Part shown: one piece after another, positions 1 to 32,000 of the stretch
How the letters are laid out: every line of letters starts with the position of its first letter
How positions within the stretch are numbered: the first letter of the stretch is position 1
Source of the DNA: an uncultured Candidatus Saccharibacteria bacterium
Lineage (GTDB): Bacteria; Patescibacteriota; Minisyncoccia; UBA6257; UBA11618
DNA length: 32,000 nucleotides
Direction of reading: 5' to 3'
Assembly: GCA_964432405.1 (NCBI GenBank)
Contig: CAYSNH010000001.1
Location: 1-32,000, forward strand
Translations under genes and position numbers: made by a program
The notes under the pieces: generated by a model
Databases searched by the model: none
What the model was told of the DNA's origin: nothing
Seen by the model: only the letters and a program-made list of their open reading frames with translations

Positions 1-1
1 T

Positions 2-229
2 GGTCAGTGCCCTGCGCCTCAGTGTGCTACTCATGAAAAAGGTTGCGTATATCTCAATTCTGATAAAAGAAATGCTGAGGGGTGTCTATTATATCCTTGT
101 AGTCAAAAGCTTTGCGACAAAAAAGCAGTGCAAGCCTGGTGTAAGGATGATGATGACGGTGGTGAACCAGGCCCAGGTGACGGTGATGGTGGTGAACCAG
201 GCCCAGGTGGCAGTGGTAATGGTTTTTAG
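2..229 (+). CDS. 3' end of a cysteine-rich secreted protein (5'-truncated by window edge) with an acidic Gly/Glu/Pro/Asp tail
   Basis: Frame 2 is open from the window edge to TAG at 227-229. It reads GQCPAPQCATHEKGCVYLNSDKRNAEGCLLYPCSQKLCDKKAVQAWCKDDDDGGEPGPGDGDGGEPGPGGSGNGF. It has 7 Cys and then an Asp/Gly-rich tail, the same architecture as the downstream 854-1585 protein. It is absent from the ORF track because it has no start codon in the window. Confidence 0.55.
   Translation, partial: GQCPAPQCATHEKGCVYLNSDKRNAEGCLLYPCSQKLCDKKAVQAWCKDDDDGGEPGPGDGDGGEPGPGGSGNGF
158..208 (+). repeat. Two perfect 21-bp coding repeats (ggtggtgaaccaggcccaggt), 30 bp apart
   Basis: Copies read directly at 158-178 and 188-208. 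Each encodes GGEPGPG in the tail of the partial Cys-rich protein. Confidence 0.85.
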
Positions 230-260
230 TAGTAATAGTTCAATCACTAAAAAATATTTG

Positions 261-266
261 TATTAT
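261..266 (+). promoter_or_regulatory. Possible -10 box (TATTAT) placed for a leaderless transcript of the 274 gene
   Basis: TATTAT ends 7 nt before ATG 274. No Shine-Dalgarno motif lies between. The same geometry occurs at 1660 and 2234. Confidence 0.3.
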
Positions 267-273
267 TAAAAGA

Positions 274-861
274 ATGAAAGTAGGTCATAAAGGTTATTCT
301 TCAAATAAAAATCTATTTTGGACGGTATTTAGCCTAATTATCTTAGGCCTTATCTTATTAATGGTCACTGGTACTCTTCAGTATCGACCTCAGCCATTAG
401 CAGCTGAAAATTGTTCTAATATTCAGGATGAACAGAGTTGCAAAAAAAGTTATAACTGCAAACTCAGCCCCACTGAAGGCTCTTGTTCTGTTATAGGTGA
501 AGTTGGGAAAAGTATAAAGTGCTCAACTAATGAAGATAGGCTACCAAAAGTAAGGAAGGAGGAGCGTTGCAAGCTTCTTCAAGGAAATCATCCATCTTGT
601 AGCTGGAATGGAACAACCTGTAAAGGCAATTATAGAATTCATAAAGGTTTTAAGCAATATTGTTTAAGTTTTAGCAGTGATGGTGGTGGAAAATTTAAAG
701 GCAAAAGGAATTGTGAGTATTATGGTGCTTGCAAATGGACAAGTAAGTGCATAGATAGAGAGCCTGAAAATCCTAAAGCAAAGTTCTGCAAAGGTGAAGG
801 AGTGTATTTTGATAAGGGAGAGGGAAAATGTAAGTGTAAAAAGCTTCTAGAAAATGGATAA
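274..861 (+). CDS. Cysteine-rich membrane-anchored/secreted protein (195 aa), unknown family
   Basis: N-terminal hydrophobic anchor NLFWTVFSLIILGLILLMVTG, then a lysine-rich ectodomain with about 15 Cys. It contains repeated C-x(6-12)-C-x-W-x(3,4)-C modules (RCKLLQGNHPSCSWNGTTC, NCEYYGACKWTSKC). It is a paralog of the next gene. Confidence 0.7.
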   Translation: MKVGHKGYSSNKNLFWTVFSLIILGLILLMVTGTLQYRPQPLAAENCSNIQDEQSCKKSYNCKLSPTEGSCSVIGEVGKSIKCSTNEDRLPKVRKEERCKLLQGNHPSCSWNGTTCKGNYRIHKGFKQYCLSFSSDGGGKFKGKRNCEYYGACKWTSKCIDREPENPKAKFCKGEGVYFDKGEGKCKCKKLLENG

Positions 862-1585
862 AATGAAAAAAAATAAAAATAGCTTTTGGACAATCTTTTC
901 AATTGTTGTTGTTATTTTTGTTCTCTTAGTCGCCTCTGGCAAAATACAACTCAATCAACCAACTCAGGCTGAAGCGGGCGAAGATAGATGCGAAGATGCT
1001 TGTGGTGAAGGAACAGAATGCAAGTTAATAGAACCAGATAATCAAAATTCAAAAGCTCCGTCACGCTTTATGTGCGTCTGTATAGATGACGACCAAGACG
1101 ATGATGACGACCAAAAAACTAAGGAATGCTCCGACTTCCTTAATCAAAATCTTGATGATAAAATGGGGGAAGCTTTGTGCGAAAAGTCCTCTAAAAAAGA
1201 AAATTTATCTTGTGCATATAAGCATAGTACTTGTACCTCAGGTAATCGTAAATTTAAAAAACGTTGTGAAAAATTATCAAACTTAGGTGAAAAAAGGTGT
1301 GTGTCAGCTATCTTGCATGGTAAAGACAACCAGTGCGAGTGGACTAAGTCAAGCTGCACTGATAAAAATGATGATGGTGATAAACCAGGTGATGGTGATA
1401 AACCAGGTGGTGGTGGCGGTGATAAGCCAGATGGCAATGGCGATGATGGCAATGGAGGTGATGGTAATGGAGATGACGGTGATAAACCAGATGGCAATGG
1501 CAATGACGATGGCAATGACGATGGCAATGACGATGGCAATGACGATGATGATGGCAATGGCGATGACAATGACCCTGCCTTGTAA
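854..1585 (+). CDS. Cysteine-rich membrane-anchored/secreted protein (243 aa) with a poly-acidic D/G/N/K/P repeat tail
   Basis: The anchor NSFWTIFSIVVVIFVLLVASG shares the FWT[VI]FS motif with the upstream paralog. It has 13 Cys, including RCVSAILHGKDNQCEWTKSSC. The C-terminal tail of about 70 aa reads GDKPGDGDKPGGGGGDKPDGNGDDGNGG...DDGNDDGNDDGNDDDDGNGDDNDPAL. It overlaps the upstream gene by 8 nt. Confidence 0.75.
   Translation: MDKMKKNKNSFWTIFSIVVVIFVLLVASGKIQLNQPTQAEAGEDRCEDACGEGTECKLIEPDNQNSKAPSRFMCVCIDDDQDDDDDQKTKECSDFLNQNLDDKMGEALCEKSSKKENLSCAYKHSTCTSGNRKFKKRCEKLSNLGEKRCVSAILHGKDNQCEWTKSSCTDKNDDGDKPGDGDKPGGGGGDKPDGNGDDGNGGDGNGDDGDKPDGNGNDDGNDDGNDDGNDDDDGNGDDNDPAL
1373..1408 (+). repeat. 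2 x 18-bp perfect tandem coding repeat (gatggtgataaaccaggt = DGDKPG)
   Basis: Read directly: 1373-1390 and 1391-1408 are identical. Confidence 0.9.
1499..1546 (+). repeat. 4 x 12-bp perfect tandem coding repeat (ggcaatgacgat = GNDD)
   Basis: Read directly: units at 1499-1510, 1511-1522, 1523-1534 and 1535-1546. Flanking sequence holds degenerate versions of the same unit. Confidence 0.9.
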
Positions 1586-1616
1586 TATCACATTCGCTAA
1601 ATAAACAACTCAAAAC

Positions 1617-1641
1617 AACAGCCCTTCGGGGCTGTTTTGTT
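1617..1641 (+). terminator. Rho-independent terminator after the Cys-rich gene trio
   Basis: Stem AACAGCCC (1617-1624), loop TTCG, stem GGGCTGTT (1629-1636), followed by the T-rich run TTGTTATT. It lies about 30 nt after the TAA of the 854-1585 gene. Confidence 0.75.
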
Positions 1642-1659
1642 ATTCTCTTTCCCCTGCCA

Positions 1660-1665
1660 TATAAT
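1660..1665 (+). promoter_or_regulatory. Consensus -10 box TATAAT, leaderless geometry for the adenosyltransferase gene
   Basis: TATAAT at 1660-1665 ends 6 nt before ATG 1672. No SD is possible in that spacing. Confidence 0.4.
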
Positions 1666-1671
1666 TAATCC

Positions 1672-2226
1672 ATGTCTATCTTCTACACCGGCCAAGGCGA
1701 TACTGGGGAAAGCAATTTAGGAGGTGATAAGAAGGTTGATAAATCCTGTATTGAGATTGAAACTCTTAACGTTCTTGATGAGTTAAATAGTTTGATTGGT
1801 CTTGTTAAAACTCAAGCTCTTCCCGACTTTATTAAAGAAATGCTTGATAGTATTCAAGAAGATCTTTTCATTATTCAAGCTCATATTGGCTCTTTAATGT
1901 TTGAAACTAAATCCCCCTCTCCTAACTTTCTTCCTGATAAAGTTAATAAACTAGAAGAATGGTCTGATTATTTTGAAAAGAAAGTTCAGCCTGCTCGTGG
2001 TTTTGTCATTCCTGGTGCCACTGGTCCTTCAGCTTGGCTCCATTGGTTAAGAGCTGTTTCTCGTCGCACCGAATTATCAATAGTTCACCTCAACAAAACA
2101 ACTAACGGCAAGCTATCACCTGCCATTCTTGCCTATCATAATCGCCTCTCCAGCGTCTTTTATGCTATGGCTAGGTATTTAGTCAAAGAAGCTGGAAAAG
2201 AGGAAAAGAATCCTCTATATAAGTAA
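1672..2226 (+). CDS. pduO: ATP:cob(I)alamin adenosyltransferase, PduO/MMAB type
   Basis: The N-terminus IFYTGQGDTGESNLGGDKKVDKS...LDELNSLIGL matches the PduO-type signature (YT.TGD.G.T.L..G.RV.K....EAYG.VDELNS.lGl). FVIPGATGPSAWLHWLRAVSRRTE matches the FILPGG...LH.aRtvcRRAE region. The 184-aa length is typical. Confidence 0.85.
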   Translation: MSIFYTGQGDTGESNLGGDKKVDKSCIEIETLNVLDELNSLIGLVKTQALPDFIKEMLDSIQEDLFIIQAHIGSLMFETKSPSPNFLPDKVNKLEEWSDYFEKKVQPARGFVIPGATGPSAWLHWLRAVSRRTELSIVHLNKTTNGKLSPAILAYHNRLSSVFYAMARYLVKEAGKEEKNPLYK

Positions 2227-2230
2227 AGTT

Positions 2231-2239
2231 TGGTATAAT
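2231..2239 (+). promoter_or_regulatory. Extended -10 promoter TGGTATAAT, leaderless geometry
   Basis: TGnTATAAT at 2231-2239 ends 7 nt before ATG 2247. The identical 9-mer recurs on the minus strand at 20814-20822. Confidence 0.45.
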
Positions 2240-2246
2240 AAAATAT

Positions 2247-2477
2247 ATGGATTTTAACACCTTGCTCTCCGCCCCTGCTATGGATGGGGATACTGTAATT
2301 AGACTACTTCCCCTTCTCGTTTGGAGCATGGTCTGGAAAGGCATTGGTATGTGGCAAGCGGCCAAGAAAAGACATTTAAAATGGTTTATTGCTATTCTGG
2401 TTTTAAATACCGCGGGGATTCTTCCAATTGTATATACTCAGTTTTTTGCAAAAAAGGTCGGTAAAAAAAATAAATAA
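2247..2477 (+). CDS. Small two-TM membrane protein (76 aa), DUF5652-like (family name from memory, unverified)
   Basis: Two hydrophobic helices flank WKGIGMWQAAKKRHLKWF, followed by a basic C-terminus. Confidence 0.6.
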   Translation: MDFNTLLSAPAMDGDTVIRLLPLLVWSMVWKGIGMWQAAKKRHLKWFIAILVLNTAGILPIVYTQFFAKKVGKKNK

Positions 2478-2485
2478 AATAATAT

Positions 2486-2743
2486 ATGTTAAAAGAAAAA
2501 GCTTGGGCTAATGCTTTAGCCGTCACCACCGGTGTTATTTATATAGTCTTTTATGTCATCGATATGGTTGCAACTGAAATGTTTGCCTTTATCTTTAACG
2601 CTCAATTCTTGGGAGCTGATATCACCTCCCTTGTTCCTGAAATGAGCTTTGGTGGCTTCATTAGCGTCTTAATTACCGTCGTTATCACCGCTTGGATCAT
2701 GGGCTACATCTGGGCCAAAGTATACAACAAATTTGCTAAGTAA
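2486..2743 (+). CDS. Small membrane protein (85 aa), unknown function
   Basis: Two predicted TM helices (ALAVTTGVIYIVFYVI and GGFISVLITVVITAWIMGYIW). Tight spacing with its neighbours. Confidence 0.55.
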   Translation: MLKEKAWANALAVTTGVIYIVFYVIDMVATEMFAFIFNAQFLGADITSLVPEMSFGGFISVLITVVITAWIMGYIWAKVYNKFAK

Positions 2744-2745
2744 CT

Positions 2746-2940
2746 ATGATTGGTAAAAAAGCCTTTGCGCTCTCAGCAGCGATTGTATTTTCATTCGCTT
2801 TCTCTATTCATTTTCTTCGTGTTATTTATAACTGGGAAATGATTATTGGCGGCGTTGCTCTACCAATGTGGTTAAGTTGGATGGGGTTCATTCTTGCTGG
2901 GTTTCTCCTTATTCATGGATTTAAGTTTAGTAAAAAGTGA
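2746..2940 (+). CDS. Small membrane protein (64 aa), unknown function
   Basis: Two hydrophobic helices. The stop TGA overlaps the GTG start of truB (GTGA at 2937-2940), consistent with translational coupling. Confidence 0.5.
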   Translation: MIGKKAFALSAAIVFSFAFSIHFLRVIYNWEMIIGGVALPMWLSWMGFILAGFLLIHGFKFSKK

Positions 2941-3584
2941 GTAAGATATTTGCTGTCTATAAACCTAAAGGACCGACCTCTAATCAGATCTTAACCAAAA
3001 TCAGGAAAAGAACTGGCGTCAAAAAGGTTGGTCACGCAGGAACTCTCGACCCTCTAGCGCAGGGTGTTTTGGTAGTGGGAGTGGGTCGTGAGGCCACTAA
3101 ACAACTAGGAGTTATCGTGGCAAAAGAAAAAGAATATCTAGCCACTATTAGATTAGGTTGGACCAGCACTACCGATGATAACGAGGGCGAGAAAGAAAAA
3201 ACCAAGGATATAACCCTACCCCTGTTAGTTCATGTAAAGAATGTTTTAAAAAAATTCAAAGGAGAGATCGACCAAACTCCTCCAATCTATAGCGCTATCA
3301 AAATCAAGGGTCAGGAAGCCTATAAGTTAGCCCGCAAGGGCAAAGAGGTGAAAATGAAATCTCGAAAAGCCTTAATTAAGAAGATCTCTCTTATTAGCTA
3401 TAAATACCCTTATATAAAGATAAAAGTAGTTACCGGACCCGGAGTATATATTCGCTCTCTTGCTCGTGATATCGGCCAGGTTTTAGGCACTGGTGGCTAT
3501 CTTAGCAGCTTAGAAAGAACTCGAGTTGGCCAGTTCACTAAAAACAAAGCTCTCAAAATTAATCAAATCAACAAAGCTCTTTAA
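2937..3584 (+). CDS. truB: tRNA pseudouridine(55) synthase TruB, minimal form without PUA domain
   Basis: KPKGPTSNQIL...GHAGTLDPLAQGVLVVGVGREATK carries the TruB catalytic Asp motif (GTLDP). QTPPIYSAIKIKGQEAYKLARKG and YIRSLARDIG are also conserved TruB blocks. GTG start. At 215 aa it ends right after the catalytic domain. Confidence 0.9.
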   Translation: MSKIFAVYKPKGPTSNQILTKIRKRTGVKKVGHAGTLDPLAQGVLVVGVGREATKQLGVIVAKEKEYLATIRLGWTSTTDDNEGEKEKTKDITLPLLVHVKNVLKKFKGEIDQTPPIYSAIKIKGQEAYKLARKGKEVKMKSRKALIKKISLISYKYPYIKIKVVTGPGVYIRSLARDIGQVLGTGGYLSSLERTRVGQFTKNKALKINQINKAL

Positions 3585-3602
3585 TTTACCTCCCAATTGG
3601 TT

Positions 3603-3608
3603 TATAAT
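3603..3608 (+). promoter_or_regulatory. Possible -10 box TATAAT ahead of the + strand glycan operon
   Basis: TATAAT at 3603-3608 in the 54-nt gap between truB and the flavoenzyme gene, 30 nt before the TTG at 3639. Confidence 0.3.
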
Positions 3609-3638
3609 ACTACCACTTAAATCAACCCCATTGTTATT

Positions 3639-5090
3639 TTGAATAAACAAGGAGGAACTCTAATTATTGGCGCCGGTCCAGCCGGTCTCGCTGCTGCCAG
3701 CGAACTAGCTCAAGCCAAAAAAAACTTGGCAGTTATTGAAAAAGACGACCAAGTAGGTGGTTTAGCTAAAACTTATATTTTCCAGGAAGGGGAGTTTATA
3801 TTTCGAACCGACAATGGCCCTCATCGCTTCTTCTCTAAAAATCCTTATCTCTATAAATTTATCTCCAAACTCCTTCAGGAACAGTGGCTAGAAGTCCCTC
3901 GTCAAACCCGCCAATATATCGCCGGCAAGTTCTACGACTACCCTGTTCGCCCTCTCCAAGCTCTTGCTAACATCGGCCCTCTCAAAGCCCTTAATTTTAT
4001 ATACCTCTACTCCATCGCCCAGATTCAATACAAGCTACTCAAAAAACCTATTAAAAATTTTGAGGATTATATTATCGCTCACTTTGGTAAAGGATTGGGT
4101 CGTTTCAATATGATCAACTACACCGAAAAGATCTGGGGCGTACCAGCTAACACTATTCATGCTGATTGGGCCAAGCAAAGGATCAAAGGCCTTAGTATCG
4201 GATTATTAATCAAAGCCGCTCTCAAGAACCTACTCCAACCCTTTAAGACTAAACAGGTTAGAACCTTGGTAGATGTCTTCTATTATCCAGAATATGGCAC
4301 TGGTCTTATTTATGAAAAAATAAAAGAGGAGTTGATTGATCAGGGTCATCAGATCCACACCAAAGCCTATCCAACCGCTATTCATCATAACAACAATAGA
4401 ATCGATAGGGTTGTGGTAAGTAATTGTGGCATAGAAGAGGTCTATGAACCTGATTACCTAATAGAATCAATTCCCATCGAAAGCTTTCTTCAACTCCTTA
4501 ATCCCGCTCCACCTGCCGAAATCCAACAAGCTGCTAATAAAGTGAAGTATCGCCATCAGGTCTATCTATTCATCACTCTAGATAGAGATCAGGTCACTCG
4601 TGACCAATGGATCTATTTTCCAGAAACCAATATTCCTTTTGGTCGCATTAGTGAGATGAAAAACTTTAGTCAAAAAATGAGCCCCTTAGGCAAAACCTCT
4701 TTATTTGTCGAGTTCTTTTGTTTCAAAAATGATCATATCTGGAATAAATCTAAAGAGGAGTTATTAGCACTCACTATGAAATATCTTGAATCTTGGGGTT
4801 TTTGCCAAAGATCTGAGGTAATGGGCTGTCATTTGATAAAACAGGAGAAGGTCTATCCTATCTACGACACCAACTATCAAGATTACTTATCAATTATCAA
4901 AAACTATCTCAACCAATTTTCCAATCTATTCTATATCGGTCGACCTGGTCGCTTTCGTTACACCAATCAAGATCACTCTCTTGAAATGGGCATGTTAGCT
5001 GCCAGAAGCATTATCGACAACCAGCGGTATAATATAGATGATGTAGGTAAAGAACAGGAATATTATGAACGAGGCATCTGGAAGAAATAA
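3639..5090 (+). CDS. FAD-dependent oxidoreductase, UDP-galactopyranose-mutase-like / amine-oxidase fold
   Basis: N-terminal dinucleotide-binding motif LIIGAGPAGLAAASEL...IEKDDQVGG. The C-terminal blocks KVYPIYDTNYQDYL and GRPGRFRYTNQDHSLEMG resemble the YP.YD and GRlg.YrY.nMD motifs of Glf-type mutases (from memory). TTG start. Confidence 0.65.
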   Translation: MNKQGGTLIIGAGPAGLAAASELAQAKKNLAVIEKDDQVGGLAKTYIFQEGEFIFRTDNGPHRFFSKNPYLYKFISKLLQEQWLEVPRQTRQYIAGKFYDYPVRPLQALANIGPLKALNFIYLYSIAQIQYKLLKKPIKNFEDYIIAHFGKGLGRFNMINYTEKIWGVPANTIHADWAKQRIKGLSIGLLIKAALKNLLQPFKTKQVRTLVDVFYYPEYGTGLIYEKIKEELIDQGHQIHTKAYPTAIHHNNNRIDRVVVSNCGIEEVYEPDYLIESIPIESFLQLLNPAPPAEIQQAANKVKYRHQVYLFITLDRDQVTRDQWIYFPETNIPFGRISEMKNFSQKMSPLGKTSLFVEFFCFKNDHIWNKSKEELLALTMKYLESWGFCQRSEVMGCHLIKQEKVYPIYDTNYQDYLSIIKNYLNQFSNLFYIGRPGRFRYTNQDHSLEMGMLAARSIIDNQRYNIDDVGKEQEYYERGIWKK

Positions 5091-5466
5091 TCTAAGTTTA
5101 TTCTATTATTACGTCATTTTTGCTGGCATCGCTACGCTAGTGGACTTATCAATCCTCTACTCTCTCACTGAGTTTGGTAATGTGTGGTATTTTCACTCCG
5201 CTATTATTGGTTATTCTGCTGGCATGATAGTTAACTATGTACTCAACAAGTATTTCAATTTCAAAAACTACAGTAAAAGAATAATCTCTCAATTTGGCAT
5301 CTTTACTGCCGTAGCAATAGTGGGATTAGGCCTCAACCAGCTTATCATCTACCTCCTAGTGGAGTTTGCTGATATCTGGTACATGGCTGCCAAAATCATT
5401 GCTATCGGCATCGTGATGTTCTGGAGTTTTTTTGGTCACAAACAATTAACTTTCAAGCATGAGTAA
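5065..5466 (+). CDS. GtrA-family membrane protein
   Basis: 133 aa with four TM helices. FAGIATLVDLSILYSLTE and WSFFGHKQLTFK match the GtrA-like pattern (N-terminal ...DL.lLy.L and C-terminal ..F...r..vF). Confidence 0.75.
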   Translation: MNEASGRNNLSLFYYYVIFAGIATLVDLSILYSLTEFGNVWYFHSAIIGYSAGMIVNYVLNKYFNFKNYSKRIISQFGIFTAVAIVGLGLNQLIIYLLVEFADIWYMAAKIIAIGIVMFWSFFGHKQLTFKHE

Positions 5467-6274
5467 GCCAGATTTCATTGGTCTTGGAGCAATGAAGACT
5501 GGAACCACCTGGCTCCATCAATGCCTCTTAGAACATCCAGAAATAAACTTAGCTGAAAAAGAGTTGAATTTTTTTGGTGATCCAGCCACCTGGTCTAAAG
5601 GTTTTGATTGGTATGAAAAAAAACTTGAAAGCGATAAAAAAATAACAGGGGAGTTTTCGGTTTTTTATCTCGCCCACCCTTTTGTAGCTTCCAGAATTCA
5701 TGAGCGCTATCCAAATACTAAATTAATAGCCTGCCTACGCAACCCAATCGATCGCTCCTTCTCTCACTACCTACATGATCTTAGGTATGGTATTTTTGAT
5801 CAATCGCTAAGTTTTGGTGAAGCAATCAAGAAATTCCCTTATCTCATAGAAGAATCCCGCTACTCCGTCTTTATTAAAGAGTATTTGAAATACTTCTCAT
5901 CTCAACAGATATTACTCCTTATCTATGAAGACTCCCTACAAAACCCTCTTCAATATATTCAGTTGGTTTATAGGTTCTTAGGAGTTGATGATCAATTTAT
6001 TCCTCCCAGTCTTCACAAAAAAATTCATCCTAGCTACAAGCCCCACTTTAATTTATTAGAAAAATTCATCTATCGCAGATCTTTTATACGTCTTGTTAAA
6101 AAATATTGGTTGAGCAGAAAACTCGGCCGAGCAACCAGCCAGTTATTATTCAAGCTTAATAAAAAGCCTGCTGAGCTTTTAGATAGTGATAAAAAAACTT
6201 TGGAAATATATTTTCAGTCAGAAATTAAAGAATTAGAAAAAATGATCGATCGCCCGCTCACACAATGGTTATAA
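5459..6274 (+). CDS. PAPS-dependent sulfotransferase family protein
   Basis: 5'-PSB loop PDFIGLGAMKTGTTWL and 3'-PB motif LRNPIDRSFSHY. It is a paralog of the C-terminal half of the 30027-32000 protein. Confidence 0.8.
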   Translation: MSKPDFIGLGAMKTGTTWLHQCLLEHPEINLAEKELNFFGDPATWSKGFDWYEKKLESDKKITGEFSVFYLAHPFVASRIHERYPNTKLIACLRNPIDRSFSHYLHDLRYGIFDQSLSFGEAIKKFPYLIEESRYSVFIKEYLKYFSSQQILLLIYEDSLQNPLQYIQLVYRFLGVDDQFIPPSLHKKIHPSYKPHFNLLEKFIYRRSFIRLVKKYWLSRKLGRATSQLLFKLNKKPAELLDSDKKTLEIYFQSEIKELEKMIDRPLTQWL

Positions 6275-6275
6275 T

Positions 6276-6983
6276 ATGAAACGTTTTAAATTATTTATCT
6301 ACAACCTATTTTTCTCTCGTCGCCGCTACTCCATGAGAGCAGCTCGTTGGCGTAATGCTTTTCACTTAATGCCTTTTGAGAAGCTACTTTATCGAACTAT
6401 GGCTTTTATACTGGGCAATAGTATAGAAGGTGACTATTTAGAGTTTGGTACCTATCAGGGTCGAAGCTTTGCTAGCGCTCATCATATTGCTCAATTTCAT
6501 AAATTAAAAAATATGAGATTTTATGCTTTTGATTCTTTTGAAGGGTTGCCTGAGATCGAGGGAGTTGATCAAGAGGGGTTTTGTAATTTTACAAAAGGAG
6601 ACTTCCTTTGTTCTCAGGAAAAGTTTAAAAAAATATTAAAAAGAAGAGGGGTTGATCTTAATAAAGTTCAACTTATACCAGGCTGGTTTGATAAAGTCTT
6701 AAATGATGAAACTAAAAAATCCCTACCTATTAAAAAAGCAGCTGTTATCTGGATAGATTGCGATCTTTATGAGTCCACTGTTCCTGTTCTCAATTTCATT
6801 ACGGACTACGTTCAAGATGGCACTATTATTATCTTTGATGATTGGTTTGCTTTTCGCGGCAATCCTAACAGAGGCGAACAGCTAGCTTTTAGAGAGTGGC
6901 TGACTAAAAATCCTCAAATAACCGCCTCTGAGTTTAGAAAGTTTGATTGGAGTGCTAATTCTTTTATTCTTCATCATGATTAA
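6276..6983 (+). CDS. TylF/MycF-type class I SAM-dependent O-methyltransferase
   Basis: GDYLEFGTYQGRSF (SAM-binding glycine motif) and IWIDCDLYESTVPVLNFITDYVQDGTIIIFDDW match the macrocin-O-methyltransferase family signature (D.DlYeST...L). Confidence 0.8.
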   Translation: MKRFKLFIYNLFFSRRRYSMRAARWRNAFHLMPFEKLLYRTMAFILGNSIEGDYLEFGTYQGRSFASAHHIAQFHKLKNMRFYAFDSFEGLPEIEGVDQEGFCNFTKGDFLCSQEKFKKILKRRGVDLNKVQLIPGWFDKVLNDETKKSLPIKKAAVIWIDCDLYESTVPVLNFITDYVQDGTIIIFDDWFAFRGNPNRGEQLAFREWLTKNPQITASEFRKFDWSANSFILHHD

Positions 6984-8604
6984 TATTTTCAAGAAAATAG
7001 ATCGAGGAGTAGATCTTTTATTTAACTGGTTAGAGAACAATACTCTCCTGGCCTTATTTCTCTTTGTGGCTATTAATATCGCTACTCGCCTCACCTATTT
7101 GGCTTTTATTAGCCATTACTCACCTGGTGCTCTGCTGATTAGAGTAGATGGCTATATATACATGCTTAAAAGCCTCGAAATGATACAAGGTAACTGGCTA
7201 CCAATGAGAACTCATGCCTCTGGCTGGCCCTTTCTACTCACCCCCTTCTTCTATCTAATTCAACATAAATCTATTTTTGAAATGATGATCCATGCTCATT
7301 TCTTTAGTACTTTTATTAGCTCCTTAATTATTATTCCTCTTTACTTAGTCAGTAAAGAAATATTTCAAAACAAAAAGGCTGTATTTACCACCCTAATTAT
7401 CTTTACCTGCTTTTTTTGGGCTATCTATGGCTCACTCGGTCTATTTACCGAACCCATCTTCAGTCTTCTTTTATTATTCATTATCTATTTTCTAATTAGA
7501 TATAAGCATCATCCTCGCCATCTAATAACCGCCTCGGTTTTAGCCGGCGTCTCTTATTGGATCAGACCCAATGGTATTTTTGTTTTATTAATCATCCTCC
7601 TAACTCTATGGCTCTTAAGAAAAAAAGTGCCTCACTTTAGATATCATCACCTTTATCAAGCTATATCTATTTTCTTCATTACCGCCCTCCCCTTTCTTTA
7701 TCAACGCTATCTTAACTTTGACTCCCCTTTCTACTATGGCGAAAACAGCAAATATTTTGTTAATGAATACAACCAACTTTGGGGAGCGGCCTATCCTAAC
7801 ATCTCTTTCTTTGAATATTTAAGCTCCCACAGTTTTATTGAGATATTTAATAGATTTATCGTATTTGGCTTTGGTAGCTTAACCTTCAGTGCTCTCGCCC
7901 TCACCTTACCCTTCTCCATCTTCTTCGTTTGGAGTGTTATGAGATTCTTAAAGGATCCTCGCTTTACCAGCTTGCTGGTAACATTAGGTGTTTGGATTAT
8001 TAGCTTCACCCCCATCTATGCCGTTTATTTCACTCCTCGCCATCTCTTTCCCATCCTTCCTATAGCCGCTATTTTGATCACAGCGGGGGTTTTAAGCTTG
8101 GTTAAGTATCTACGCCATCAAAACCTTGTTTTGTTAGCTATCGCCACTACCGGTCTTTGTTTCATTAGCGTCTCCTACTTCTACCCCCAATACTATTTTC
8201 TTGAGAAAACTCCTCGGGAAGCACTAACTATGAGCCGTTGGATTGCTGAAAATGTTCGTGGAAAGATTGCTATGGCAGCTAGCAACGATATTGTGATGAT
8301 GAACCTTCCTGACACCACTATTGCCCAATTAGGCCTTTTTGATCTTAAAGCTCCTCGAACCAACCTTCAGGTTGTCTATCCTGGGAAAATTAATGACATT
8401 GATATACTAACTCAATGGCTTAAAGACAATAAAGTTGACTATTTAGTGGTGGATAGGGACCATATGCCAAGAATTACACCTCAGTTAAAGATATACACAG
8501 GCAAGGTCCTTCCATCTTATTATGAAAAGATTTATCATGATTATAGTGTCAAATCTTCTTGGGAAACAGAGATTTATAAAATTAATTGGAATAAATTTAA
8601 ATAA
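6943..8604 (+). CDS. Polytopic GT-C type membrane glycosyltransferase (ArnT/PMT, GT39/83-like)
   Basis: About 12 or more TM helices. There is an acidic first-loop motif (RVDGYIYMLKSLE) and a C-terminal soluble domain of about 130 aa. An alternative, likelier start is ATG 6976 (MINIFKK), giving an 8-nt overlap with the upstream gene instead of 41 nt. Confidence 0.6.
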   Translation: MIGVLILLFFIMINIFKKIDRGVDLLFNWLENNTLLALFLFVAINIATRLTYLAFISHYSPGALLIRVDGYIYMLKSLEMIQGNWLPMRTHASGWPFLLTPFFYLIQHKSIFEMMIHAHFFSTFISSLIIIPLYLVSKEIFQNKKAVFTTLIIFTCFFWAIYGSLGLFTEPIFSLLLLFIIYFLIRYKHHPRHLITASVLAGVSYWIRPNGIFVLLIILLTLWLLRKKVPHFRYHHLYQAISIFFITALPFLYQRYLNFDSPFYYGENSKYFVNEYNQLWGAAYPNISFFEYLSSHSFIEIFNRFIVFGFGSLTFSALALTLPFSIFFVWSVMRFLKDPRFTSLLVTLGVWIISFTPIYAVYFTPRHLFPILPIAAILITAGVLSLVKYLRHQNLVLLAIATTGLCFISVSYFYPQYYFLEKTPREALTMSRWIAENVRGKIAMAASNDIVMMNLPDTTIAQLGLFDLKAPRTNLQVVYPGKINDIDILTQWLKDNKVDYLVVDRDHMPRITPQLKIYTGKVLPSYYEKIYHDYSVKSSWETEIYKINWNKFK

Positions 8605-8609
8605 AAAGT

Positions 8610-9224
8610 ATGACTAAAAAATCTTCTGGTAGTTTTAAGGTAACTGTTAGTTTATTAATATTTTTTCTCTTTGTTTCGGTACTTACCACCTCCTCTCTTA
8701 TGAGGTCTTGTTTTGCTGATAATACTAGCAGAGGCTTTTTATATAAAAGAATTAGTAATTTTATTTGCGGCTCCGATGTTAATATTCATCGCAGTTATTA
8801 TCGTAGACTAGGCAATGATGAGCTATCTATTGAGAGTAATGTTAATGAATCAGAAGAATTTAGTGTTACCGCAGGAACAACAGCTGATAAACTAATAGAT
8901 GGATCTAAGGAAACTAGAGCTGCGCCAGCTAATCATGACTTTGATTACACTATTGGCTTAACTGATATTTATAACATTAATAAAGTTAATTTAAGTTGGG
9001 GAGATGATGGCCGAACACCTGAATATATAGACTCCTGGAAATTAGAGTCCTCTATTGATGGAGAAAACTGGGAAGTTGTTGATTTTGGTGGCTTTCCTAA
9101 AGAGGTGGAGACATCTGTTAATGAGAACTTTGTTGCTTCAATGTTAAGATTATCAGGTCACTCTGAAAAACAATGGATTGGAGCAAATGAGGTTGAAATT
9201 ATTGGTAAGCCTATTCAGAAATAA
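8610..9224 (+). CDS. Secreted protein with F5/8 type C (discoidin, galactose-binding-like) domain
   Basis: Signal peptide VTVSLLIFFLFVSVLTTSSLMRSCFA. The domain blocks AADKLIDGSKETRAAP...INKVNLSWGDD...SWKLESSIDGENWEVV...LRLSG...WIGANEVEIIG are typical of discoidin/CBM32-like modules. Confidence 0.7.
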   Translation: MTKKSSGSFKVTVSLLIFFLFVSVLTTSSLMRSCFADNTSRGFLYKRISNFICGSDVNIHRSYYRRLGNDELSIESNVNESEEFSVTAGTTADKLIDGSKETRAAPANHDFDYTIGLTDIYNINKVNLSWGDDGRTPEYIDSWKLESSIDGENWEVVDFGGFPKEVETSVNENFVASMLRLSGHSEKQWIGANEVEIIGKPIQK

Positions 9225-9235
9225 AAATAATCTAA

Positions 9236-11131
9236 ATGAATAATTTTTTCGAGGCGACTTTTATGTCGTCTTTCCTTTTTACTTTTTTAATACCAGGCCT
9301 TCTTCTTAGTCTCATCTTGATACCTAAAAAAGAGCTGCCTCTAACTCTCCTTCTAACCTATACAACCGTACTAGGTTTTTTTTCACAACTCAGCATCGGC
9401 ATCATAAGCAGCTTCTCTGGCCAACTAATCAATAACTCATCATTAAATATAACTTTAATATCTTTACTATTTATCGCTTGCTTATTAGCAATCTTATTTA
9501 AATCTCAAAAACACAAACCAAGAAATCTAAAAAAGATTATACGAATCTCTTCTTATGATATAGCGGTCATCATATTAATGGTTGTTGTTATGGCTTTGTT
9601 TTTATCCAACATAAAAGCAATGGACAGGCCGTATTTTAACTCTGCCACTGATCAATATCTATGGCTTAGTCAAGCCGAGTCACTTCTTGTGAATCCTCTA
9701 CCTGCATTTATTAAAACCGCTCATCCTTTTTCTGTTTATAAACACTCATTCTCATACATACTAGCTACACTTGTTCCTTTTGTAGAAAAGACTGTAGATA
9801 ATTATCAAAATTTAATTATTTTTCTATCTTGTTTATTTTATGGTCTATTTGTTTTAATAGGAGCTCAATTAGGTAGATCTATTTTTAAATCATCAGCCCT
9901 AGGACTATTAACCCCTCTGTTAATGCTGTCATTCCACTTTAATAATTATTATTTAGCCTCAACAGCTGTCGTGCCCCAAAATATAGGCCTATTATTGTTC
10001 ATATTTGGCTTTATATTATTAAATCATCTCCAAGATTGGAAAAATGAACCGAAGAAAGGAGTTATTTTATCCGTTATATTTCTTTCTATTTTTTACCTTA
10101 TTCACTCCCCCTCTCTAATTATTTTTCTTTTATCACTAGGATTAGCAAATATATTAATCTTTATTTTATCATTCATATCTCAAAGATTTGGGAAAAAGCC
10201 TATCAAGCAAAGACTAACCGTTCTTTCATTATTTGCTATACCTCTTGTTGTTATAGCTGCTATTCGCTATCTACTATATTACACAAAGATTTTAGGTTTT
10301 ACCGATCCCACAACCATCAACAGATACCAGGACTACATCAAGCCCTTGTCTATTTTTAGCCATTCTTATATGACTTGGCATGAGACTGCTATTATATGGC
10401 TTGCTATCATCGGTTTTATCATTATCGCTATCAAAACCATTCTCAACAAAAAAGAGGACTCTCGTATAATTTTATTATGTAGCTTCATCTTATTATTATG
10501 GATCTTTAACACCTTACAGCTAACCTATTTTGCTATTTATGCTAGCTGGCAAGCCTTTCGCTTCAAATTATTTATCTACCCAGCTTTTGCCATCGGAGCC
10601 CTAACCACTATACACTTCTTAATTCTTTTATTTAGAAAAAACTCTTTCACTATTTCTAAATTATTAACCATCTTATTTGTTATATTAATAACGCCTCAGC
10701 TGTTAATTAAAATTAGCGACCACCAAAAATTGGTTGTTTTAGATATGATTAGAGGAAGAGATAGTTATATTGATCGCATGGAAAAATATCAAGACCAATT
10801 CCAAGAACTCATGGCTGCTAAAAAATATATTGATGAAGATAATGAAAGAGTTGTTTTATTTATAGGCAAAGAAATTAGTCACACTTATGGCCGCTGGATA
10901 TTTTCACCTCAAAAATTCTATGTCACCTATCAATGCCCATCCTATAGCGAATGCTTAGCAAGTGATAGTATTAATAATGAAAAATCTCATCTATCAGGTA
11001 TTGATGCTGATCTAATAATATTAGAAAAGCATCCTAAGCTGATTAAAAATCTATCCGAAGATATCAAAAAGGAATTTAAAATTCAAAAAGAATCTTCTCA
11101 ATTTTTATTTTATTTTAATCAAGAAATATGA
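9236..11131 (+). CDS. Large polytopic membrane protein (631 aa); candidate glycan polymerase or GT-C-like enzyme
   Basis: About 14 hydrophobic helices followed by a soluble C-terminal domain of about 130 aa. I recognised no diagnostic motif. It lies between a lectin-like protein and a Wzx-like flippase. An alternative start is M10 (9263). Confidence 0.5.
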   Translation: MNNFFEATFMSSFLFTFLIPGLLLSLILIPKKELPLTLLLTYTTVLGFFSQLSIGIISSFSGQLINNSSLNITLISLLFIACLLAILFKSQKHKPRNLKKIIRISSYDIAVIILMVVVMALFLSNIKAMDRPYFNSATDQYLWLSQAESLLVNPLPAFIKTAHPFSVYKHSFSYILATLVPFVEKTVDNYQNLIIFLSCLFYGLFVLIGAQLGRSIFKSSALGLLTPLLMLSFHFNNYYLASTAVVPQNIGLLLFIFGFILLNHLQDWKNEPKKGVILSVIFLSIFYLIHSPSLIIFLLSLGLANILIFILSFISQRFGKKPIKQRLTVLSLFAIPLVVIAAIRYLLYYTKILGFTDPTTINRYQDYIKPLSIFSHSYMTWHETAIIWLAIIGFIIIAIKTILNKKEDSRIILLCSFILLLWIFNTLQLTYFAIYASWQAFRFKLFIYPAFAIGALTTIHFLILLFRKNSFTISKLLTILFVILITPQLLIKISDHQKLVVLDMIRGRDSYIDRMEKYQDQFQELMAAKKYIDEDNERVVLFIGKEISHTYGRWIFSPQKFYVTYQCPSYSECLASDSINNEKSHLSGIDADLIILEKHPKLIKNLSEDIKKEFKIQKESSQFLFYFNQEI

Positions 11132-11622
11132 AGAAATTAATTAATAAAGTTGTGGAGGTAAATGATCATAACTTTAATTTATTTGCTTATTTAATTTTAG
11201 CTTTGATAATTATTGATGTTCTAACAAATAATTTTTTAAGCTCTGTTGGCATTAACAAAACAGCCTTACTTACCTTCCTAGGCATTAGCGCTATTATTAA
11301 AATCTACTTTAAGACTAAAAATAAGGTAATTATTGACGGTGATGTTATTCAAAACATTTCTCTTCGTAAAACAACCCTAGCCTTACTTAGCATCGCTAAA
11401 AAAATAATAGGCAGCAAGAAAAGAAGTGTTGTAATAGCTATTGTTGTAATTGGAGCAATCTTTCTATACCAAAAACCAACACAAAAAATTATTAATATCT
11501 TCTCTCAATCTGGTATTGCTAATTACGTAATTTATGGTATTTTAATAACTCTGTATATATTAATAGTTTATATTAATTTTTATGAAAAAGACTCTCAGGA
11601 AAATAATCCATCGATTAAATAA
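11128..11622 (+). CDS. Membrane protein (164 aa), unknown function
   Basis: Four hydrophobic segments. ATGA overlap with the upstream gene. No recognisable motif. Confidence 0.45.
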   Translation: MKKLINKVVEVNDHNFNLFAYLILALIIIDVLTNNFLSSVGINKTALLTFLGISAIIKIYFKTKNKVIIDGDVIQNISLRKTTLALLSIAKKIIGSKKRSVVIAIVVIGAIFLYQKPTQKIINIFSQSGIANYVIYGILITLYILIVYINFYEKDSQENNPSIK

Positions 11623-12859
11623 ATTTAGCAGAAAAACCGCCAAATTAGATTTAAAATATTTAGCCAAGAGTGGTAGTTGGCGTATTAGTGAAAATCTTGG
11701 TGGTATTTTAACTTCCTTTTTAATCTCAATTGCCTTTGCTAACCTACTACCCATAAAAGATTTTGGTATTTATAACTACCTACTTTCCATTGCTAATATT
11801 TTTACCTTTCTAACCCTGAGCGGCATGGGGGTAGCCGTCATTCAATCGGTGTCTAAAGGTTATGACAAGTCCTTGTTGACAGCTATAAAAATAAGATTGC
11901 GCTGGAATTTTGTTTACACATTAGGGCTCTTATCTTTTGCTGGCTATTACTTCTTTAAAGGTAATTTTCTTTTTGCTGCATCATTGTCTGTATTAGGAAT
12001 TATAACTCCTCTAACTAGTACCTATAATCTATACAATTCTTTCTTGATGGGTAAAAAGGAATTTAAGCAATCAGCCATATACTCACTTATTAAAAATATT
12101 TTACGACTAGCTGTCACCATTGGGGTGCTATTTATAACAAATAGCGTATTAGCCCTTATAATAGCTTTTGCCTTGGTCTCCTTTATCCCTAATATTTATT
12201 TCTATTTTAAAGTTAAGAATAAATTTAAAATATCCGATAATAAAATACCTGAAAAAGAAGGTGGTTTCTTAATTAATTTTGGCCTACACCGAAGCTTTTT
12301 AGACGCCCTATCCACCTCTGTTGGTTATATAGATAGCATTATCTTATTCCAATTTACCGGGCCAGTTCAATTAGCGTTTTATACTTTTGCTAAAAATATC
12401 CCTCAGATAGGAAATGGATTAATTAAAAACACTCTAAGCATTTACTTCCCTAAAATTGCTAATAAAAGATTAGAAGATATTAGAAAGATTTTTTTTCTTA
12501 GAATAATCCAAGGAATGGTTATTGGATCTCTTGTTGCTATAGCATTGATCATAATAACGCCTCACGTATTTGGAATTATCTACCCTCAATATATAGGCTC
12601 CATCTTCTACGCTCAATTATTATCATTAACAGCTATTTTTGTTATTCCTCGTGCTTATGCAGGCTATATCCTAAATGGTCATCGAATGATTAAGTCTATC
12701 TATTATTCTAGTGTCACAACCAATATCACTCGCCTCATCTTATTTGCCACCCTAGGTTATTTCTTTGGCATCATGGGAATCATAGCGGCTGTAATAATTG
12801 GTGACTTATTTGGCACCATCATACCTATCATAGTACTTCAAAGAGATATGCCTAGATAA
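11582..12859 (+). CDS. Wzx-like oligosaccharide flippase (MOP/polysaccharide biosynthesis protein family)
   Basis: 425 aa with about 12 TM helices. The N-terminus LKYLAKSGSWRISENLGGILTSFLISIAFANLLPIKDFGIYNYLLSI is typical of PST-family flippases. Confidence 0.7.
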   Translation: MKKTLRKIIHRLNKFSRKTAKLDLKYLAKSGSWRISENLGGILTSFLISIAFANLLPIKDFGIYNYLLSIANIFTFLTLSGMGVAVIQSVSKGYDKSLLTAIKIRLRWNFVYTLGLLSFAGYYFFKGNFLFAASLSVLGIITPLTSTYNLYNSFLMGKKEFKQSAIYSLIKNILRLAVTIGVLFITNSVLALIIAFALVSFIPNIYFYFKVKNKFKISDNKIPEKEGGFLINFGLHRSFLDALSTSVGYIDSIILFQFTGPVQLAFYTFAKNIPQIGNGLIKNTLSIYFPKIANKRLEDIRKIFFLRIIQGMVIGSLVAIALIIITPHVFGIIYPQYIGSIFYAQLLSLTAIFVIPRAYAGYILNGHRMIKSIYYSSVTTNITRLILFATLGYFFGIMGIIAAVIIGDLFGTIIPIIVLQRDMPR

Positions 12860-12869
12860 AAAATCTAGG
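12851..12869. terminator. Short hairpin at a convergent gene junction (possible bidirectional terminator)
   Basis: CCTAGAT (12851-12857), AAAAA, ATCTAGG (12863-12869). The TAA of the flippase and the TAG (minus strand, 12865-12867) of the dehydrogenase fusion both lie inside the hairpin. The stem is only 7 bp with low GC and no clear U-tract. Confidence 0.3.
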
Positions 12870-14973
12870 TCATATTACGCAAATGCGCCTTATCAATCAC
12901 AAAGTCAATTCTTTCTCCTTCAAGATAACGACAAACCTTATCAACTAAAGTCACTGCCGCAGCCTCATACATTTGATTGTTAGATCCTGAAATATGCGAA
13001 GTAAGAAAAACATTAGGAAGCTTTCTTAACTCACTTGTTTTAGATAAAGGCTCTCCATCAAAAACATCTAAACAAGCGAATATATCTTCTTTTTTCAATC
13101 TAGAAATTAAAGCGTCTGTATCAACAATCTCTCCTCTTGAGGTATTAATAAAAATGGCGCCCGGTTTCAAAGAGTTGATTTGATCTTTACCAAAACTTTT
13201 TCTAGTTCTATCGGAAAGACCTCTATGCAAAGAAACTATATCAGCTTGCAATACCTCGGCTAGACTAGCTTTTTTGACCTCCATTCTTCGAGCTTCTTCA
13301 TCTGACAAATGTTCAGAATAAATACTAACCTTACAACCAAACGGCTTAAGATATTCAATAAATTTCCTAGAAATAGAACCATAACCAATCAAACCAATGG
13401 TTGAGCCATGGAAATTATTTTTTATCTGCTTACCACCATCTCCTGACTTTTTAACTTTTGGCTCAATGACCCTCCACAAAGGAATTAATAATGGTTTTAT
13501 TTTTTGAACAAGGGGATTTTTAGCTGCTTTCATGGCAAAAGAATAAAAACCTCCTTGTGTTTTAAATCCCCAACCTCCTTTACGCATAATATCGTGAGAT
13601 AATGAAGCTCGCCTTATTCCAACAATAGCCTGCATTAAACAAAATTCCGCCACAGTATCAGCATAAACATCGGAAACGTTTATTAGAGGAATATTTCTTT
13701 TTACTACCACATCAGGATTATATTTCTTTACCGAAGCCCCCACTACTCCCACTACCTTAATATTAGGCAAATTAACTAACCACTCCTCTTTTATCGGCTC
13801 ACCTCCTCTTCCGGTTATAATTGCCACCACCTTTTCTCTCTCTTCTTGATTAAGAGAGGAGATATCTTCGGAAGAAATAATATTATATAGATCAATAAGT
13901 TTTGGTAATTGAGAAGCTATAATTCCTGGATTAGTGACAACAATAGACTCCTCTTTATCAATCTCTTCTTTTACTGTCTTTTTAATAGAATCTAGGTCGA
14001 TGTTACATTTATTCCAATCAATTTCACCTGAAAAACCAGCTTCTGCTAAGTTAGTTAAATAAAAACTAGCAATTAACTTATCTAAAGAGTGTCGTATAGC
14101 AACGCCCTCATTAATAGCCAAGAAAAAATCTTTATGCTCATCATAAAAACCTCTTGCCTCTGGAGAATTACCAAACTGTTCGGTTGTAGATTGATTGTTT
14201 TTAAATATTGTTAAATCGCCATCCAAACATTCAAAACTCATCCCATAACTATGCAAAACATATTTTTCAACTCGTGATCCAGCACTATTATTAGAAGATA
14301 GCGTAGCATGACTACCATTCTCCCATTCTAAAATAATAGAAAAATTTTGATCTTTATCTCCCGCAACTCTATTCTTCTTTGAATAAATTGATTTTGGTCT
14401 ATCGCCCACTAAATAACAAAGGACATCAACCGCGTGAATACAGTTAGCTCCAAACCATGTTTTAGCCCCGTAAGGAACAGGCTCATCAACAACCGCCTTA
14501 TTAAACAAGGCCTCTAAGCTATACGCCTTAAAGTTATCACCCAAATAATCTACCACTCTACTAATATTCTTCTGGAATCTCCTATTAAAACCTCCTACAG
14601 CTATTAAATTAGATTTATTAGCAATACTTATTAACTCAGCTAATTGATCAACTGTTTGTGTCAAAGGTTTTTCAATAAAGACATGCTTGCCAGAAAGCAA
14701 AGCTTCCTTACCATACTCATAATGCATCTTAGTTGTACCTAATACATACACCGCATCAACATCGTCATTAAAAACTTCCTTGGCATTAGTAACTGCTTTT
14801 TCAAAGTTAAATTTATCAGCTGCTCTCTTAGCTGCCTCATTATTTATATCGCAAATAATTTTTAAATTACAAAAGCCCTCATCAGCCAACCTATTAAGAA
14901 TAGGCAAATGAATTTTTGAACTCATCTCTCCTGCTCCAATAACAGCGACATTTATTTTTCTTTGTAATTTCAT
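12865..14973 (-). CDS. Fusion protein: N-terminal Gfo/Idh/MocA oxidoreductase + C-terminal D-isomer-specific 2-hydroxyacid dehydrogenase
   Basis: N-terminal half: INVAVIGAGEMSSKIHLPIL and GKHVFIEKPL (Gfo/Idh/MocA). C-terminal half: GSTIGLIGYGSISRKFIEYLKPFGCKV, FINTSRGEIVDTDALISRLKKEDIFACLDVFDGEPL and LTSHISG (2-Hacid_dh NAD-binding and catalytic blocks). Confidence 0.8.
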   Translation of the reverse strand: MKLQRKINVAVIGAGEMSSKIHLPILNRLADEGFCNLKIICDINNEAAKRAADKFNFEKAVTNAKEVFNDDVDAVYVLGTTKMHYEYGKEALLSGKHVFIEKPLTQTVDQLAELISIANKSNLIAVGGFNRRFQKNISRVVDYLGDNFKAYSLEALFNKAVVDEPVPYGAKTWFGANCIHAVDVLCYLVGDRPKSIYSKKNRVAGDKDQNFSIILEWENGSHATLSSNNSAGSRVEKYVLHSYGMSFECLDGDLTIFKNNQSTTEQFGNSPEARGFYDEHKDFFLAINEGVAIRHSLDKLIASFYLTNLAEAGFSGEIDWNKCNIDLDSIKKTVKEEIDKEESIVVTNPGIIASQLPKLIDLYNIISSEDISSLNQEEREKVVAIITGRGGEPIKEEWLVNLPNIKVVGVVGASVKKYNPDVVVKRNIPLINVSDVYADTVAEFCLMQAIVGIRRASLSHDIMRKGGWGFKTQGGFYSFAMKAAKNPLVQKIKPLLIPLWRVIEPKVKKSGDGGKQIKNNFHGSTIGLIGYGSISRKFIEYLKPFGCKVSIYSEHLSDEEARRMEVKKASLAEVLQADIVSLHRGLSDRTRKSFGKDQINSLKPGAIFINTSRGEIVDTDALISRLKKEDIFACLDVFDGEPLSKTSELRKLPNVFLTSHISGSNNQMYEAAAVTLVDKVCRYLEGERIDFVIDKAHLRNMT

Positions 14974-15854
14974 AATCTAAATACCTTTTTTAACATTCTT
15001 TTAGCTCGACGCATCAAAATGCTTAAAGCAGATACGTCGTTATAATAAACACCTATATCAAATAATGAGTCCTTAATCTCAAAAATGTTATTAAAAGAAT
15101 AACGAGGATATGATGTTATATCACGATTAGAAACGCCGTGCAAAGCATCAACGGAATTAATAAACATTGCCAATGAATTGTCTTGATATGGCAACTCACC
15201 AACCTTCTCACAATATTTATAATCAATCAACCTTGCCCCATGAAATCTAGATTTTTTTCTATCTTTATGTTTATAAAGCTCTAAACTACCACCCACAGAG
15301 TCATCTTCTAATTGTTTAAGATAGAAATTTCCAATAACCATCTTATGCTCATTATCAAGATGAGGAATTTTAACAGACGATGGCATCTCTCTTACCGGCG
15401 TATCAATACATATTTCTGCATCAATAAGAACATCGCAATTTTCAAAACTATCTATATTTCTAATTCCAACACGGAGATTATCAAAATTATTAAATACTGG
15501 CCGCAGGTGAGGATGTTGCTCATAAAGAGCTTCCCCAAAAATATCTAAAAATTTCCTTAAATAATCCTTAGTTAAATGAGCTTCAATAAACTCTCTCCAA
15601 ATTGGAGCAATTGAAGAATCTGATAAAATATCTGCTACTCGACATCTTATTTTACGATTACTTGGAACCTCTGTTCCTCTAGCCACTCCAAGACAATGCC
15701 AACCATAATCAAATTTTAATAAATCTTCTATACTAGGATAAGCTGCTCGTAACTCATCAGCCAAAGATTGATCTAATACCTGTTTTTTAACTATATAAGG
15801 AAACGGATCCCTCTTAACATCTGTTTTATTAATATTATCAAGAATAGTTTTCAT
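14970..15854 (-). CDS. 2OG-Fe(II) oxygenase-like protein
   Basis: N-terminal DPFPYIVKKQVLDQSLADEL resembles the PFPh.vidnFL start of P4H-like 2OG oxygenases. There is an HxD motif (IPHLDNEH), then GGSLELY, then a distal His in NSLAMFINSVDALHGVS. Confidence 0.55.
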   Translation of the reverse strand: MKTILDNINKTDVKRDPFPYIVKKQVLDQSLADELRAAYPSIEDLLKFDYGWHCLGVARGTEVPSNRKIRCRVADILSDSSIAPIWREFIEAHLTKDYLRKFLDIFGEALYEQHPHLRPVFNNFDNLRVGIRNIDSFENCDVLIDAEICIDTPVREMPSSVKIPHLDNEHKMVIGNFYLKQLEDDSVGGSLELYKHKDRKKSRFHGARLIDYKYCEKVGELPYQDNSLAMFINSVDALHGVSNRDITSYPRYSFNNIFEIKDSLFDIGVYYNDVSALSILMRRAKRMLKKVFRL

Positions 15855-15878
15855 AAAATTAAAAAGATTTTTTATTAA

Positions 15879-17732
15879 TTATAATTTTATATTAAAAGAC
15901 TTCGCCCAAATTTGAAAAGAAACAATTGGCATAAATTTCTTCAAATCGACAGTTGAATAAGATGATTTATTTAAATATTGATCCTTAATATATTCAAAAT
16001 CAAATAAATCATTAGTTTCCCTATAATAATCCTCTGATAAAATATCTCTCACCATTACACCAAAACGACCATTCATCCATTGACTCACTGGCGCCCTCCA
16101 ACCAGTTTTCCGCTTATTTATTACATAGTCAGGCAATCTATTTTCATAAGCCCTCTTCATCATTATCTTAAGATTATGAGGAGCTATCTTTTCTCTAGAA
16201 GAAATACTATTAGCATAATTAATTATGTCAGAATCAAGTAACGGAAAACGCCCTTCCATTCCAAACCTCATGGTTATCTTGTCTGTTCTAATAAATTCTT
16301 CATCTGCTAACCAAAAAAGGCGATCTAAATTAGCTAACTCATTCTCAATATCATCACCAGCCTCAACAAACATTGAGTCTAATAAATAATTTTTTAAATC
16401 AATTAAATCATAATTAAATAATTTAAAAGACTTGTTTTTAAATGGTAGGTGAGATTTATTAGTCAATTTATTAATATAAATCCACCTATCAAGTAAATTG
16501 TTTAGCTCAAAATTTTGTAAAGCATTTTTTAACTTTATACTTTTATTTAAATTTTTAATTTTAAAAGCTGTATTAAGAATTGAAGCTGGGTATTTATTAT
16601 ACAAATTATTTAATCTAGAAAATAAATATTTGGGATAACCTAGAAATAACTCATCTCCACCACTACCACTCAAAACTATAGTAACATCTTTACTAGCCTC
16701 TCTCGCTAATAGCCAATAGGCGGCCAGAGAGGGGTTGTAACGAGGCTCTTCTATTGATTTTACAACCTCTTCTGTCGCTTTTATAAAATTATCCTCATCA
16801 ATTAATAACTCACAATGATCTATCCCATAATCACTACTAAGTCTTTTGGCAATTCTCGCATCTTCATTAATAGCTTCATCATCAACATCAAATCTGGTTG
16901 TATATGATTTGCTAATATTACTTTTATTCTTCATTAACTCATAAAGAACCGCTGTTGAATCTAAACCTCCGCTCAAATAAATTCCGAAAGGTCTCAAGCC
17001 CATTGTGTGATCCAGGACTGATTTATTTATTTTCTCTCTTAAAACTTCTGGATCAAAGTTATTGACTGTCTTTTTCAACTGACCAAGCCAAGTCTTTGTT
17101 AATAAGCCATCTTTAAGATCTAACTCTATATACTGACCTGGACAAACCTTTTTAATGCCCTCTATTAAAGTTCTTTGACCGGGAACATATCCTAGCATAA
17201 AGAAGGCATTTGCTGAGTCTTTATCCAGCCTTCTTGATACCTCATGAGTTAAAATACCTCGGATTTCTGAAGAAAAAATAATCTTTTTATTAAAATGATG
17301 ATAATAAAGAGGCTTAATGCCAGAAAAATCACGCGCTAAAAAAATCTTATTATTTTTTCTATCATAAAAAGCAAAAGCAAACATTCCATTTAATTTGGAT
17401 ATGAAACTAGGGCCTTCTTTTATAAGGCCCTGAAACAAAACCTCTGTATCGCAATCAGTATAAAATTTACTACCTAATTTTTCCAAATACCTTCTTAAAG
17501 AACGATAATTATATATCTCGCCATTATAAGTTAAAACATAATTATTATCCTCCGAAACAAATGGCTGCCTAGATTTTTTAGGTAATTCAGTAATAGCTAG
17601 CAAGTTATGACCAAAAGATATCTTATCATTAACAAAGTGACCTGTACCATCAGGTCCTCTATGATTAGTTGCTTCATTCATTTTTAACAACAATTCCTTG
17701 TTATTAAAATTAAATCCATTAATTGCGCACAT
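15879..17732 (-). CDS. Asparagine synthase (glutamine-hydrolysing) family amidotransferase, AsnB-like
   Basis: Nucleophile Cys2 (MCAINGF), the Ntn glutaminase block YNGEIYNY, and the PP-loop YLSGGLDSTAV. 617 aa. It lies in a glycan operon, so it is probably a sugar or carboxylate amidotransferase rather than a housekeeping AsnB. Confidence 0.8.
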   Translation of the reverse strand: MCAINGFNFNNKELLLKMNEATNHRGPDGTGHFVNDKISFGHNLLAITELPKKSRQPFVSEDNNYVLTYNGEIYNYRSLRRYLEKLGSKFYTDCDTEVLFQGLIKEGPSFISKLNGMFAFAFYDRKNNKIFLARDFSGIKPLYYHHFNKKIIFSSEIRGILTHEVSRRLDKDSANAFFMLGYVPGQRTLIEGIKKVCPGQYIELDLKDGLLTKTWLGQLKKTVNNFDPEVLREKINKSVLDHTMGLRPFGIYLSGGLDSTAVLYELMKNKSNISKSYTTRFDVDDEAINEDARIAKRLSSDYGIDHCELLIDEDNFIKATEEVVKSIEEPRYNPSLAAYWLLAREASKDVTIVLSGSGGDELFLGYPKYLFSRLNNLYNKYPASILNTAFKIKNLNKSIKLKNALQNFELNNLLDRWIYINKLTNKSHLPFKNKSFKLFNYDLIDLKNYLLDSMFVEAGDDIENELANLDRLFWLADEEFIRTDKITMRFGMEGRFPLLDSDIINYANSISSREKIAPHNLKIMMKRAYENRLPDYVINKRKTGWRAPVSQWMNGRFGVMVRDILSEDYYRETNDLFDFEYIKDQYLNKSSYSTVDLKKFMPIVSFQIWAKSFNIKL

Positions 17733-19824
17733 TTTCTGATAATTTTAAAATTTTAAATTGTTCGAGATCTCTCTCTGTATCTATCCCAATACTATGCCAA
17801 TCACCTATTACTACCCCTATTTGATATCCATTTTCTAAAGCTCTTAACTGCTCTAATTTTTCTAACTTTTCTAAATTACTCTGAGGAAGTTTCACAAATT
17901 CAAATAGAAAATCTTTTCTATAAGCATAAATACCTAAATGATGAAAAGCTCCATTTACTTGAGAGCGAGTAAAATAAAGAGCTCTGCCTTTATTGTCGAT
18001 TACCGCCTTAACATTACCTTGATTTGCCGCATCAATAGAATCGCCAAATGGAGTAACTGCAGTTACTATTTGTGAGTTATTATCTTCTTTTATCTTTCTT
18101 ACTATTTCAATAATAACCTCTGTTGGCATTAACGGCTCATCACCCTGAATATTAACAATTATTTCAGGATCTACATCGGTTAAATTATTAATTGCCTCTG
18201 CTATTCTATCTGTTCCTGATAAACAATTACTACTTGTCATAACCGCCCCACCTCCTTCTTTAGAAATTATATCAAATATCTCCTGCGAATCAGTTGCAAC
18301 AATCACCTCATCCAAAACATCTGCTTTCTGAGCATTCTTCCAAGTGTGATAAATAAGTGGCTTACCCCCTACATCAGCCAACATTTTTTTAGAAAGACGC
18401 GTAGAATGCAATCGAGCAGGAATTACCCCTATAACCTTAGGTGATTTTAAATTTTTTTTTAAAGTCTCATTCATATCAACTTGAGTGGTTATTGTATTTT
18501 TTCTTTCTTTTAAAATATCTATCGAAGTACTAGCCACGCTCTTCATCTGACTCTCCAAATCAACTGAATTGTCAGTTAAAAAATCCGCCAAACCACCATC
18601 AACTAAATTATCAGCTTGGGTATTATCACTTCTCAAAACCATCACCGGCTTTCCTGATTCAATCATCTCATACAATAATGTAGAGTATGTTCCAATTACT
18701 AAATTAATCTCCTTAAGGATCTCCGCATTTAGCTCTTGAATAATATTAAAGTTAGGACGACTTTTAAAATCATGTAGCTCAGAAATCTTTAGCTGCTCTT
18801 CAATATCTTGATCTGGTCTAGCTTTAAAATATATTTTTAATTTTGGTATTAATAGCAACTGCTTAATGCAATTCTTAACAGCCTCTTTATCAGCTTTAAG
18901 CTCAAAAGGAATTAAAACTACCAATTGGCCATCAAATTGAGTAGCCATAAAATCATTATTAGAATAAAAGGGCTGCCCGCCAATAACAACTCTTTTTTTA
19001 TAAAAGTTATAAACTGGGCTTAAAGATATTAATTCATCTCTCCAATATTTATTCCATACCATAAACTTATCGGGAGCAACACATTTTTCTGGAGGGATGT
19101 TGTAATTGATCCAGCCCGTTAAGTATTTATTAAATCTTCCGTGTTGAAATGAAACAACCTTAATACCAAGCTCTTGAGCGGCAATAATAAGTTCATTATA
19201 ATATCGAGGATCATCAATTGTTAATAGAGTATTAATGCCTGTTAGTTTTAAATACCATCTAATAAACTTAATTTTTTTCTCACTTTGAACCGTGTTAGCT
19301 AACAACCCATCAATAACCTCTCTTAAATAATCTCGCTGATCTTCTTCGAATTCATCAAGTTCTAATTGATAACTAACTTTTTTAGAAGGAAAAAGTAAAT
19401 TGGCTAAATCAATAAAAAAAACGGGCTTGGCATTATATAAATTAGCTTTGAGACCATGAACAACCTCCCCGTATTTAATATTGTTCTTTTCTAAAAAATT
19501 AAAGACTTTTGCTAAACGAAAATCTTTTTTTGATTTAGCTATTGAATACACTAATATTTTTGTCTTATTAATTCTTAATTTTAAAATCAATAATAAAGCT
19601 AAAATAGAATACTGAATAATGTTTTTAATTCTTTTAAGAGTATTTATAATATTTTTTTTCTGCTTCTTAACAGAACGGTTAACAAGAGCATCCCAAAGCC
19701 AAACCTGATTAAAACTCCAAGTAGAATAATGCTTGTATCTACAGAAATCATAAATAGGAATACCCTCAATCTTTAAGAGATTGATTTTCTTTAAAATTTC
19801 CAGATTTTTATCTAAAATTTTCAT
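17719..19824 (-). CDS. kdsB: Fusion protein: N-terminal membrane-anchored unassigned domain (about 460 aa, GT-B/capsule-synthesis-like?) + C-terminal 3-deoxy-manno-octulosonate cytidylyltransferase (KdsB)
   Basis: C-terminal ~240 aa: VIGVIPARLHSTRLSKKMLADVGGKPLIYH, VIVATDSQEI, GTDRIAEA, NIQGDEPLMP, HLGIYAYRKDFL and LEQLRALENGYQIGVV are canonical KdsB blocks. The N-terminal part has one TM helix (IIQYSILALLLILKL) and no motif I can assign with confidence. Confidence 0.8.
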   Translation of the reverse strand: MKILDKNLEILKKINLLKIEGIPIYDFCRYKHYSTWSFNQVWLWDALVNRSVKKQKKNIINTLKRIKNIIQYSILALLLILKLRINKTKILVYSIAKSKKDFRLAKVFNFLEKNNIKYGEVVHGLKANLYNAKPVFFIDLANLLFPSKKVSYQLELDEFEEDQRDYLREVIDGLLANTVQSEKKIKFIRWYLKLTGINTLLTIDDPRYYNELIIAAQELGIKVVSFQHGRFNKYLTGWINYNIPPEKCVAPDKFMVWNKYWRDELISLSPVYNFYKKRVVIGGQPFYSNNDFMATQFDGQLVVLIPFELKADKEAVKNCIKQLLLIPKLKIYFKARPDQDIEEQLKISELHDFKSRPNFNIIQELNAEILKEINLVIGTYSTLLYEMIESGKPVMVLRSDNTQADNLVDGGLADFLTDNSVDLESQMKSVASTSIDILKERKNTITTQVDMNETLKKNLKSPKVIGVIPARLHSTRLSKKMLADVGGKPLIYHTWKNAQKADVLDEVIVATDSQEIFDIISKEGGGAVMTSSNCLSGTDRIAEAINNLTDVDPEIIVNIQGDEPLMPTEVIIEIVRKIKEDNNSQIVTAVTPFGDSIDAANQGNVKAVIDNKGRALYFTRSQVNGAFHHLGIYAYRKDFLFEFVKLPQSNLEKLEKLEQLRALENGYQIGVVIGDWHSIGIDTERDLEQFKILKLSENVRN

Positions 19825-20789
19825 ATAATATGATTCTCTATAATGTCATGAAGATGAATAATGCTTCTTGGCTTATTATCACTCACAACAACCAAAGAGG
19901 TAATCTTATTCTCCTCCATAATTTCAATCGCTTTCTGCAAAGAATCGTTTTCATTAATAGTTATTGGTTGCTTAGTCATGGCCATAGTCACTCCGACCTC
20001 TATTGAAAATTTATCTGATAGAATAAATCTTCTTATATCTCCATCAGTTAAAATGCCTAACAAAAATCCAGCCTTATTAACAACGCAAGTAACACCAAGA
20101 CCTTTCTTAGTTATTTCCTGAAGAGCCTCGGCAAATGATTGTTGATCATGAACCAAGGGCAATCTGTCTTCTTCTTTAAGGATGTTTTTAATTAAAGTAT
20201 TTTTTAAACCTAATTGTCCGCCTGGATGAAAATTATTAAAATCAGCTCTAGCAAATCCTCTCTGCTTACTAACAGCACTTGCTACAAGATAACCAATTAT
20301 TAAAGAAACCGTGGTGCTAGCCATAGGAGCAGTATCAAATGGAGAACCTTCATTATCAATTTTATAAATAATCTTATAATCAACCAATCGAGCCAAAGAA
20401 GAATCTTTATTACCAGCAATTAAAACGGTTTTTGTGCCTATTTTCTTAAAATGCTCTATTAATTTAATAAGCTCCTGGGTCTCACCACTGTTAGAAAGAG
20501 CCAGAATAGTATCATTACCATCAACAACTCCTAAATCACCGTGAAAAGCTTCTGTAGGGTGCAAAAAGACAGCTTTTATGCCAAGGCTATTAAAGGTAGC
20601 GGTCAATTTGTTAGCAATATGACCCGACTTACCCAGCCCAGAAAACACCACCTTGCCATCACATGACTTAATCAGCTCCACAATCTCACAAAAATTGTCA
20701 TCTAAAACATCTTCCAAAGAAGAGCCGGCTATCAAAATGTGACTTAATGTTTCCTGACTAATATTAATTATCTCCTGTCGTTTTTCCAT
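19821..20789 (-). CDS. kpsF: KpsF/GutQ/KdsD-family arabinose-5-phosphate isomerase (SIS + tandem CBS)
   Basis: SIS block GKVVFSGLGKSGHIANKLTATFNSLGIKAVFLHPTEAFHGDLGVV...ILALSNSGET. It is followed by a C-terminal CBS pair (ILTDGDIRR ... ITSLVVV). Confidence 0.85.
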   Translation of the reverse strand: MEKRQEIINISQETLSHILIAGSSLEDVLDDNFCEIVELIKSCDGKVVFSGLGKSGHIANKLTATFNSLGIKAVFLHPTEAFHGDLGVVDGNDTILALSNSGETQELIKLIEHFKKIGTKTVLIAGNKDSSLARLVDYKIIYKIDNEGSPFDTAPMASTTVSLIIGYLVASAVSKQRGFARADFNNFHPGGQLGLKNTLIKNILKEEDRLPLVHDQQSFAEALQEITKKGLGVTCVVNKAGFLLGILTDGDIRRFILSDKFSIEVGVTMAMTKQPITINENDSLQKAIEIMEENKITSLVVVSDNKPRSIIHLHDIIENHII

Positions 20790-20813
20790 AATAGAGCCTT
20801 TTTAAGTGACAAT

Positions 20814-20822
20814 ATTATACCA
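20814..20822 (-). promoter_or_regulatory. Extended -10 promoter TGGTATAAT for the kpsF operon
   Basis: The reverse complement of 20814-20822 is TGGTATAAT, 24 nt upstream of the kpsF ATG (20789). A weak AAGG lies 6 nt before the ATG. It sits in a 103-nt divergent intergenic region. Confidence 0.45.
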
Positions 20823-20877
20823 TAAATTTTTTTAACATCAATGGCTGATTGTTGTTTTTAAAGGGCTTTTATCATAA

Positions 20878-20883
20878 GATAAT
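20878..20883 (+). promoter_or_regulatory. Possible -10 box GATAAT for the GT8-like gene (near-leaderless)
   Basis: GATAAT ends 9 nt before ATG 20893. No SD motif. Confidence 0.3.
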
Positions 20884-20892
20884 CATAAATAC

Positions 20893-21747
20893 ATGGCTAA
20901 AAATACAGTTTTTATTCATACCAATAATAAACAACTACTTGGAGCTAAAATTGCCCATTACGCTATCTTCAAGCACCTGAATGATAAAGATTCTGTTGAT
21001 GTAAGAATTATTAATGTTGATAATTTAAGTGTCTTTAAAGATTTTTCTAATAAAAAATATTTACGAAAAGGGACTGAGATAACTTATAACCCTCAGGACT
21101 TACAATCATTTACCCTATCTCGATTTATGCCGCCTCAATTAATGAATTATGAGGGTAAGGCTATTGTTATAGATCCAGATATATTCCCTTTAATCGACAT
21201 TAATCAATTATTTAATATCGAGCTGCAAAATAATGCCATCGCCTGCTGCCCTAAAAAAGATGATTGGGATACTAGCGTGATGCTAATGGACTGCTCCCAA
21301 TTAAAACACTGGCGCATAGAAAATATTATCAATGAGCTAATTAATAAAAAAACCGATTACGTTGATTGGATGTCCTTAAAAATGGAGAAGAATATTCTCC
21401 CTCTACCTAGAGAATGGAATAGTCTGGACAGCCTTTCTGATGAGACTAAACTACTTCACACTACTCAAAGATTAACTCAACCATGGAAAACTGGCCTGCC
21501 CATCGACTTCACTAGAAACAAGCTACCAAAACTCTTTGGTCTTATTCCTCGAGAATGGGTCTTAAAAATAAGAGGTAAATACCCTTCTAAGTATCAAGCT
21601 CATCCTGATAAAAATATAGAAAGATTTTTTATTCAATTAATAAAAGAATCTCTAGAGAATAATTTTGTTTCTAGAGAATTTATTGAAAAAGAAATAGAAG
21701 TTAAGCATGTTCGCCCTGATCTTTTGCTACTGATCGATAAATCTTAA
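20893..21747 (+). CDS. GT8-like nucleotide-diphospho-sugar glycosyltransferase
   Basis: The DxD-type motif AIVIDPDIFPLIDINQLF and the later SVMLMDCSQLKHW resemble GT8 blocks (YLDaDiiv...L and nsGVml.n...wr). It is the only + strand gene between 12.9 and 32 kb. Its last 20 nt lie inside the 331-bp repeat. Confidence 0.5.
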   Translation: MAKNTVFIHTNNKQLLGAKIAHYAIFKHLNDKDSVDVRIINVDNLSVFKDFSNKKYLRKGTEITYNPQDLQSFTLSRFMPPQLMNYEGKAIVIDPDIFPLIDINQLFNIELQNNAIACCPKKDDWDTSVMLMDCSQLKHWRIENIINELINKKTDYVDWMSLKMEKNILPLPREWNSLDSLSDETKLLHTTQRLTQPWKTGLPIDFTRNKLPKLFGLIPREWVLKIRGKYPSKYQAHPDKNIERFFIQLIKESLENNFVSREFIEKEIEVKHVRPDLLLLIDKS

Positions 21748-22894
21748 TTACCTGATCAATATAATCATCCCAATTTCTCTCTTTAGCTAAACGATAATTG
21801 CCCTCTCCTAATTTTTGAGCCAATTCTTCATTGCTTAATATTTTAACAAGAGCATCTGCTGTTGCTTCAATGTTATCTTCAGGAACTAATAGTCCTGTTT
21901 CTTGATGATGAACAGCGTCCGATACACCTCCTGAGTCTGCTGCTACCACTGGTTTTTTATATAAACCAGCCTCTAAATATACTAGACCATAACCTTCAAA
22001 GTTATGATTAATATAACGAGAAGTTAGAGCAAAAACGTTACATCTTTTAAATAAGTAAATTAATTCTTCAGCGGGTATGTTTTGAAGAATAAGAAGATTT
22101 TTTCTAACACCTAAAGATTCGGCTAATTGATAATATTTCTCCTTGTCACCATTACCTACAATTACCAATTGAGCTTCTGGTATTTTACTTACTATCTCCG
22201 GCAAAGCCTGAATTAAAATATCGCCTCCTTTTCTAGACTTGAGAGGGCCTATACTTAGAATAACTTTAGAATTATCTGATATGTCGTCATTTGATGTGAT
22301 TTGTGATTCCGAATCCTCTACGCTGGCTGGTTCACTAATAGGATTATAAATAACATCAATAACTCGCTGATGACCAGATACTTCTTGCATCTTTTTGGCA
22401 GTAAAATTACTAATAACAATAATAGCAGAGGCTTTTTTATACACCTTCATCATTATCTGTCTATCTGGAAATTTAGAAAATGGAGCTACTGAAAAAGTTC
22501 CGTGGCCAGTAAATATAAAGGGGCAATTTAATTTCTTTGCTAATCGATAAGCTAAAAAAGCATAAGGAAAATCTATTAATGAGTGCACTAAAGAAGTCCC
22601 ATTATTATCAATAGGAATTTTTTTCCATAAAAAAAATATTTTTCGAAGAGCTTTTATATGTATTAGACTTTTTGGTAAATTATTAAACAATCCTTTAATA
22701 GCAAAACTACTTGGTAAATTAGGTAGAATATATTTTATTTTATCAGCATAAGGAACATTAAATCTTTGAGCTTCTTCAGGTAACAACAATTCAAAATCAA
22801 TATCTTTTTTATAAAGAAACAAAGCGTGATGATGAGTCATCGTTCCAAAACCAGAATTTGGCTCAATTGAATTACTTAATAAAATAATTTTCAT
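21701..22894 (-). CDS. GT4-family glycosyltransferase (paralog A)
   Basis: GT-B C-terminal domain with the E-x7-E region NFEGYGLVYLEAGLYKKPVVAADSGGVSDAVHHQETGLLV. The last ~107 shared residues are identical to paralog B. It overlaps the 3' end of the convergent GT8-like gene by 47 nt. Confidence 0.8.
   Translation of the reverse strand: MKIILLSNSIEPNSGFGTMTHHHALFLYKKDIDFELLLPEEAQRFNVPYADKIKYILPNLPSSFAIKGLFNNLPKSLIHIKALRKIFFLWKKIPIDNNGTSLVHSLIDFPYAFLAYRLAKKLNCPFIFTGHGTFSVAPFSKFPDRQIMMKVYKKASAIIVISNFTAKKMQEVSGHQRVIDVIYNPISEPASVEDSESQITSNDDISDNSKVILSIGPLKSRKGGDILIQALPEIVSKIPEAQLVIVGNGDKEKYYQLAESLGVRKNLLILQNIPAEELIYLFKRCNVFALTSRYINHNFEGYGLVYLEAGLYKKPVVAADSGGVSDAVHHQETGLLVPEDNIEATADALVKILSNEELAQKLGEGNYRLAKERNWDDYIDQVIKIYRSVAKDQGEHA
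21728..22058. repeat. Copy A of a perfect 331-bp direct repeat (partner at 22952-23282)
   Basis: Base-by-base reading shows identity from tactgatcgataaatcttaattacc... to ...catcttttaaataagtaa at a constant offset of 1224 bp. Confidence 0.9.
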
Positions 22895-22948
22895 ATTATT
22901 TTTTTAACCTAGATTTATTAAATTAGCAAATTATCAATCCCCTAATAA

Positions 22949-24082
22949 CTATACTGATCGATAAATCTTAATTACCTGATCAATATAATCATCCCAATTT
23001 CTCTCTTTAGCTAAACGATAATTGCCCTCTCCTAATTTTTGAGCCAATTCTTCATTGCTTAATATTTTAACAAGAGCATCTGCTGTTGCTTCAATGTTAT
23101 CTTCAGGAACTAATAGTCCTGTTTCTTGATGATGAACAGCGTCCGATACACCTCCTGAGTCTGCTGCTACCACTGGTTTTTTATATAAACCAGCCTCTAA
23201 ATATACTAGACCATAACCTTCAAAGTTATGATTAATATAACGAGAAGTTAGAGCAAAAACGTTACATCTTTTAAATAAGTAATCTAAATTTTGAGATGAT
23301 GTTTCAGGCAGAATTAATAAATTTTTTTTGTACTGAATAGGATTCAATAGTTTATAGTACTTATCCCTATCACCATTTCCTACAATAACTAAATAAATAT
23401 TAGGAATTTTTTTAATAACATTTGGTAAAGCCTTAATTAAAATATCCATTCCTTTTCTAGACTTGAGAGGGCCTATACTTAGAATAACTTTAGCTGATTC
23501 TGGAATATTAAAATGATCTTCTTGAGAAGCTGTTATTTTTGATGGTTGAGTAACTGGTAAGTTGATTACATCAATAGAACGGCAATGATTAGAAACTTTC
23601 TGTGCTTGTTGAGCAGTAAAATTACTAATAGCAATAACCTTACTAGCTTTTTTAAAAGACTCTAATAGTAATTGCCTTTGAATGATCTTGGTAAAAGGTC
23701 TCACTGAATAACTGCCAATCGCTGAATAAATAAAAGGGCATTTATTTTTTTTAGCCCAATGCCAACCTGTTAAGTTATAGGGAAAGTCTATTAAAGAATG
23801 AATAATAACTGGCTCTGAAAAAGTTTTTTTAATGATTAATAATTTTAGAAATTTAAGTATATTTCTCCAACAACTCAATACGGGAAGTAAAGATGGTAAT
23901 TCATAGCTAATTTGATTAACAAAAGGGACATCTATTCGTTTAGCATTCCAAGGAAGAAAAAGTTGGAAAGGAACTCCTCTTTTATGTAAATAGCTAGCAT
24001 GATTGTAGGTTAGAGTCCCCCAACCTGAGCTAGGAGTAATTGTATTACTAATAAGAATAATTTTCCTTTTTTCATTTATCAT
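22949..24082 (-). CDS. GT4-family glycosyltransferase (paralog B)
   Basis: Same C-terminal GT4 module as paralog A. The N-terminal two-thirds are only about half identical to A (for example HSLIDFPY and KVILSIGPLKSRKG are conserved). Confidence 0.8.
   Translation of the reverse strand: MINEKRKIILISNTITPSSGWGTLTYNHASYLHKRGVPFQLFLPWNAKRIDVPFVNQISYELPSLLPVLSCWRNILKFLKLLIIKKTFSEPVIIHSLIDFPYNLTGWHWAKKNKCPFIYSAIGSYSVRPFTKIIQRQLLLESFKKASKVIAISNFTAQQAQKVSNHCRSIDVINLPVTQPSKITASQEDHFNIPESAKVILSIGPLKSRKGMDILIKALPNVIKKIPNIYLVIVGNGDRDKYYKLLNPIQYKKNLLILPETSSQNLDYLFKRCNVFALTSRYINHNFEGYGLVYLEAGLYKKPVVAADSGGVSDAVHHQETGLLVPEDNIEATADALVKILSNEELAQKLGEGNYRLAKERNWDDYIDQVIKIYRSV
22952..23282. repeat. Copy B of the perfect 331-bp direct repeat
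   Basis: See copy A. A second in-register identical 44-bp patch lies at 22226-22269 and 23450-23493. Confidence 0.9.
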
Positions 24083-24098
24083 TTTTAAATTAGTTAAA

Positions 24099-25919
24099 TT
24101 ATATAGTTACTTTATACTTCTTAGCCCAGATTTGAAAAATTAATAAGTTCCAAATAATAATTAAATTATATTCTTTTTTTTCTTTATGATTCTGCAAGAT
24201 CTTTTTAATAGCCTGCCAATCAAATAGATTTTTGGTTGGTGAATAATATTCTTCTGATAAAATTTTCTCAACCATTTCATAAATTTTTGGACGACGCAAC
24301 CATTTAGCCCCAGGTGATATCCAGCCTCTTTTTGGCTGATGATATAAAAAGGAGGGTAACTCTCTTTTAAATGCTTCTTTTAAAATTATCTTTGTATTAA
24401 AAACATTAACCTTATTTGAAACAGGTATTCTATTAGCCATTTCTACCACCCTTTTATCTAATAAAGGAACTCTAATCTCAAGACCATGAGCCATACCCAT
24501 CTTATCAGTTCTCATCAAACATTCGTCAACCAGCCAAGTAGAGCGATCAGTTCTCATAAATGAATCTACAAAGCTCTCTCCTTTTTTCCAATTATAATTA
24601 AAAAACTCCTTAGGATAGTCATTTATATAATCCCTTTTAACAATCTGATCTAATAATGATTTTTTTTGAAACATAAACCGCTGAAACATTGCAAATCCTA
24701 ATAGATTATCTATTCTTTTCAATTTTTTATTAAAATTAAATAATTTTCTAAGCCATTGAGGCAGCTTGTTGTATGTCTCCACTATTTTGCTATAACGATA
24801 ACGCTTATAACCACCAAGCAACTCATCACCTCCATCACCCGCTAACACAACACTCACTTTCTGCTTGGTAAATTTAGCCAAACTAAACATAGCTACTGTA
24901 GTTGGATTAGCAATTGGCTCATCAAGGTGCCAAACTATTTTCTCTAAGTCTTCTAAAAGATTATTTTCAGAAATATATAAATTATTATGATCTGCCTTAT
25001 AATAATCAGCTGTTTTCTTTGCCAACTCAGCATCATCATTAAATTTTTTACTCTCTTCTTCCTCATTCAACTCATACCCAGCTGAGAAAGTATTAACCTT
25101 GTCTCTAATCTTAGTCACGCAATTCAAAATTGAAGTCGAATCAAATCCTCCTGAAAGGTAAATTCCCAAGGGGCGATCAGAAATTAATTGTTTTTTAGTA
25201 GCCTGACAAATCTCATTTTTTAACTCCCTAGCTAATTCTTTTTTAGATTTTTCAACTAGCTTCTCATTAGACTCCTCCCAATACCTTTCAACGTCAAATT
25301 GATTATTTTTCAAAGTAGCTCTGTGAGCCGGCATTAATTTAAAGATATCCTTAAACATAGTTTTAGGACCAGGAACATAAAGAACTCTTAAATATAAATT
25401 GAAGGCATCCTTATCCAAAATTCTTGGCACATCATGCTCCAAAATAGCTTTAATCTCTGAAGAAAAAATAAACTTATTACCATCCCAGAAATAATATAGA
25501 GGTTTAACTCCCATGTGATCTCTAGCTAAAAATAATTCTTTATTTCTCTCATCCCAAATAGCAAAAGCAAAAATACCTTCAAAATACTCCACGCACCTAC
25601 CTCCCCATTCCTGATACGCAGCTAAGATAACTTCCGTATCACTATCACTTCTAAAACTATATTTATCCTTTAATTGTTCTTTTATTTTTTTAAAATTATA
25701 AATCTCGCCGTTATAAGTGATAATCAAATTACCCTCAGCGCCCTTCATTGGCTGAGAAGCTTGCTCGCTGAGATCTATAATGCTCAATCTATTATGACCT
25801 AAAGAAATATTGTCATTAATAAAATGGCCCGTACCATCTGGGCCACGATGTTGAGTTGTCTCGTTCATTTTAAGAAGCAGCTCTTTGTTATTAAAATTAA
25901 AACCATTAATTGCGCACAT
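24099..25919 (-). CDS. Asparagine synthase (glutamine-hydrolysing) family amidotransferase, AsnB-like (second copy)
   Basis: MCAINGF nucleophile Cys2, YNGEIYNF, and the PP-loop YLSGGFDSTSI. 606 aa. Confidence 0.8.
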   Translation of the reverse strand: MCAINGFNFNNKELLLKMNETTQHRGPDGTGHFINDNISLGHNRLSIIDLSEQASQPMKGAEGNLIITYNGEIYNFKKIKEQLKDKYSFRSDSDTEVILAAYQEWGGRCVEYFEGIFAFAIWDERNKELFLARDHMGVKPLYYFWDGNKFIFSSEIKAILEHDVPRILDKDAFNLYLRVLYVPGPKTMFKDIFKLMPAHRATLKNNQFDVERYWEESNEKLVEKSKKELARELKNEICQATKKQLISDRPLGIYLSGGFDSTSILNCVTKIRDKVNTFSAGYELNEEEESKKFNDDAELAKKTADYYKADHNNLYISENNLLEDLEKIVWHLDEPIANPTTVAMFSLAKFTKQKVSVVLAGDGGDELLGGYKRYRYSKIVETYNKLPQWLRKLFNFNKKLKRIDNLLGFAMFQRFMFQKKSLLDQIVKRDYINDYPKEFFNYNWKKGESFVDSFMRTDRSTWLVDECLMRTDKMGMAHGLEIRVPLLDKRVVEMANRIPVSNKVNVFNTKIILKEAFKRELPSFLYHQPKRGWISPGAKWLRRPKIYEMVEKILSEEYYSPTKNLFDWQAIKKILQNHKEKKEYNLIIIWNLLIFQIWAKKYKVTI

Positions 25920-25921
25920 GA

Positions 25922-28198
25922 TTATGTAATTAAATTAACTAATGATTTTAAATTATTTTCCCAACTATACTGCTGAACATTTTTGTAAGCAGTATCTGAC
26001 AATCTTTTCCCTAAGCTCCTATCATTCAATAAAAGTTCAATCTTTTTTCTAAGATCCTCAACATCACCTAGATTAAAAAGAAAGCCATTCTCTCCATCAT
26101 TAATGATTTCCAAGTTACCACCTACTCTAGTAATAATAATTGGTAAACGAGCAGACATGGCTTCTAGGACAACGTGAGGCAAGCCCTCATAAGAAGTATT
26201 AAGAACGAATACATCAGCCTTCTGCATGTATTGATAAACTTTATCTTTAGCAACCTTACCTGTTAGCTGAATGTTATTATTCAATCCTAAATCATTTATT
26301 TTATTTTGTAATTCATTTCTTAAAGGCCCATCACCTACTATCAATAAAAGTAAATCTGGACTCTCCTTAACTAACCGACTCATCAAATCAATTAATTGAC
26401 CAAAACCCTTCCAATCTACCAAACGACCAACTGAAAGAATAGTTGGTCTATCAGAAAACTCTTTTTTATCCACCACAGAAAGATTAGTGGCGTTATAAAT
26501 AACCTCAATCTTATCCTCCTTAACGCCCCATTGCTGTACTATGCTTTTGAGATAGCGACTAGGAACAATAATTCTCTTGCTACGATTACATACAAACTTT
26601 TGCACCATTCTCATAATGCTAATAATAAAAGGAAAGCCTCCTCTCTTTTGGAATTCATCAATATTATCAGTTGCTACCTTCCTATTGCGAGCCATCTCCC
26701 AAGAAGGATCACCAACAACCTTTAAGAAAAATCCTCTTCCTGTGACTAAGCTCGCTAGAGCACAAGGCAAGCCTGAGCTCACCGGACCTTGGCAATAAAT
26801 AGCATCATTTTTTTTCATCAACTTCATTAATTGCCAAAAATAGACTCCGTAACGAGTTAAGCGACTACGATATCTGAAAATCCTCTTGATATAATAAGGC
26901 TCAAAAGAATCTTTTTTGTCATTGGCATAGCAAATAACATTGACCAGAGAGCCTTGCCTTGTTAATTCATCAGCTATTTTTTTAGTATAGGTTGCCGGAC
27001 CACCAATATCAGGTGGGAAGATACCAGCTGCCAAAAGAACCCTTTTATTTAAAAGTTTATTAAGCAAACTTCTCATCTTCTCTGATAACAATTCCCAATT
27101 ATATTCTTGAACTACCATTTCCCTACCATTCCTTATTACTCTCTCACTTAATTGAACATCATTAATCATCTTGAATAAGCTATCAGCTATAGATTGTGGA
27201 TCACCAGGTTGGCAAAACAAGCCATTAACCTCATCAATTAAGAAATCAGGAATGCCCCCCACTGGAGTCGCTATAACTGGCAATCCAACAGCCATTGCTT
27301 CTAGAAAACTATTGCCCAATCCTTCCGATAAAGAAGGTCTAATAAATATATCTGATGTAGCTAAATATTTTGGCACTTCTTTTTGATCTACGAACCCCGT
27401 TAAAATAACAGACTCTTCTAAATTATTATCTTTAATAATTTCTTCTATTTTAACTCTCTCACTACCTTCTCCTAATATTAATAGTTTTAGAGGTAAGTCT
27501 AATTTGTTTTTTAATAAAGCAAATCCTTTTACAAGATCACTCACGCCATTTTTAGATTCTAAACGAGAGGTTGTAATAATTATTTTTTCCTCTTCTTTAA
27601 TATTTAGCTTATTCCTCAACTCCATTTTTTCCTGATCAGAAAAAGATTGTGTGAACTTATCAATGTCAACGCCATTAGGAATAATAGTAATTGGTCCTTG
27701 ATAACCAAATCGCCAAGCTCTTTGAGCTAAATAATTACTAATAGAATGAATGTAATCTGCTTTTTTATAAATCGCCTTATATAAAGGACTCCAGAAGAAA
27801 GTTTTTCTTCTTATCTTCTCTTCCGTATGACCTTCTTGAGTTGTTAATAGATAGGGAGTTTTTAAATTAAACCATTTAAAGAAAAGATTGGTTAAGGTCG
27901 CTGGATTAGCCATCACTCCCCAAGTCATATCAAATTTTTCTTTCCTATTAAGTTTTAACGCCTTCAATAAAGCTGGGATGGTCATTATATATTTATCTAA
28001 ACCTCTGACTCCCAAGCCAACTCTAATAACCTTAATGTTATCAATCATTTCCTCTCTAGCTAATTTTCTATCATTCCAACAAGTAATAAGGGTAAACTCA
28101 AATTCAGGCAGGCGCTTACACACCTCCTTGATAGCCACCTCAGCACCACCTACATAAGGAAAATATTCTAGTGATAAAATTAAAATTTTCTTTTTCAT
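25922..28198 (-). CDS. Tandem double GT4 glycosyltransferase (two complete GT-B modules in one 758-aa protein)
   Basis: Module 1: MKKKILILSLEYFPYVGGAEV ... SEGLGNSFLEAMAVGLPVIATPVGGIPDFLIDEVNGLF. Module 2 starts near RVLLAAGIFPPDIGGPATY (about nt 27045) and contains YEGLPHVVLEAMSARLPIIITRVGGNLEIINDGENGFLF. Confidence 0.8.
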   Translation of the reverse strand: MKKKILILSLEYFPYVGGAEVAIKEVCKRLPEFEFTLITCWNDRKLAREEMIDNIKVIRVGLGVRGLDKYIMTIPALLKALKLNRKEKFDMTWGVMANPATLTNLFFKWFNLKTPYLLTTQEGHTEEKIRRKTFFWSPLYKAIYKKADYIHSISNYLAQRAWRFGYQGPITIIPNGVDIDKFTQSFSDQEKMELRNKLNIKEEEKIIITTSRLESKNGVSDLVKGFALLKNKLDLPLKLLILGEGSERVKIEEIIKDNNLEESVILTGFVDQKEVPKYLATSDIFIRPSLSEGLGNSFLEAMAVGLPVIATPVGGIPDFLIDEVNGLFCQPGDPQSIADSLFKMINDVQLSERVIRNGREMVVQEYNWELLSEKMRSLLNKLLNKRVLLAAGIFPPDIGGPATYTKKIADELTRQGSLVNVICYANDKKDSFEPYYIKRIFRYRSRLTRYGVYFWQLMKLMKKNDAIYCQGPVSSGLPCALASLVTGRGFFLKVVGDPSWEMARNRKVATDNIDEFQKRGGFPFIISIMRMVQKFVCNRSKRIIVPSRYLKSIVQQWGVKEDKIEVIYNATNLSVVDKKEFSDRPTILSVGRLVDWKGFGQLIDLMSRLVKESPDLLLLIVGDGPLRNELQNKINDLGLNNNIQLTGKVAKDKVYQYMQKADVFVLNTSYEGLPHVVLEAMSARLPIIITRVGGNLEIINDGENGFLFNLGDVEDLRKKIELLLNDRSLGKRLSDTAYKNVQQYSWENNLKSLVNLIT

Positions 28199-28200
28199 AA

Positions 28201-28980
28201 TTATCTTTTAGTCCAATCCCAATAACCGCTGATAACAGACTTCCACATCCAAATTGGATCAGTTAAACTCAGACCGGTACGAGAAACTATAAAACTATTT
28301 TGATTTCTATTAACCACTCCCGAAACAAAAGAAAAAGAGTTCTCAAAACCTATCTTTTTCAAGAATTCTCCTAATTGATGATTAAGATTATTATTCTCTC
28401 CAAAAGGATAGGCAAACCACCTAACCTTTTTACCAATCAATTTTTCTAGATTCTGCTTATCTCTTAAAATCTCAGATTTCAAAAAGTCATTTGAAAAATC
28501 CTGGCCTAAATCAACATGATTCACTGTATGACCACCTATCTCAAATAAACTATTCTCAGCCAACATCTTCACTTGATGACTACTAATCAAATTTAAAGAC
28601 TGTCGTCTCATTAATTTATTTTTAACAAAATCATTAGCCTCGTCACCTGTTAAATCAATTAATCCAGAACAAACAAAAAAGGTGGCTGGTATATTTAGTT
28701 CTTGTAAGACGGGCTGTGCATTAGTTGCCCAGTTAGCATAACCATCGTCAAAAGTAATGGCTATCTGATCATTGCCATTCTCAGATAACAATCTTCCTAG
28801 AGGTACAATTTGATAATTACTTTTTAACCATCTCATTCTTTCTCTAAATAAATCTTTATTTTGAATATCATGAAAAACAATAATTCTGTTAGCTGAGGAA
28901 CTTGCTCGTGACAAAAATTGCCAACCATAACAAATAGCTAGCCAAGATTTTTTAATTATTTTTTTTATTTTATTTTTCAT
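28201..28980 (-). CDS. Polysaccharide deacetylase (CE4/NodB homology domain)
   Basis: NodB motifs ITFDDGYANW, GGHTVNHVDL and FAYPFG. I chose the start at ATG 28980 (MKNKIKK), which gives an 11-nt overlap with the upstream gene. The ORF track extends to 29034. Confidence 0.8.
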   Translation of the reverse strand: MKNKIKKIIKKSWLAICYGWQFLSRASSSANRIIVFHDIQNKDLFRERMRWLKSNYQIVPLGRLLSENGNDQIAITFDDGYANWATNAQPVLQELNIPATFFVCSGLIDLTGDEANDFVKNKLMRRQSLNLISSHQVKMLAENSLFEIGGHTVNHVDLGQDFSNDFLKSEILRDKQNLEKLIGKKVRWFAYPFGENNNLNHQLGEFLKKIGFENSFSFVSGVVNRNQNSFIVSRTGLSLTDPIWMWKSVISGYWDWTKR

Positions 28981-30025
28981 GATTATTAATTTCAGTAAAA
29001 ATCTTGTTAACCAATAAAGTTGTTGTATGACCACGTCTAACTATAGCTCTCAACTCCTCACCCAAAGACAATCTTTCTTGGTCGCTAAGAATTAGCAATT
29101 TATTTAACTTATTTATCTGATCATCAAAACTATTTTTATCAACAATTAATAAAGCCTTTAGGTGATCCGGCAATATCTCTGCTACACACTGATTAGGAGT
29201 TAAGATTGGTAAACCACAAGCCATTGCTTCTAAAACAGCTTTGTCCAAACCACCTTCATTGAAACTAATAAAGATTTTGTGCTGACTTAATAATGATGGC
29301 AGCTTATCTTGGCTAACAGGCTCTCGAAAAAACAACTGATCCGTTAATGCTAGATCATCTCTCTGATTCACTAATTTATTTTTAAATTGCTTATCATTTT
29401 CTAAAGTTGGACCATAAAAATTGATCGCGAGTGATTGCCCAAACCTTTCATTATATTTAGCAGCTAAGTCTAATATCTTATCTAGACCCTTAACCGGTGA
29501 ATAACGCCCCGTTGTTATTAGATCAGCCTTCTTTTCAGCAGAAATAATTCGAAAAAGATCCGTATCAATACCGTGACCAATAACCCTTACATTATCCAAG
29601 TTCATGGCAAAAGAACTAGGGGTGGCGGTAAATATACTATCTAAACAAAAACGTGCCTGAAATTTCATTAGCGGGCTAATGTAAGAATGAGTCTTCCATT
29701 GATGAACTTTTTTTCCAAAAAATAATCGAAATGGTAATAACATGGCTGCATAAGGACCACCCATATGAACAAAATATAAATCAGTTTTTCTCAAATTTCT
29801 AAATATTTCTTTATAAAAATTAATAATTGATAAGAAATTATTACTGCCTTTGATAGTTTTAACGATTACATTTTCTGGCAAAGAAAATTCTCCAGCTCTT
29901 AAAGCTAAAACTGTTATCTCTTTTATTTCAGGTCGATAAGAAAATTCTTTTATCCAATTAACAGATACCGCCAATAATGGATCATTCTTATCAACCGCCT
30001 GACAAATAAAAATAATGTTTTTCAT
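28970..30025 (-). CDS. Glycosyltransferase, GT-B fold (GT4/GT1-like)
   Basis: C-terminal EGGLDKAVLEAMACGLPILTPN (E-x7-E region). N-terminal Rossmann-like MKNIIFICQAVDKNDP. 351 aa. Confidence 0.7.
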   Translation of the reverse strand: MKNIIFICQAVDKNDPLLAVSVNWIKEFSYRPEIKEITVLALRAGEFSLPENVIVKTIKGSNNFLSIINFYKEIFRNLRKTDLYFVHMGGPYAAMLLPFRLFFGKKVHQWKTHSYISPLMKFQARFCLDSIFTATPSSFAMNLDNVRVIGHGIDTDLFRIISAEKKADLITTGRYSPVKGLDKILDLAAKYNERFGQSLAINFYGPTLENDKQFKNKLVNQRDDLALTDQLFFREPVSQDKLPSLLSQHKIFISFNEGGLDKAVLEAMACGLPILTPNQCVAEILPDHLKALLIVDKNSFDDQINKLNKLLILSDQERLSLGEELRAIVRRGHTTTLLVNKIFTEINNHEK

Positions 30026-30026
30026 A

Positions 30027-32000
30027 TTAAATATTCCAACTGTCTATTTTGTAACCGACAATGGCCTCCAACTCCTTTATCTCTTCTGTAAACAAATTCT
30101 TCAATCTTTGACGATCTAAGTCACTCAAACCATTAGCAACCTTTTTGTCCACCTTAGTATTAACAGCTAATATTTTTCCTGCTAAACCTTTCTTTTTAAT
30201 TAGCCACCAAAGCTTATGCATTCCTAATAAGCGCATCCCTTTAGAAATGCGAACAAACAATCTATCCAACCAAACCAATCTTGGCACTCTGCCCATATTT
30301 ACCTTCTTATTTAAAGAAGATGAAAGGAAGTCGTCATTCACACCAATAAATTGATAAATCTTTTTCATAAAAGCAGCTGGATCCTTTTTAATATCCTCAT
30401 GAATTAATATGAGAATATTATCTCTAGAAAAAAATCTTAGATAATTTTTTAAATGAGTAGCGTACATACCATTAATAACATACTCATCTCTCTCTACTAA
30501 AGCTTCTGCAAATGGGACTGAGGACTTCACCTTACCAGCCATAATATCATTTACATAATTAGAAAAAGCTCTCTCTACTGGATTTCTAAGTACCACTATC
30601 AACTTAGTGTCTGGATATTGCTGATGTATTCTTTGTGGAGTTTCTCTATCAGCTAAATATGAAGTTGAAAACTCTCCTATCTTTTGATCTTTTTTAGCAT
30701 CAGTAAAAATACCTTCATACCAACCATAACCCTTAGGCCAGTTTCTTTCTCTGCTAAAAAAATGAATCTCTTTTATTGGTGAATGAATTTCTGGATGCTC
30801 ATAAAGACAAGAGTAGATCCAAGAAGTTCCTGAACGCTGTGCGCCTAAACCAATAAAGTCTGGCCCTCTACCATCCCCGACCAAAGAAAAAAGATTATTA
30901 TAATTTTCAAGATATGAATGAGAAGAGAAAAAGGATTTTGCAAAATCCCTACCTCTTTCTCCTATAGCCCTTGTCTCTTCTGGTCGTCGAATCAACTCTA
31001 ATAAATTGGCTGACAAGGCATTAACATCTCTAGCCTCCACCAATAAACCTGTTTTCCGATGATCTATTAAATCAGGCACCCCACCAACTCTCGTACCAAC
31101 AACTGGCAAGCTGGTAGCCATTGCTTCAAACACTACCCTTCCTAAACCTTCAGACAGGGAAGGTAAGGTAAATATATCAGCTTGTGAAAATATACCAGCC
31201 AACTCTTCCTGACTGACCTCCCCCAAAAACTCAACACCATCAACAATATCTAGTTGGCTAATAAGATCTCTCAAACTTTTAACATACTGCTGATCATCCT
31301 CCCTGCCAACTATTAATAATTTAGCTTGAGGAAATTCATCCTTCACCTGCTTGAAAGCTTTGATCAAATACTCAACACCCTTGATTGGAGCAAGGGCGCC
31401 AGCAAAAACAATCTTTCCACTCATCTCCCTATCAACTCTCTCAACTTTTTCAAAAACATCCATATCAGTCCAGGCTGGGAATTTAACTATTGGCACATTA
31501 TTATTCCAGTTTTTTAATTGATCAACTGTTGCCTGAGAAACGCCTCTTAATGCATCAGCTCTCTTCAAAGAAAATCTTGCTAACCAATTGAATATTTTTT
31601 TATTAGACCTGCTGCCAGAAACTTTTTTCTGAATAAAGATAGAGTTTTCAAAGTCTCCGTGATTTTCAATAACAAGCTTGATCTTCTTATTACCAAAAAA
31701 ACTAGCGATAGTTTTGGTTAGAGCTCCAACAAACCCTTGATACGGATCTTGAGCAATAATTATATTAGCTTGATACTTTCTTACTAAACGAAGAGCAATA
31801 ATAGCCCCTATAGAAGAAAGCAAGAGGAATCTTAAGCCTCTGGATGGTAAGCGAGGTAAGAGATTGAATTGAGCATGGTTTTTAAAGCTCAAAAACTTTT
31901 TTTTATTAGAAAAGGCAACTACAAACACATCCCTTGAAGAAGATAAGAGTTCGAATTTCTTTTCTGTAGTTTTATTTAAAGGAAAATCATAAGTGGTAGT
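30027..32000 (-). CDS. Fusion protein: GT4 glycosyltransferase + C-terminal sulfotransferase (5' end beyond the window)
   Basis: GT4 block SEGLGRVVFEAMATSLPVVGTRVGGVPDLIDHRKTGLLV. From about nt 30880 downward there is a sulfotransferase with PDFIGLGAQRSGTSWIYSCL (5'-PSB) and LRNPVERAFSNY (3'-PB). The reading frame stays open from the GTG at 31928 to nt 32000 (TTTYDFPLNKTTEKKFELLSSSRD...), so the true start is off-window. Confidence 0.8.
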   Translation of the reverse strand, partial: TTTYDFPLNKTTEKKFELLSSSRDVFVVAFSNKKKFLSFKNHAQFNLLPRLPSRGLRFLLLSSIGAIIALRLVRKYQANIIIAQDPYQGFVGALTKTIASFFGNKKIKLVIENHGDFENSIFIQKKVSGSRSNKKIFNWLARFSLKRADALRGVSQATVDQLKNWNNNVPIVKFPAWTDMDVFEKVERVDREMSGKIVFAGALAPIKGVEYLIKAFKQVKDEFPQAKLLIVGREDDQQYVKSLRDLISQLDIVDGVEFLGEVSQEELAGIFSQADIFTLPSLSEGLGRVVFEAMATSLPVVGTRVGGVPDLIDHRKTGLLVEARDVNALSANLLELIRRPEETRAIGERGRDFAKSFFSSHSYLENYNNLFSLVGDGRGPDFIGLGAQRSGTSWIYSCLYEHPEIHSPIKEIHFFSRERNWPKGYGWYEGIFTDAKKDQKIGEFSTSYLADRETPQRIHQQYPDTKLIVVLRNPVERAFSNYVNDIMAGKVKSSVPFAEALVERDEYVINGMYATHLKNYLRFFSRDNILILIHEDIKKDPAAFMKKIYQFIGVNDDFLSSSLNKKVNMGRVPRLVWLDRLFVRISKGMRLLGMHKLWWLIKKKGLAGKILAVNTKVDKKVANGLSDLDRQRLKNLFTEEIKELEAIVGYKIDSWNI

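Follow-up and report, generated by a model that had tools for sequence, protein, structure and literature searches.

Mycoplasma Vlp, Vsa and Vsp proteins are lipoproteins whose lipobox Cys is processed by Lsp; they are not Cys-rich, and their tandem gene clusters combine a conserved signal sequence with a variable body and with C-terminal repeats that vary between strains. In eukaryotes, the variant-specific surface proteins of Giardia and the immobilisation antigens of ciliates join a conserved membrane-targeting segment to a hypervariable, Cys-rich, disulfide-bonded ectodomain, with a C-terminal anchor, frequent CXXC and one member expressed at a time. Conotoxin superfamilies and the small secreted Cys-rich effectors of fungi and oomycetes (the Kazal-type EPI proteins among them) have a conserved signal, a fixed Cys scaffold and a very high dN/dS between the Cys; molecules in contact with a host or an enemy usually evolve in this way, with fast change in their exposed parts. 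Long signal peptides bearing a motif, namely, YSIRK-G/S and KxYKxGKxW, are found on surface proteins of monoderm bacteria. Within the Patescibacteria, the VirB2-like T4SS_pilin genes (PF18895) form tandem arrays of small exported proteins that have diverged strongly within the array (PMC12102498, which makes no mention of Cys-rich heads on them).

The window, the whole 32,000-nucleotide stretch of DNA analyzed here, opens contig C1 of a 478-kb Patescibacteria genome and begins with a cassette of genes for what we name FW-leader Cys-rich proteins. Its members are laid out in four parts, of which the leader (about 42 residues) is conserved and the Cys-rich body hypervariable; a Gly-rich tail and an aromatic residue at the C-terminal end are usual. 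The family resembles the Mycoplasma systems in its tiny genome, tandem genes, conserved leader, variable body and repeat tail of variable length, but its proteins are Cys-rich and have no lipobox, and no LspA was found in the genome. With the Giardia and ciliate antigens it shares the multigene organization, the conserved targeting segment and a hypervariable Cys-rich ectodomain (here predicted), although it is bacterial. The conserved leader, fixed Cys and high dN/dS, together with the WAP and Kazal-like modules of some relatives, recall the conotoxins and EPI effectors, whereas the FW-leader proteins are bacterial, larger (118 to 320 aa) and equipped with Gly-rich tails, and those in the window carry no inhibitor modules. 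As in the YSIRK-G/S and KxYKxGKxW proteins, a long leader whose N-region meets the hydrophobic run at a conserved motif is common to one class of surface proteins; the motif, however, is K-[NQ]-x-F-W, LPXTG and sortase are absent, and no NCBIfam signal-peptide model matched the leader. The T4SS_pilin arrays belong to the same superphylum and likewise consist of tandem small exported proteins that diverge strongly, but the conserved handle of the FW-leader family is a single N-terminal helix with the F-W motif rather than a C-terminal VirB2-type hairpin, and the cassette is not adjacent to T4SS genes. PF18895 had no match in the window proteins at E ≤ 1, and the four PF18895 genes of this genome (C1:155 kb and C1:183-185 kb) are not Cys-rich, and none belongs to the family. 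The selection pattern, the excess of odd Cys counts, the replacement of the gene 1 body, the inventory of processing and oxidation enzymes and the WAP and Kazal-like modules of some relatives, all described below, are new results.

Three plus-strand ORFs make up the cassette in the window, at positions 2-229 (cut at its 5' end by the contig end), 274-861 and 854-1585. A previous sequence-only reading of this DNA had described a trio of consecutive same-strand genes; the ORFs are real, and its counts of 13 and 15 Cys hold for the two complete genes, but the set is larger, with at least six and probably seven family genes genome-wide, four of them in tandem. The tandem of four follows from contig C9, which has an exact 55-nt overlap with the window start, and from an independent assembly (P0016) in which gene 1 is joined, with one residue different; P0016 and P0025 together confirm this contig join. 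Two or three further family genes lie on contig C4, and the leader profile has six strong matches in the genome, which also contains one divergent member.

Gene 1 (type A) is split between the two contigs, with its 5' part and leader MARDKSSDSDKQAFWIILALVIAVLLFGGFLSKEQVAVEA at C9:183..1 on the minus strand and its 3' part (75 codons plus stop) at 2..229 on the plus strand. The joined protein has 118 aa and 7 Cys and finishes in a low-complexity tail, KDDDDGGEPGPGDGDGGEPGPGGSGNGF (143..226), with an aromatic residue at its end. Gene 2 (type B, 274..861) encodes 195 aa with 15 Cys and has no Gly-rich tail. Its leader (residues 1-43, 274..402), MKVGHKGYSSNKNLFWTVFSLIILGLILLMVTGTLQYRPQPLA, has 33 invariant columns and is common to all 11 homologues, whose bodies are very different. 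Two tandem 4-Cys units, C83-C116 and C130-C159 (520..750), hold C-x-[WY]-x(3,4)-C motifs and are the sole part with weak similarity to gene 3 (hhalign and BLASTP, E ~0.02-0.03). The earlier description of the genes as paralogous thus applies to the leader, since without it genes 2 and 3 are only marginally similar, at the E values just given, and gene 1 matches neither. At the C terminus of gene 2, a 3-Cys element, FCKGEGVYFDKGEGKCKC (787..837), looks like a degenerate copy of the CG[ED]GT.C..GKC.C mini-module of relatives and, by module arithmetic only, is a candidate site of an unpaired Cys. As a universal signature of the family this mini-module was rejected, the strict pattern being present in only 6 of 24 non-redundant members.

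The start of gene 3 (type C, 854..1585; 243 aa, 13 Cys) overlaps the gene 2 stop by 8 nt. Its leader (residues 1-41, 854..976) ends in QPTQAEA and is followed by a 5-Cys mini-module, C46-x3-C-x5-C-x17-C-x-C76 (989..1081), a poly-Asp linker, DDDQDDDDDQ (1085..1114, with a period-9 repeat at 1085-1111), that is the same in both strains compared, an eight-Cys region, C92-C168, with two C-x(10,11)-C-x-[WY]-x4-C units (1127..1357), and an Asp/Gly/Asn/Lys/Pro low-complexity tail of in-frame tandem repeats of 12 to 30 nt (1358..1582). The mini-module has the spacing that had been called loosely EGF-like (EGF domains have six Cys, with a C-x-C among them), but no Pfam EGF model matched gene 3 at E ≤ 1 or any protein in the 40-member census. 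An intrinsic-terminator-like hairpin at 1617-1636 (8 pairs, 5 of them G-C, with a loop of 4) and the T-rich run after it (1617..1646, plus strand) close the block, in agreement with the claim that it has its own terminator. The glycan locus said to lie next to it begins about 2 kb away, with five unrelated genes between, and its tie to the cassette is loose proximity only. The cassette sits between genes for an FAD oxidase and a cobalamin adenosyltransferase (CobAT); this site is conserved, and seven or more assemblies, made independently from different samples, carry intact orthologous genes in the same order. The relatives L001 to L009 come from deep marine and groundwater samples.

Beyond these assemblies the family is narrowly distributed. 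Only 27 clusters with the leader profile were found among 1.84 billion representatives, as suspected of a lineage-specific family, and a search of named genomes with gene 2 found no relative. The window proteins had no match in the Pfam and NCBIfam libraries, and profile searches of PDB sequences with them gave nothing below E = 0.1, so the Cys pattern is indeed unclassified. AlphaFold2, which had been suggested as a check, was run on genes 3 and 2 and yielded models too poor to use (mean pLDDT of 52 from an 8-sequence alignment and of 48 from an 11-sequence alignment, respectively).

Relatives, in contrast to the window proteins, are mosaics in which some modules can be recognized, including WAP (39.8 bits), Kazal (18 bits), heavy_Cys (39.9 bits) and myxo_disulf_rpt (87 bits). 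The eight-Cys WAP four-disulfide core (PF00095) scores 39.8 bits versus a cut-off of 20.8 in one relative (L008:5160-5888) and occurs in 2 of 40 family members (best E, 2.5e-10), and the Kazal match in one relative lies just under its cut-off (18.1 versus 21 bits). Modules of these two kinds, known mainly from animal proteins, are thereby shown to circulate in this bacterial lineage. These matches invite the reading that the family consists of secreted effectors, such as protease inhibitors or defensin-like peptides, which would shield the cell from enzymes and membranes of a host or of competitors, or attack them, in the manner of the Kazal-type effectors of oomycetes. Inhibitor folds are the only ones that Pfam recognizes in the family, a carboxypeptidase-A inhibitor is weakly matched in one member, and several relatives have a C-x6-C-x6-C-x10-C-x8-CC spacing with a putative resemblance to beta-defensins (a pattern read by eye); positive selection, described below, is also typical of such proteins. 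On the other hand, the three window proteins contain no inhibitor module (no WAP match at the Pfam gathering score and no Kazal match to PF00050 or PF07648), and at least 36 of the 40 members contain no recognizable module at all. Further, because most of the small disulfide-rich families that Pfam contains are inhibitors, the matches may only mirror the present catalogue. We consider an effector role unlikely.

The leader is the constant element of the family. The N-terminal K-N-x-F-W-T-[VI]-F-S motif and hydrophobic helix of the earlier description are present, and the motif generalizes to K-[NQ]-x-F-W across the family, followed by about 20 hydrophobic residues and then by VEA↓G, AEA↓G or PLA. 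Leaders measure 41 to 44 residues, with a hydrophobic run of 19 to 22, and are about twice as long as the canonical signal peptides of the same genome. The hydrophobic run had been taken for an anchor, and its length is typical of one; it may instead be part of a cleaved leader, because V/A-E-A↓G stands at a fixed distance from it, because the same signature occurs in unrelated exported proteins and because a type I signal peptidase (SPase I) is present, as a single enzyme, in the genome. Specifically, [VA]EA[GQES] lies 4 to 16 residues past an N-terminal helix in seven ORFs, and three of these are outside the strict family, versus about 0.2 expected. Both V-E-A↓G and A-E-A↓G obey the -3/-1 rule; in type B the site is P-L-A, whose Pro is atypical for position -3. 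We put the chance that SPase I cuts the leader at this A-x-A-like site a little above even and the chance that the leader is kept as a membrane anchor a little below. Processing as lipoproteins, sortase anchoring and rhomboid release were rejected. The first Cys falls 3 to 15 residues after the A-x-A-like site without a lipobox ([LVI][ASTVI][GAS]C), and no LspA (PF01252) match was found in this genome, rated 98.8% complete, which speaks against lipoproteins; LPXTG, which in sortase substrates precedes a hydrophobic segment and a charged tail, is missing from the C termini (Gly-rich tails or short ends), and the genome has no sortase (PF04203) match; nor was a rhomboid that could release the proteins found in it.

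The Asp/Gly/Asn/Pro tails reported for genes 1 and 3 are real and are encoded by in-frame tandem DNA repeats, with TRF periods of 12, 18, 24 and 30 at 1360-1573 in the gene 3 tail. Their lengths vary. Near-identical strains differ at 189 versus 199 aa and at 328 versus 322 aa, and the gene 3 tail differs in length from that of strain L003, with gaps and reduced identity at 1236-1560. An aromatic C-terminal end is found in 15 of 17 tails. The proposal that such tails bind calcium or mineral leads to a reading of the family as N-terminally anchored structural surface proteins, in keeping with the strongly acidic tails of genes 1 and 3 and with a hydrophobic run of anchor length. Tail composition is not conserved, however, since many orthologues have neutral tails (GGQPGG, GGPSGG and GSEGGN) and gene 2 has none. 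RTX repeats are GGxGxDxUx nonapeptides; the hydrophobic position is missing from the window tails, which had no match to the RTX-type HemolysinCabind model or to any other calcium-binding repeat model in Pfam at E ≤ 1. Diversifying selection on the bodies is likewise not suggestive of a structural role. The claim of calcium or mineral binding is accordingly unsupported, and we regard the structural reading as quite improbable.

In the bodies, the C-x-[WY]-x(3,4)-C motif previously noted as a repeated module occurs three times in gene 2 and twice in gene 3 but is absent from gene 1. These counts were reached by none of 2,000 shuffles, and family-wide there are 17 occurrences versus 3.1 expected. 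An odd number of Cys is found in 35 of 40 untruncated family members and an even number in the remaining 5; among the other exported-type proteins of the genome, 32 have an even count and 4 an odd one. The odd counts therefore suggest n disulfides plus one free Cys per protein. A bias toward even Cys counts is an accepted sign of extracytoplasmic disulfide formation (PMC2823432), and CPR bacteria are reported to be enriched in MdbA-like oxidoreductase and VKOR (bioRxiv 10.1101/335083). This genome encodes two VKORs and a DsbA-like thioredoxin (a Thioredoxin_4 protein); with an extracytoplasmic oxidation system and an even-Cys secretome bias, it places the family in the class of exported proteins with predicted disulfide bonds, and the statement that disulfide-rich exported proteins are unusual in bacteria does not hold for this organism. 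For the family proteins in the window, the prediction is an outward-facing topology with disulfide bonds; topology, cleavage, bonding and function are inferred from sequence.

Comparison with strain L003 revealed how differently leader and body evolve. The flanking genes are 98 to 100% identical, while the mature parts of genes 1, 2 and 3 are 47, 93 and 81% identical. At the nucleotide level, identity is lost around leader residue 35 and returns within the tail; for gene 1, the BLAST match resumes at window position 154 and identity is 100% from about position 216, and relative to a near-identical strain its body has been replaced wholesale between leader and tail. The gene 3 body (mini-module plus eight-Cys region) differs by 40.5 nonsynonymous and 1.5 synonymous changes, with 21, 19 and 3 changes at codon positions 1, 2 and 3 and a dS of 0.021, as in the flanks. 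Its dN/dS is 6.45, and the finding of dN/dS above 1 comes mainly from this one strain pair and this one gene. All 13 Cys are kept, and the leader has one change. The type-B mature part has a dN/dS of 1.26 (flanks, 0 to 0.27), with no change in the leader. In other strain pairs, 6 of 6 differences in cassette genes are nonsynonymous. The type-B leader drifts at synonymous sites by 0.24 to 0.36, much like flanking CobAT (0.31), which indicates that its amino acid sequence is under purifying selection. For type A, pS between L001 and L004 is 0.54 versus 0.04 to 0.17 in the flanks, which indicates allelic replacement. The targets of diversity-generating retroelements have a reverse transcriptase nearby and a template repeat that matches the variable region; we found no reverse transcriptase (PF00078) match in the genome, and rejected this explanation, and tblastn of the gene bodies across the genome found no other copy.

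The same comparisons bear on whether the cassette is decaying, non-functional repeat-rich DNA or an assembly artefact of contig ends. The family does occur at contig ends and scaffold gaps, and its tails are tandem repeats. Decay is nonetheless at odds with the intact, collinear orthologues in independent assemblies, with purifying selection on the leader, with retention of all Cys while other residues change and with a dN/dS well above 1 rather than near it, and the confirmed contig join argues against an artefact; this explanation is strongly disfavored. Conversely, the family explains why contigs of these genomes break at these loci, and short-read assemblies will therefore undercount it.

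Genomic context outside the window raises another alternative, in which the proteins would be accessory or tip adhesins of a type IV pilus, exported by Sec and then joined to the minor-pilin complex as variable Cys-rich heads. PilY1 of Pseudomonas, which is Sec-exported and associates with the minor-pilin complex, offers a precedent. This genome has a complete pilus operon whose last minor-pilin gene is immediately followed by two family members, and the divergent member lies 4.5 kb upstream of it; the pilus operon of the sister genus G009 contains, between PilB and PilT, seven genes for FW-leader Cys-rich proteins of up to 1,236 aa and 125 Cys. The window cassette at its conserved FAD oxidase/CobAT site is, however, far from pilus genes, and in the five relatives read, one of the same genus included, a LigA-like gene directly follows the last pilus gene. 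The leader also differs from a class III signal, in which the prepilin peptidase site is flanked by Gly at -1 and by Phe or Met at +1, with Glu at +5. True pilins of this genome read KAGFTLIEVL and KKGFTMIELL, but in FW leaders L, A, S, T, V or N precedes F-W at -1 and a hydrophobic residue occupies +5, and no pilin N-terminal model was among the Pfam matches of the window proteins at E ≤ 1; a class III signal was thus rejected. The missing adjacency in five relatives weakens the case for strict functional coupling to the pilus, and its recurrence in G009 is why we keep the pilus reading as a rival, although a rather doubtful one.

Set beside the observed gene structure, family limits, selection pattern, Cys parity and machinery for folding and processing, the reading that we prefer, at a probability of roughly 0.55, is that the cassette encodes a lineage-restricted, disulfide-stabilized and hypervariable set of exported recognition or adhesion proteins engaged in an arms race. 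The leader of about 42 residues, consisting of a Lys/Asn-rich N-region, the invariant F-W, a hydrophobic helix of about 20 residues and a short linker with V/A-E-A↓G or P-L-A at its end, would insert N-in/C-out via Sec and then either be cleaved off by the one SPase I of the genome or be retained as a membrane anchor. Outside the cell, oxidation by the VKOR/DsbA-like system would turn the body into small disulfide modules, with one Cys per body systematically left unpaired, and the Gly-rich repeat tail, usually with its aromatic end, would serve as a flexible spacer of variable length. Bodies may diversify by two routes, namely, positive selection on residues between fixed Cys and, in the interval bounded by the constant leader and the repeat-rich tail, exchange of whole bodies and shuffling of modules. 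Their most likely role would be to recognize or adhere to a co-evolving partner, which for this presumed epibiont would be the surface of its host cell, or, alternatively, to evade phages or host defenses that target proteins of the family. The sequence-only reading had named these proteins as candidates for interaction with a host or partner, and strong diversifying selection on the bodies strengthens that candidacy and probably makes them good ones.

A more specific and speculative proposal, which as a whole we think is improbable, is that the cassette is the thiol-based, swappable host-capture device of an ultra-small epibiont and a bacterial counterpart of the variant Cys-rich surface-protein systems of eukaryotes. 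Here, a dedicated leader would deliver interchangeable heads of disulfide modules, renewed by cassette exchange between leader and repeat tail, and one reactive unpaired Cys per head could form a covalent disulfide link to a partner, which might be a host surface protein, a type IV pilus or a second family member.

To our knowledge, how ultra-small Patescibacteria recognize and hold their partner cells is largely unknown. Although this 478-kb genome has shed most other functions, about 1% of it is devoted to the FW-leader cassette, which has been kept and duplicated and is driven to change faster than anything around it. The cassette is therefore a concrete, testable candidate for the recognition layer of these ultra-small bacteria.

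The three open reading frames described in the sequence-only reading are present on the + strand at 2-229 (gene 1, whose 5′ end is open in the window), 274-861 (gene 2; 195 aa, 15 Cys), and 854-1585 (gene 3; 243 aa, 13 Cys), with an 8-nt overlap between genes 2 and 3 and a hairpin at 1617-1636, with a T-run after it, ending the block. They represent types A, B, and C, respectively, of a family with an F-W leader, a variable Cys-rich body, and usually a Gly-rich tail (FW-leader Cys-rich family). Although the three genes are real, the "tandem trio" is a subset of this larger family. The genome (G000) comprises 25 contigs and 478 kb with a completeness rating of 98.8%, and its nearest named relative is "Patescibacteria group bacterium UBA11618" (92% identity in TruB). 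The reverse-complemented start of contig C9 shares 55 identical nt with the start of contig C1, of which the window is the first 32 kb. Gene 1 joined across the two contigs encodes a 118-aa protein with an N-terminus of the family kind, which is present in another assembly with one residue changed (P0016), and the protein encoded by the extra C9 copy has an identical counterpart elsewhere (P0025). The join gives the local order FAD oxidase, type A (147 aa), gene 1, gene 2, gene 3, terminator, and cobalamin adenosyltransferase. Between the oxidase and the adenosyltransferase, 3 to 5 family genes occur in seven independent assemblies, with the relative order of A, B, and C kept. Two further members occupy the 3′ end of contig C4, immediately 3′ of a complete type IV pilus operon, and a seventh, divergent member is found 4.5 kb upstream of the operon.

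Four G000 contig ends (C1 5′, C9 5′, C4 3′, and C8 5′) are located within the Gly-rich repeats of tails, or within duplicated leaders, of family or similar genes, and the C15 3′ end has a tail-like tblastn match. The family appears to be a main cause of assembly breaks, and short-read MAGs probably undercount it. Immediately 3′ of the terminator hairpin, a promoter-like sequence (TTGTTA, 17 nt, TATAAT; window 1637-1672) has a −10 box that ends 6 nt short of the adenosyltransferase ATG at 1672, suggesting that this transcript may be leaderless or nearly so. The region between the adenosyltransferase gene and truB (2247-2940) encodes three small membrane proteins of two helices each, namely DUF5652, DUF5676, and an unassigned one; the DUF5652 and DUF5676 genes are syntenic in the related loci L001, L003, and L004, with DUF5676 not called in L003.

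Alignment of all types revealed a leader of four elements. An N-region rich in Lys and Asn is followed by an F-W pair in which Trp is invariant and Phe almost so. A hydrophobic stretch of about 20 residues comes next, carrying a nearly invariant Gly near its end, and a short linker then finishes with V-E-A|G in type A, A-E-A|G in type C, and P-L-A in type B. The first ~42 residues contain no Cys, and the first Cys lies 3 to 15 residues past the A-x-A-like site, without a lipobox. Outside the leader, genes 2 and 3 share marginal similarity (E of about 0.02 to 0.03) over two tandem 4-Cys units carrying C-x-[WY]-x(3,4)-C, and the gene 1 body matches neither. This motif, proposed from the sequence alone, held up: gene 2 has three copies and gene 3 has two, neither count was reached in 2,000 shuffles, and 17 copies were observed family-wide versus 3.1 expected. 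A Gly-rich low-complexity tail terminates most members but is missing from gene 2; in gene 3, the DNA encoding it consists of in-frame tandem repeats with units of 12 to 30 nt (1360-1573). The earlier suggestion that such tails bind calcium or minerals is unsupported. An aromatic residue occupies one of the last five positions in 15 of 17 nonredundant tails (p of about 5e-15), compared with 1.7% of the remaining tail residues; gene 1 ends in GNGF, and gene 3, which ends in DPAL, is an exception.

The window proteins had no match in Pfam (E ≤ 1) or NCBIfam and nothing under an E value of 0.1 in profile searches against PDB sequences, in agreement with the proposal of an unclassified family; AlphaFold2 models of genes 3 and 2 were unusable (mean pLDDT of 52 and 48, respectively). 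A census of 40 family members recovered few recognizable modules: WAP in two (best E of 2.5e-10; 39.8 bits versus a cutoff of 20.8 in L008:5160-5888), Kazal just under threshold in one, and a weak carboxypeptidase-inhibitor match in one. One relative carries an archaeal-type eight-Cys module scoring under the curated cutoff, and a larger sister-genus protein carries Myxococcus-type Cys repeats (87 bits). The bodies therefore read as mosaics of small, predicted disulfide modules, mostly uncatalogued.

The Cys count is odd in 35 of the 40 untruncated members, ranging from 5 to 29. In one exception (P0032), the additional Cys sits in an N-terminal extension that is apparently miscalled, since its nearest relatives (P0031 and the genes in the related genomes G008 and G012) start at a later Met. 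Odd parity is held within clusters of differing counts (15/23/25/27, 11/17/27, 13/19, and 7/11), indicating that bodies gain or lose whole even-Cys modules; by hand count, L008:5160-5888 divides into 8 + 6 + 5 + 8 = 27, P0024 into 5 + 8 = 13, and P0023 into 6 + 5 = 11. The simplest reading of these counts would be n disulfides plus one unpaired Cys per protein. In contrast, other G000 proteins with a single N-terminal hydrophobic segment are predominantly even (32 even versus 4 odd with at least 2 Cys; 14 versus 1 with at least 4 Cys), a bias accepted as an indicator of extracytoplasmic disulfide formation (PMC2823432). G000 also encodes two VKOR homologues (C20:403-774 and C3:44442-44801), and this pair together with the even-Cys bias indicates that the 478-kb genome retains a complete system for disulfide formation outside the cytoplasm; enrichment of MdbA-like oxidoreductases adjacent to VKOR has been reported for CPR bacteria (bioRxiv 10.1101/335083). 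One type I signal peptidase, a DsbA-like thioredoxin, and a prepilin peptidase are encoded, and no sortase, LspA, or rhomboid was found in G000. Export and oxidation are thus plausible in this organism.

As read from the sequences by eye, the charge distribution flanking the leader helix favors an N-in/C-out topology, from which the leader could be either cleaved or kept as an anchor. V-E-A|G and A-E-A|G satisfy the −3/−1 rule, sequence variation begins just past this point, and [VA]EA[GQES] occurs 4 to 16 residues past an N-terminal helix in seven G000 ORFs, three of them outside the strict family (~0.2 expected by chance). On the other hand, the leader (41 to 44 residues, with a hydrophobic run of 19 to 22) is roughly double the length of unambiguous G000 signal peptides and resembles the N-terminus of the DsbA-like protein, which by analogy with MdbA is probably membrane anchored, and type B has Pro at −3. 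We lean slightly toward cleavage. Certainty about the "anchor" of the sequence-only reading is unsupported. Long leaders ending in VEA[GQ] are also found on two larger exported proteins that are not Cys-rich, one of 317 aa without Cys (C8:4895, − strand) and one of at least 344 aa with a GGDDSGG tail (C8:1033, − strand); this leader type may serve a wider cargo class.

The key comparison for diversification was with L003, from a near-identical strain with flanking proteins 98 to 100% identical. The mature parts are 47% (A), 93% (B), and 81% (C) identical, versus 98 to 100% for the B and C leaders. Nucleotide identity stays at 96 to 100% through approximately residue 35 of the leader in the first type-A gene, collapses across the bodies, and returns to 100% in the gene 1 tail (approximately window 154-216), indicating that the type-A body was swapped between the conserved leader and the repetitive tail; G000 has two type-A genes and L003 has one. 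Allelic replacement is also indicated in the more distant pair L001 and L004, with a pS of 0.54 in type A and 0.04 to 0.17 in the flanks. Synonymous drift in the type-B leader (0.24 to 0.36) equals that of a flanking gene (0.31), so the leader is conserved by protein-level selection rather than by DNA homogenization. Tail lengths differ even between almost identical strains (189 versus 199 aa; 328 versus 322 aa). Between L001 and L003, nucleotide identity is 98% in the upstream FAD oxidase flank and 85% in the downstream adenosyltransferase flank, indicating a between-lineage recombination breakpoint within the cassette.

Against L003, dN/dS was 6.45 for the type-C body (dS, 0.021) and 1.26 for the type-B mature part (dS, 0.024), compared with 0.27 for the adenosyltransferase (dS, 0.017) and 0 for both TruB (dS, 0.014) and the UGM-like flank (dS, 0.017). 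The type-C codon alignment is clean, with 40.5 nonsynonymous and 1.5 synonymous differences (21, 19, and 3 changes at codon positions 1, 2, and 3), and the nonsynonymous excess reaches significance in the gene itself (p = 0.018) and is overwhelming relative to the flanks (p of about 1e-33). All 13 Cys and the poly-Asp linker are unchanged, and the leader has at most one change. Relaxed constraint was rejected because dN/dS would then approach 1 and the Cys residues would not all be spared. In other near-identical strain pairs, all six cassette-gene differences are nonsynonymous, too few for a ratio. A diversity-generating retroelement is unlikely, as G000 has no reverse transcriptase.

Of 1.84 billion cluster representatives, no more than 27 clusters matched the leader profile, consistent with lineage specificity. 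Among 61 related genomes, strong matches were confined to G000, and weaker variants (NQ[AT]LFWVVF) were seen on proteins rich in Cys from four sister genera within the same taxonomic family. A same-genus genome had no leader match; its contig breaks ~1.4 kb upstream of TruB (L027), roughly at the expected cassette site, so an assembly gap probably explains the absence.

The main alternative reading is that these proteins are pilus associated. The C4 operon (C4:33313-43604, outside the window) encodes PilM/N/O-like proteins, PilB, PilT, PilC, a major pilin, a prepilin peptidase, and four minor pilins, followed by the two family genes, one with a run of N inside a (GDN)n linker and the other leaving the contig end in a GGPSGGPG tail. 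In the sister-genus genome G009 (C8:29209-40679; L064), seven family genes lie within the pilus operon, just 3′ of a small GIY-YIG-like gene and flanked by PilB and PilT; their products span 435 to 1,236 aa with as many as 125 Cys, and some include Myxococcus-type Cys repeats. We retain this alternative since two independent placements within or next to this operon are unlikely by chance. However, the C4 adjacency is not conserved, as in five relatives, including the same genus, the gene directly 3′ of the last pilus gene is one that we take to be LigA from its translated N-terminus alone, and the leader lacks a class III pilin signal.

Arrays of VirB2-like T4SS_pilin proteins have been published for Patescibacteria (PMC12102498). 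Variable exported proteins built on this pilin hairpin are the closest described theme, but the FW-leader family has no PF18895 match. The four PF18895 genes of G000, an array of three small T4SS_pilin genes and one encoding a 425-aa protein with the same C-terminal hairpin (C1:183355-184742 and C1:154935-156212), lie away from the family and are not Cys-rich. In logic, the family resembles the variable lipoproteins of Mycoplasma, which combine a conserved signal, a variable body, and repeat tails; the variant-specific surface proteins of Giardia, with variable ectodomains rich in Cys; and conotoxin-type and effector families, with a conserved signal, a fixed Cys scaffold, and very high dN/dS. 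New here are the true extent of the family; its architecture of leader, body, tail, and aromatic end; an odd-cysteine rule that contrasts with the even counts of the secretome; rapid diversification in two modes; and recurrent placement at pilus operons. The sequence-only interpretation was right in part, namely that the family is unclassified, lineage specific, predicted to be extracellular, and probably active in partner interaction.

Follow-up and report, generated by a model that had tools for sequence, protein, structure and literature searches.

The 32,000-nt stretch of DNA analysed here (the window) holds most of a roughly 33-kb envelope-glycan island, which is real and belongs to a marine Patescibacteria (CPR) host. 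Near the middle of the island, a KdsB domain is fused to a GT-B-fold domain from a previously undescribed family, which we call X. The genes around this fusion form a cassette that is found repeatedly in other Patescibacteria as well; both points had been missed in the first-pass annotation of this DNA. Considered as a whole, the locus is probably best explained as a Patescibacteria envelope-glycan island with a Kdo cassette, in which X would load Kdo.

An envelope-glycan island in a marine Patescibacteria host

We examined roughly 55 kb, made up of the window and about 23 kb of flank (5.2 kb upstream and about 18 kb downstream); the scaffolds seen were 228-393 kb long. Domains were assigned with Pfam and NCBIfam at family-specific bit-score cut-offs. 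The interval 3639-32000 consists of densely packed long ORFs, whose three or four transcription blocks alternate in strand (Table 1), and nearly every domain named in the first-pass annotation was recovered. The housekeeping gene for TruB lies immediately 5' of the gene at 3639. From there the island extends to ~37,100 in window-equivalent coordinates, ~4-5 kb beyond the window end, where it borders on genes for a class II RNR and FtsZ. Past the window end we found the full GT4::sulfotransferase, one further GT4, a GacI/GacJ-like GT2+DUF2304 pair and a polytopic membrane protein of 471 aa. GC content is 0.33 in the island and 0.38-0.39 in its flanks; such a drop is usual in surface-glycan loci. 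Type IV pilin and PilM-like genes are located ~15-18 kb beyond the window end, roughly 10 kb past the end of the island.

Table 1. Features of the island within the window (window coordinates)
Feature	Position	Strand	Evidence
FAD-dependent oxidoreductase, amine-oxidase/GLF-like, PRK07208.1-4 type; first island gene	3639..5090	+	Pfam Amino_oxidase 2.2e-17; NCBIfam NF005548 447 bits vs cut-off 389
GtrA-family small membrane protein	5065..5466	+	PF04138 2.9e-24
Stand-alone PAPS-type sulfotransferase	5459..6274	+	Sulfotransfer_1 6.3e-17
TylF-type SAM O-methyltransferase	6276..6983	+	PF05711 1.7e-19
Polytopic GT-C glycosyltransferase, PMT_2/ArnT-like	6943..8604	+	PF13231 30.7 bits, slightly over cut-off 26.1
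F5/8 type C (discoidin, lectin-like) protein, membrane-anchored or secreted	8610..9224	+	PF00754 4e-11; N-terminal hydrophobic segment
631-aa polytopic membrane protein, C-terminal soluble domain, clade-specific	9236..11131	+	No Pfam/NCBIfam match
164-aa small multi-pass membrane protein	11128..11622	+	Conserved position in L013-L017
Wzx-type flippase, MOP superfamily	11582..12859	+	Polysacc_synt 7e-17
GFO/IDH/MocA oxidoreductase (N-terminal) :: D-2-hydroxyacid dehydrogenase (C-terminal) fusion	12865..14973	-	PF01408 9.4e-25; PF02826 1.6e-41
2-oxoglutarate/Fe(II) dioxygenase-family protein	14970..15854	-	PF13640 19 bits, under threshold; conserved residues
AsnB-type glutamine amidotransferase, strain-variable	15879..17732	-	TIGR01536 362 bits
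X::KdsB fusion: X, membrane-anchored GT-B fold (residues 1-459); KdsB (~463-691)	17719..19824	-	NF003952 259 bits vs 193; TIGR00466 189 vs 155
KpsF/KdsD-type arabinose-5-phosphate isomerase, SIS + 2 CBS domains	19821..20789	-	TIGR00393 264 bits vs cut-off 204
GT8-like GT-A glycosyltransferase, DPD motif	20893..21747	+	PF01501 26.6 bits vs cut-off 24.3 (marginal)
GT4 glycosyltransferase, extra strain-variable copy	21701..22894	-	PF00534 2.9e-38
GT4 glycosyltransferase	22949..24082	-	PF00534 2.5e-36
300-nt perfect direct repeat	21728..22027; copy 2 at 22952-23251	.	Identical 3' ends of two GT4 genes
AsnB-type glutamine amidotransferase, clade-conserved	24099..25919	-	TIGR01536 472 bits
Tandem double GT4, two complete GT-B modules	25922..28198	-	PF00534 6e-91, 2 stretches
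CE4 polysaccharide deacetylase, 259 aa by gene callers	28201..29034	-	PF01522 1.5e-24
GT4/GT1-like GT-B glycosyltransferase	28970..30025	-	PF00534 6.4e-16
GT4::sulfotransferase fusion, 5' end cut by window end; full 673 aa	30027..32000	-	PF00534 7.9e-41; PF00685 3e-22

To place the host, we used two proteins: the PduO protein of the window and the RNR, which is encoded on a contig that matches the window at 100% identity for 9 kb. The cluster mates of each at 90% identity or more are recorded at NCBI as "Patescibacteria group bacterium". Because the host belongs to the Patescibacteria, the counter-explanation raised in the first-pass annotation, a described serotype cluster from a well-studied diderm lineage, does not apply. 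The locus was recovered at 98-100% identity in independent assemblies; one of them (L006) agrees with the window at every position of 22952-32000 and carries the full-length GT4::sulfotransferase. The four multi-domain fusions called earlier are all real, being identical in independent JGI, ENA and Logan assemblies. The broader earlier reading, that a candidate-phyla bacterium here carries a large, composite locus for envelope glycans with an unusually wide range of tailoring chemistry, held on every testable point. We revise the earlier count of at least 8 glycosyltransferase modules to seven GT-B-fold modules, one GT8-like protein, one PMT_2 GT-C and one weak GT-C-like candidate in the window.

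Several of the individual assignments can be refined. The stand-alone sulfotransferase translation contains the PAPS-binding motifs GAMKTGTTW and LRNPIDRSFS, and the gene-caller start of the PMT_2 GT-C, at ~6976, gives 542 aa. The GtrA protein is a candidate flippase for polyprenyl-phosphate sugars. The 2OG protein has an invariant H165-x-D167...H239 triad and R251 in an alignment of nine sequences (eight homologues and the window protein). The GT8-like protein is 45-57% identical to its counterparts in distant loci, with D94-P-D96 invariant, and its top PDB match is the GT8 enzyme 5gvv (E 0.03). In the window's clade, the gene for the 164-aa membrane protein always separates those for the 631-aa protein and Wzx.

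A KdsB domain fused to an undescribed GT-B family

X has an N-terminal hydrophobic helix and an AF2 model of pLDDT 82.8. Its top 50 PDB fold matches are generic GT-B proteins (such as UDP-GlcNAc 2-epimerases, MurG, BshA and TarL; TM 0.37-0.47). X shows no specific likeness to known Kdo transferases, and it did not match the Pfam models for GT30 or GT107. The family comprises at least 365 clusters at E<1e-30. None of 36 members matched a Pfam model, apart from two with weak TagF-like hits (Glyphos_transf, E 0.026). Residues D101, R207, Q227-H228-G229, E308, R336 and G378-x-Y-x-T382 are invariant or nearly so.

In the window's clade X and KdsB are joined in one protein, which provides a Rosetta-stone link between them. 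Together with the KpsF, KdsA, KdsB and KdsC genes that neighbour X (see below), this link suggests that X is most likely a CMP-Kdo-dependent transferase fused to its own donor synthetase.

The Kdo cassette recurs in other loci

We surveyed the neighbourhood of X in 48 independent metagenome loci, using crude ORF calling and phmmer probes. A Kdo-pathway gene was present within six genes of X in 28 of the 48 loci, and in 18 of the 24 with at least four genes on each side. KpsF directly preceded X in 18 of 48; Wzx was within six genes in 23, a 2OG oxygenase downstream of X in seven, and a Wzy_C/TPR protein beside Wzx in 14. The common order is GT8–AsnB–KpsF–X–methyltransferase–2OG oxygenase–Wzx–Wzy_C/TPR, often with a GT9. 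The window core (GT8-like, AsnB, KpsF, X, 2OG/Fe oxygenase and Wzx) is an instance of this recurrent Patescibacteria cassette. All three distant loci whose taxonomy was determined are from Patescibacteria: L063 and L026 from a "Patescibacteria group bacterium" and L042 from Candidatus Kaiserbacteria.

In several loci, genes next to X score above the NCBIfam thresholds of KdsA, KdsB and KdsC. At least eight loci have genuine KdsA and KdsC in the flanks of X, and contiguous arrangements include KdsA–X–KdsB–KdsC (L020), X–KdsB–KdsC (L019) and KpsF–X–KdsA (L063). In most related loci, X is accompanied by KpsF alone, without KdsA, KdsB or KdsC. Loci L012, L024 and L027 represent a sub-variant, in which X occurs with a 2-Hacid_dh, an epimerase, a HAD phosphatase, a PseF-like cytidylyltransferase and a GFO, and no KpsF or KdsA is in view in these three loci. 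The window's GFO::2-Hacid_dh fusion is shared by the distant locus L036; in L012 and L024 the two are separate adjoining genes.

These neighbourhoods bear on whether the substrate of X is Kdo. Alternatively, X could be a phosphotransferase or polymerase of the TagF/TarL kind, or some other GT-B enzyme, acting on a different cytidine-activated or arabinose-5-phosphate-derived substrate to make a teichoic-acid-like or otherwise non-Kdo polymer. The Glyphos_transf hits, the sole repeated Pfam hint, would fit such an activity, as would TarL among the fold matches, the PseF-like sub-variant, and the fact that KpsF adjoins X far more often (14 of 24 loci) than KdsA, KdsB or KdsC do (4-5 of 24). However, the TagF-like matches fall far under threshold, the cytidylyltransferases adjoining or fused to X score as KdsB over curated cut-offs, and genuine KdsA and KdsC are among the flanking genes. 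We therefore regard a non-Kdo X as quite unlikely.

A proposed assembly route

The family assignments, fusions, synteny, taxonomy and strain variation described here rest on observation; the substrate of X, the order of the steps, the acceptor and the final structure are inferred as follows. KpsF would produce arabinose-5-phosphate, KdsA and KdsC encoded outside the region would complete Kdo, and the KdsB domain would convert it to CMP-Kdo. X, anchored in the membrane and fused to KdsB, could then hand the labile CMP-Kdo directly to a membrane-bound acceptor. This transfer may be the initiating step, which would account for the missing phosphoglycosyltransferase. The oligosaccharide would be extended at the cytoplasmic face by seven further GT4 modules (six within the window, the seventh shortly beyond its end) and the GT8-like enzyme. 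Cytoplasmic tailoring would be carried out by the two PAPS-type sulfotransferases (one GT4-fused), TylF, the AsnBs, the 2OG oxygenase and GFO::2-hydroxyacid dehydrogenase, and possibly by the CE4 deacetylase. After Wzx flips the lipid-linked glycan, the GT-C-type proteins (PMT_2, the 631-aa protein and the 471-aa flank protein) might transfer or decorate it outside, with polyprenyl-phosphate sugars coming from the GT2+DUF2304 pair and GtrA. The discoidin-domain protein may bind the glycan product.

No window ORF of at least 100 aa matched WecA/WbaP, Wzz/Wza/Wzc or Lpx, in agreement with the first-pass annotation, which had seen no initiating transferase, export or LPS genes. The flank search that it proposed likewise gave no initiating phosphoglycosyltransferase over 5.2 kb of upstream and about 18 kb of downstream sequence. 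The window and its about 23 kb of flank also contain no recognisable Wzy, Wzz/PCP chain-length regulator or Wza/OPX, so the assembly route is uncertain. Because kdsA and kdsC are absent from the same region, it does not by itself demonstrate Kdo synthesis in the host, and "ulosonic-acid-containing", as the polymer had been described, is a presumption. Its charge is uncertain as well, since the two AsnB amidotransferases could neutralise carboxylates.

The 631-aa membrane protein had been put forward as a candidate polymerase, a role we do not retain: it has no Wzy_C match or other recognisable Wzy signature. Six of its seven homologues are at least 68% identical to it and one is 35% identical. 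The best PDB folds for its AF2 model (pLDDT 65.9, pTM 0.71) are the GT-C enzymes STT3A, DPY19 and AftA (E 0.03-0.4, TM 0.32-0.38), which weakly suggests a GT-C-like protein.

This protein is also relevant to the possibility that the island serves protein glycosylation, in which a short Wzx-flipped oligosaccharide would be moved en bloc onto an S-layer protein, pilin or other surface protein. The oligosaccharyltransferase would be the 631-aa or PMT_2 protein here, and elsewhere in Patescibacteria the Wzy_C+TPR protein, which is PglL/PilO-like. The lack of a Wzy polymerase and chain-length regulator, the presence of a PMT_2 GT-C, the STT3A match, the Wzy_C/TPR genes beside Wzx in related loci and the pilin/PilM-like genes downstream are all in keeping with this. 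Yet the similarity to STT3A is weak (E 0.034, from a model of pLDDT 66), a WWDxG motif was not found on reading the 631-aa sequence, no acceptor protein was identified, and the many glycosyltransferase modules suggest a large or heterogeneous glycan. On balance, we consider protein glycosylation unlikely.

Comparison with known systems

In the group 2 capsules of E. coli and Neisseria, KpsF, KpsU, KpsS and KpsC initiate synthesis by building a β-Kdo linker on lyso-phosphatidylglycerol. The island similarly has a dedicated KpsF-type isomerase and CMP-Kdo synthetase inside a surface-glycan locus, and in both cases adjoining GT-B transferases would begin glycan synthesis on a membrane lipid, with no need for a phosphoglycosyltransferase. 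In contrast, X lacks the Capsule_synth (GT107) signature and is fused to the synthetase, and export here would use Wzx rather than the KpsMT ABC transporter and KpsED. The host differs too, Patescibacteria being usually described as having neither an outer membrane nor LPS.

The inner-core toolkit of diderm LPS consists of KdsABCD, WaaA (GT30), WaaC/F (GT9), GT4 and GT8 core transferases and the ligase WaaL. The Patescibacteria cassettes likewise join Kdo-pathway genes with GT9, GT8, GT4 and Wzy_C (O-antigen-ligase family). Unlike that toolkit, they count methyltransferases, AsnB and the 2OG oxygenase among their core; we found no Lpx and no GT30, and the window's clade lacks GT9 and Wzy_C.

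The side chain of the Streptococcus pyogenes group A carbohydrate is reportedly added by GacI (GT2), GacJ (DUF2304), GacK (a Wzx-type flippase) and GacL (GT-C). The flanking GT2+DUF2304 pair, the GtrA and Wzx-type flippases of the window and its polytopic GT-C-like proteins resemble this set, but it would make up just a single branch of a far larger island, and the rhamnan backbone genes (RmlABCD, GacB-G) have no counterpart here. With Wzx/Wzy O-antigen, capsule and EPS loci, the island shares a Wzx, many GT4s, tailoring enzymes, GC below that of its flanks and strain-level gain and loss of single glycosyltransferase genes; it differs in that the window and its about 23 kb of flank yielded no initiating phosphoglycosyltransferase, recognisable Wzy, Wzz/PCP or Wza/OPX.

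Synteny and strain variation

The synteny comparison proposed earlier showed that relatives at 69-93% identity have a common gene order wherever their contigs overlap, and L013, whose X is 74% identical, is syntenic over the whole locus. This matters for a further alternative, that the interval combines two or three independent glycan modules which are just neighbours within a variable region: a polyprenyl-phosphate-sugar/GT-C decoration module (3639-11622 with the flanking GT2/DUF2304), the Kdo cassette (12865-21747) and a GT4-rich oligosaccharide module (21701 to ~33,200). Such a split would fit the alternating transcription blocks, the occurrence of the cassette elsewhere without GT-C/F5-8C or sulfotransferase-fusion genes, and the presence of single GT4 and AsnB genes in some strains but not in others. 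The full synteny in L013 argues against it, as do the single Wzx for the entire island and the clustering of GtrA, FAD oxidoreductase, GT4s, TylF and sulfotransferase with the cassette in the distant loci L032, L038, L057 and L062; in L057 and L062, FAD oxidoreductase homologues adjoin GtrA near the cassette. We judge separate modules to be somewhat unlikely, and treat the locus as one island.

One AsnB and one GT4 gene differ between strains. The AsnB at 15879-17732 is missing from that position in L013-L016, and the GT4 at 21701-22894 is absent from L006 and L013. The latter shares 60% amino-acid identity with the neighbouring GT4 at 22949-24082, and contig L001 terminates within the 300-nt repeat of these two genes.

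Provenance and extent of the island

The window corresponds to positions 5226-37225 of a 243-kb ENA scaffold, and JGI and Logan assemblies of other samples reproduce parts of it at 98-100% identity; it is therefore no assembly chimera. The PduO encoded in the window clusters, at at least 90% identity, with proteins that NCBI names "Patescibacteria group bacterium". The same is true of the RNR encoded on a contig sharing 9 kb with the window at 100% identity, and one of these cluster mates of PduO or RNR bears a Tara Oceans gene identifier. These relatives support the candidate-phyla origin proposed in the first-pass annotation, and the possibility it had raised against itself, that the locus is a serotype cluster of a well-studied diderm, does not apply to a Patescibacteria contig. 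When we scanned genome contigs with the 701-aa fusion protein of the window, which joins a domain that we call X (residues 1-459; the name is also used for its family) to the CMP-Kdo synthetase KdsB, the matches were confined to KdsB relatives from Planctomycetia, Eisenbacteria and Omnitrophota.

There are 28 ORFs of at least 100 aa in the window, which is coding nearly without gaps from 3639 on. Contig L006, which is 100% identical to window positions 22952-32000, shows the sequence past the window end, where the last window gene, cut at 633 aa, reaches its full length of 673 aa. From this flank and the upstream borders, the envelope-glycan island is thus ~33 kb long. Its GC content is 0.33, versus 0.38-0.39 in both flanks. 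The ENA scaffold ends ~5.2 kb upstream of the window, and by coordinate arithmetic a 228-kb JGI contig begins at ~1550, within the second of two cysteine-rich genes, the end of which encodes a long Asp/Gly/Asn low-complexity tail.

Features of the window and its downstream flank, in window coordinates
Feature	Position	Strand	Content or remark
Two adjacent secreted/anchored proteins	274-1585		cysteine-rich or acidic
PduO	upstream of 3639, beyond the small membrane proteins
Three small membrane proteins	2247-2940		between PduO and TruB; DUF5652, DUF5676, one without family
TruB	upstream of 3639
Plus-strand block	3639-12859	+	FAD oxidoreductase, GtrA, sulfotransferase, TylF O-methyltransferase, PMT_2-type GT-C, F5/8 type C, 631-aa and 164-aa proteins, Wzx
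FAD oxidoreductase	3639 onward	+	NF005548, 447 bits
164-aa membrane protein	11128-11622	+	GC minimum, 0.26
Wzx (MOP) flippase	11582-12859	+	PF01943, 7e-17
Minus-strand block	12865-20789	-	GFO/IDH/MocA::2-hydroxyacid-dehydrogenase fusion, 2OG-like, AsnB, 701-aa X::KdsB, KpsF
AsnB, 617 aa	15879-17732	-
X::KdsB fusion, 701 aa	17719-19824	-
GT8-like	20893-21747	+
Minus-strand block	21701 to window end	-	two GT4s, AsnB, double GT4, CE4, GT4-like, GT4::sulfotransferase fusion
Direct repeat, 300 nt	21728-22027 and 22952-23251		perfect; identical 3' ends of two GT4 paralogues
GT4, 381 aa	past window end, after the 673-aa gene		L006
DUF2304 (115 aa) paired with GT2 (220 aa)	next after the 381-aa GT4		L006; 2.1e-18 and 6.8e-23
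Polytopic membrane protein, 471 aa	after the DUF2304/GT2 pair		L006
DUF1616-like protein, 95 aa	after the 471-aa protein		L006
Secreted glycine-rich protein, 417 aa	after the DUF1616-like protein		L006
Class II RNR, FtsZ, FtsA, housekeeping genes	after the 417-aa protein		downstream border

Gene content and tailoring enzymes

Pfam and NCBIfam scans of all window ORFs of at least 100 aa recovered the gene inventory that had been read from the sequence; the 631-aa and 164-aa membrane proteins match no family in either database. Both sulfotransferases have the 5'-PSB (xKxGTT/S) and 3'-PB (RNPxxR) motifs of PAPS-dependent enzymes, as GAMKTGTTW and LRNPIDRSFS in the stand-alone protein (Pfam, 6e-17) and as GAQRSGTSW and LRNPVERAFS in the GT4 fusion (Pfam, 3e-22). 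The 2OG-like protein scores 19 bits in Pfam, under the gathering score of 27, and a search of its profile against PDB sequences returned nothing useful. Its iron triad (H165, D167 and H239) and R251 are invariant in the window protein and eight homologues, which gives it the HxD...H triad and basic 2OG-binding residue of 2OG/Fe(II) dioxygenases. The GT8-like protein is marginal for PF01501 (26.6 bits versus a cut-off of 24.3), has an invariant D94-P-D96 and weakly matches the PDB GT8 enzyme 5gvv (E 0.03). Its gene converges with a GT4 gene on the opposite strand, and their 3' ends overlap by 47 nt (21701-21747).

Two genes of Kdo activation are clearly present. The arabinose-5-phosphate isomerase KpsF scores 264 bits against a TIGR00393 cut-off of 204, and KdsB scores 189 versus 155 bits for TIGR00466 and 259 versus 193 for NF003952. 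KdsA and KdsC are encoded beside X in related Patescibacteria loci, and neither was found in the ~55 kb of window and flanks examined. A literature search, incomplete in its coverage, for Kdo, KdsA or arabinose-5-phosphate isomerase in Patescibacteria, CPR or Parcubacteria found nothing relevant. One alternative route that we weighed has the GFO::2-hydroxyacid-dehydrogenase fusion standing in for KdsA: in a reaction analogous to that of Epd/PdxB, it would convert arabinose-5-phosphate to a 2-keto-pentonic ("pentulosonic") acid. This now seems unlikely, as one X locus (L036) encodes KdsA alongside such a fusion, and other loci have genuine KdsA and KdsC as neighbours of X.

X is an undescribed family with a predicted GT-B fold

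No Pfam or NCBIfam model matches residues 1-459 of the fusion protein. A word-indexed search gave 10 X homologues and an exhaustive profile search gave 1905 representative clusters, including 365 at E<1e-30. Almost all members stand alone and are ~485 aa long, and the KdsB fusion occurs only in the window's clade; cluster look-ups of 10 family representatives returned no names. Two homologues have unusual ends. P0002, 84% identical and 465 aa long, lies on a 2.7-kb contig and stops where the KdsB domain would start; it may lack the fusion, or its gene call may be truncated. In L060 (2236-3665) an X homologue directly upstream of KdsB is split into ORFs of 285 and 176 aa, either by a frameshift, as in a pseudogene, or by a sequencing error.

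The AlphaFold model of X, built with the family alignment, has a pLDDT of 82.8 and a pTM of 0.83, and places a hydrophobic helix (residues 61-85) before two Rossmann-like halves. Foldseek found 233 matches in the PDB at E<=1e-3, and the best 50 of the 233 are all GT-B-fold proteins of generic kinds: UDP-GlcNAc 2-epimerases, MurG, BshA, PglA and TarL. The predicted structure thus has the two-Rossmann architecture of GT-B enzymes. Against PDB sequences, the sole match of the X profile was UgtP (GT28; E 1.7e-4, C-terminal half). Conserved residues include D101, R207, Q227-H228-G229, E308, R336 and G378-x-Y-x-T382. By Pfam (Glycos_transf_N, Capsule_synth or equivalent), X belongs to none of the known Kdo transferase families GT30 (WaaA), GT107 (KpsC/KpsS) and GT99 (WbbB).

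X recurs with Kdo genes in Patescibacteria

A pattern scan of metagenomes with the X-family alignment A1, used since the 36-sequence alignment A2 was too diverse, yielded 52 loci, 48 of them outside the window's clade. Neighbours were labelled by crude ORF calling and phmmer probes, and key ones were confirmed with Pfam and NCBIfam. Across these 48 loci, KpsF lies directly upstream of X in 18, and a MetW-like methyltransferase directly downstream in 19. Within six genes of X we found Wzx (23 loci), AsnB (17), a GT8-like protein (17), a Wzy_C+TPR protein (14), GT9 (10), KdsB (7), KdsC (7), a 2OG oxygenase (7) and KdsA (5). At least one Kdo-pathway gene is present in 18 of the 24 loci that extend at least four genes to each side of X, and the neighbouring KdsA, KdsB and KdsC exceed the curated NCBIfam cut-offs. 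Gene orders include KdsA–X–KdsB–KdsC–methyltransferase–Wzy_C (L020), X–KdsB–KdsC (L019) and KpsF–X–KdsA (L063). The GT8-like proteins are 45-57% identical to the window copy in loci where X is only 24-34% identical. Organism names are attached to housekeeping neighbours in three loci, and all three are patescibacterial, with Candidatus Kaiserbacteria among them. The central part of the window is thus one copy of a cassette found repeatedly in Patescibacteria. In the window's clade, its Wzy_C/TPR gene is replaced by the clade-specific 164-aa and 631-aa membrane proteins, and many GT4 modules, two sulfotransferases, a CE4 protein, a GT-C and a discoidin protein are added.

Two recurrent neighbours were identified: the ~245-aa gene downstream of X in many loci, considered as a cytidylyltransferase, is the MetW-like SAM methyltransferase, and an 847-aa neighbour is SecA, a housekeeping border outside the system. 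In L028, L039, L044, L049, L058, L063 and others, the cassette ends with Wzx and then Wzy_C+TPR, SecA follows one to four genes on, and MurB is close by in several loci. This order suggests that related Patescibacteria keep the cassette in the same chromosomal neighbourhood.

The best-supported substrate of X would be CMP-Kdo, the KdsB product, because Kdo operons contain X and, in the window's clade, X is fused to the synthetase. Alternatively, X could resemble TagF or act on another activated substrate. In most loci KpsF alone accompanies X, and one sub-variant pairs it with a PseF-like cytidylyltransferase. With Pfam thresholds relaxed to E up to 1, X and 35 relatives gave nothing except two weak, sub-threshold matches to Glyphos_transf (TagF-like). 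The PseF-like variant (L012, L024 and L027) combines X with separate genes for 2-Hacid_dh, GFO/IDH/MocA, an SDR epimerase, a HAD phosphatase and a cytidylyltransferase that is not KdsB-like; KpsF and KdsA are not in view in these loci, which may make a different CMP-activated acid sugar.

Assembly machinery

Apart from Wzx, the familiar machinery of polymer assembly is missing from the locus. The first-pass annotation had seen no initiating phosphoglycosyltransferase (PGT), no Wzz, Wza or Wzc and no LPS genes, and the family scans of the window agree. No PGT of the WecA/MraY or WbaP/Bac_transf type was found among the window ORFs of at least 100 aa or in the flanks, which it had proposed to search (5.2 kb upstream and ~18 kb downstream). 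Wzz/Wzc and Wza have no match in the window ORFs and L006 flank proteins, nor does Wzy_C, although Wzy is a very divergent family that may escape detection. Lipid A genes (LpxA-D and others) and WaaA have no match in the window ORFs, and Lpx and WaaA are absent among the top families of 150 neighbours in X-related loci. With no PGT, Wzy or Wzz, the window locus is not a canonical Wzx/Wzy locus, and with no Lpx genes and no GT30 it is not an LPS locus.

The 631-aa protein, put forward earlier as a candidate polymerase, is not supported in that role: it lacks a match to Wzy_C or any other family, and its AF2 model, of moderate quality (pLDDT 66), weakly resembles GT-C enzymes, with STT3A, DPY19 and AftA as best fold matches and neither Wzy nor WaaL among the best 50 listed. 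The GT2 and DUF2304 proteins of the L006 flank, with the GtrA (2.9e-24) and PMT_2 GT-C of the window, constitute the component set of GacI/GacJ-type polyprenyl-phosphate-sugar decoration, in which they would be functionally coupled. The island is thus functionally alike, in part, to three described systems: the Wzx-dependent O-antigen-type locus, the capsule-initiation logic of KpsF/KpsU/KpsS/KpsC and the GacI/J/K/L decoration system. Probably new here is X as a glycosyltransferase family, and a Kdo cassette is unexpected in candidate-phyla bacteria.

A possible pathway and its significance

CMP-Kdo is chemically labile, so the X::KdsB fusion would plausibly channel it. KpsS starts its glycan on phosphatidylglycerol; X could likewise start a glycan on a membrane acceptor, which is compatible with its membrane anchor and with the absence of a PGT. 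GT4 and GT8 enzymes would then extend the glycan in the cytoplasm, where the modifications that depend on PAPS, SAM, glutamine and 2OG would also take place, and the product would be flipped by Wzx. Beyond the membrane it would meet GT-C-type proteins, whose supply would come through the GacI/GacJ-like pair and GtrA. The island may instead glycosylate proteins rather than make a polymer, or may consist of several juxtaposed modules. If it serves protein glycosylation, candidate acceptors are the products of type IV pilin-like (N_methyl) and PilM-like genes, which lie on L066 (1-3355), ~15-18 kb past the window end and beyond FtsA, FtsZ and RNR.

Returning to X as a Kdo transferase, we offer a broader proposal tentatively and hold it to be rather doubtful: that X is a new CMP-Kdo-dependent family that starts an LPS-core-like, lipid-anchored glycoconjugate (Kdo, GT9, GT8, GT4 and a Wzy_C-type ligase) in Patescibacteria, that Kdo envelope glycolipids are widespread in the candidate phyla radiation, and that the window's clade makes a sulfated, amidated and methylated form, channelling CMP-Kdo via X::KdsB. 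No lipid A genes were found in the Patescibacteria loci examined, and to our knowledge these bacteria are usually described as having no outer membrane and are not known to make LPS.

Patescibacteria are a large part of bacterial diversity. Because they live on host cells, to which they attach, it is through their surface that they meet the host; as far as we know, their envelope glycans are essentially unknown. Our analysis makes three testable claims: that Patescibacteria repeatedly carry a cassette built around KpsF and an undescribed GT-B family, that their loci hold genuine Kdo-pathway genes, and that in one marine clade the candidate transferase is fused to CMP-Kdo synthetase. Should X be a Kdo transferase, it would be a new glycosyltransferase family and provide a handle to label or detect CPR cells, e.g. 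with Kdo-azide.

Strain variation

At the protein level the neighbouring GT4 paralogues share 60% identity, and ~50% outside the shared repeat. In L006 and the relative L013 only one GT4 occupies this position, and the end of contig L001 falls within the repeat; this points to recombination-driven gain and loss or domain swapping of a glycosyltransferase. Both the window and L001 have the 617-aa AsnB, which is missing at this position in the relatives L013-L016 (74-93% identity), of which L013 (74%) is otherwise syntenic over the whole locus. That GT4 and AsnB genes come and go between strains suggests, by analogy with O-antigens, that the surface is under diversifying selection. In a further relative, L017, AsnB instead lies after an extra methyltransferase.

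Follow-up and report, generated by a model that had tools for sequence, protein, structure and literature searches.

The LPS pathway runs through KdsD, KdsA, KdsC, KdsB and WaaA, and Kdo is also placed outside LPS by dedicated GT-B-type transferases, namely, the beta-Kdo transferases KpsS and KpsC (GT107) of the group 2 capsules of E. coli and Neisseria, which are exported by the KpsMT ABC system. The retaining Kdo transferases WbbB (GT99) and KrkA (GT140, E. coli K13 capsule), likewise GT-B-derived, add Kdo to O-antigen or capsule repeats. The Kdo 3-hydroxylase KdoO is a 2OG/Fe(II) oxygenase functionally tied to Kdo, and AsnB-like amidotransferases occur in glycan loci, for example WbpS, and PseA for acetamidino-pseudaminic acid; we know of no amidated Kdo. 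A KpsF/KdsD-type arabinose-5-P isomerase is present in Clostridium tetani, an LPS-less Gram-positive, the fate of its product being, to our knowledge, not established. Group 2 capsule loci of E. coli carry only kpsF and kpsU, with no local kdsA or kdsC (bioRxiv 10.1101/2025.08.07.669119), and a Parcubacterium genome, one member of the Patescibacteria, has been described without lpxC and kdsA (PMC5220378).

Here we analyse a window of 32,000 nucleotides from a marine member of the Patescibacteria, in which an earlier note had proposed a five-gene operon that makes and tailors an activated Kdo-like sugar. As a whole this interpretation is partly supported. With moderate confidence, we propose that a conserved core, consisting of a GT8-like gene divergent from kpsF, followed by a GT-B::KdsB fusion, serves to add Kdo, or a 2-ulosonic acid very close to it, to a surface polysaccharide that is flipped by Wzx.

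Organisation of the locus

The features on which the analysis rests are the following.

11582..12859, plus strand: Wzx-type flippase (Polysacc_synt), convergent with the operon
12851..12869, minus strand: hairpin, possible terminator, spanning the fusion-gene stop codon between convergent genes; pattern match only
12865-14973, minus strand: Gfo/Idh/MocA::2-HADH fusion ORF, 702 aa
12865..13953, minus strand: D-2-hydroxyacid dehydrogenase (2-HADH) domain; 2-Hacid_dh_C at residues 515-662, PF02826 E = 1.6e-41
13954..14973, minus strand: Gfo/Idh/MocA oxidoreductase domain; residues 7-124, PF01408 E = 9e-25
14970-15854, minus strand: 2OG/Fe(II) oxygenase ORF, 294 aa
15879-17732, minus strand: AsnB1 ORF, 617 aa
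17719-19824, minus strand: GT-B::KdsB fusion ORF, 701 aa
17719..18444, minus strand: KdsB domain (CMP-Kdo synthetase), C-terminal part of the 701-aa protein, residues 463-691
18445..19824, minus strand: GT-B-fold glycosyltransferase-like domain of an uncharacterised family, N-terminal 460 residues of the 701-aa protein
19821-20789, minus strand: KpsF/GutQ-type isomerase ORF, 322 aa
20814..20841, minus strand: promoter-like site (TTGATG, 16-nt spacer, TG-extended TATAAT), 25 nt upstream of the kpsF start; consensus match only
20893..21747, plus strand: GT8-like protein, 284 aa, divergent from kpsF; PF01501 26.6 bits, DPD motif
24099..25919, minus strand: second AsnB-type amidotransferase (AsnB2), kept in all close relatives

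The five ORFs described earlier as a one-strand operon do lie together on the minus strand, at the positions then given and with real domains. The account of their linkage by overlaps was slightly loose, as three of the four junctions overlap (by 4, 14 and 4 nt), the fourth, between AsnB1 and the 294-aa gene, being a 24-nt gap. Promoter-like sites are not enriched across the region (50 found, against 40 +/- 6 in shuffled sequence), and the hairpin has a stem of 7 bp with three G-C pairs. The rest of the window holds the Polysacc_synt flippase and many GT4 genes, which bears out its earlier description as a Wzx-type glycan locus, together with two sulfotransferase domains, methyltransferases, a PMT_2 GT-C protein, a deacetylase and AsnB2. 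The latter is 37% identical to AsnB1 overall, but the first 20 residues are identical, and 36 of the first 45 are shared. Since no UDP-glucose dehydrogenase is encoded in the window, Kdo is the only acidic sugar for which the locus visibly provides.

As in the group 2 capsule loci, copies of an isomerase and a CMP-Kdo synthetase stand in a polysaccharide locus without kdsA or kdsC, and a dedicated GT-B-type protein is a candidate for transferring Kdo outside LPS. Unlike those loci, the window has a Wzx system (its relatives also Wzy) and no Capsule_synth domain, its transferase candidate is fused to KdsB, lacks QxxxD and has K-x-R for (K/R)xHP, and its host, according to reports on the group, lacks an LPS pathway from which KdsA and KdsC could come. 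The LPS pathway shares the isomerase and cytidylyltransferase chemistry, but genes for lipid A, WaaA, KdsA and KdsC are absent from the locus.

Entry and activation steps of the Kdo pathway

The first two genes had been taken to encode the entry and activation steps of Kdo synthesis, and, judged by residues and family cutoffs, both enzymes are catalytically intact. KpsF, with a SIS and two CBS domains, scores 264 bits against TIGR00393 (cutoff 204) and has 36% identity with KdsD of E. coli; all its active-site residues are kept, with K59, H88, E111, E152 and H193 (E. coli numbering) invariant in the alignment. The KdsB domain exceeds the cutoffs of TIGR00466 (189 bits vs 155) and NF003952 (259 vs 193), PseF reaching merely 53 bits, and matches solved KdsB structures at E = 1e-41. 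It retains the CTP, Mg and Kdo motifs, namely, R10, R15, K19, Q98-G-D100-E-P, H181, Y185, E210-Q211 and the D of the GxDT motif. The doubt whether this domain might group with cytidylyltransferases for another sugar is answered by profile scores in favour of the Kdo enzymes over the Pse/Neu-type ones.

A scan against Pfam or NCBIfam took in all ORFs of the window with 195 aa or more, together with some that are shorter, and revealed no kdsA, kdsC, waaA or lpx domain among them; tblastn with E. coli KdsA and KdsC (E <= 0.01) gave no match in the window or its flanks (5.4 kb and roughly 8 kb). The absence of these genes from the window, already remarked from the sequence, is therefore upheld, for kdsA and kdsC by both approaches, and no KdsA or KdsC homologue occurs in any related locus (roughly 30 examined). 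Local absence of kdsA and kdsC says little by itself, because the group 2 capsule loci of E. coli generally lack both genes as well; if, however, the whole genome lacked KdsA and KdsC, the known route to Kdo would be impossible. Given intact KpsF and KdsB in a group reported without LPS, the probable destination of Kdo, or of a close analogue, is a surface polysaccharide and not LPS.

A GT-B-like domain fused to KdsB

The earlier note had described the 701-aa protein as an unknown domain joined to KdsB. The KdsB part stands, and the other domain can now be described as GT-B glycosyltransferase-like, with KpsF as its conserved partner. Residues 1-460 match no Pfam family, and a library search recovered 559 cluster representatives of the same Pfam-less family, mostly standalone proteins of about 485 aa. 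The AlphaFold2 model (pLDDT 90.8) matches GT-B enzymes in Foldseek with a probability of 1.0, the best matches being UDP/TDP-dependent GT-B enzymes and epimerases, none CMP-dependent. No Kdo-transferase-family Pfam match was found in any of 38 family members, and no sequence relationship to WaaA (GT30) or KpsS/KpsC (Capsule_synth) is detectable.

Invariant residues of the family include Q227, H228, E308 and R336; Q227-H228 and the likewise invariant D204-D205 sit in the N-terminal Rossmann domain. The C-terminal Rossmann half carries F-K334-x-R336-x-D and S381-T382-x3-E/D386, in the loops after its second and fourth predicted strands. In KrkA, S271-S272-x3-E276 binds the CMP phosphate and ribose (PMC12887879), and the spacing from Ser/Thr to acid is the same in the window GT-B domain as in this element of the WbbB/KrkA type. 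From strand order, rather than superposition, the K-x-R element would lie at the place of the (K/R)xHP motif. Nevertheless, WbbB and KrkA show no sequence similarity to the domain and are not among its top 50 Foldseek matches, and in place of their nucleophile motif it has the invariant residues of the N-terminal Rossmann domain. Tried as a Kdo transferase of known type, the domain fails the motif tests, as QxxxD is absent and Arg replaces the His of (K/R)xHP. We consider it a candidate Kdo transferase, and it is the most informative part of the block.

Conservation of the module and its accessory genes

Outside the window lineage, the neighbourhood of the GT-B gene was examined in 22 non-redundant loci. 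In 13 of these, KpsF is the gene immediately upstream; another has it within 5.4 kb, and three of the others have no upstream sequence at all. KdsB is adjacent or nearby in three of the 22: L033 and L043 carry it as a separate adjoining gene, and L012 has it at a distance of 9 kb. Most Patescibacteria loci have KpsF and the GT-B gene and no KdsB within the sequence available. The fusion with KdsB belongs to a marine lineage that includes the 69%-identical L027, and L043, from a distant lineage with a GT-B identity of only 33%, has the unfused order KpsF-GT-B-KdsB-2OG-MT-AsnB. Genome matches of the family are Patescibacteria in seven of eight cases. The GT8-like protein is a conserved partner of the module, with homologues (43-58% identity) adjoining KpsF or the GT-B gene in L008, L010, L011, L015, L021, L029, L031 and L037. 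Flippase homologues occur near the GT-B gene in eight other loci, seven of which also have Wzy_C-TPR.

Searched for across genomes, the five-gene block holds together in part: KpsF, GT-B, KdsB, 2OG oxygenase and AsnB recur jointly in distant lineages, but the Gfo::2-HADH fusion does not. Nor is it a fixed unit, since AsnB1 is deleted in two 98%-identical strains (L001 and L002), which retain traces of the two gene ends, and the fusion is limited to the narrow marine lineage of the window, a methyltransferase taking its place in L027. The AsnB1 deletion is recent, and the gene is accessory and strain-variable, in contrast to WbpS and PseA, which it otherwise resembles as a glutamine-dependent enzyme with Cys2 in a polysaccharide locus, beside a CMP-ulosonic-acid gene. 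It has GATase_7 and Asn_synthase domains, scores 362 bits against TIGR01536 (cutoff 267) and shares 55%, 49% and 44% identity with the AsnB proteins whose genes neighbour the GT-B gene in L008, L027 and L043, respectively.

The 294-aa protein, which has only a sub-threshold match to 2OG-FeII_Oxy_3 (19 bits, distant PF13640) and no detectable sequence match among solved structures, is a predicted 2-oxoglutarate/Fe(II) dioxygenase of the prolyl-4-hydroxylase-like class. H165, D167, H239 and R251 (the HxD...H...R set) are invariant in 33 sequences, and the AlphaFold2 model (pLDDT 85) is a double-stranded beta-helix whose top Foldseek matches are PolD, PasI, bacterial P4H and PHD2. Homologues follow the GT-B gene in L009, L014, L015, L021, L027, L035, L037 and L043. 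The enzyme is tied to Kdo genes by genetic linkage, much as KdoO is tied to Kdo by function, and no Kdo 3-hydroxylase is found among its top 50 fold matches. In the fusion protein, the EKP and GFNRRF motifs of the Gfo domain can be read in the translation; the 2-HADH domain has phosphoglycerate dehydrogenase as best solved match (E = 4e-28), every NCBIfam match being far under the family cutoff. The proposal that AsnB1, the oxygenase and the fusion act on Kdo rather than on another residue is not borne out, the oxygenase having neither a sequence match to a solved structure nor a Kdo 3-hydroxylase among its 50 best folds, and an amidated or hydroxylated Kdo is an inference.

Proposed pathway and alternative explanations

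In the pathway that we favour, KpsF, whose enzyme type is clear, would convert ribulose-5-P into arabinose-5-P, the flux being presumed, and free Kdo would come from a Kdo-8-P synthase and a phosphatase encoded outside the locus. The KdsB domain, again of clear enzyme type, would make the labile CMP-Kdo, and the fused GT-B domain may hand Kdo straight to a lipid-linked oligosaccharide at the cytoplasmic membrane face, as gene fusion, gene neighbourhood, fold and motifs suggest. The recurrent accessory 2OG dioxygenase and AsnB1 would probably modify Kdo itself or adjacent residues, the former by hydroxylation and the latter by conversion of a carboxyl into an amide; the SAM methyltransferases that accompany the module in relatives (e.g. 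L027 and L043) may have a similar role, and the Gfo::2-HADH fusion would be a lineage-specific redox addition. Against this reading, KdsA and KdsC were not found in the window, its flanks or the related loci, the GT-B domain shows no sequence relationship to WaaA or KpsS/KpsC, departs from the known motifs and has best folds that are not CMP-dependent, most Patescibacteria loci have no KdsB in the available sequence, and AsnB1 is dispensable in sister strains.

A less probable alternative is that only KpsF and GT-B::KdsB form a pathway, for Kdo supply and transfer, and that AsnB1, the oxygenase and the Gfo::2-HADH fusion tailor different residues in a repeat unit that is heavily decorated (sulfated, methylated, amidated), being co-transcribed by chance. 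The clean deletion of AsnB1 with the remaining block retained fits this, as do the lack of the fusion in L027 and L043, both with KpsF, GT-B, KdsB, 2OG and AsnB, the occurrence of the wider 2OG family outside glycan loci (e.g. L023), and the second AsnB, two sulfotransferase domains and several methyltransferases of the locus. However, 2OG and AsnB recur beside the GT-B gene in L008, L009, L014, L015, L021, L027, L037 and L043, and such recurrence in many distant lineages exceeds random assortment of tailoring genes; moreover, the window provides no other acidic sugar for AsnB to amidate.

Rather unlikely is a route free of KdsA, towards a 2-ulosonic acid other than Kdo or some other unit derived from arabinose-5-P, in which, for example, Gfo would oxidise arabinose-5-P to the aldonate and 2-HADH would oxidise C2 to give a 2-keto acid, in parallel to the Epd/PdxB steps in the making of pyridoxal phosphate, the product then being activated by the KdsB-like domain and transferred by the GT-B domain. 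It would account for the missing KdsA and KdsC in all related loci and for the Parcubacterium genome without kdsA (PMC5220378), and 2-ketogluconate reductases and PdxB are 2-HADH enzymes. A paralogous GT-B locus, L042, even has a separate 2-HADH, SDR, HAD phosphatase, CTP_transf_3 and Gfo directly upstream, with no PEP-condensing synthase in view; yet the cytidylyltransferase of that locus resembles PseF rather than KdsB, and the identity of its Gfo and 2-HADH genes to the fusion domains is no more than 26-28%. L027 and L043 have KpsF, GT-B and KdsB but no Gfo or 2-HADH gene in the sequence available (10.3 kb and 6.0 kb, respectively), the KdsB domain scores at equivalog level for true KdsB and keeps the conserved residues of the E. 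coli enzyme, and E. coli capsule loci lack kdsA and kdsC too. Ordinary LPS inner-core genes of a Gram-negative host, with lipid A genes elsewhere, would explain the presence of KpsF and KdsB, which belong to the enzyme types of KdsD and KdsB in the LPS pathway, but this is very improbable: a protein cluster (at least 90% identity) is named Patescibacteria group bacterium at NCBI, the genomes that best match the GT-B family are likewise Patescibacteria, WaaA, Lpx and Lpt domains were not found in about 45 kb, and the locus is of the Wzx/GT4 type.

What is new is a previously undescribed GT-B-like family without a Pfam entry, fused in the marine lineage to the last enzyme of activated-Kdo synthesis. 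Unlike that of Clostridium tetani, the isomerase of the window has a conserved genetic partner in this family, with KdsB in several lineages, which gives the product of an arabinose-5-P isomerase a testable destination.

Organization of the operon and of the surrounding glycan locus

The operon comprises five consecutive ORFs, whose domain content, as judged by Pfam and NCBIfam profile scores, is that described in the earlier note:

20789-19821, minus strand, KpsF (322 aa)
19824-17719, minus strand, fusion of a GT-B domain and a KdsB domain (701 aa)
17732-15879, minus strand, AsnB-type amidotransferase, AsnB1 (617 aa)
15854-14970, minus strand, predicted oxygenase (294 aa)
14973-12865, minus strand, Gfo/Idh/MocA::2-HADH fusion (702 aa)

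Three of the four junctions overlap, by 4, 14 and 4 nt, and the fourth, between AsnB1 and the oxygenase gene, is a gap of 24 nt. Pattern matching alone points to a possible promoter with an extended -10 element, 25 nt upstream of kpsF, and to a hairpin across the stop codon of the last gene. The rest of the window is a large glycan locus encoding Wzx, a PMT_2-type GT-C, six GT4-type genes (one of them a double GT4), TylF-type methyltransferases, a deacetylase, GtrA, a flavoprotein and a second amidotransferase, AsnB2. The Wzx-dependent glycan locus proposed from the sequence was thus recovered by the domain scan (Wzx, GT4s, PMT_2). Rfam and tRNA scans of the window found nothing.

Three features of this locus deserve mention in their own right. 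Two sulfotransferase domains, one of them fused to a GT4, are encoded at 5459-6274 and in the C-terminal half of 30027-31928, and would predict a sulfated glycan. The pair formed by the amine-oxidase/GLF-like flavoprotein and the PMT_2-type GT-C (3639-8604) is also found in a distant locus, L037 (973-5016), beside a KpsF-GT-B module. Finally, two proteins adjoin Wzx in all close relatives of the window, and are candidates for a Wzy-like polymerase or ligase:

9236-11131, 631-aa protein with about 12 hydrophobic segments and no Pfam match
11128-11622, 164-aa membrane protein with no Pfam match

KpsF and the KdsB domain

KpsF matches PF01380 and PF00571, that is, a SIS domain and a tandem CBS pair, and scores 264.4 bits against TIGR00393 (cutoff 203.7). 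The residues K59, H88, E111, E152 and H193 (E. coli KdsD numbering), which we take to form the active site of arabinose-5-phosphate isomerases, are invariant when the window KpsF is aligned with E. coli KdsD and with five homologues from Patescibacteria. The KdsB domain (residues 463-691 of the 701-aa protein) scores 189.4 bits against TIGR00466 (cutoff 155.2) and 259.3 against NF003952 (cutoff 193), and 53.2 bits against the PseF model (cutoff 205.7); solved KdsB structures match it at E = 1e-41, and NeuA at E values of at least 5e-4. With TIGR00466 and NF003952 above their cutoffs and PseF below, the domain does not group with a non-Kdo family of cytidylyltransferases, an outcome that the earlier note had regarded as fatal to its reading. 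When aligned to E. coli KdsB, the domain keeps the PAR-x4-R-x3-K loop, QGDEP, HLGIY, LEQLR and the GxDT aspartate, which is the second Mg-binding Asp. In the same motif comparison, a standalone KdsB from a related Saccharibacteria locus (L012) lacks H181 and the last Asp. Judged by these residues, KpsF and the KdsB domain of the window look functional.

A GT-B family outside the known Kdo transferases

Residues 1-460 of the 701-aa protein have no Pfam match. A full-library search with this region retrieved a family of 559 cluster representatives at E <= 0.001, nearly all of them standalone proteins of about 485 aa, and tblastn of a plasmid collection gave no match. The AlphaFold2 model built on the family alignment (pLDDT 90.8, pTM 0.89) predicts a GT-B fold, namely, two Rossmann-like domains with an interdomain cleft, for which Foldseek returned CalG4, PglA, MurG and UDP-GlcNAc 2-epimerases at probability 1.0 and TM of about 0.5-0.6. 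Before the first Rossmann domain lies a moderately hydrophobic helix (residues ~61-85) that stays below the transmembrane threshold. Family-wide invariants of the N-terminal half are D204-D205-x-R207 and Q227-H228, and family-wide conserved positions of the C-terminal half are E308, K334-x-R336-x-D338, Q344 and S381-T382-x3-E/D386.

The possibility that this domain is a known Kdo or CDP/CMP transferase was ruled out by Pfam, PDB profile, hhalign and motif tests. None of 38 diverse family members matches the Capsule_synth (KpsS/KpsC) or Glycos_transf_N (WaaA) models at E <= 1; the PDB profile search gave just a weak GT28 match (E = 0.0013); and hhalign assigned a probability of 3% to a match with the L012 protein that resembles Capsule_synth. 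Retaining Kdo transferases have been defined by a QxxxD nucleophile motif and a CMP-binding (K/R)xHP motif (PMC12887879). QxxxD is absent from the family, the corresponding position being the invariant E308, with Pro in 14/38 and Asp in 11/38 members four residues on. Nor does the family have (K/R)xHP, which binds CMP in GT99, GT107, GT140 and sialyltransferases: at this position, assigned from strand order by placing K334-x-R336 on the loop that follows predicted strand 2 in the C-terminal domain, it shows K334 (33/38), any residue, R336 (38/38) and then P (14/38), so that Arg replaces His. By these tests the domain belongs to none of GT99, GT107, GT140 and GT30. The S381-T382-x3-E motif, in turn, is spaced like S271-S272-x3-E276, the KrkA element that binds the phosphate and ribose of CMP (PMC12887879). 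Taken together, the motifs make the nucleotide-binding half of the domain compatible with a CMP-linked donor.

Conservation of the gene neighborhood

In the genome collection, seven of the eight matches to the GT-B family come from Patescibacteria MAGs (Saccharibacteria, Paceibacteria and Parcubacteria), the eighth being from Bdellovibrionota. By combining a genome scan, a metagenome scan and contig look-ups we assembled 22 non-redundant loci outside the window lineage, with 25-34% GT-B identity to the window, and tallied the neighbors by a tblastn table and Pfam checks.

Table. Genes accompanying the GT-B gene in 22 loci outside the window lineage.
KpsF, directly upstream on the same strand: 13/22 (L010-L013, L029-L032, L034, L037, L043-L045); three of the 22 (L014, L033, L039) offer no sequence upstream of the GT-B gene
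KpsF, 5.4 kb away: 1/22 (L008)
Methyltransf_23 gene of about 240 aa, directly downstream: 9/22
Homologue of the divergent GT8-like gene: 8/22
Wzx, nearby: 8/22
Wzy_C-TPR, nearby: 7/22
Homologue of the 294-aa oxygenase, nearby: 7/22 (L009, L014, L015, L021, L035, L037, L043)
AsnB, nearby: 6/22 (L008, L009, L015, L037, L038, L043)

Beyond the immediate clade of the window, linkage of KdsB to the GT-B gene is seen in four lineages. The marine lineage, including a 69%-identical relative (L027), has the two fused; in L033 and in L043 (TIGR00466, 213 bits) KdsB is a separate gene adjoining the GT-B gene; and in L012 the distance between them is 9 kb, this locus also having Pse-type genes and, to go with these, a candidate transferase that is Capsule_synth-like. 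The gene order of L043, namely KpsF, GT-B, KdsB, oxygenase (35% identical), methyltransferase and AsnB (44% identical), is that of the window in unfused form. This repetition speaks strongly for joint action of KpsF, the GT-B protein, KdsB, the oxygenase and AsnB on one glycan feature. The search for the five-gene block across genomes that the earlier note had called for returned most of it: KpsF, GT-B, KdsB, oxygenase and AsnB recur together (L043), but AsnB1 and the Gfo::2-HADH fusion are not fixed. The GT-B::KdsB fusion itself is a classic signature of consecutive steps, and it makes biochemical sense because CMP-Kdo is short-lived.

L012 (3839-12839, Saccharibacteria) combines KpsF, GT-B and methyltransferase genes with a fused ABC exporter, a Capsule_synth-like protein of 489 aa, PseB-like and PseC-like genes, a second cytidylyltransferase and the standalone KdsB, a set that resembles a capsule-like system for two ulosonic acids in a CPR bacterium.

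The oxygenase and the amidotransferases

The 294-aa protein reaches 19.2 against the Pfam model 2OG-FeII_Oxy_3, which is below the gathering threshold of 27. Its long form is very rare, with two matches among 5.8 billion sequences and a 268-aa relative (P0262), and it is clearly homologous to the broad PF13640 family of about 238 aa. H165, D167, H239 and R251 are invariant in 33 sequences and correspond to the HxD...H iron triad and the 2OG-binding Arg, and the predicted structure is a double-stranded beta-helix (pLDDT 85.3) whose nearest folds in Foldseek are PolD, PasI, bacterial P4H and PHD2, at probability 1.0. Against PDB chains (phmmer, E <= 10) nothing relevant was found, the two matches, at E = 1.1, being to unrelated proteins, and the best 50 Foldseek matches include no Kdo 3-hydroxylase; on these two grounds a KdoO-like oxygenase was ruled out. 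The best two folds, PolD and PasI, act on eight-carbon octosyl-acid nucleosides. Since their E-values fall within tenfold of those of generic prolyl hydroxylases, we treat this model-based match as a curiosity only, from which no substrate should be read.

Two contexts of the broad oxygenase family, L022 and L023, gave no information on Kdo. In L022 (7713-10675), from a 5.8-Mb non-CPR genome, a short homologue overlaps a gene for a 763-aa Mito_fiss_Elm1 (GT-B-like) protein, in a locus with CDP-alcohol phosphatidyltransferases, an ABC exporter, GT4 and LptF/G; here the oxygenase family has another glycolipid setting.

AsnB1 has GATase and Asn_synthase domains, starts with MCAING... (Cys2) and scores 361.9 bits against TIGR01536 (cutoff 267.1). 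Among the close relatives of the window, L004-L007 have this gene, and L003 (73% identical) and L001 and L002 (98% identical) do not. In L001 and L002, the spacer (L001 12080-12230) still contains some 30 nt from the beginning of AsnB1 (ATGTGCATAATTAATGAAC...) and its last 3' bases; since remnants of both ends remain, about 1.75 kb was lost recently by internal deletion. Strains that share 98% identity are polymorphic for the presence of AsnB1. The 5' ends of AsnB1 and AsnB2 (window 17600-17732 and 25790-25919) encode exactly the same first 20 residues (MCAINGFNFNNKELLLKMNE) and share 36 of the first 45, against an overall identity of 37%, which suggests gene conversion or a common 5' module. 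As for the substrate, a weak argument can be made for the Kdo carboxylate, since the window provides for no other acidic sugar.

Organism and the source of Kdo

Close relatives of the window locus all come from marine metagenomes. The cobalamin adenosyltransferase of the window clusters at >= 90% identity with HCX45151.1, from a "Patescibacteria group bacterium" of Tara Oceans, and the flanks (L016 and L017) carry sigma-70, FtsZ and class II ribonucleotide reductase. An archaeal origin, which a low GC content and a DUF7231 match had brought into consideration, was rejected on account of the flanking sigma-70 and FtsZ genes and of the Patescibacteria name. None of lpxA-D, lpxK, waaA or the lpt genes occurs in about 45 kb of window plus flanks. 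A curated Parcubacterium genome is reported to make neither lipid A nor LPS and to be devoid of lpxC and kdsA, and the CPR cell envelope has been called chemically unclear (PMC5220378). The genomic context without LPS genes claimed for this operon thus appears to hold at the level of the phylum, Patescibacteria. We found no literature on Kdo, kdsA or kdsB in Patescibacteria or Saccharibacteria.

As the earlier note had observed, domains of the KdsA, KdsC, WaaA or Lpx type are absent from all scanned ORFs of the window. With the E. coli KdsA and KdsC sequences as queries, tblastn gave no match at E <= 0.01 in the window, its flanks, L001-L015 or L018, and none at E <= 1e-5 in L021 or L024-L040. 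Of the CMP-Kdo pathway (KdsD, KdsA, KdsC, KdsB), therefore, KdsA and KdsC are missing from the window, the flanks and the related loci. This local absence is not decisive, because E. coli capsule loci likewise carry kpsF and kpsU only, and rely on housekeeping kdsA and kdsC (bioRxiv 10.1101/2025.08.07.669119). The question of KdsA is nevertheless real, as an LPS-less phylum has no obvious housekeeping copy.

The last gene of the operon could in principle answer this question. Its product scores above Pfam gathering thresholds for PF01408 (88 bits), PF02826 (142) and PF00389 (38.7), and reaches no specific NCBIfam equivalog. In a bypass of KdsA, the Gfo domain would oxidise arabinose-5-phosphate to the aldonate and the 2-HADH domain would then make the 2-keto acid, as Epd and PdxB do. 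A paralogous locus, L042, lends this idea some credit, with separate 2-HADH, SDR, HAD phosphatase, CTP_transf_3 and Gfo genes immediately upstream of its GT-B gene; however, its cytidylyltransferase is PseF-like, whereas the KdsB of the window scores as a true equivalog. The fusion was found in the window clade alone; in its stead, L027 has a methyltransferase and then AsnB1. We downgraded the bypass because KpsF, GT-B and KdsB are retained in L027 and L043 without Gfo or 2-HADH genes, and consider it improbable, Kdo-8-phosphate synthase and phosphatase presumably encoded elsewhere being our preferred source.

The L042 operon (204-6224) is of interest by itself. It ends in a longer GT-B paralogue of 530 aa, its other products being 2-HADH, an SDR epimerase/dehydratase, a HAD phosphatase, the PseF-like CTP_transf_3 and Gfo/Idh/MocA, and no PEP-condensing synthase is visible in it. 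It may represent an uncharacterised pathway for a CMP-activated sugar acid that includes both domain types of the window fusion.

Proposed pathway and implications

The enzyme families, the intact catalytic residues, the fold, the fusion, the conserved neighborhood and the taxon are shown by the data; building on them, we propose a pathway in which we infer where the Kdo comes from, what the GT-B domain uses as donor and acceptor, and the whole of the tailoring chemistry. KpsF would convert ribulose-5-phosphate into arabinose-5-phosphate, from which the synthase and phosphatase encoded elsewhere would yield Kdo, to be activated to CMP-Kdo by the KdsB domain. The fused GT-B domain would then transfer Kdo to a lipid-linked oligosaccharide made by the neighboring GT4 and GT8-like enzymes. 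This unit would be flipped by Wzx and then perhaps polymerised or ligated by the 631-aa protein or by the PMT_2 protein. Decoration of the Kdo residue or its neighbors would fall to the oxygenase, to AsnB1 and, in relatives, to the methyltransferases.

The observation from which this analysis started, an operon for a modified Kdo-type sugar, stands as far as its genes are concerned, and its interpretation is supported in part. The locus probably represents capsule-like use of Kdo in an LPS-less phylum, by means of a probably new transferase family and a synthetase–transferase fusion. In broader terms, Patescibacteria, which have no outer membrane or LPS, would widely decorate their surface with Kdo, or an analogue derived from arabinose-5-phosphate, by means of CMP-ulosonic-acid transferases from a family that has so far gone unrecognised (559 cluster representatives, without a Pfam model, and with the motifs Q-H, E, K-x-R and S-T-x3-E), fused in the marine lineage to CMP-Kdo synthetase to channel the unstable donor; hydroxylation, amidation or methylation of the residue would give rise to undescribed Kdo derivatives, and in the boldest version the acid would be made without KdsA. 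We put forward this general proposal tentatively, as a possible reading that may well turn out otherwise.

The diversity of Kdo transferases is still growing, GT140 having been founded in 2026 (PMC12887879), and we put forward the GT-B family as a candidate for a new family of glycosyltransferases that use CMP-activated sugar acids. A natural synthetase–transferase fusion, if true, would offer a model for CMP-Kdo channelling and a tool for chemoenzymatic Kdo glycosylation. Should kdsA really be missing, the locus would hint at an as yet unknown fate of arabinose-5-phosphate. From the conserved KpsF–GT-B module, which several lineages complement with KdsB, one would expect organisms without LPS to have an acidic sugar of the Kdo type in a Wzx/Wzy polymer, and since CPR bacteria are attached to or dependent on other cells, such surface glycans are likely to matter for host contact.

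Follow-up and report, generated by a model that had tools for sequence, protein, structure and literature searches.

The minus strand of the analysed window (the whole stretch of DNA, 32,000 nucleotides) carries a gene for a protein in which a domain with a predicted membrane helix and a predicted GT-B fold is followed by a CMP-Kdo synthetase (KdsB). On balance, this protein is probably a bifunctional enzyme, combining a CMP-Kdo synthetase with a Kdo transferase of a new GT-B family that would use CMP-Kdo as donor and act on a presumed acceptor. The first-pass annotation had proposed one ORF joining KdsB to an N-terminal part of ~460 residues, and the ORF is indeed intact, with the following layout:

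17719..19824, minus strand: whole fused ORF, 701 aa with an ATG start, GT-B domain N-terminal and KdsB C-terminal
18439..19824, minus strand: N-terminal domain, aa 1-462, with a conserved ~50-aa head, a hydrophobic helix and a predicted canonical two-Rossmann GT-B fold
17719..18438, minus strand: KdsB (CMP-Kdo synthetase) domain, about aa 463-701, conserved KdsB motifs intact
18415..18462, minus strand: fusion junction, devoid of linker, the last GT-B helix running into KdsB strand 1 (PKVIGVIPAR)

The fusion is real. Its junction is in frame and stop-free (...LKKNLKS-PKVIGVIPARLHST...), and the fused frame is open in at least five independent marine metagenome assemblies (L039, L040, L041, L042, and L043; 69-98% identity); the stop or frameshift envisaged at first pass, splitting the ORF into two genes, is not observed in these five. 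Local DNA has a GC content of ~31%, and the maintenance of a 701-codon frame at 69-98% identity across independent assemblies lies far beyond chance. An A9 homopolymer (18452-18460) sits within the junction, and in a related contig (L038) a deletion at the junction splits the fused gene; both would suit an error of sequencing or assembly, or else a pseudogene born from accidental read-through of two genes. This explanation is hardly credible, however, given that the five assemblies derive from different samples and assemblers and preserve the junction in proteins diverged to 69-74% identity, and that no separate start codon for the KdsB half precedes its essential IPAR motif. In a distant relative (L003), the two parts are unfused, the stop of the N-domain gene being followed 3 nt later by the KdsB start. 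Separate N-domain and KdsB genes are found as neighbours in either order (L003, L012, L025).

Judged by its sequence, the C-terminal part contains a complete KdsB, spanning residues ~463-691. It scores 172 bits against Pfam PF02348 and passes the curated cut-offs of NF003952 (259 bits, cut-off 193), NF003950 (236 bits, cut-off 234), and TIGR00466 kdsB (189 bits, cut-off 155), the first of these being an NCBIfam model; it falls below two stricter models, NF003948 (226 bits, cut-off 281) and NF009905 (235 bits, cut-off 255). Solved KdsB structures are matched at E 1e-41 to 1e-43. The motifs IPARxxSxRLxxK, SGTDR, NIQGDEPL, HxGIYAYR, LEQLRxLENG, and GIDTxxDLE all align with those of H. influenzae KdsB (3duv, 1vh3), where they presumably serve to bind nucleotide, metal, and Kdo. 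All KdsB motifs had been placed at roughly 17722-18445, in good agreement with the domain limits given above.

The N-terminal domain, by its model, is a glycosyltransferase-fold member of an uncharacterized family. Residues 1-462 have no match in Pfam, NCBIfam, or PDB sequences even at E<=10. The family, which gathers 365 clusters at E<1e-30, is unnamed, nearly always standalone, and found mainly in MAGs of the tiny Patescibacteria, in which the unfused gene is common and lies among genes of the Kdo pathway. Residue conservation and a Pfam scan (E<=10) were analysed over 75 members, and these place it in no Pfam family; the earlier description of the N-terminal part as belonging to an unknown family thus stands. 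A single transmembrane helix had also been proposed, and the AF2 model displays a hydrophobic helix at the corresponding position:

19570..19641, minus strand: predicted membrane helix, aa 62-85

Such a hydrophobic segment is present in 72/75 family members (19-aa window, KD>=1.6), with a median start at residue 75. The AF2 model (pLDDT 84.5, pTM 0.84) exhibits two β/α halves (aa 90-281 and 301-416), and the domain is confidently predicted to adopt a canonical GT-B fold of two Rossmann-like domains, as the alternating β/α pattern had suggested. Foldseek returns GT-B enzymes at E 1e-9 to 1e-7; among 263 PDB matches at E<=1e-3, the top 50 are all GT-B enzymes, and the C-terminal half searched alone leads to the same GT-B outcome. 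In both searches, UDP-GlcNAc 2-epimerases, including the hydrolysing NeuC, come first, and these epimerases together with UDP/TDP-dependent glycosyltransferases stand above the CMP-Kdo-binding domain of WaaA (rank 49).

Several motifs stand out in the N-domain, two in its N-terminal portion and three in the C-terminal one:

19204..19218, minus strand: I-D-D-P-R motif, aa 203-207, in the N-terminal Rossmann half (D204 in 74/75 members, D205 in 68/75, R207 in 74/75)
19138..19146, minus strand: Q227-H228-G229 motif (Q and H each in 75/75)
18889..18903, minus strand: E308-L-K-A-D312, topological counterpart of the QxxxD of retaining Kdo transferases
18811..18828, minus strand: F-K-A-R336-P-D, topological counterpart of the K-x-H-P CMP-phosphate motif, with His replaced by Arg
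18667..18693, minus strand: G-T-Y-S-T-L-L-Y-E, aa 378-386, in the C-terminal Rossmann half

The QHG motif, whose H228 lies at the end of a strand of the N-domain, is shared with two bridge proteins, P0156 and P0157 (see below). Invariant H228 is a candidate catalytic base by analogy to TagF H444 and TarL H300, an analogy drawn from topology rather than from a significant alignment. E308 occurs in 75/75 members; position 312 holds Pro in 39/75 and, as in the fused protein (Asp312), Asp in 12/75. In the next motif, R336 is invariant (75/75), K334 and D338 are found in 69/75 and 66/75, and a Pro follows R336 in 36/75. The GTYSTLLYE stretch (G378 74/75, S381 72/75, T382 70/75, L384 75/75) is a probable phosphate/ribose-binding loop, and R336/K334 together with S381/T382 may hold the CMP phosphate.

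These invariant polar residues (Q227, H228, E308, and R336) favour catalysis over scaffolding, which bears on whether the N-domain is a transferase at all. It might instead be a GT-B-fold nucleotide-sugar epimerase or hydrolase of the WecB or NeuC type, or a regulatory or scaffold module tethering KdsB to the membrane, as the leading position of UDP-GlcNAc 2-epimerases in both fold searches and a marginal match of P0156 to Epimerase_2 (E 0.02) would have it. However, no non-transferase family is matched with confidence, and the 25 families that the 75 members match most often (E<=10) do not include Epimerase_2. Furthermore, a membrane anchor and Wzx/Wzy-like neighbours suit a transferase working on a lipid-linked acceptor, and a non-transferase role is quite improbable.

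A weak likeness to the motifs of KpsC/KpsS-type β-Kdo transferases had been noticed at first pass, with E in place of Q and R in place of H; these positions correspond to Glu308 and Arg336, and the likeness is borne out by P0156. This protein aligns with the family profile at an hhalign probability of 97.7% (E 2e-12), with SQPQRD opposite E308..D312 and LKPHP opposite FKAR336P. Its scores exceed the Pfam gathering cut-offs of both PF05159 and PF04464. In P0157, YKTHP is aligned on FKAR336P. On these alignments, the family shares a real but remote homology with the Capsule_synth (KpsC/KpsS) and TagF-like families via P0156. Members of PF05159 and PF04464 release CMP from CMP-Kdo or CDP-polyols. 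Direct hhalign comparisons with KpsS (9%), KpsC (14%), and a TagF-like polymerase give probabilities of 9-14%, which are not significant; likewise, the alignments of FKARPD to VKVHPD of KpsC and, locally, of GTYSTLLYE to TDYSSIAFD of the TagF-like polymerase are below significance. PF05159 has no match in any of the 75 members at E<=10, and PF04464 has weak matches in 4/75 (best E 0.0075), under the gathering score and none in the fused protein. The resemblance to capsule-synthesis-type transferases therefore holds as a remote link to both families, but not as membership of either.

The family lacks the defining motifs of each characterized Kdo transferase family considered. A KpsC/KpsS-type retaining β-Kdo transferase (GT99, GT107, GT140) was rejected: the Gln of QxxxD is Glu in 75/75 members, the nucleophile Asp is present in only 12/75, and the HP histidine is Arg336 throughout. 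As this Asp and this His are not conserved and the architecture is predicted to be canonical GT-B, the N-domain is placed outside the retaining group. The E. coli group 2 capsule system (KpsU and KpsC/KpsS; GT107, PF05159) nevertheless has, like the present locus, a GT-B-derived enzyme together with KpsF and a dedicated KdsB, and the motifs in the C-terminal Rossmann half of KpsC/KpsS follow the topology seen here (strand-[Q/E]xxx[D], then strand-K-x-[H/R]-P, then a loop rich in S/T). The logic of the fusion is also seen in E. coli CFT073, where kdsB (kpsU) and kpsC, a Kdo transferase gene, overlap by 4 nt, although KpsU and KpsC/KpsS are separate proteins. KpsC/KpsS, which use a carboxylate-binding Gln and an HP His where the family has Glu and Arg, display a remodelled GT-B fold with an inserted helical subdomain, whereas the model of the N-domain matches canonical GT-B enzymes.

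Membership of WaaA/KdtA (GT30), the inverting α-Kdo transferase of LPS, was likewise discarded. No GT30 model is found among the matches of the fused protein or the 25 families most matched by the 75 members, and the structural likeness (2xci at rank 40 with the whole domain, 4bfc at rank 49 with the C-terminal half) is no better than for other GT-B families. WaaA is also a canonical membrane-associated GT-B enzyme using CMP-Kdo, and it is not known to have the QxxxD/HP double-displacement apparatus. It acts, however, on lipid A precursors, while hosts of the N-domain family are mostly Patescibacteria, for which we know of no reported LPS pathway.

TagF and TarL (PF04464) resemble the N-domain in being membrane-associated GT-B enzymes with an invariant His-Gly in the N-terminal half and a YS(S/T)xxxx(D/E) loop, and both would have CMP as leaving group. 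The N-domain could accordingly be viewed as a TagF-like phosphotransferase that moves a polyol or sugar phosphate from a CDP-linked donor into a teichoic-acid-like polymer, KdsB being an unrelated partner or the maker of an unusual CDP/CMP donor. The weak PF04464 matches, the score of P0156 against that family, the likeness of H228 to the TagF-like base and of GTYSTxLYE to TDYSSxxFD are compatible with this, as is the fact that most hosts are Patescibacteria, which to our knowledge have no outer membrane. However, the second invariant His of the TagF family (TarL H433), which protonates the leaving phosphate, is Arg336 in 75/75 members, leading to the rejection of membership. The fused cytidylyltransferase is, moreover, of the KdsB type (259 bits) and not of the polyol-phosphate IspD/TarI type (IspD 25 bits, under the cut-off of 27), and neighbours resembling KpsF and DAHP/Kdo8P synthase indicate an ulosonic acid. 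TarL also attaches through monotopic amphipathic helices, unlike the apparently single hydrophobic helix of the family. Altogether, a polyol- or sugar-phosphate transferase is unlikely.

The gene neighbourhood is that of a polysaccharide cluster, with the following genes around the fusion:

19821..20789, minus strand: KpsF/KdsD-type arabinose-5-phosphate isomerase (SIS and two CBS domains), overlapping the fusion start by 4 nt
20893..21747, plus strand: GT8-like gene, divergently transcribed (PF01501, 26.6 bits), a conserved module partner
15879..17732, minus strand: AsnB-type glutamine amidotransferase, its start overlapping the fusion 3' end by 14 nt
14970..15854, minus strand: 294-aa protein with a weak 2OG-Fe(II) oxygenase signal (PF13640, E 0.0025), a recurring module member
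12865..14973, minus strand: GFO/IDH/MocA oxidoreductase fused to a D-2-hydroxyacid dehydrogenase
11582..12859, plus strand: Wzx-type flippase (Polysacc_synt)

The isomerase scores 264 bits against TIGR00393 kpsF (cut-off 204), and its stop overlaps the start of the fused ORF as ATGA. Across 39 loci harbouring the family gene, KpsF is present in 26 and lies directly upstream on the same strand in 21; in L015 and L024 a gene of the DAHP/Kdo8P-synthase family lies between the two. A KdsB or another CTP_transf_3 cytidylyltransferase is encoded near the family gene in many of these loci. The GT8-like gene (47-61% identity) recurs in 20/39, AsnB in 16/39, Wzx in 26/39, and Wzy_C-TPR in 12/39. Homologs of the 294-aa protein (29-38% identity) occur in L003, L011, L016, L025, and L028, and the oxidoreductase and dehydrogenase are separate genes in L004. 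Neither a Kdo8P synthase nor a phosphatase gene lies in the 32-kb window, which counts against the favoured reading. The ORFs scanned in it yielded no ABC-transporter Pfam domain; with their Wzx and Wzy-like genes, the studied clusters differ in this respect from E. coli group 2 capsule loci.

This context also bears on the donor. The N-domain might be a GT-B enzyme that uses an ordinary UDP-, GDP-, or dTDP-sugar and acts immediately before or after the step that adds Kdo. It could, for instance, glycosylate an acceptor containing Kdo, and the fusion would then couple two pathway steps rather than donor synthesis and use. The top structural matches, being UDP/TDP-dependent GT-B enzymes and UDP-GlcNAc 2-epimerases, point in this direction, as does R336, which stands where CMP-dependent GT-B enzymes typically have the histidine of the HP motif. 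Glu308 also counts against a Kdo donor: at this position retaining Kdo transferases bind the carboxylate of Kdo through Gln, and it is not obvious how a further carboxylate would accommodate an anionic sugar. The conserved GT8-like gene and several GT4 genes also lie nearby and encode transferases that could add Kdo. However, we know of no use of CMP-sugars by GT4 and GT8 enzymes, so that among candidate Kdo transferases only the family gene travels consistently with KpsF and KdsB. In addition, PF05159 and PF04464, both CMP-releasing, are the only annotated families to which its sequence is significantly linked, and its CTP_transf_3 partner persists even at loci without KpsF. An ordinary nucleotide-sugar donor is thus a minority possibility that retains some weight. 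In L004, L019, and L029, the family gene adjoins a non-KdsB cytidylyltransferase, and donor specificity may hence vary across the family.

For the fused protein, Kdo transfer and substrate channelling are suggested by the fusion itself and by the gene context; the transferase activity, its donor and acceptor, and the stereochemistry of its product are all putative. The enzyme would be attached to the membrane on its cytoplasmic side, where its C-terminal KdsB would convert Kdo and CTP into CMP-β-Kdo. The N-terminal GT-B domain probably consumes this labile donor directly, in keeping with the coupling put forward at first pass; it would move Kdo itself or a tailored form of it to a membrane-bound and probably lipid-linked glycan, with release of CMP, and the Wzx of the same cluster would flip the resulting product. 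Engineered fusions of CMP-Neu5Ac synthetase and sialyltransferase, which are artificial, soluble, and dedicated to sialic acid, likewise join a CMP-ulosonic-acid synthetase to the transferase consuming its product. The fusion studied here differs in being natural, Kdo-related, and, as predicted, membrane-anchored, with the putative transferase at its N-terminus. It probably arose when the stop codon separating two adjacent, translationally coupled genes was lost, and would hold synthetase and transferase close together at a 1:1 ratio.

The gene under study is encoded by a single minus-strand ORF of 701 codons in the ORF listing of the window, and it lies among the following features:

12865-14973, minus strand: fusion of a GFO/IDH/MocA oxidoreductase and a D-2-hydroxyacid dehydrogenase
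14970-15854, minus strand: 294-aa protein
15879-17732, minus strand: AsnB-type amidotransferase
17719-19824, minus strand: N-terminal domain (N-domain) fused to KdsB (CMP-Kdo synthetase)
18452-18460: run of nine A (A9)
19821-20789, minus strand: KpsF-like protein
20893-21747, plus strand: GT8-like protein, divergently transcribed
21701-22894 and 22949-24082: two tandem GT4 genes
21728-22027 and 22952-23251: copies of a 300-nt direct repeat
25922-28198: double GT4
30027-31928: GT4-sulfotransferase fusion

The sequence reveals that the ATG of the KdsB fusion and the stop codon of the upstream gene share an ATGA, and that the final 14 nt of the fusion overlap the start of the AsnB-type gene. Residues ~463-691 form a complete KdsB, scoring 172 bits against Pfam PF02348, 259 bits against NCBIfam NF003952 (cut-off 193) and 189 bits against TIGR00466 (cut-off 155), and matching 13 solved KdsB structures with E-values of 1e-33 to 1e-43. 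Alignment to the Haemophilus enzyme indicates that the IPARxxSxRL, SGTDR, QGDEPL, HxGIYAYR, LEQLRxLENG and GIDT motifs are kept. The 120 best relatives of this half in the architecture survey are all standalone proteins of 238-303 aa, with 41-53% identity. The KdsB half is ordinary, and the first-pass annotation, which described one ORF with a complete KdsB following ~460 residues of no known family, proved accurate in the ORF, Pfam, NCBIfam and PDB searches.

The fusion is real. Its junction passes from ...LKKNLKS to PKVIGVIPARLHST... with neither a linker nor a stop codon. An artefact was considered, the first-pass annotation having called for a check that the junction is no misassembly; five contigs (L039-L043), differing in sample and assembler, have the frame open as well, which makes an artefact very unlikely. 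These contigs encode relatives with 98% (P0001, in L042 and L043), 74% (P0003, in L039) and 69% (P0004, in L040 and L041) identity to the window fusion, and all five display an identical KpsF-to-fusion arrangement. In a distant relative, L003, the two halves are separate genes 3 nt apart, and a standalone KdsB gene lies directly upstream of the family gene in L012 and L025, and the fusion therefore arose from adjoining genes by loss of a stop codon. No separate start codon precedes the N-terminal nucleotide-binding motif of the KdsB half, and the activity of this half therefore depends on the fused polypeptide. This natural fusion is confined to one small marine clade, and no report of natural KdsB-transferase fusions was found in the literature.

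The A9 homopolymer lies exactly at the junction, and slippage on this run could break the gene apart or join it again; relatives have A8 and a substitution, with no indel. In the close relative L038, a junction deletion (L038:2400-2430) removes the KdsB VIGVIPARLHSTRLSKK motif and splits the gene. This locus was rejected as a natural unfused allele, since the deletion takes out the essential N-terminal motif of KdsB, and it is therefore a degraded or chimeric copy. Its N-domain looks mosaic, the first ~290 aa resembling P0003 and the remainder P0001, which suggests recombination or a chimeric assembly.

At a threshold as loose as E<=10, the first ~460 residues still have no match in Pfam, in NCBIfam or among PDB sequences, and searches of the same collections with the N-domain alone and with 10- and 75-member sets found no family. 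A word-indexed search retrieved just ten relatives, and an exhaustive profile search 1,907 cluster representatives at E<1e-3, 365 of them at E<1e-30. Nearly all are standalone proteins of 470-500 aa, a length of ~700 aa being reached only in the P0004 cluster, and their sources leave them unnamed or call them "hypothetical protein". The AlphaFold2 model of the N-domain, built on a ten-sequence alignment (pLDDT 84.5, pTM 0.84), displays two Rossmann-like halves, preceded by a head of ~50 residues and a helix at aa 62-85. Foldseek returned 263 PDB matches at E<=1e-3, with 9-16% identity and TM-scores of 0.3-0.6. The best 50 are all GT-B enzymes (UDP-GlcNAc 2-epimerases, MurG, GT1 and GT4 enzymes, and WaaA at rank 40), in agreement with the GT-B-like transferase fold guessed at first pass. 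A 19-residue hydrophobic segment near residue 75 is found in 72 of 75 members, with flanks equally rich in basic residues, giving no topology signal.

Two alternatives draw on this fold: the N-domain might be a GT-B enzyme using an ordinary UDP- or GDP-sugar in an adjacent pathway step, or a non-transferase GT-B protein such as an epimerase. Whole-domain Foldseek puts generic GT-B families first, and the C-terminal half modelled alone (pLDDT 85.2) gave the same generic picture: CMP-specific families did not rise with this nucleotide-binding half, the CMP-Kdo-binding domain of WaaA reaching rank 49. The remote sequence link to CMP-releasing families and the gene neighbourhood speak for a CMP-linked donor.

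Among 75 diverse members, Q227, H228, E308, R336 and L384 (window protein numbering) are invariant, and D101, R103, D204, D205, R207, K334, D338, Q344, G378, S381 and T382 nearly so. A family-profile search of a Pfam-labelled database found, at E 2e-10, the bridge protein P0156, which aligns with the family profile over 240 columns (hhalign probability 97.7%) and clears two Pfam gathering scores, that of PF05159 (Capsule_synth, the KpsC/KpsS family) and that of PF04464 (TagF-like). The QHG and VW..W(K/R) motifs are common to P0156 and the family. Its SQPQRD aligns with E308-L-K-A-D312 of the family and its LKPHP with F-K-A-R336-P, a placement on which hhalign and an independent MAFFT alignment agree; a second bridge, P0157, has YKTHP at the latter position. 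P0156 has no match in the PDB by sequence. Direct hhalign comparison of the family with authentic KpsS, KpsC and TagF-like polymerase (E. coli CFT073) gave probabilities of 9-14%, which are not significant. The resemblance to KpsC/KpsS motifs proposed at first pass holds through the bridge proteins and is not significant in direct comparison.

The retaining β-Kdo transferases (GT99, GT107 and GT140) possess a QxxxD motif, comprising a carboxylate-binding Gln and the nucleophile Asp, together with an HP histidine and a remodelled GT-B architecture (PMC9587256, PMC12887879). TagF-like enzymes harbor two invariant histidines, one being the catalytic base and the other protonating the departing CMP phosphate (PMC10901376). 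In contrast, Glu replaces the carboxylate-binding Gln and Arg the HP histidine in all 75 family members, and at the nucleophile position 39 have Pro and only 12 have Asp, the window protein being one of the 12. The family appears to keep the motif topology of these enzymes, not their chemistry. A TagF-like phosphotransferase was also considered; the PF04464 score of P0156 speaks for it, and the replacement of the second TagF-family histidine by Arg speaks against it. Because of the altered motif chemistry and the low direct hhalign probabilities, the N-domain is taken to be distantly related to the CMP-releasing GT-B enzymes and to belong to no described family.

A scan of a genome collection yielded 31 loci, mostly in Patescibacteria MAGs (Saccharibacteria, Parcubacteria, Paceibacteria, Kaiserbacteria and Minisyncoccota), the best match being a Saccharibacteria MAG at 34% identity; this single scan returned no near-identical locus. 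The other hosts are several MAGs labelled Gammaproteobacteria, in which gene order is as in the Patescibacteria loci, one Bdellovibrionota and one Archaeoglobus MAG (contig L019, MTMJ01000044.1). Horizontal transfer is one possible cause of the Archaeoglobus and Gammaproteobacteria placements; binning contamination and mislabelling are others. To count the neighbours, the ORFs from 39 non-redundant loci were all clustered.

Table. Neighbours of the family gene in 39 non-redundant loci.
KpsF-type arabinose-5-phosphate isomerase: 26/39; same strand and directly upstream in 21
MetW-like methyltransferase: 27/39; directly downstream in 13
Wzx flippase: 26/39
GT8-like protein: 20/39; 47-61% identity to the window copy vs ~28% for the family protein
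AsnB: 16/39
Wzy_C-TPR protein: 12/39
GT9 heptosyltransferase-like protein: 12/39
Standalone KdsB: 8/39; fused copies not counted

L015 (~7300-8400) and L024 carry a DAHP-synthase-family gene with KpsF on one side and the family gene on the other; in L030 this gene follows the family gene, and in L018 (820-1668) it adjoins KdsB. It scores 367 bits as a Bacillus-type DAHP synthase and 120 bits as a Kdo8P synthase (cut-off 314), and its product carries a KPRS motif. It may be the Kdo8P synthase of these bacteria or the maker of another 3-deoxy-ulosonic acid. A 7-carbon acid replacing Kdo as a general rule in such loci was dropped, the gene being found beside KpsF in L015, L024 and L030. In L004, L019 and L029, which lack KpsF, the family gene adjoins a HAD phosphatase and a divergent CTP_transf_3 cytidylyltransferase. 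Because of its KpsF, DAHP-synthase-family and KdsB or CTP_transf_3 neighbours, the family is placed within predicted gene sets making and activating an ulosonic acid, in which no other candidate for the transferase step is present consistently. In E. coli, the kps locus follows the same logic, kdsB (kpsU) and kpsC overlapping by 4 nt.

In 8 loci, including L010, L011, L013, L017, L022 and L033, SecA is encoded within a few genes of the family gene, which suggests that the chromosomal location of the module is conserved in these Patescibacteria. The 12 loci with GT9 (LPS heptosyltransferase-like) genes include L010, L014, L016 and L030-L032. GT9 enzymes of LPS biosynthesis put heptose onto Kdo, and these neighbours hint at a Kdo-heptose-type structure in bacteria for which, to our knowledge, neither an outer membrane nor LPS has been reported.

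In the proposed mechanism, KpsF would supply arabinose-5-phosphate, and a Kdo8P synthase and phosphatase would supply Kdo; these two are placed elsewhere in the genome because neither was found among the ORFs of the 32-kb window. The C-terminal KdsB domain would make CMP-Kdo, and the membrane-held N-terminal GT-B domain would bind the CMP moiety in its C-terminal Rossmann half, with the donor phosphate held by R336/K334 and S381/T382 and the acceptor hydroxyl activated by H228, perhaps with D204/D205. KpsC and WbbB use double displacement. Since the Asp nucleophile is not conserved in the family, a single-displacement inverting reaction seems more likely; the window subfamily retains ExxxD and may use double displacement.

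Wzx together with the Wzy-like genes points to a repeat unit that is linked to a lipid, and the 2OG-oxygenase-like, methyltransferase, amidotransferase and dehydrogenase neighbours suggest that the sugar is further tailored. The 294-aa protein, conserved in several loci (29-38% identity), gives only a weak signal for 2OG-Fe(II) oxygenases (E 0.0025), the class to which the Kdo 3-hydroxylase KdoO belongs, and by analogy it might hydroxylate the Kdo residue. AsnB, which separates this gene from the fusion in the window, is absent there in L042 and L043 despite their 98% identical fusion, and cluster content therefore varies between very close strains. The GT8-like protein, with a weak Pfam GT8 match and no NCBIfam match, seems to be under stronger constraint than any other part of the module. 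The 300-nt repeat forms identical 3' ends of the two tandem GT4 genes (100% identity, and 78% over a further 146 nt) and could be explained by a duplication in the recent past, by gene conversion or by an effect of the assembly. Two GT4 genes occupy this position in L042 and a single one in L039. The oxidoreductase and dehydrogenase fused at 12865-14973 are separate genes in L004. With the double GT4 and the GT4-sulfotransferase fusion in the same cluster, the lineage seems prone to fusing pathway genes. No tRNA and no Rfam match were found in the window.

It is possible, if somewhat short of probable, that the N-domain founds a new glycosyltransferase family, dependent on CMP-Kdo or more broadly on CMP-ulosonic acids, in which the HP histidine, universal elsewhere among CMP-releasing GT-B enzymes, has given way to Arg and the carboxylate-binding Gln to Glu. 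It would put Kdo-type sugars into Patescibacteria surface glycans, the KdsB fusion being a single-polypeptide system that makes and immediately uses an unstable donor. What is new, as judged from sequence, is a partner family with altered catalytic motifs and no curated model; new, too, are the close association of this family with genes of the Kdo pathway in Patescibacteria and its natural fusion to KdsB. Nothing was found in the literature describing the partner family, its Kdo-gene linkage or the fusion, nor on Kdo in Patescibacteria. CMP-Kdo decays quickly and needs in situ generation, which makes a natural synthetase-transferase fusion attractive for chemoenzymatic synthesis. If the N-domain is a Kdo transferase, it would represent a new family with altered chemistry (Arg for the HP histidine, no conserved Asp nucleophile) and add to the few known Kdo-handling enzyme families. 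Kdo-type acidic sugars are usually seen as a hallmark of Gram-negative LPS and capsules; they would then be indicated in the surface glycans of Patescibacteria, whose envelopes are largely uncharacterized and whose surfaces mediate their epibiotic lifestyle.
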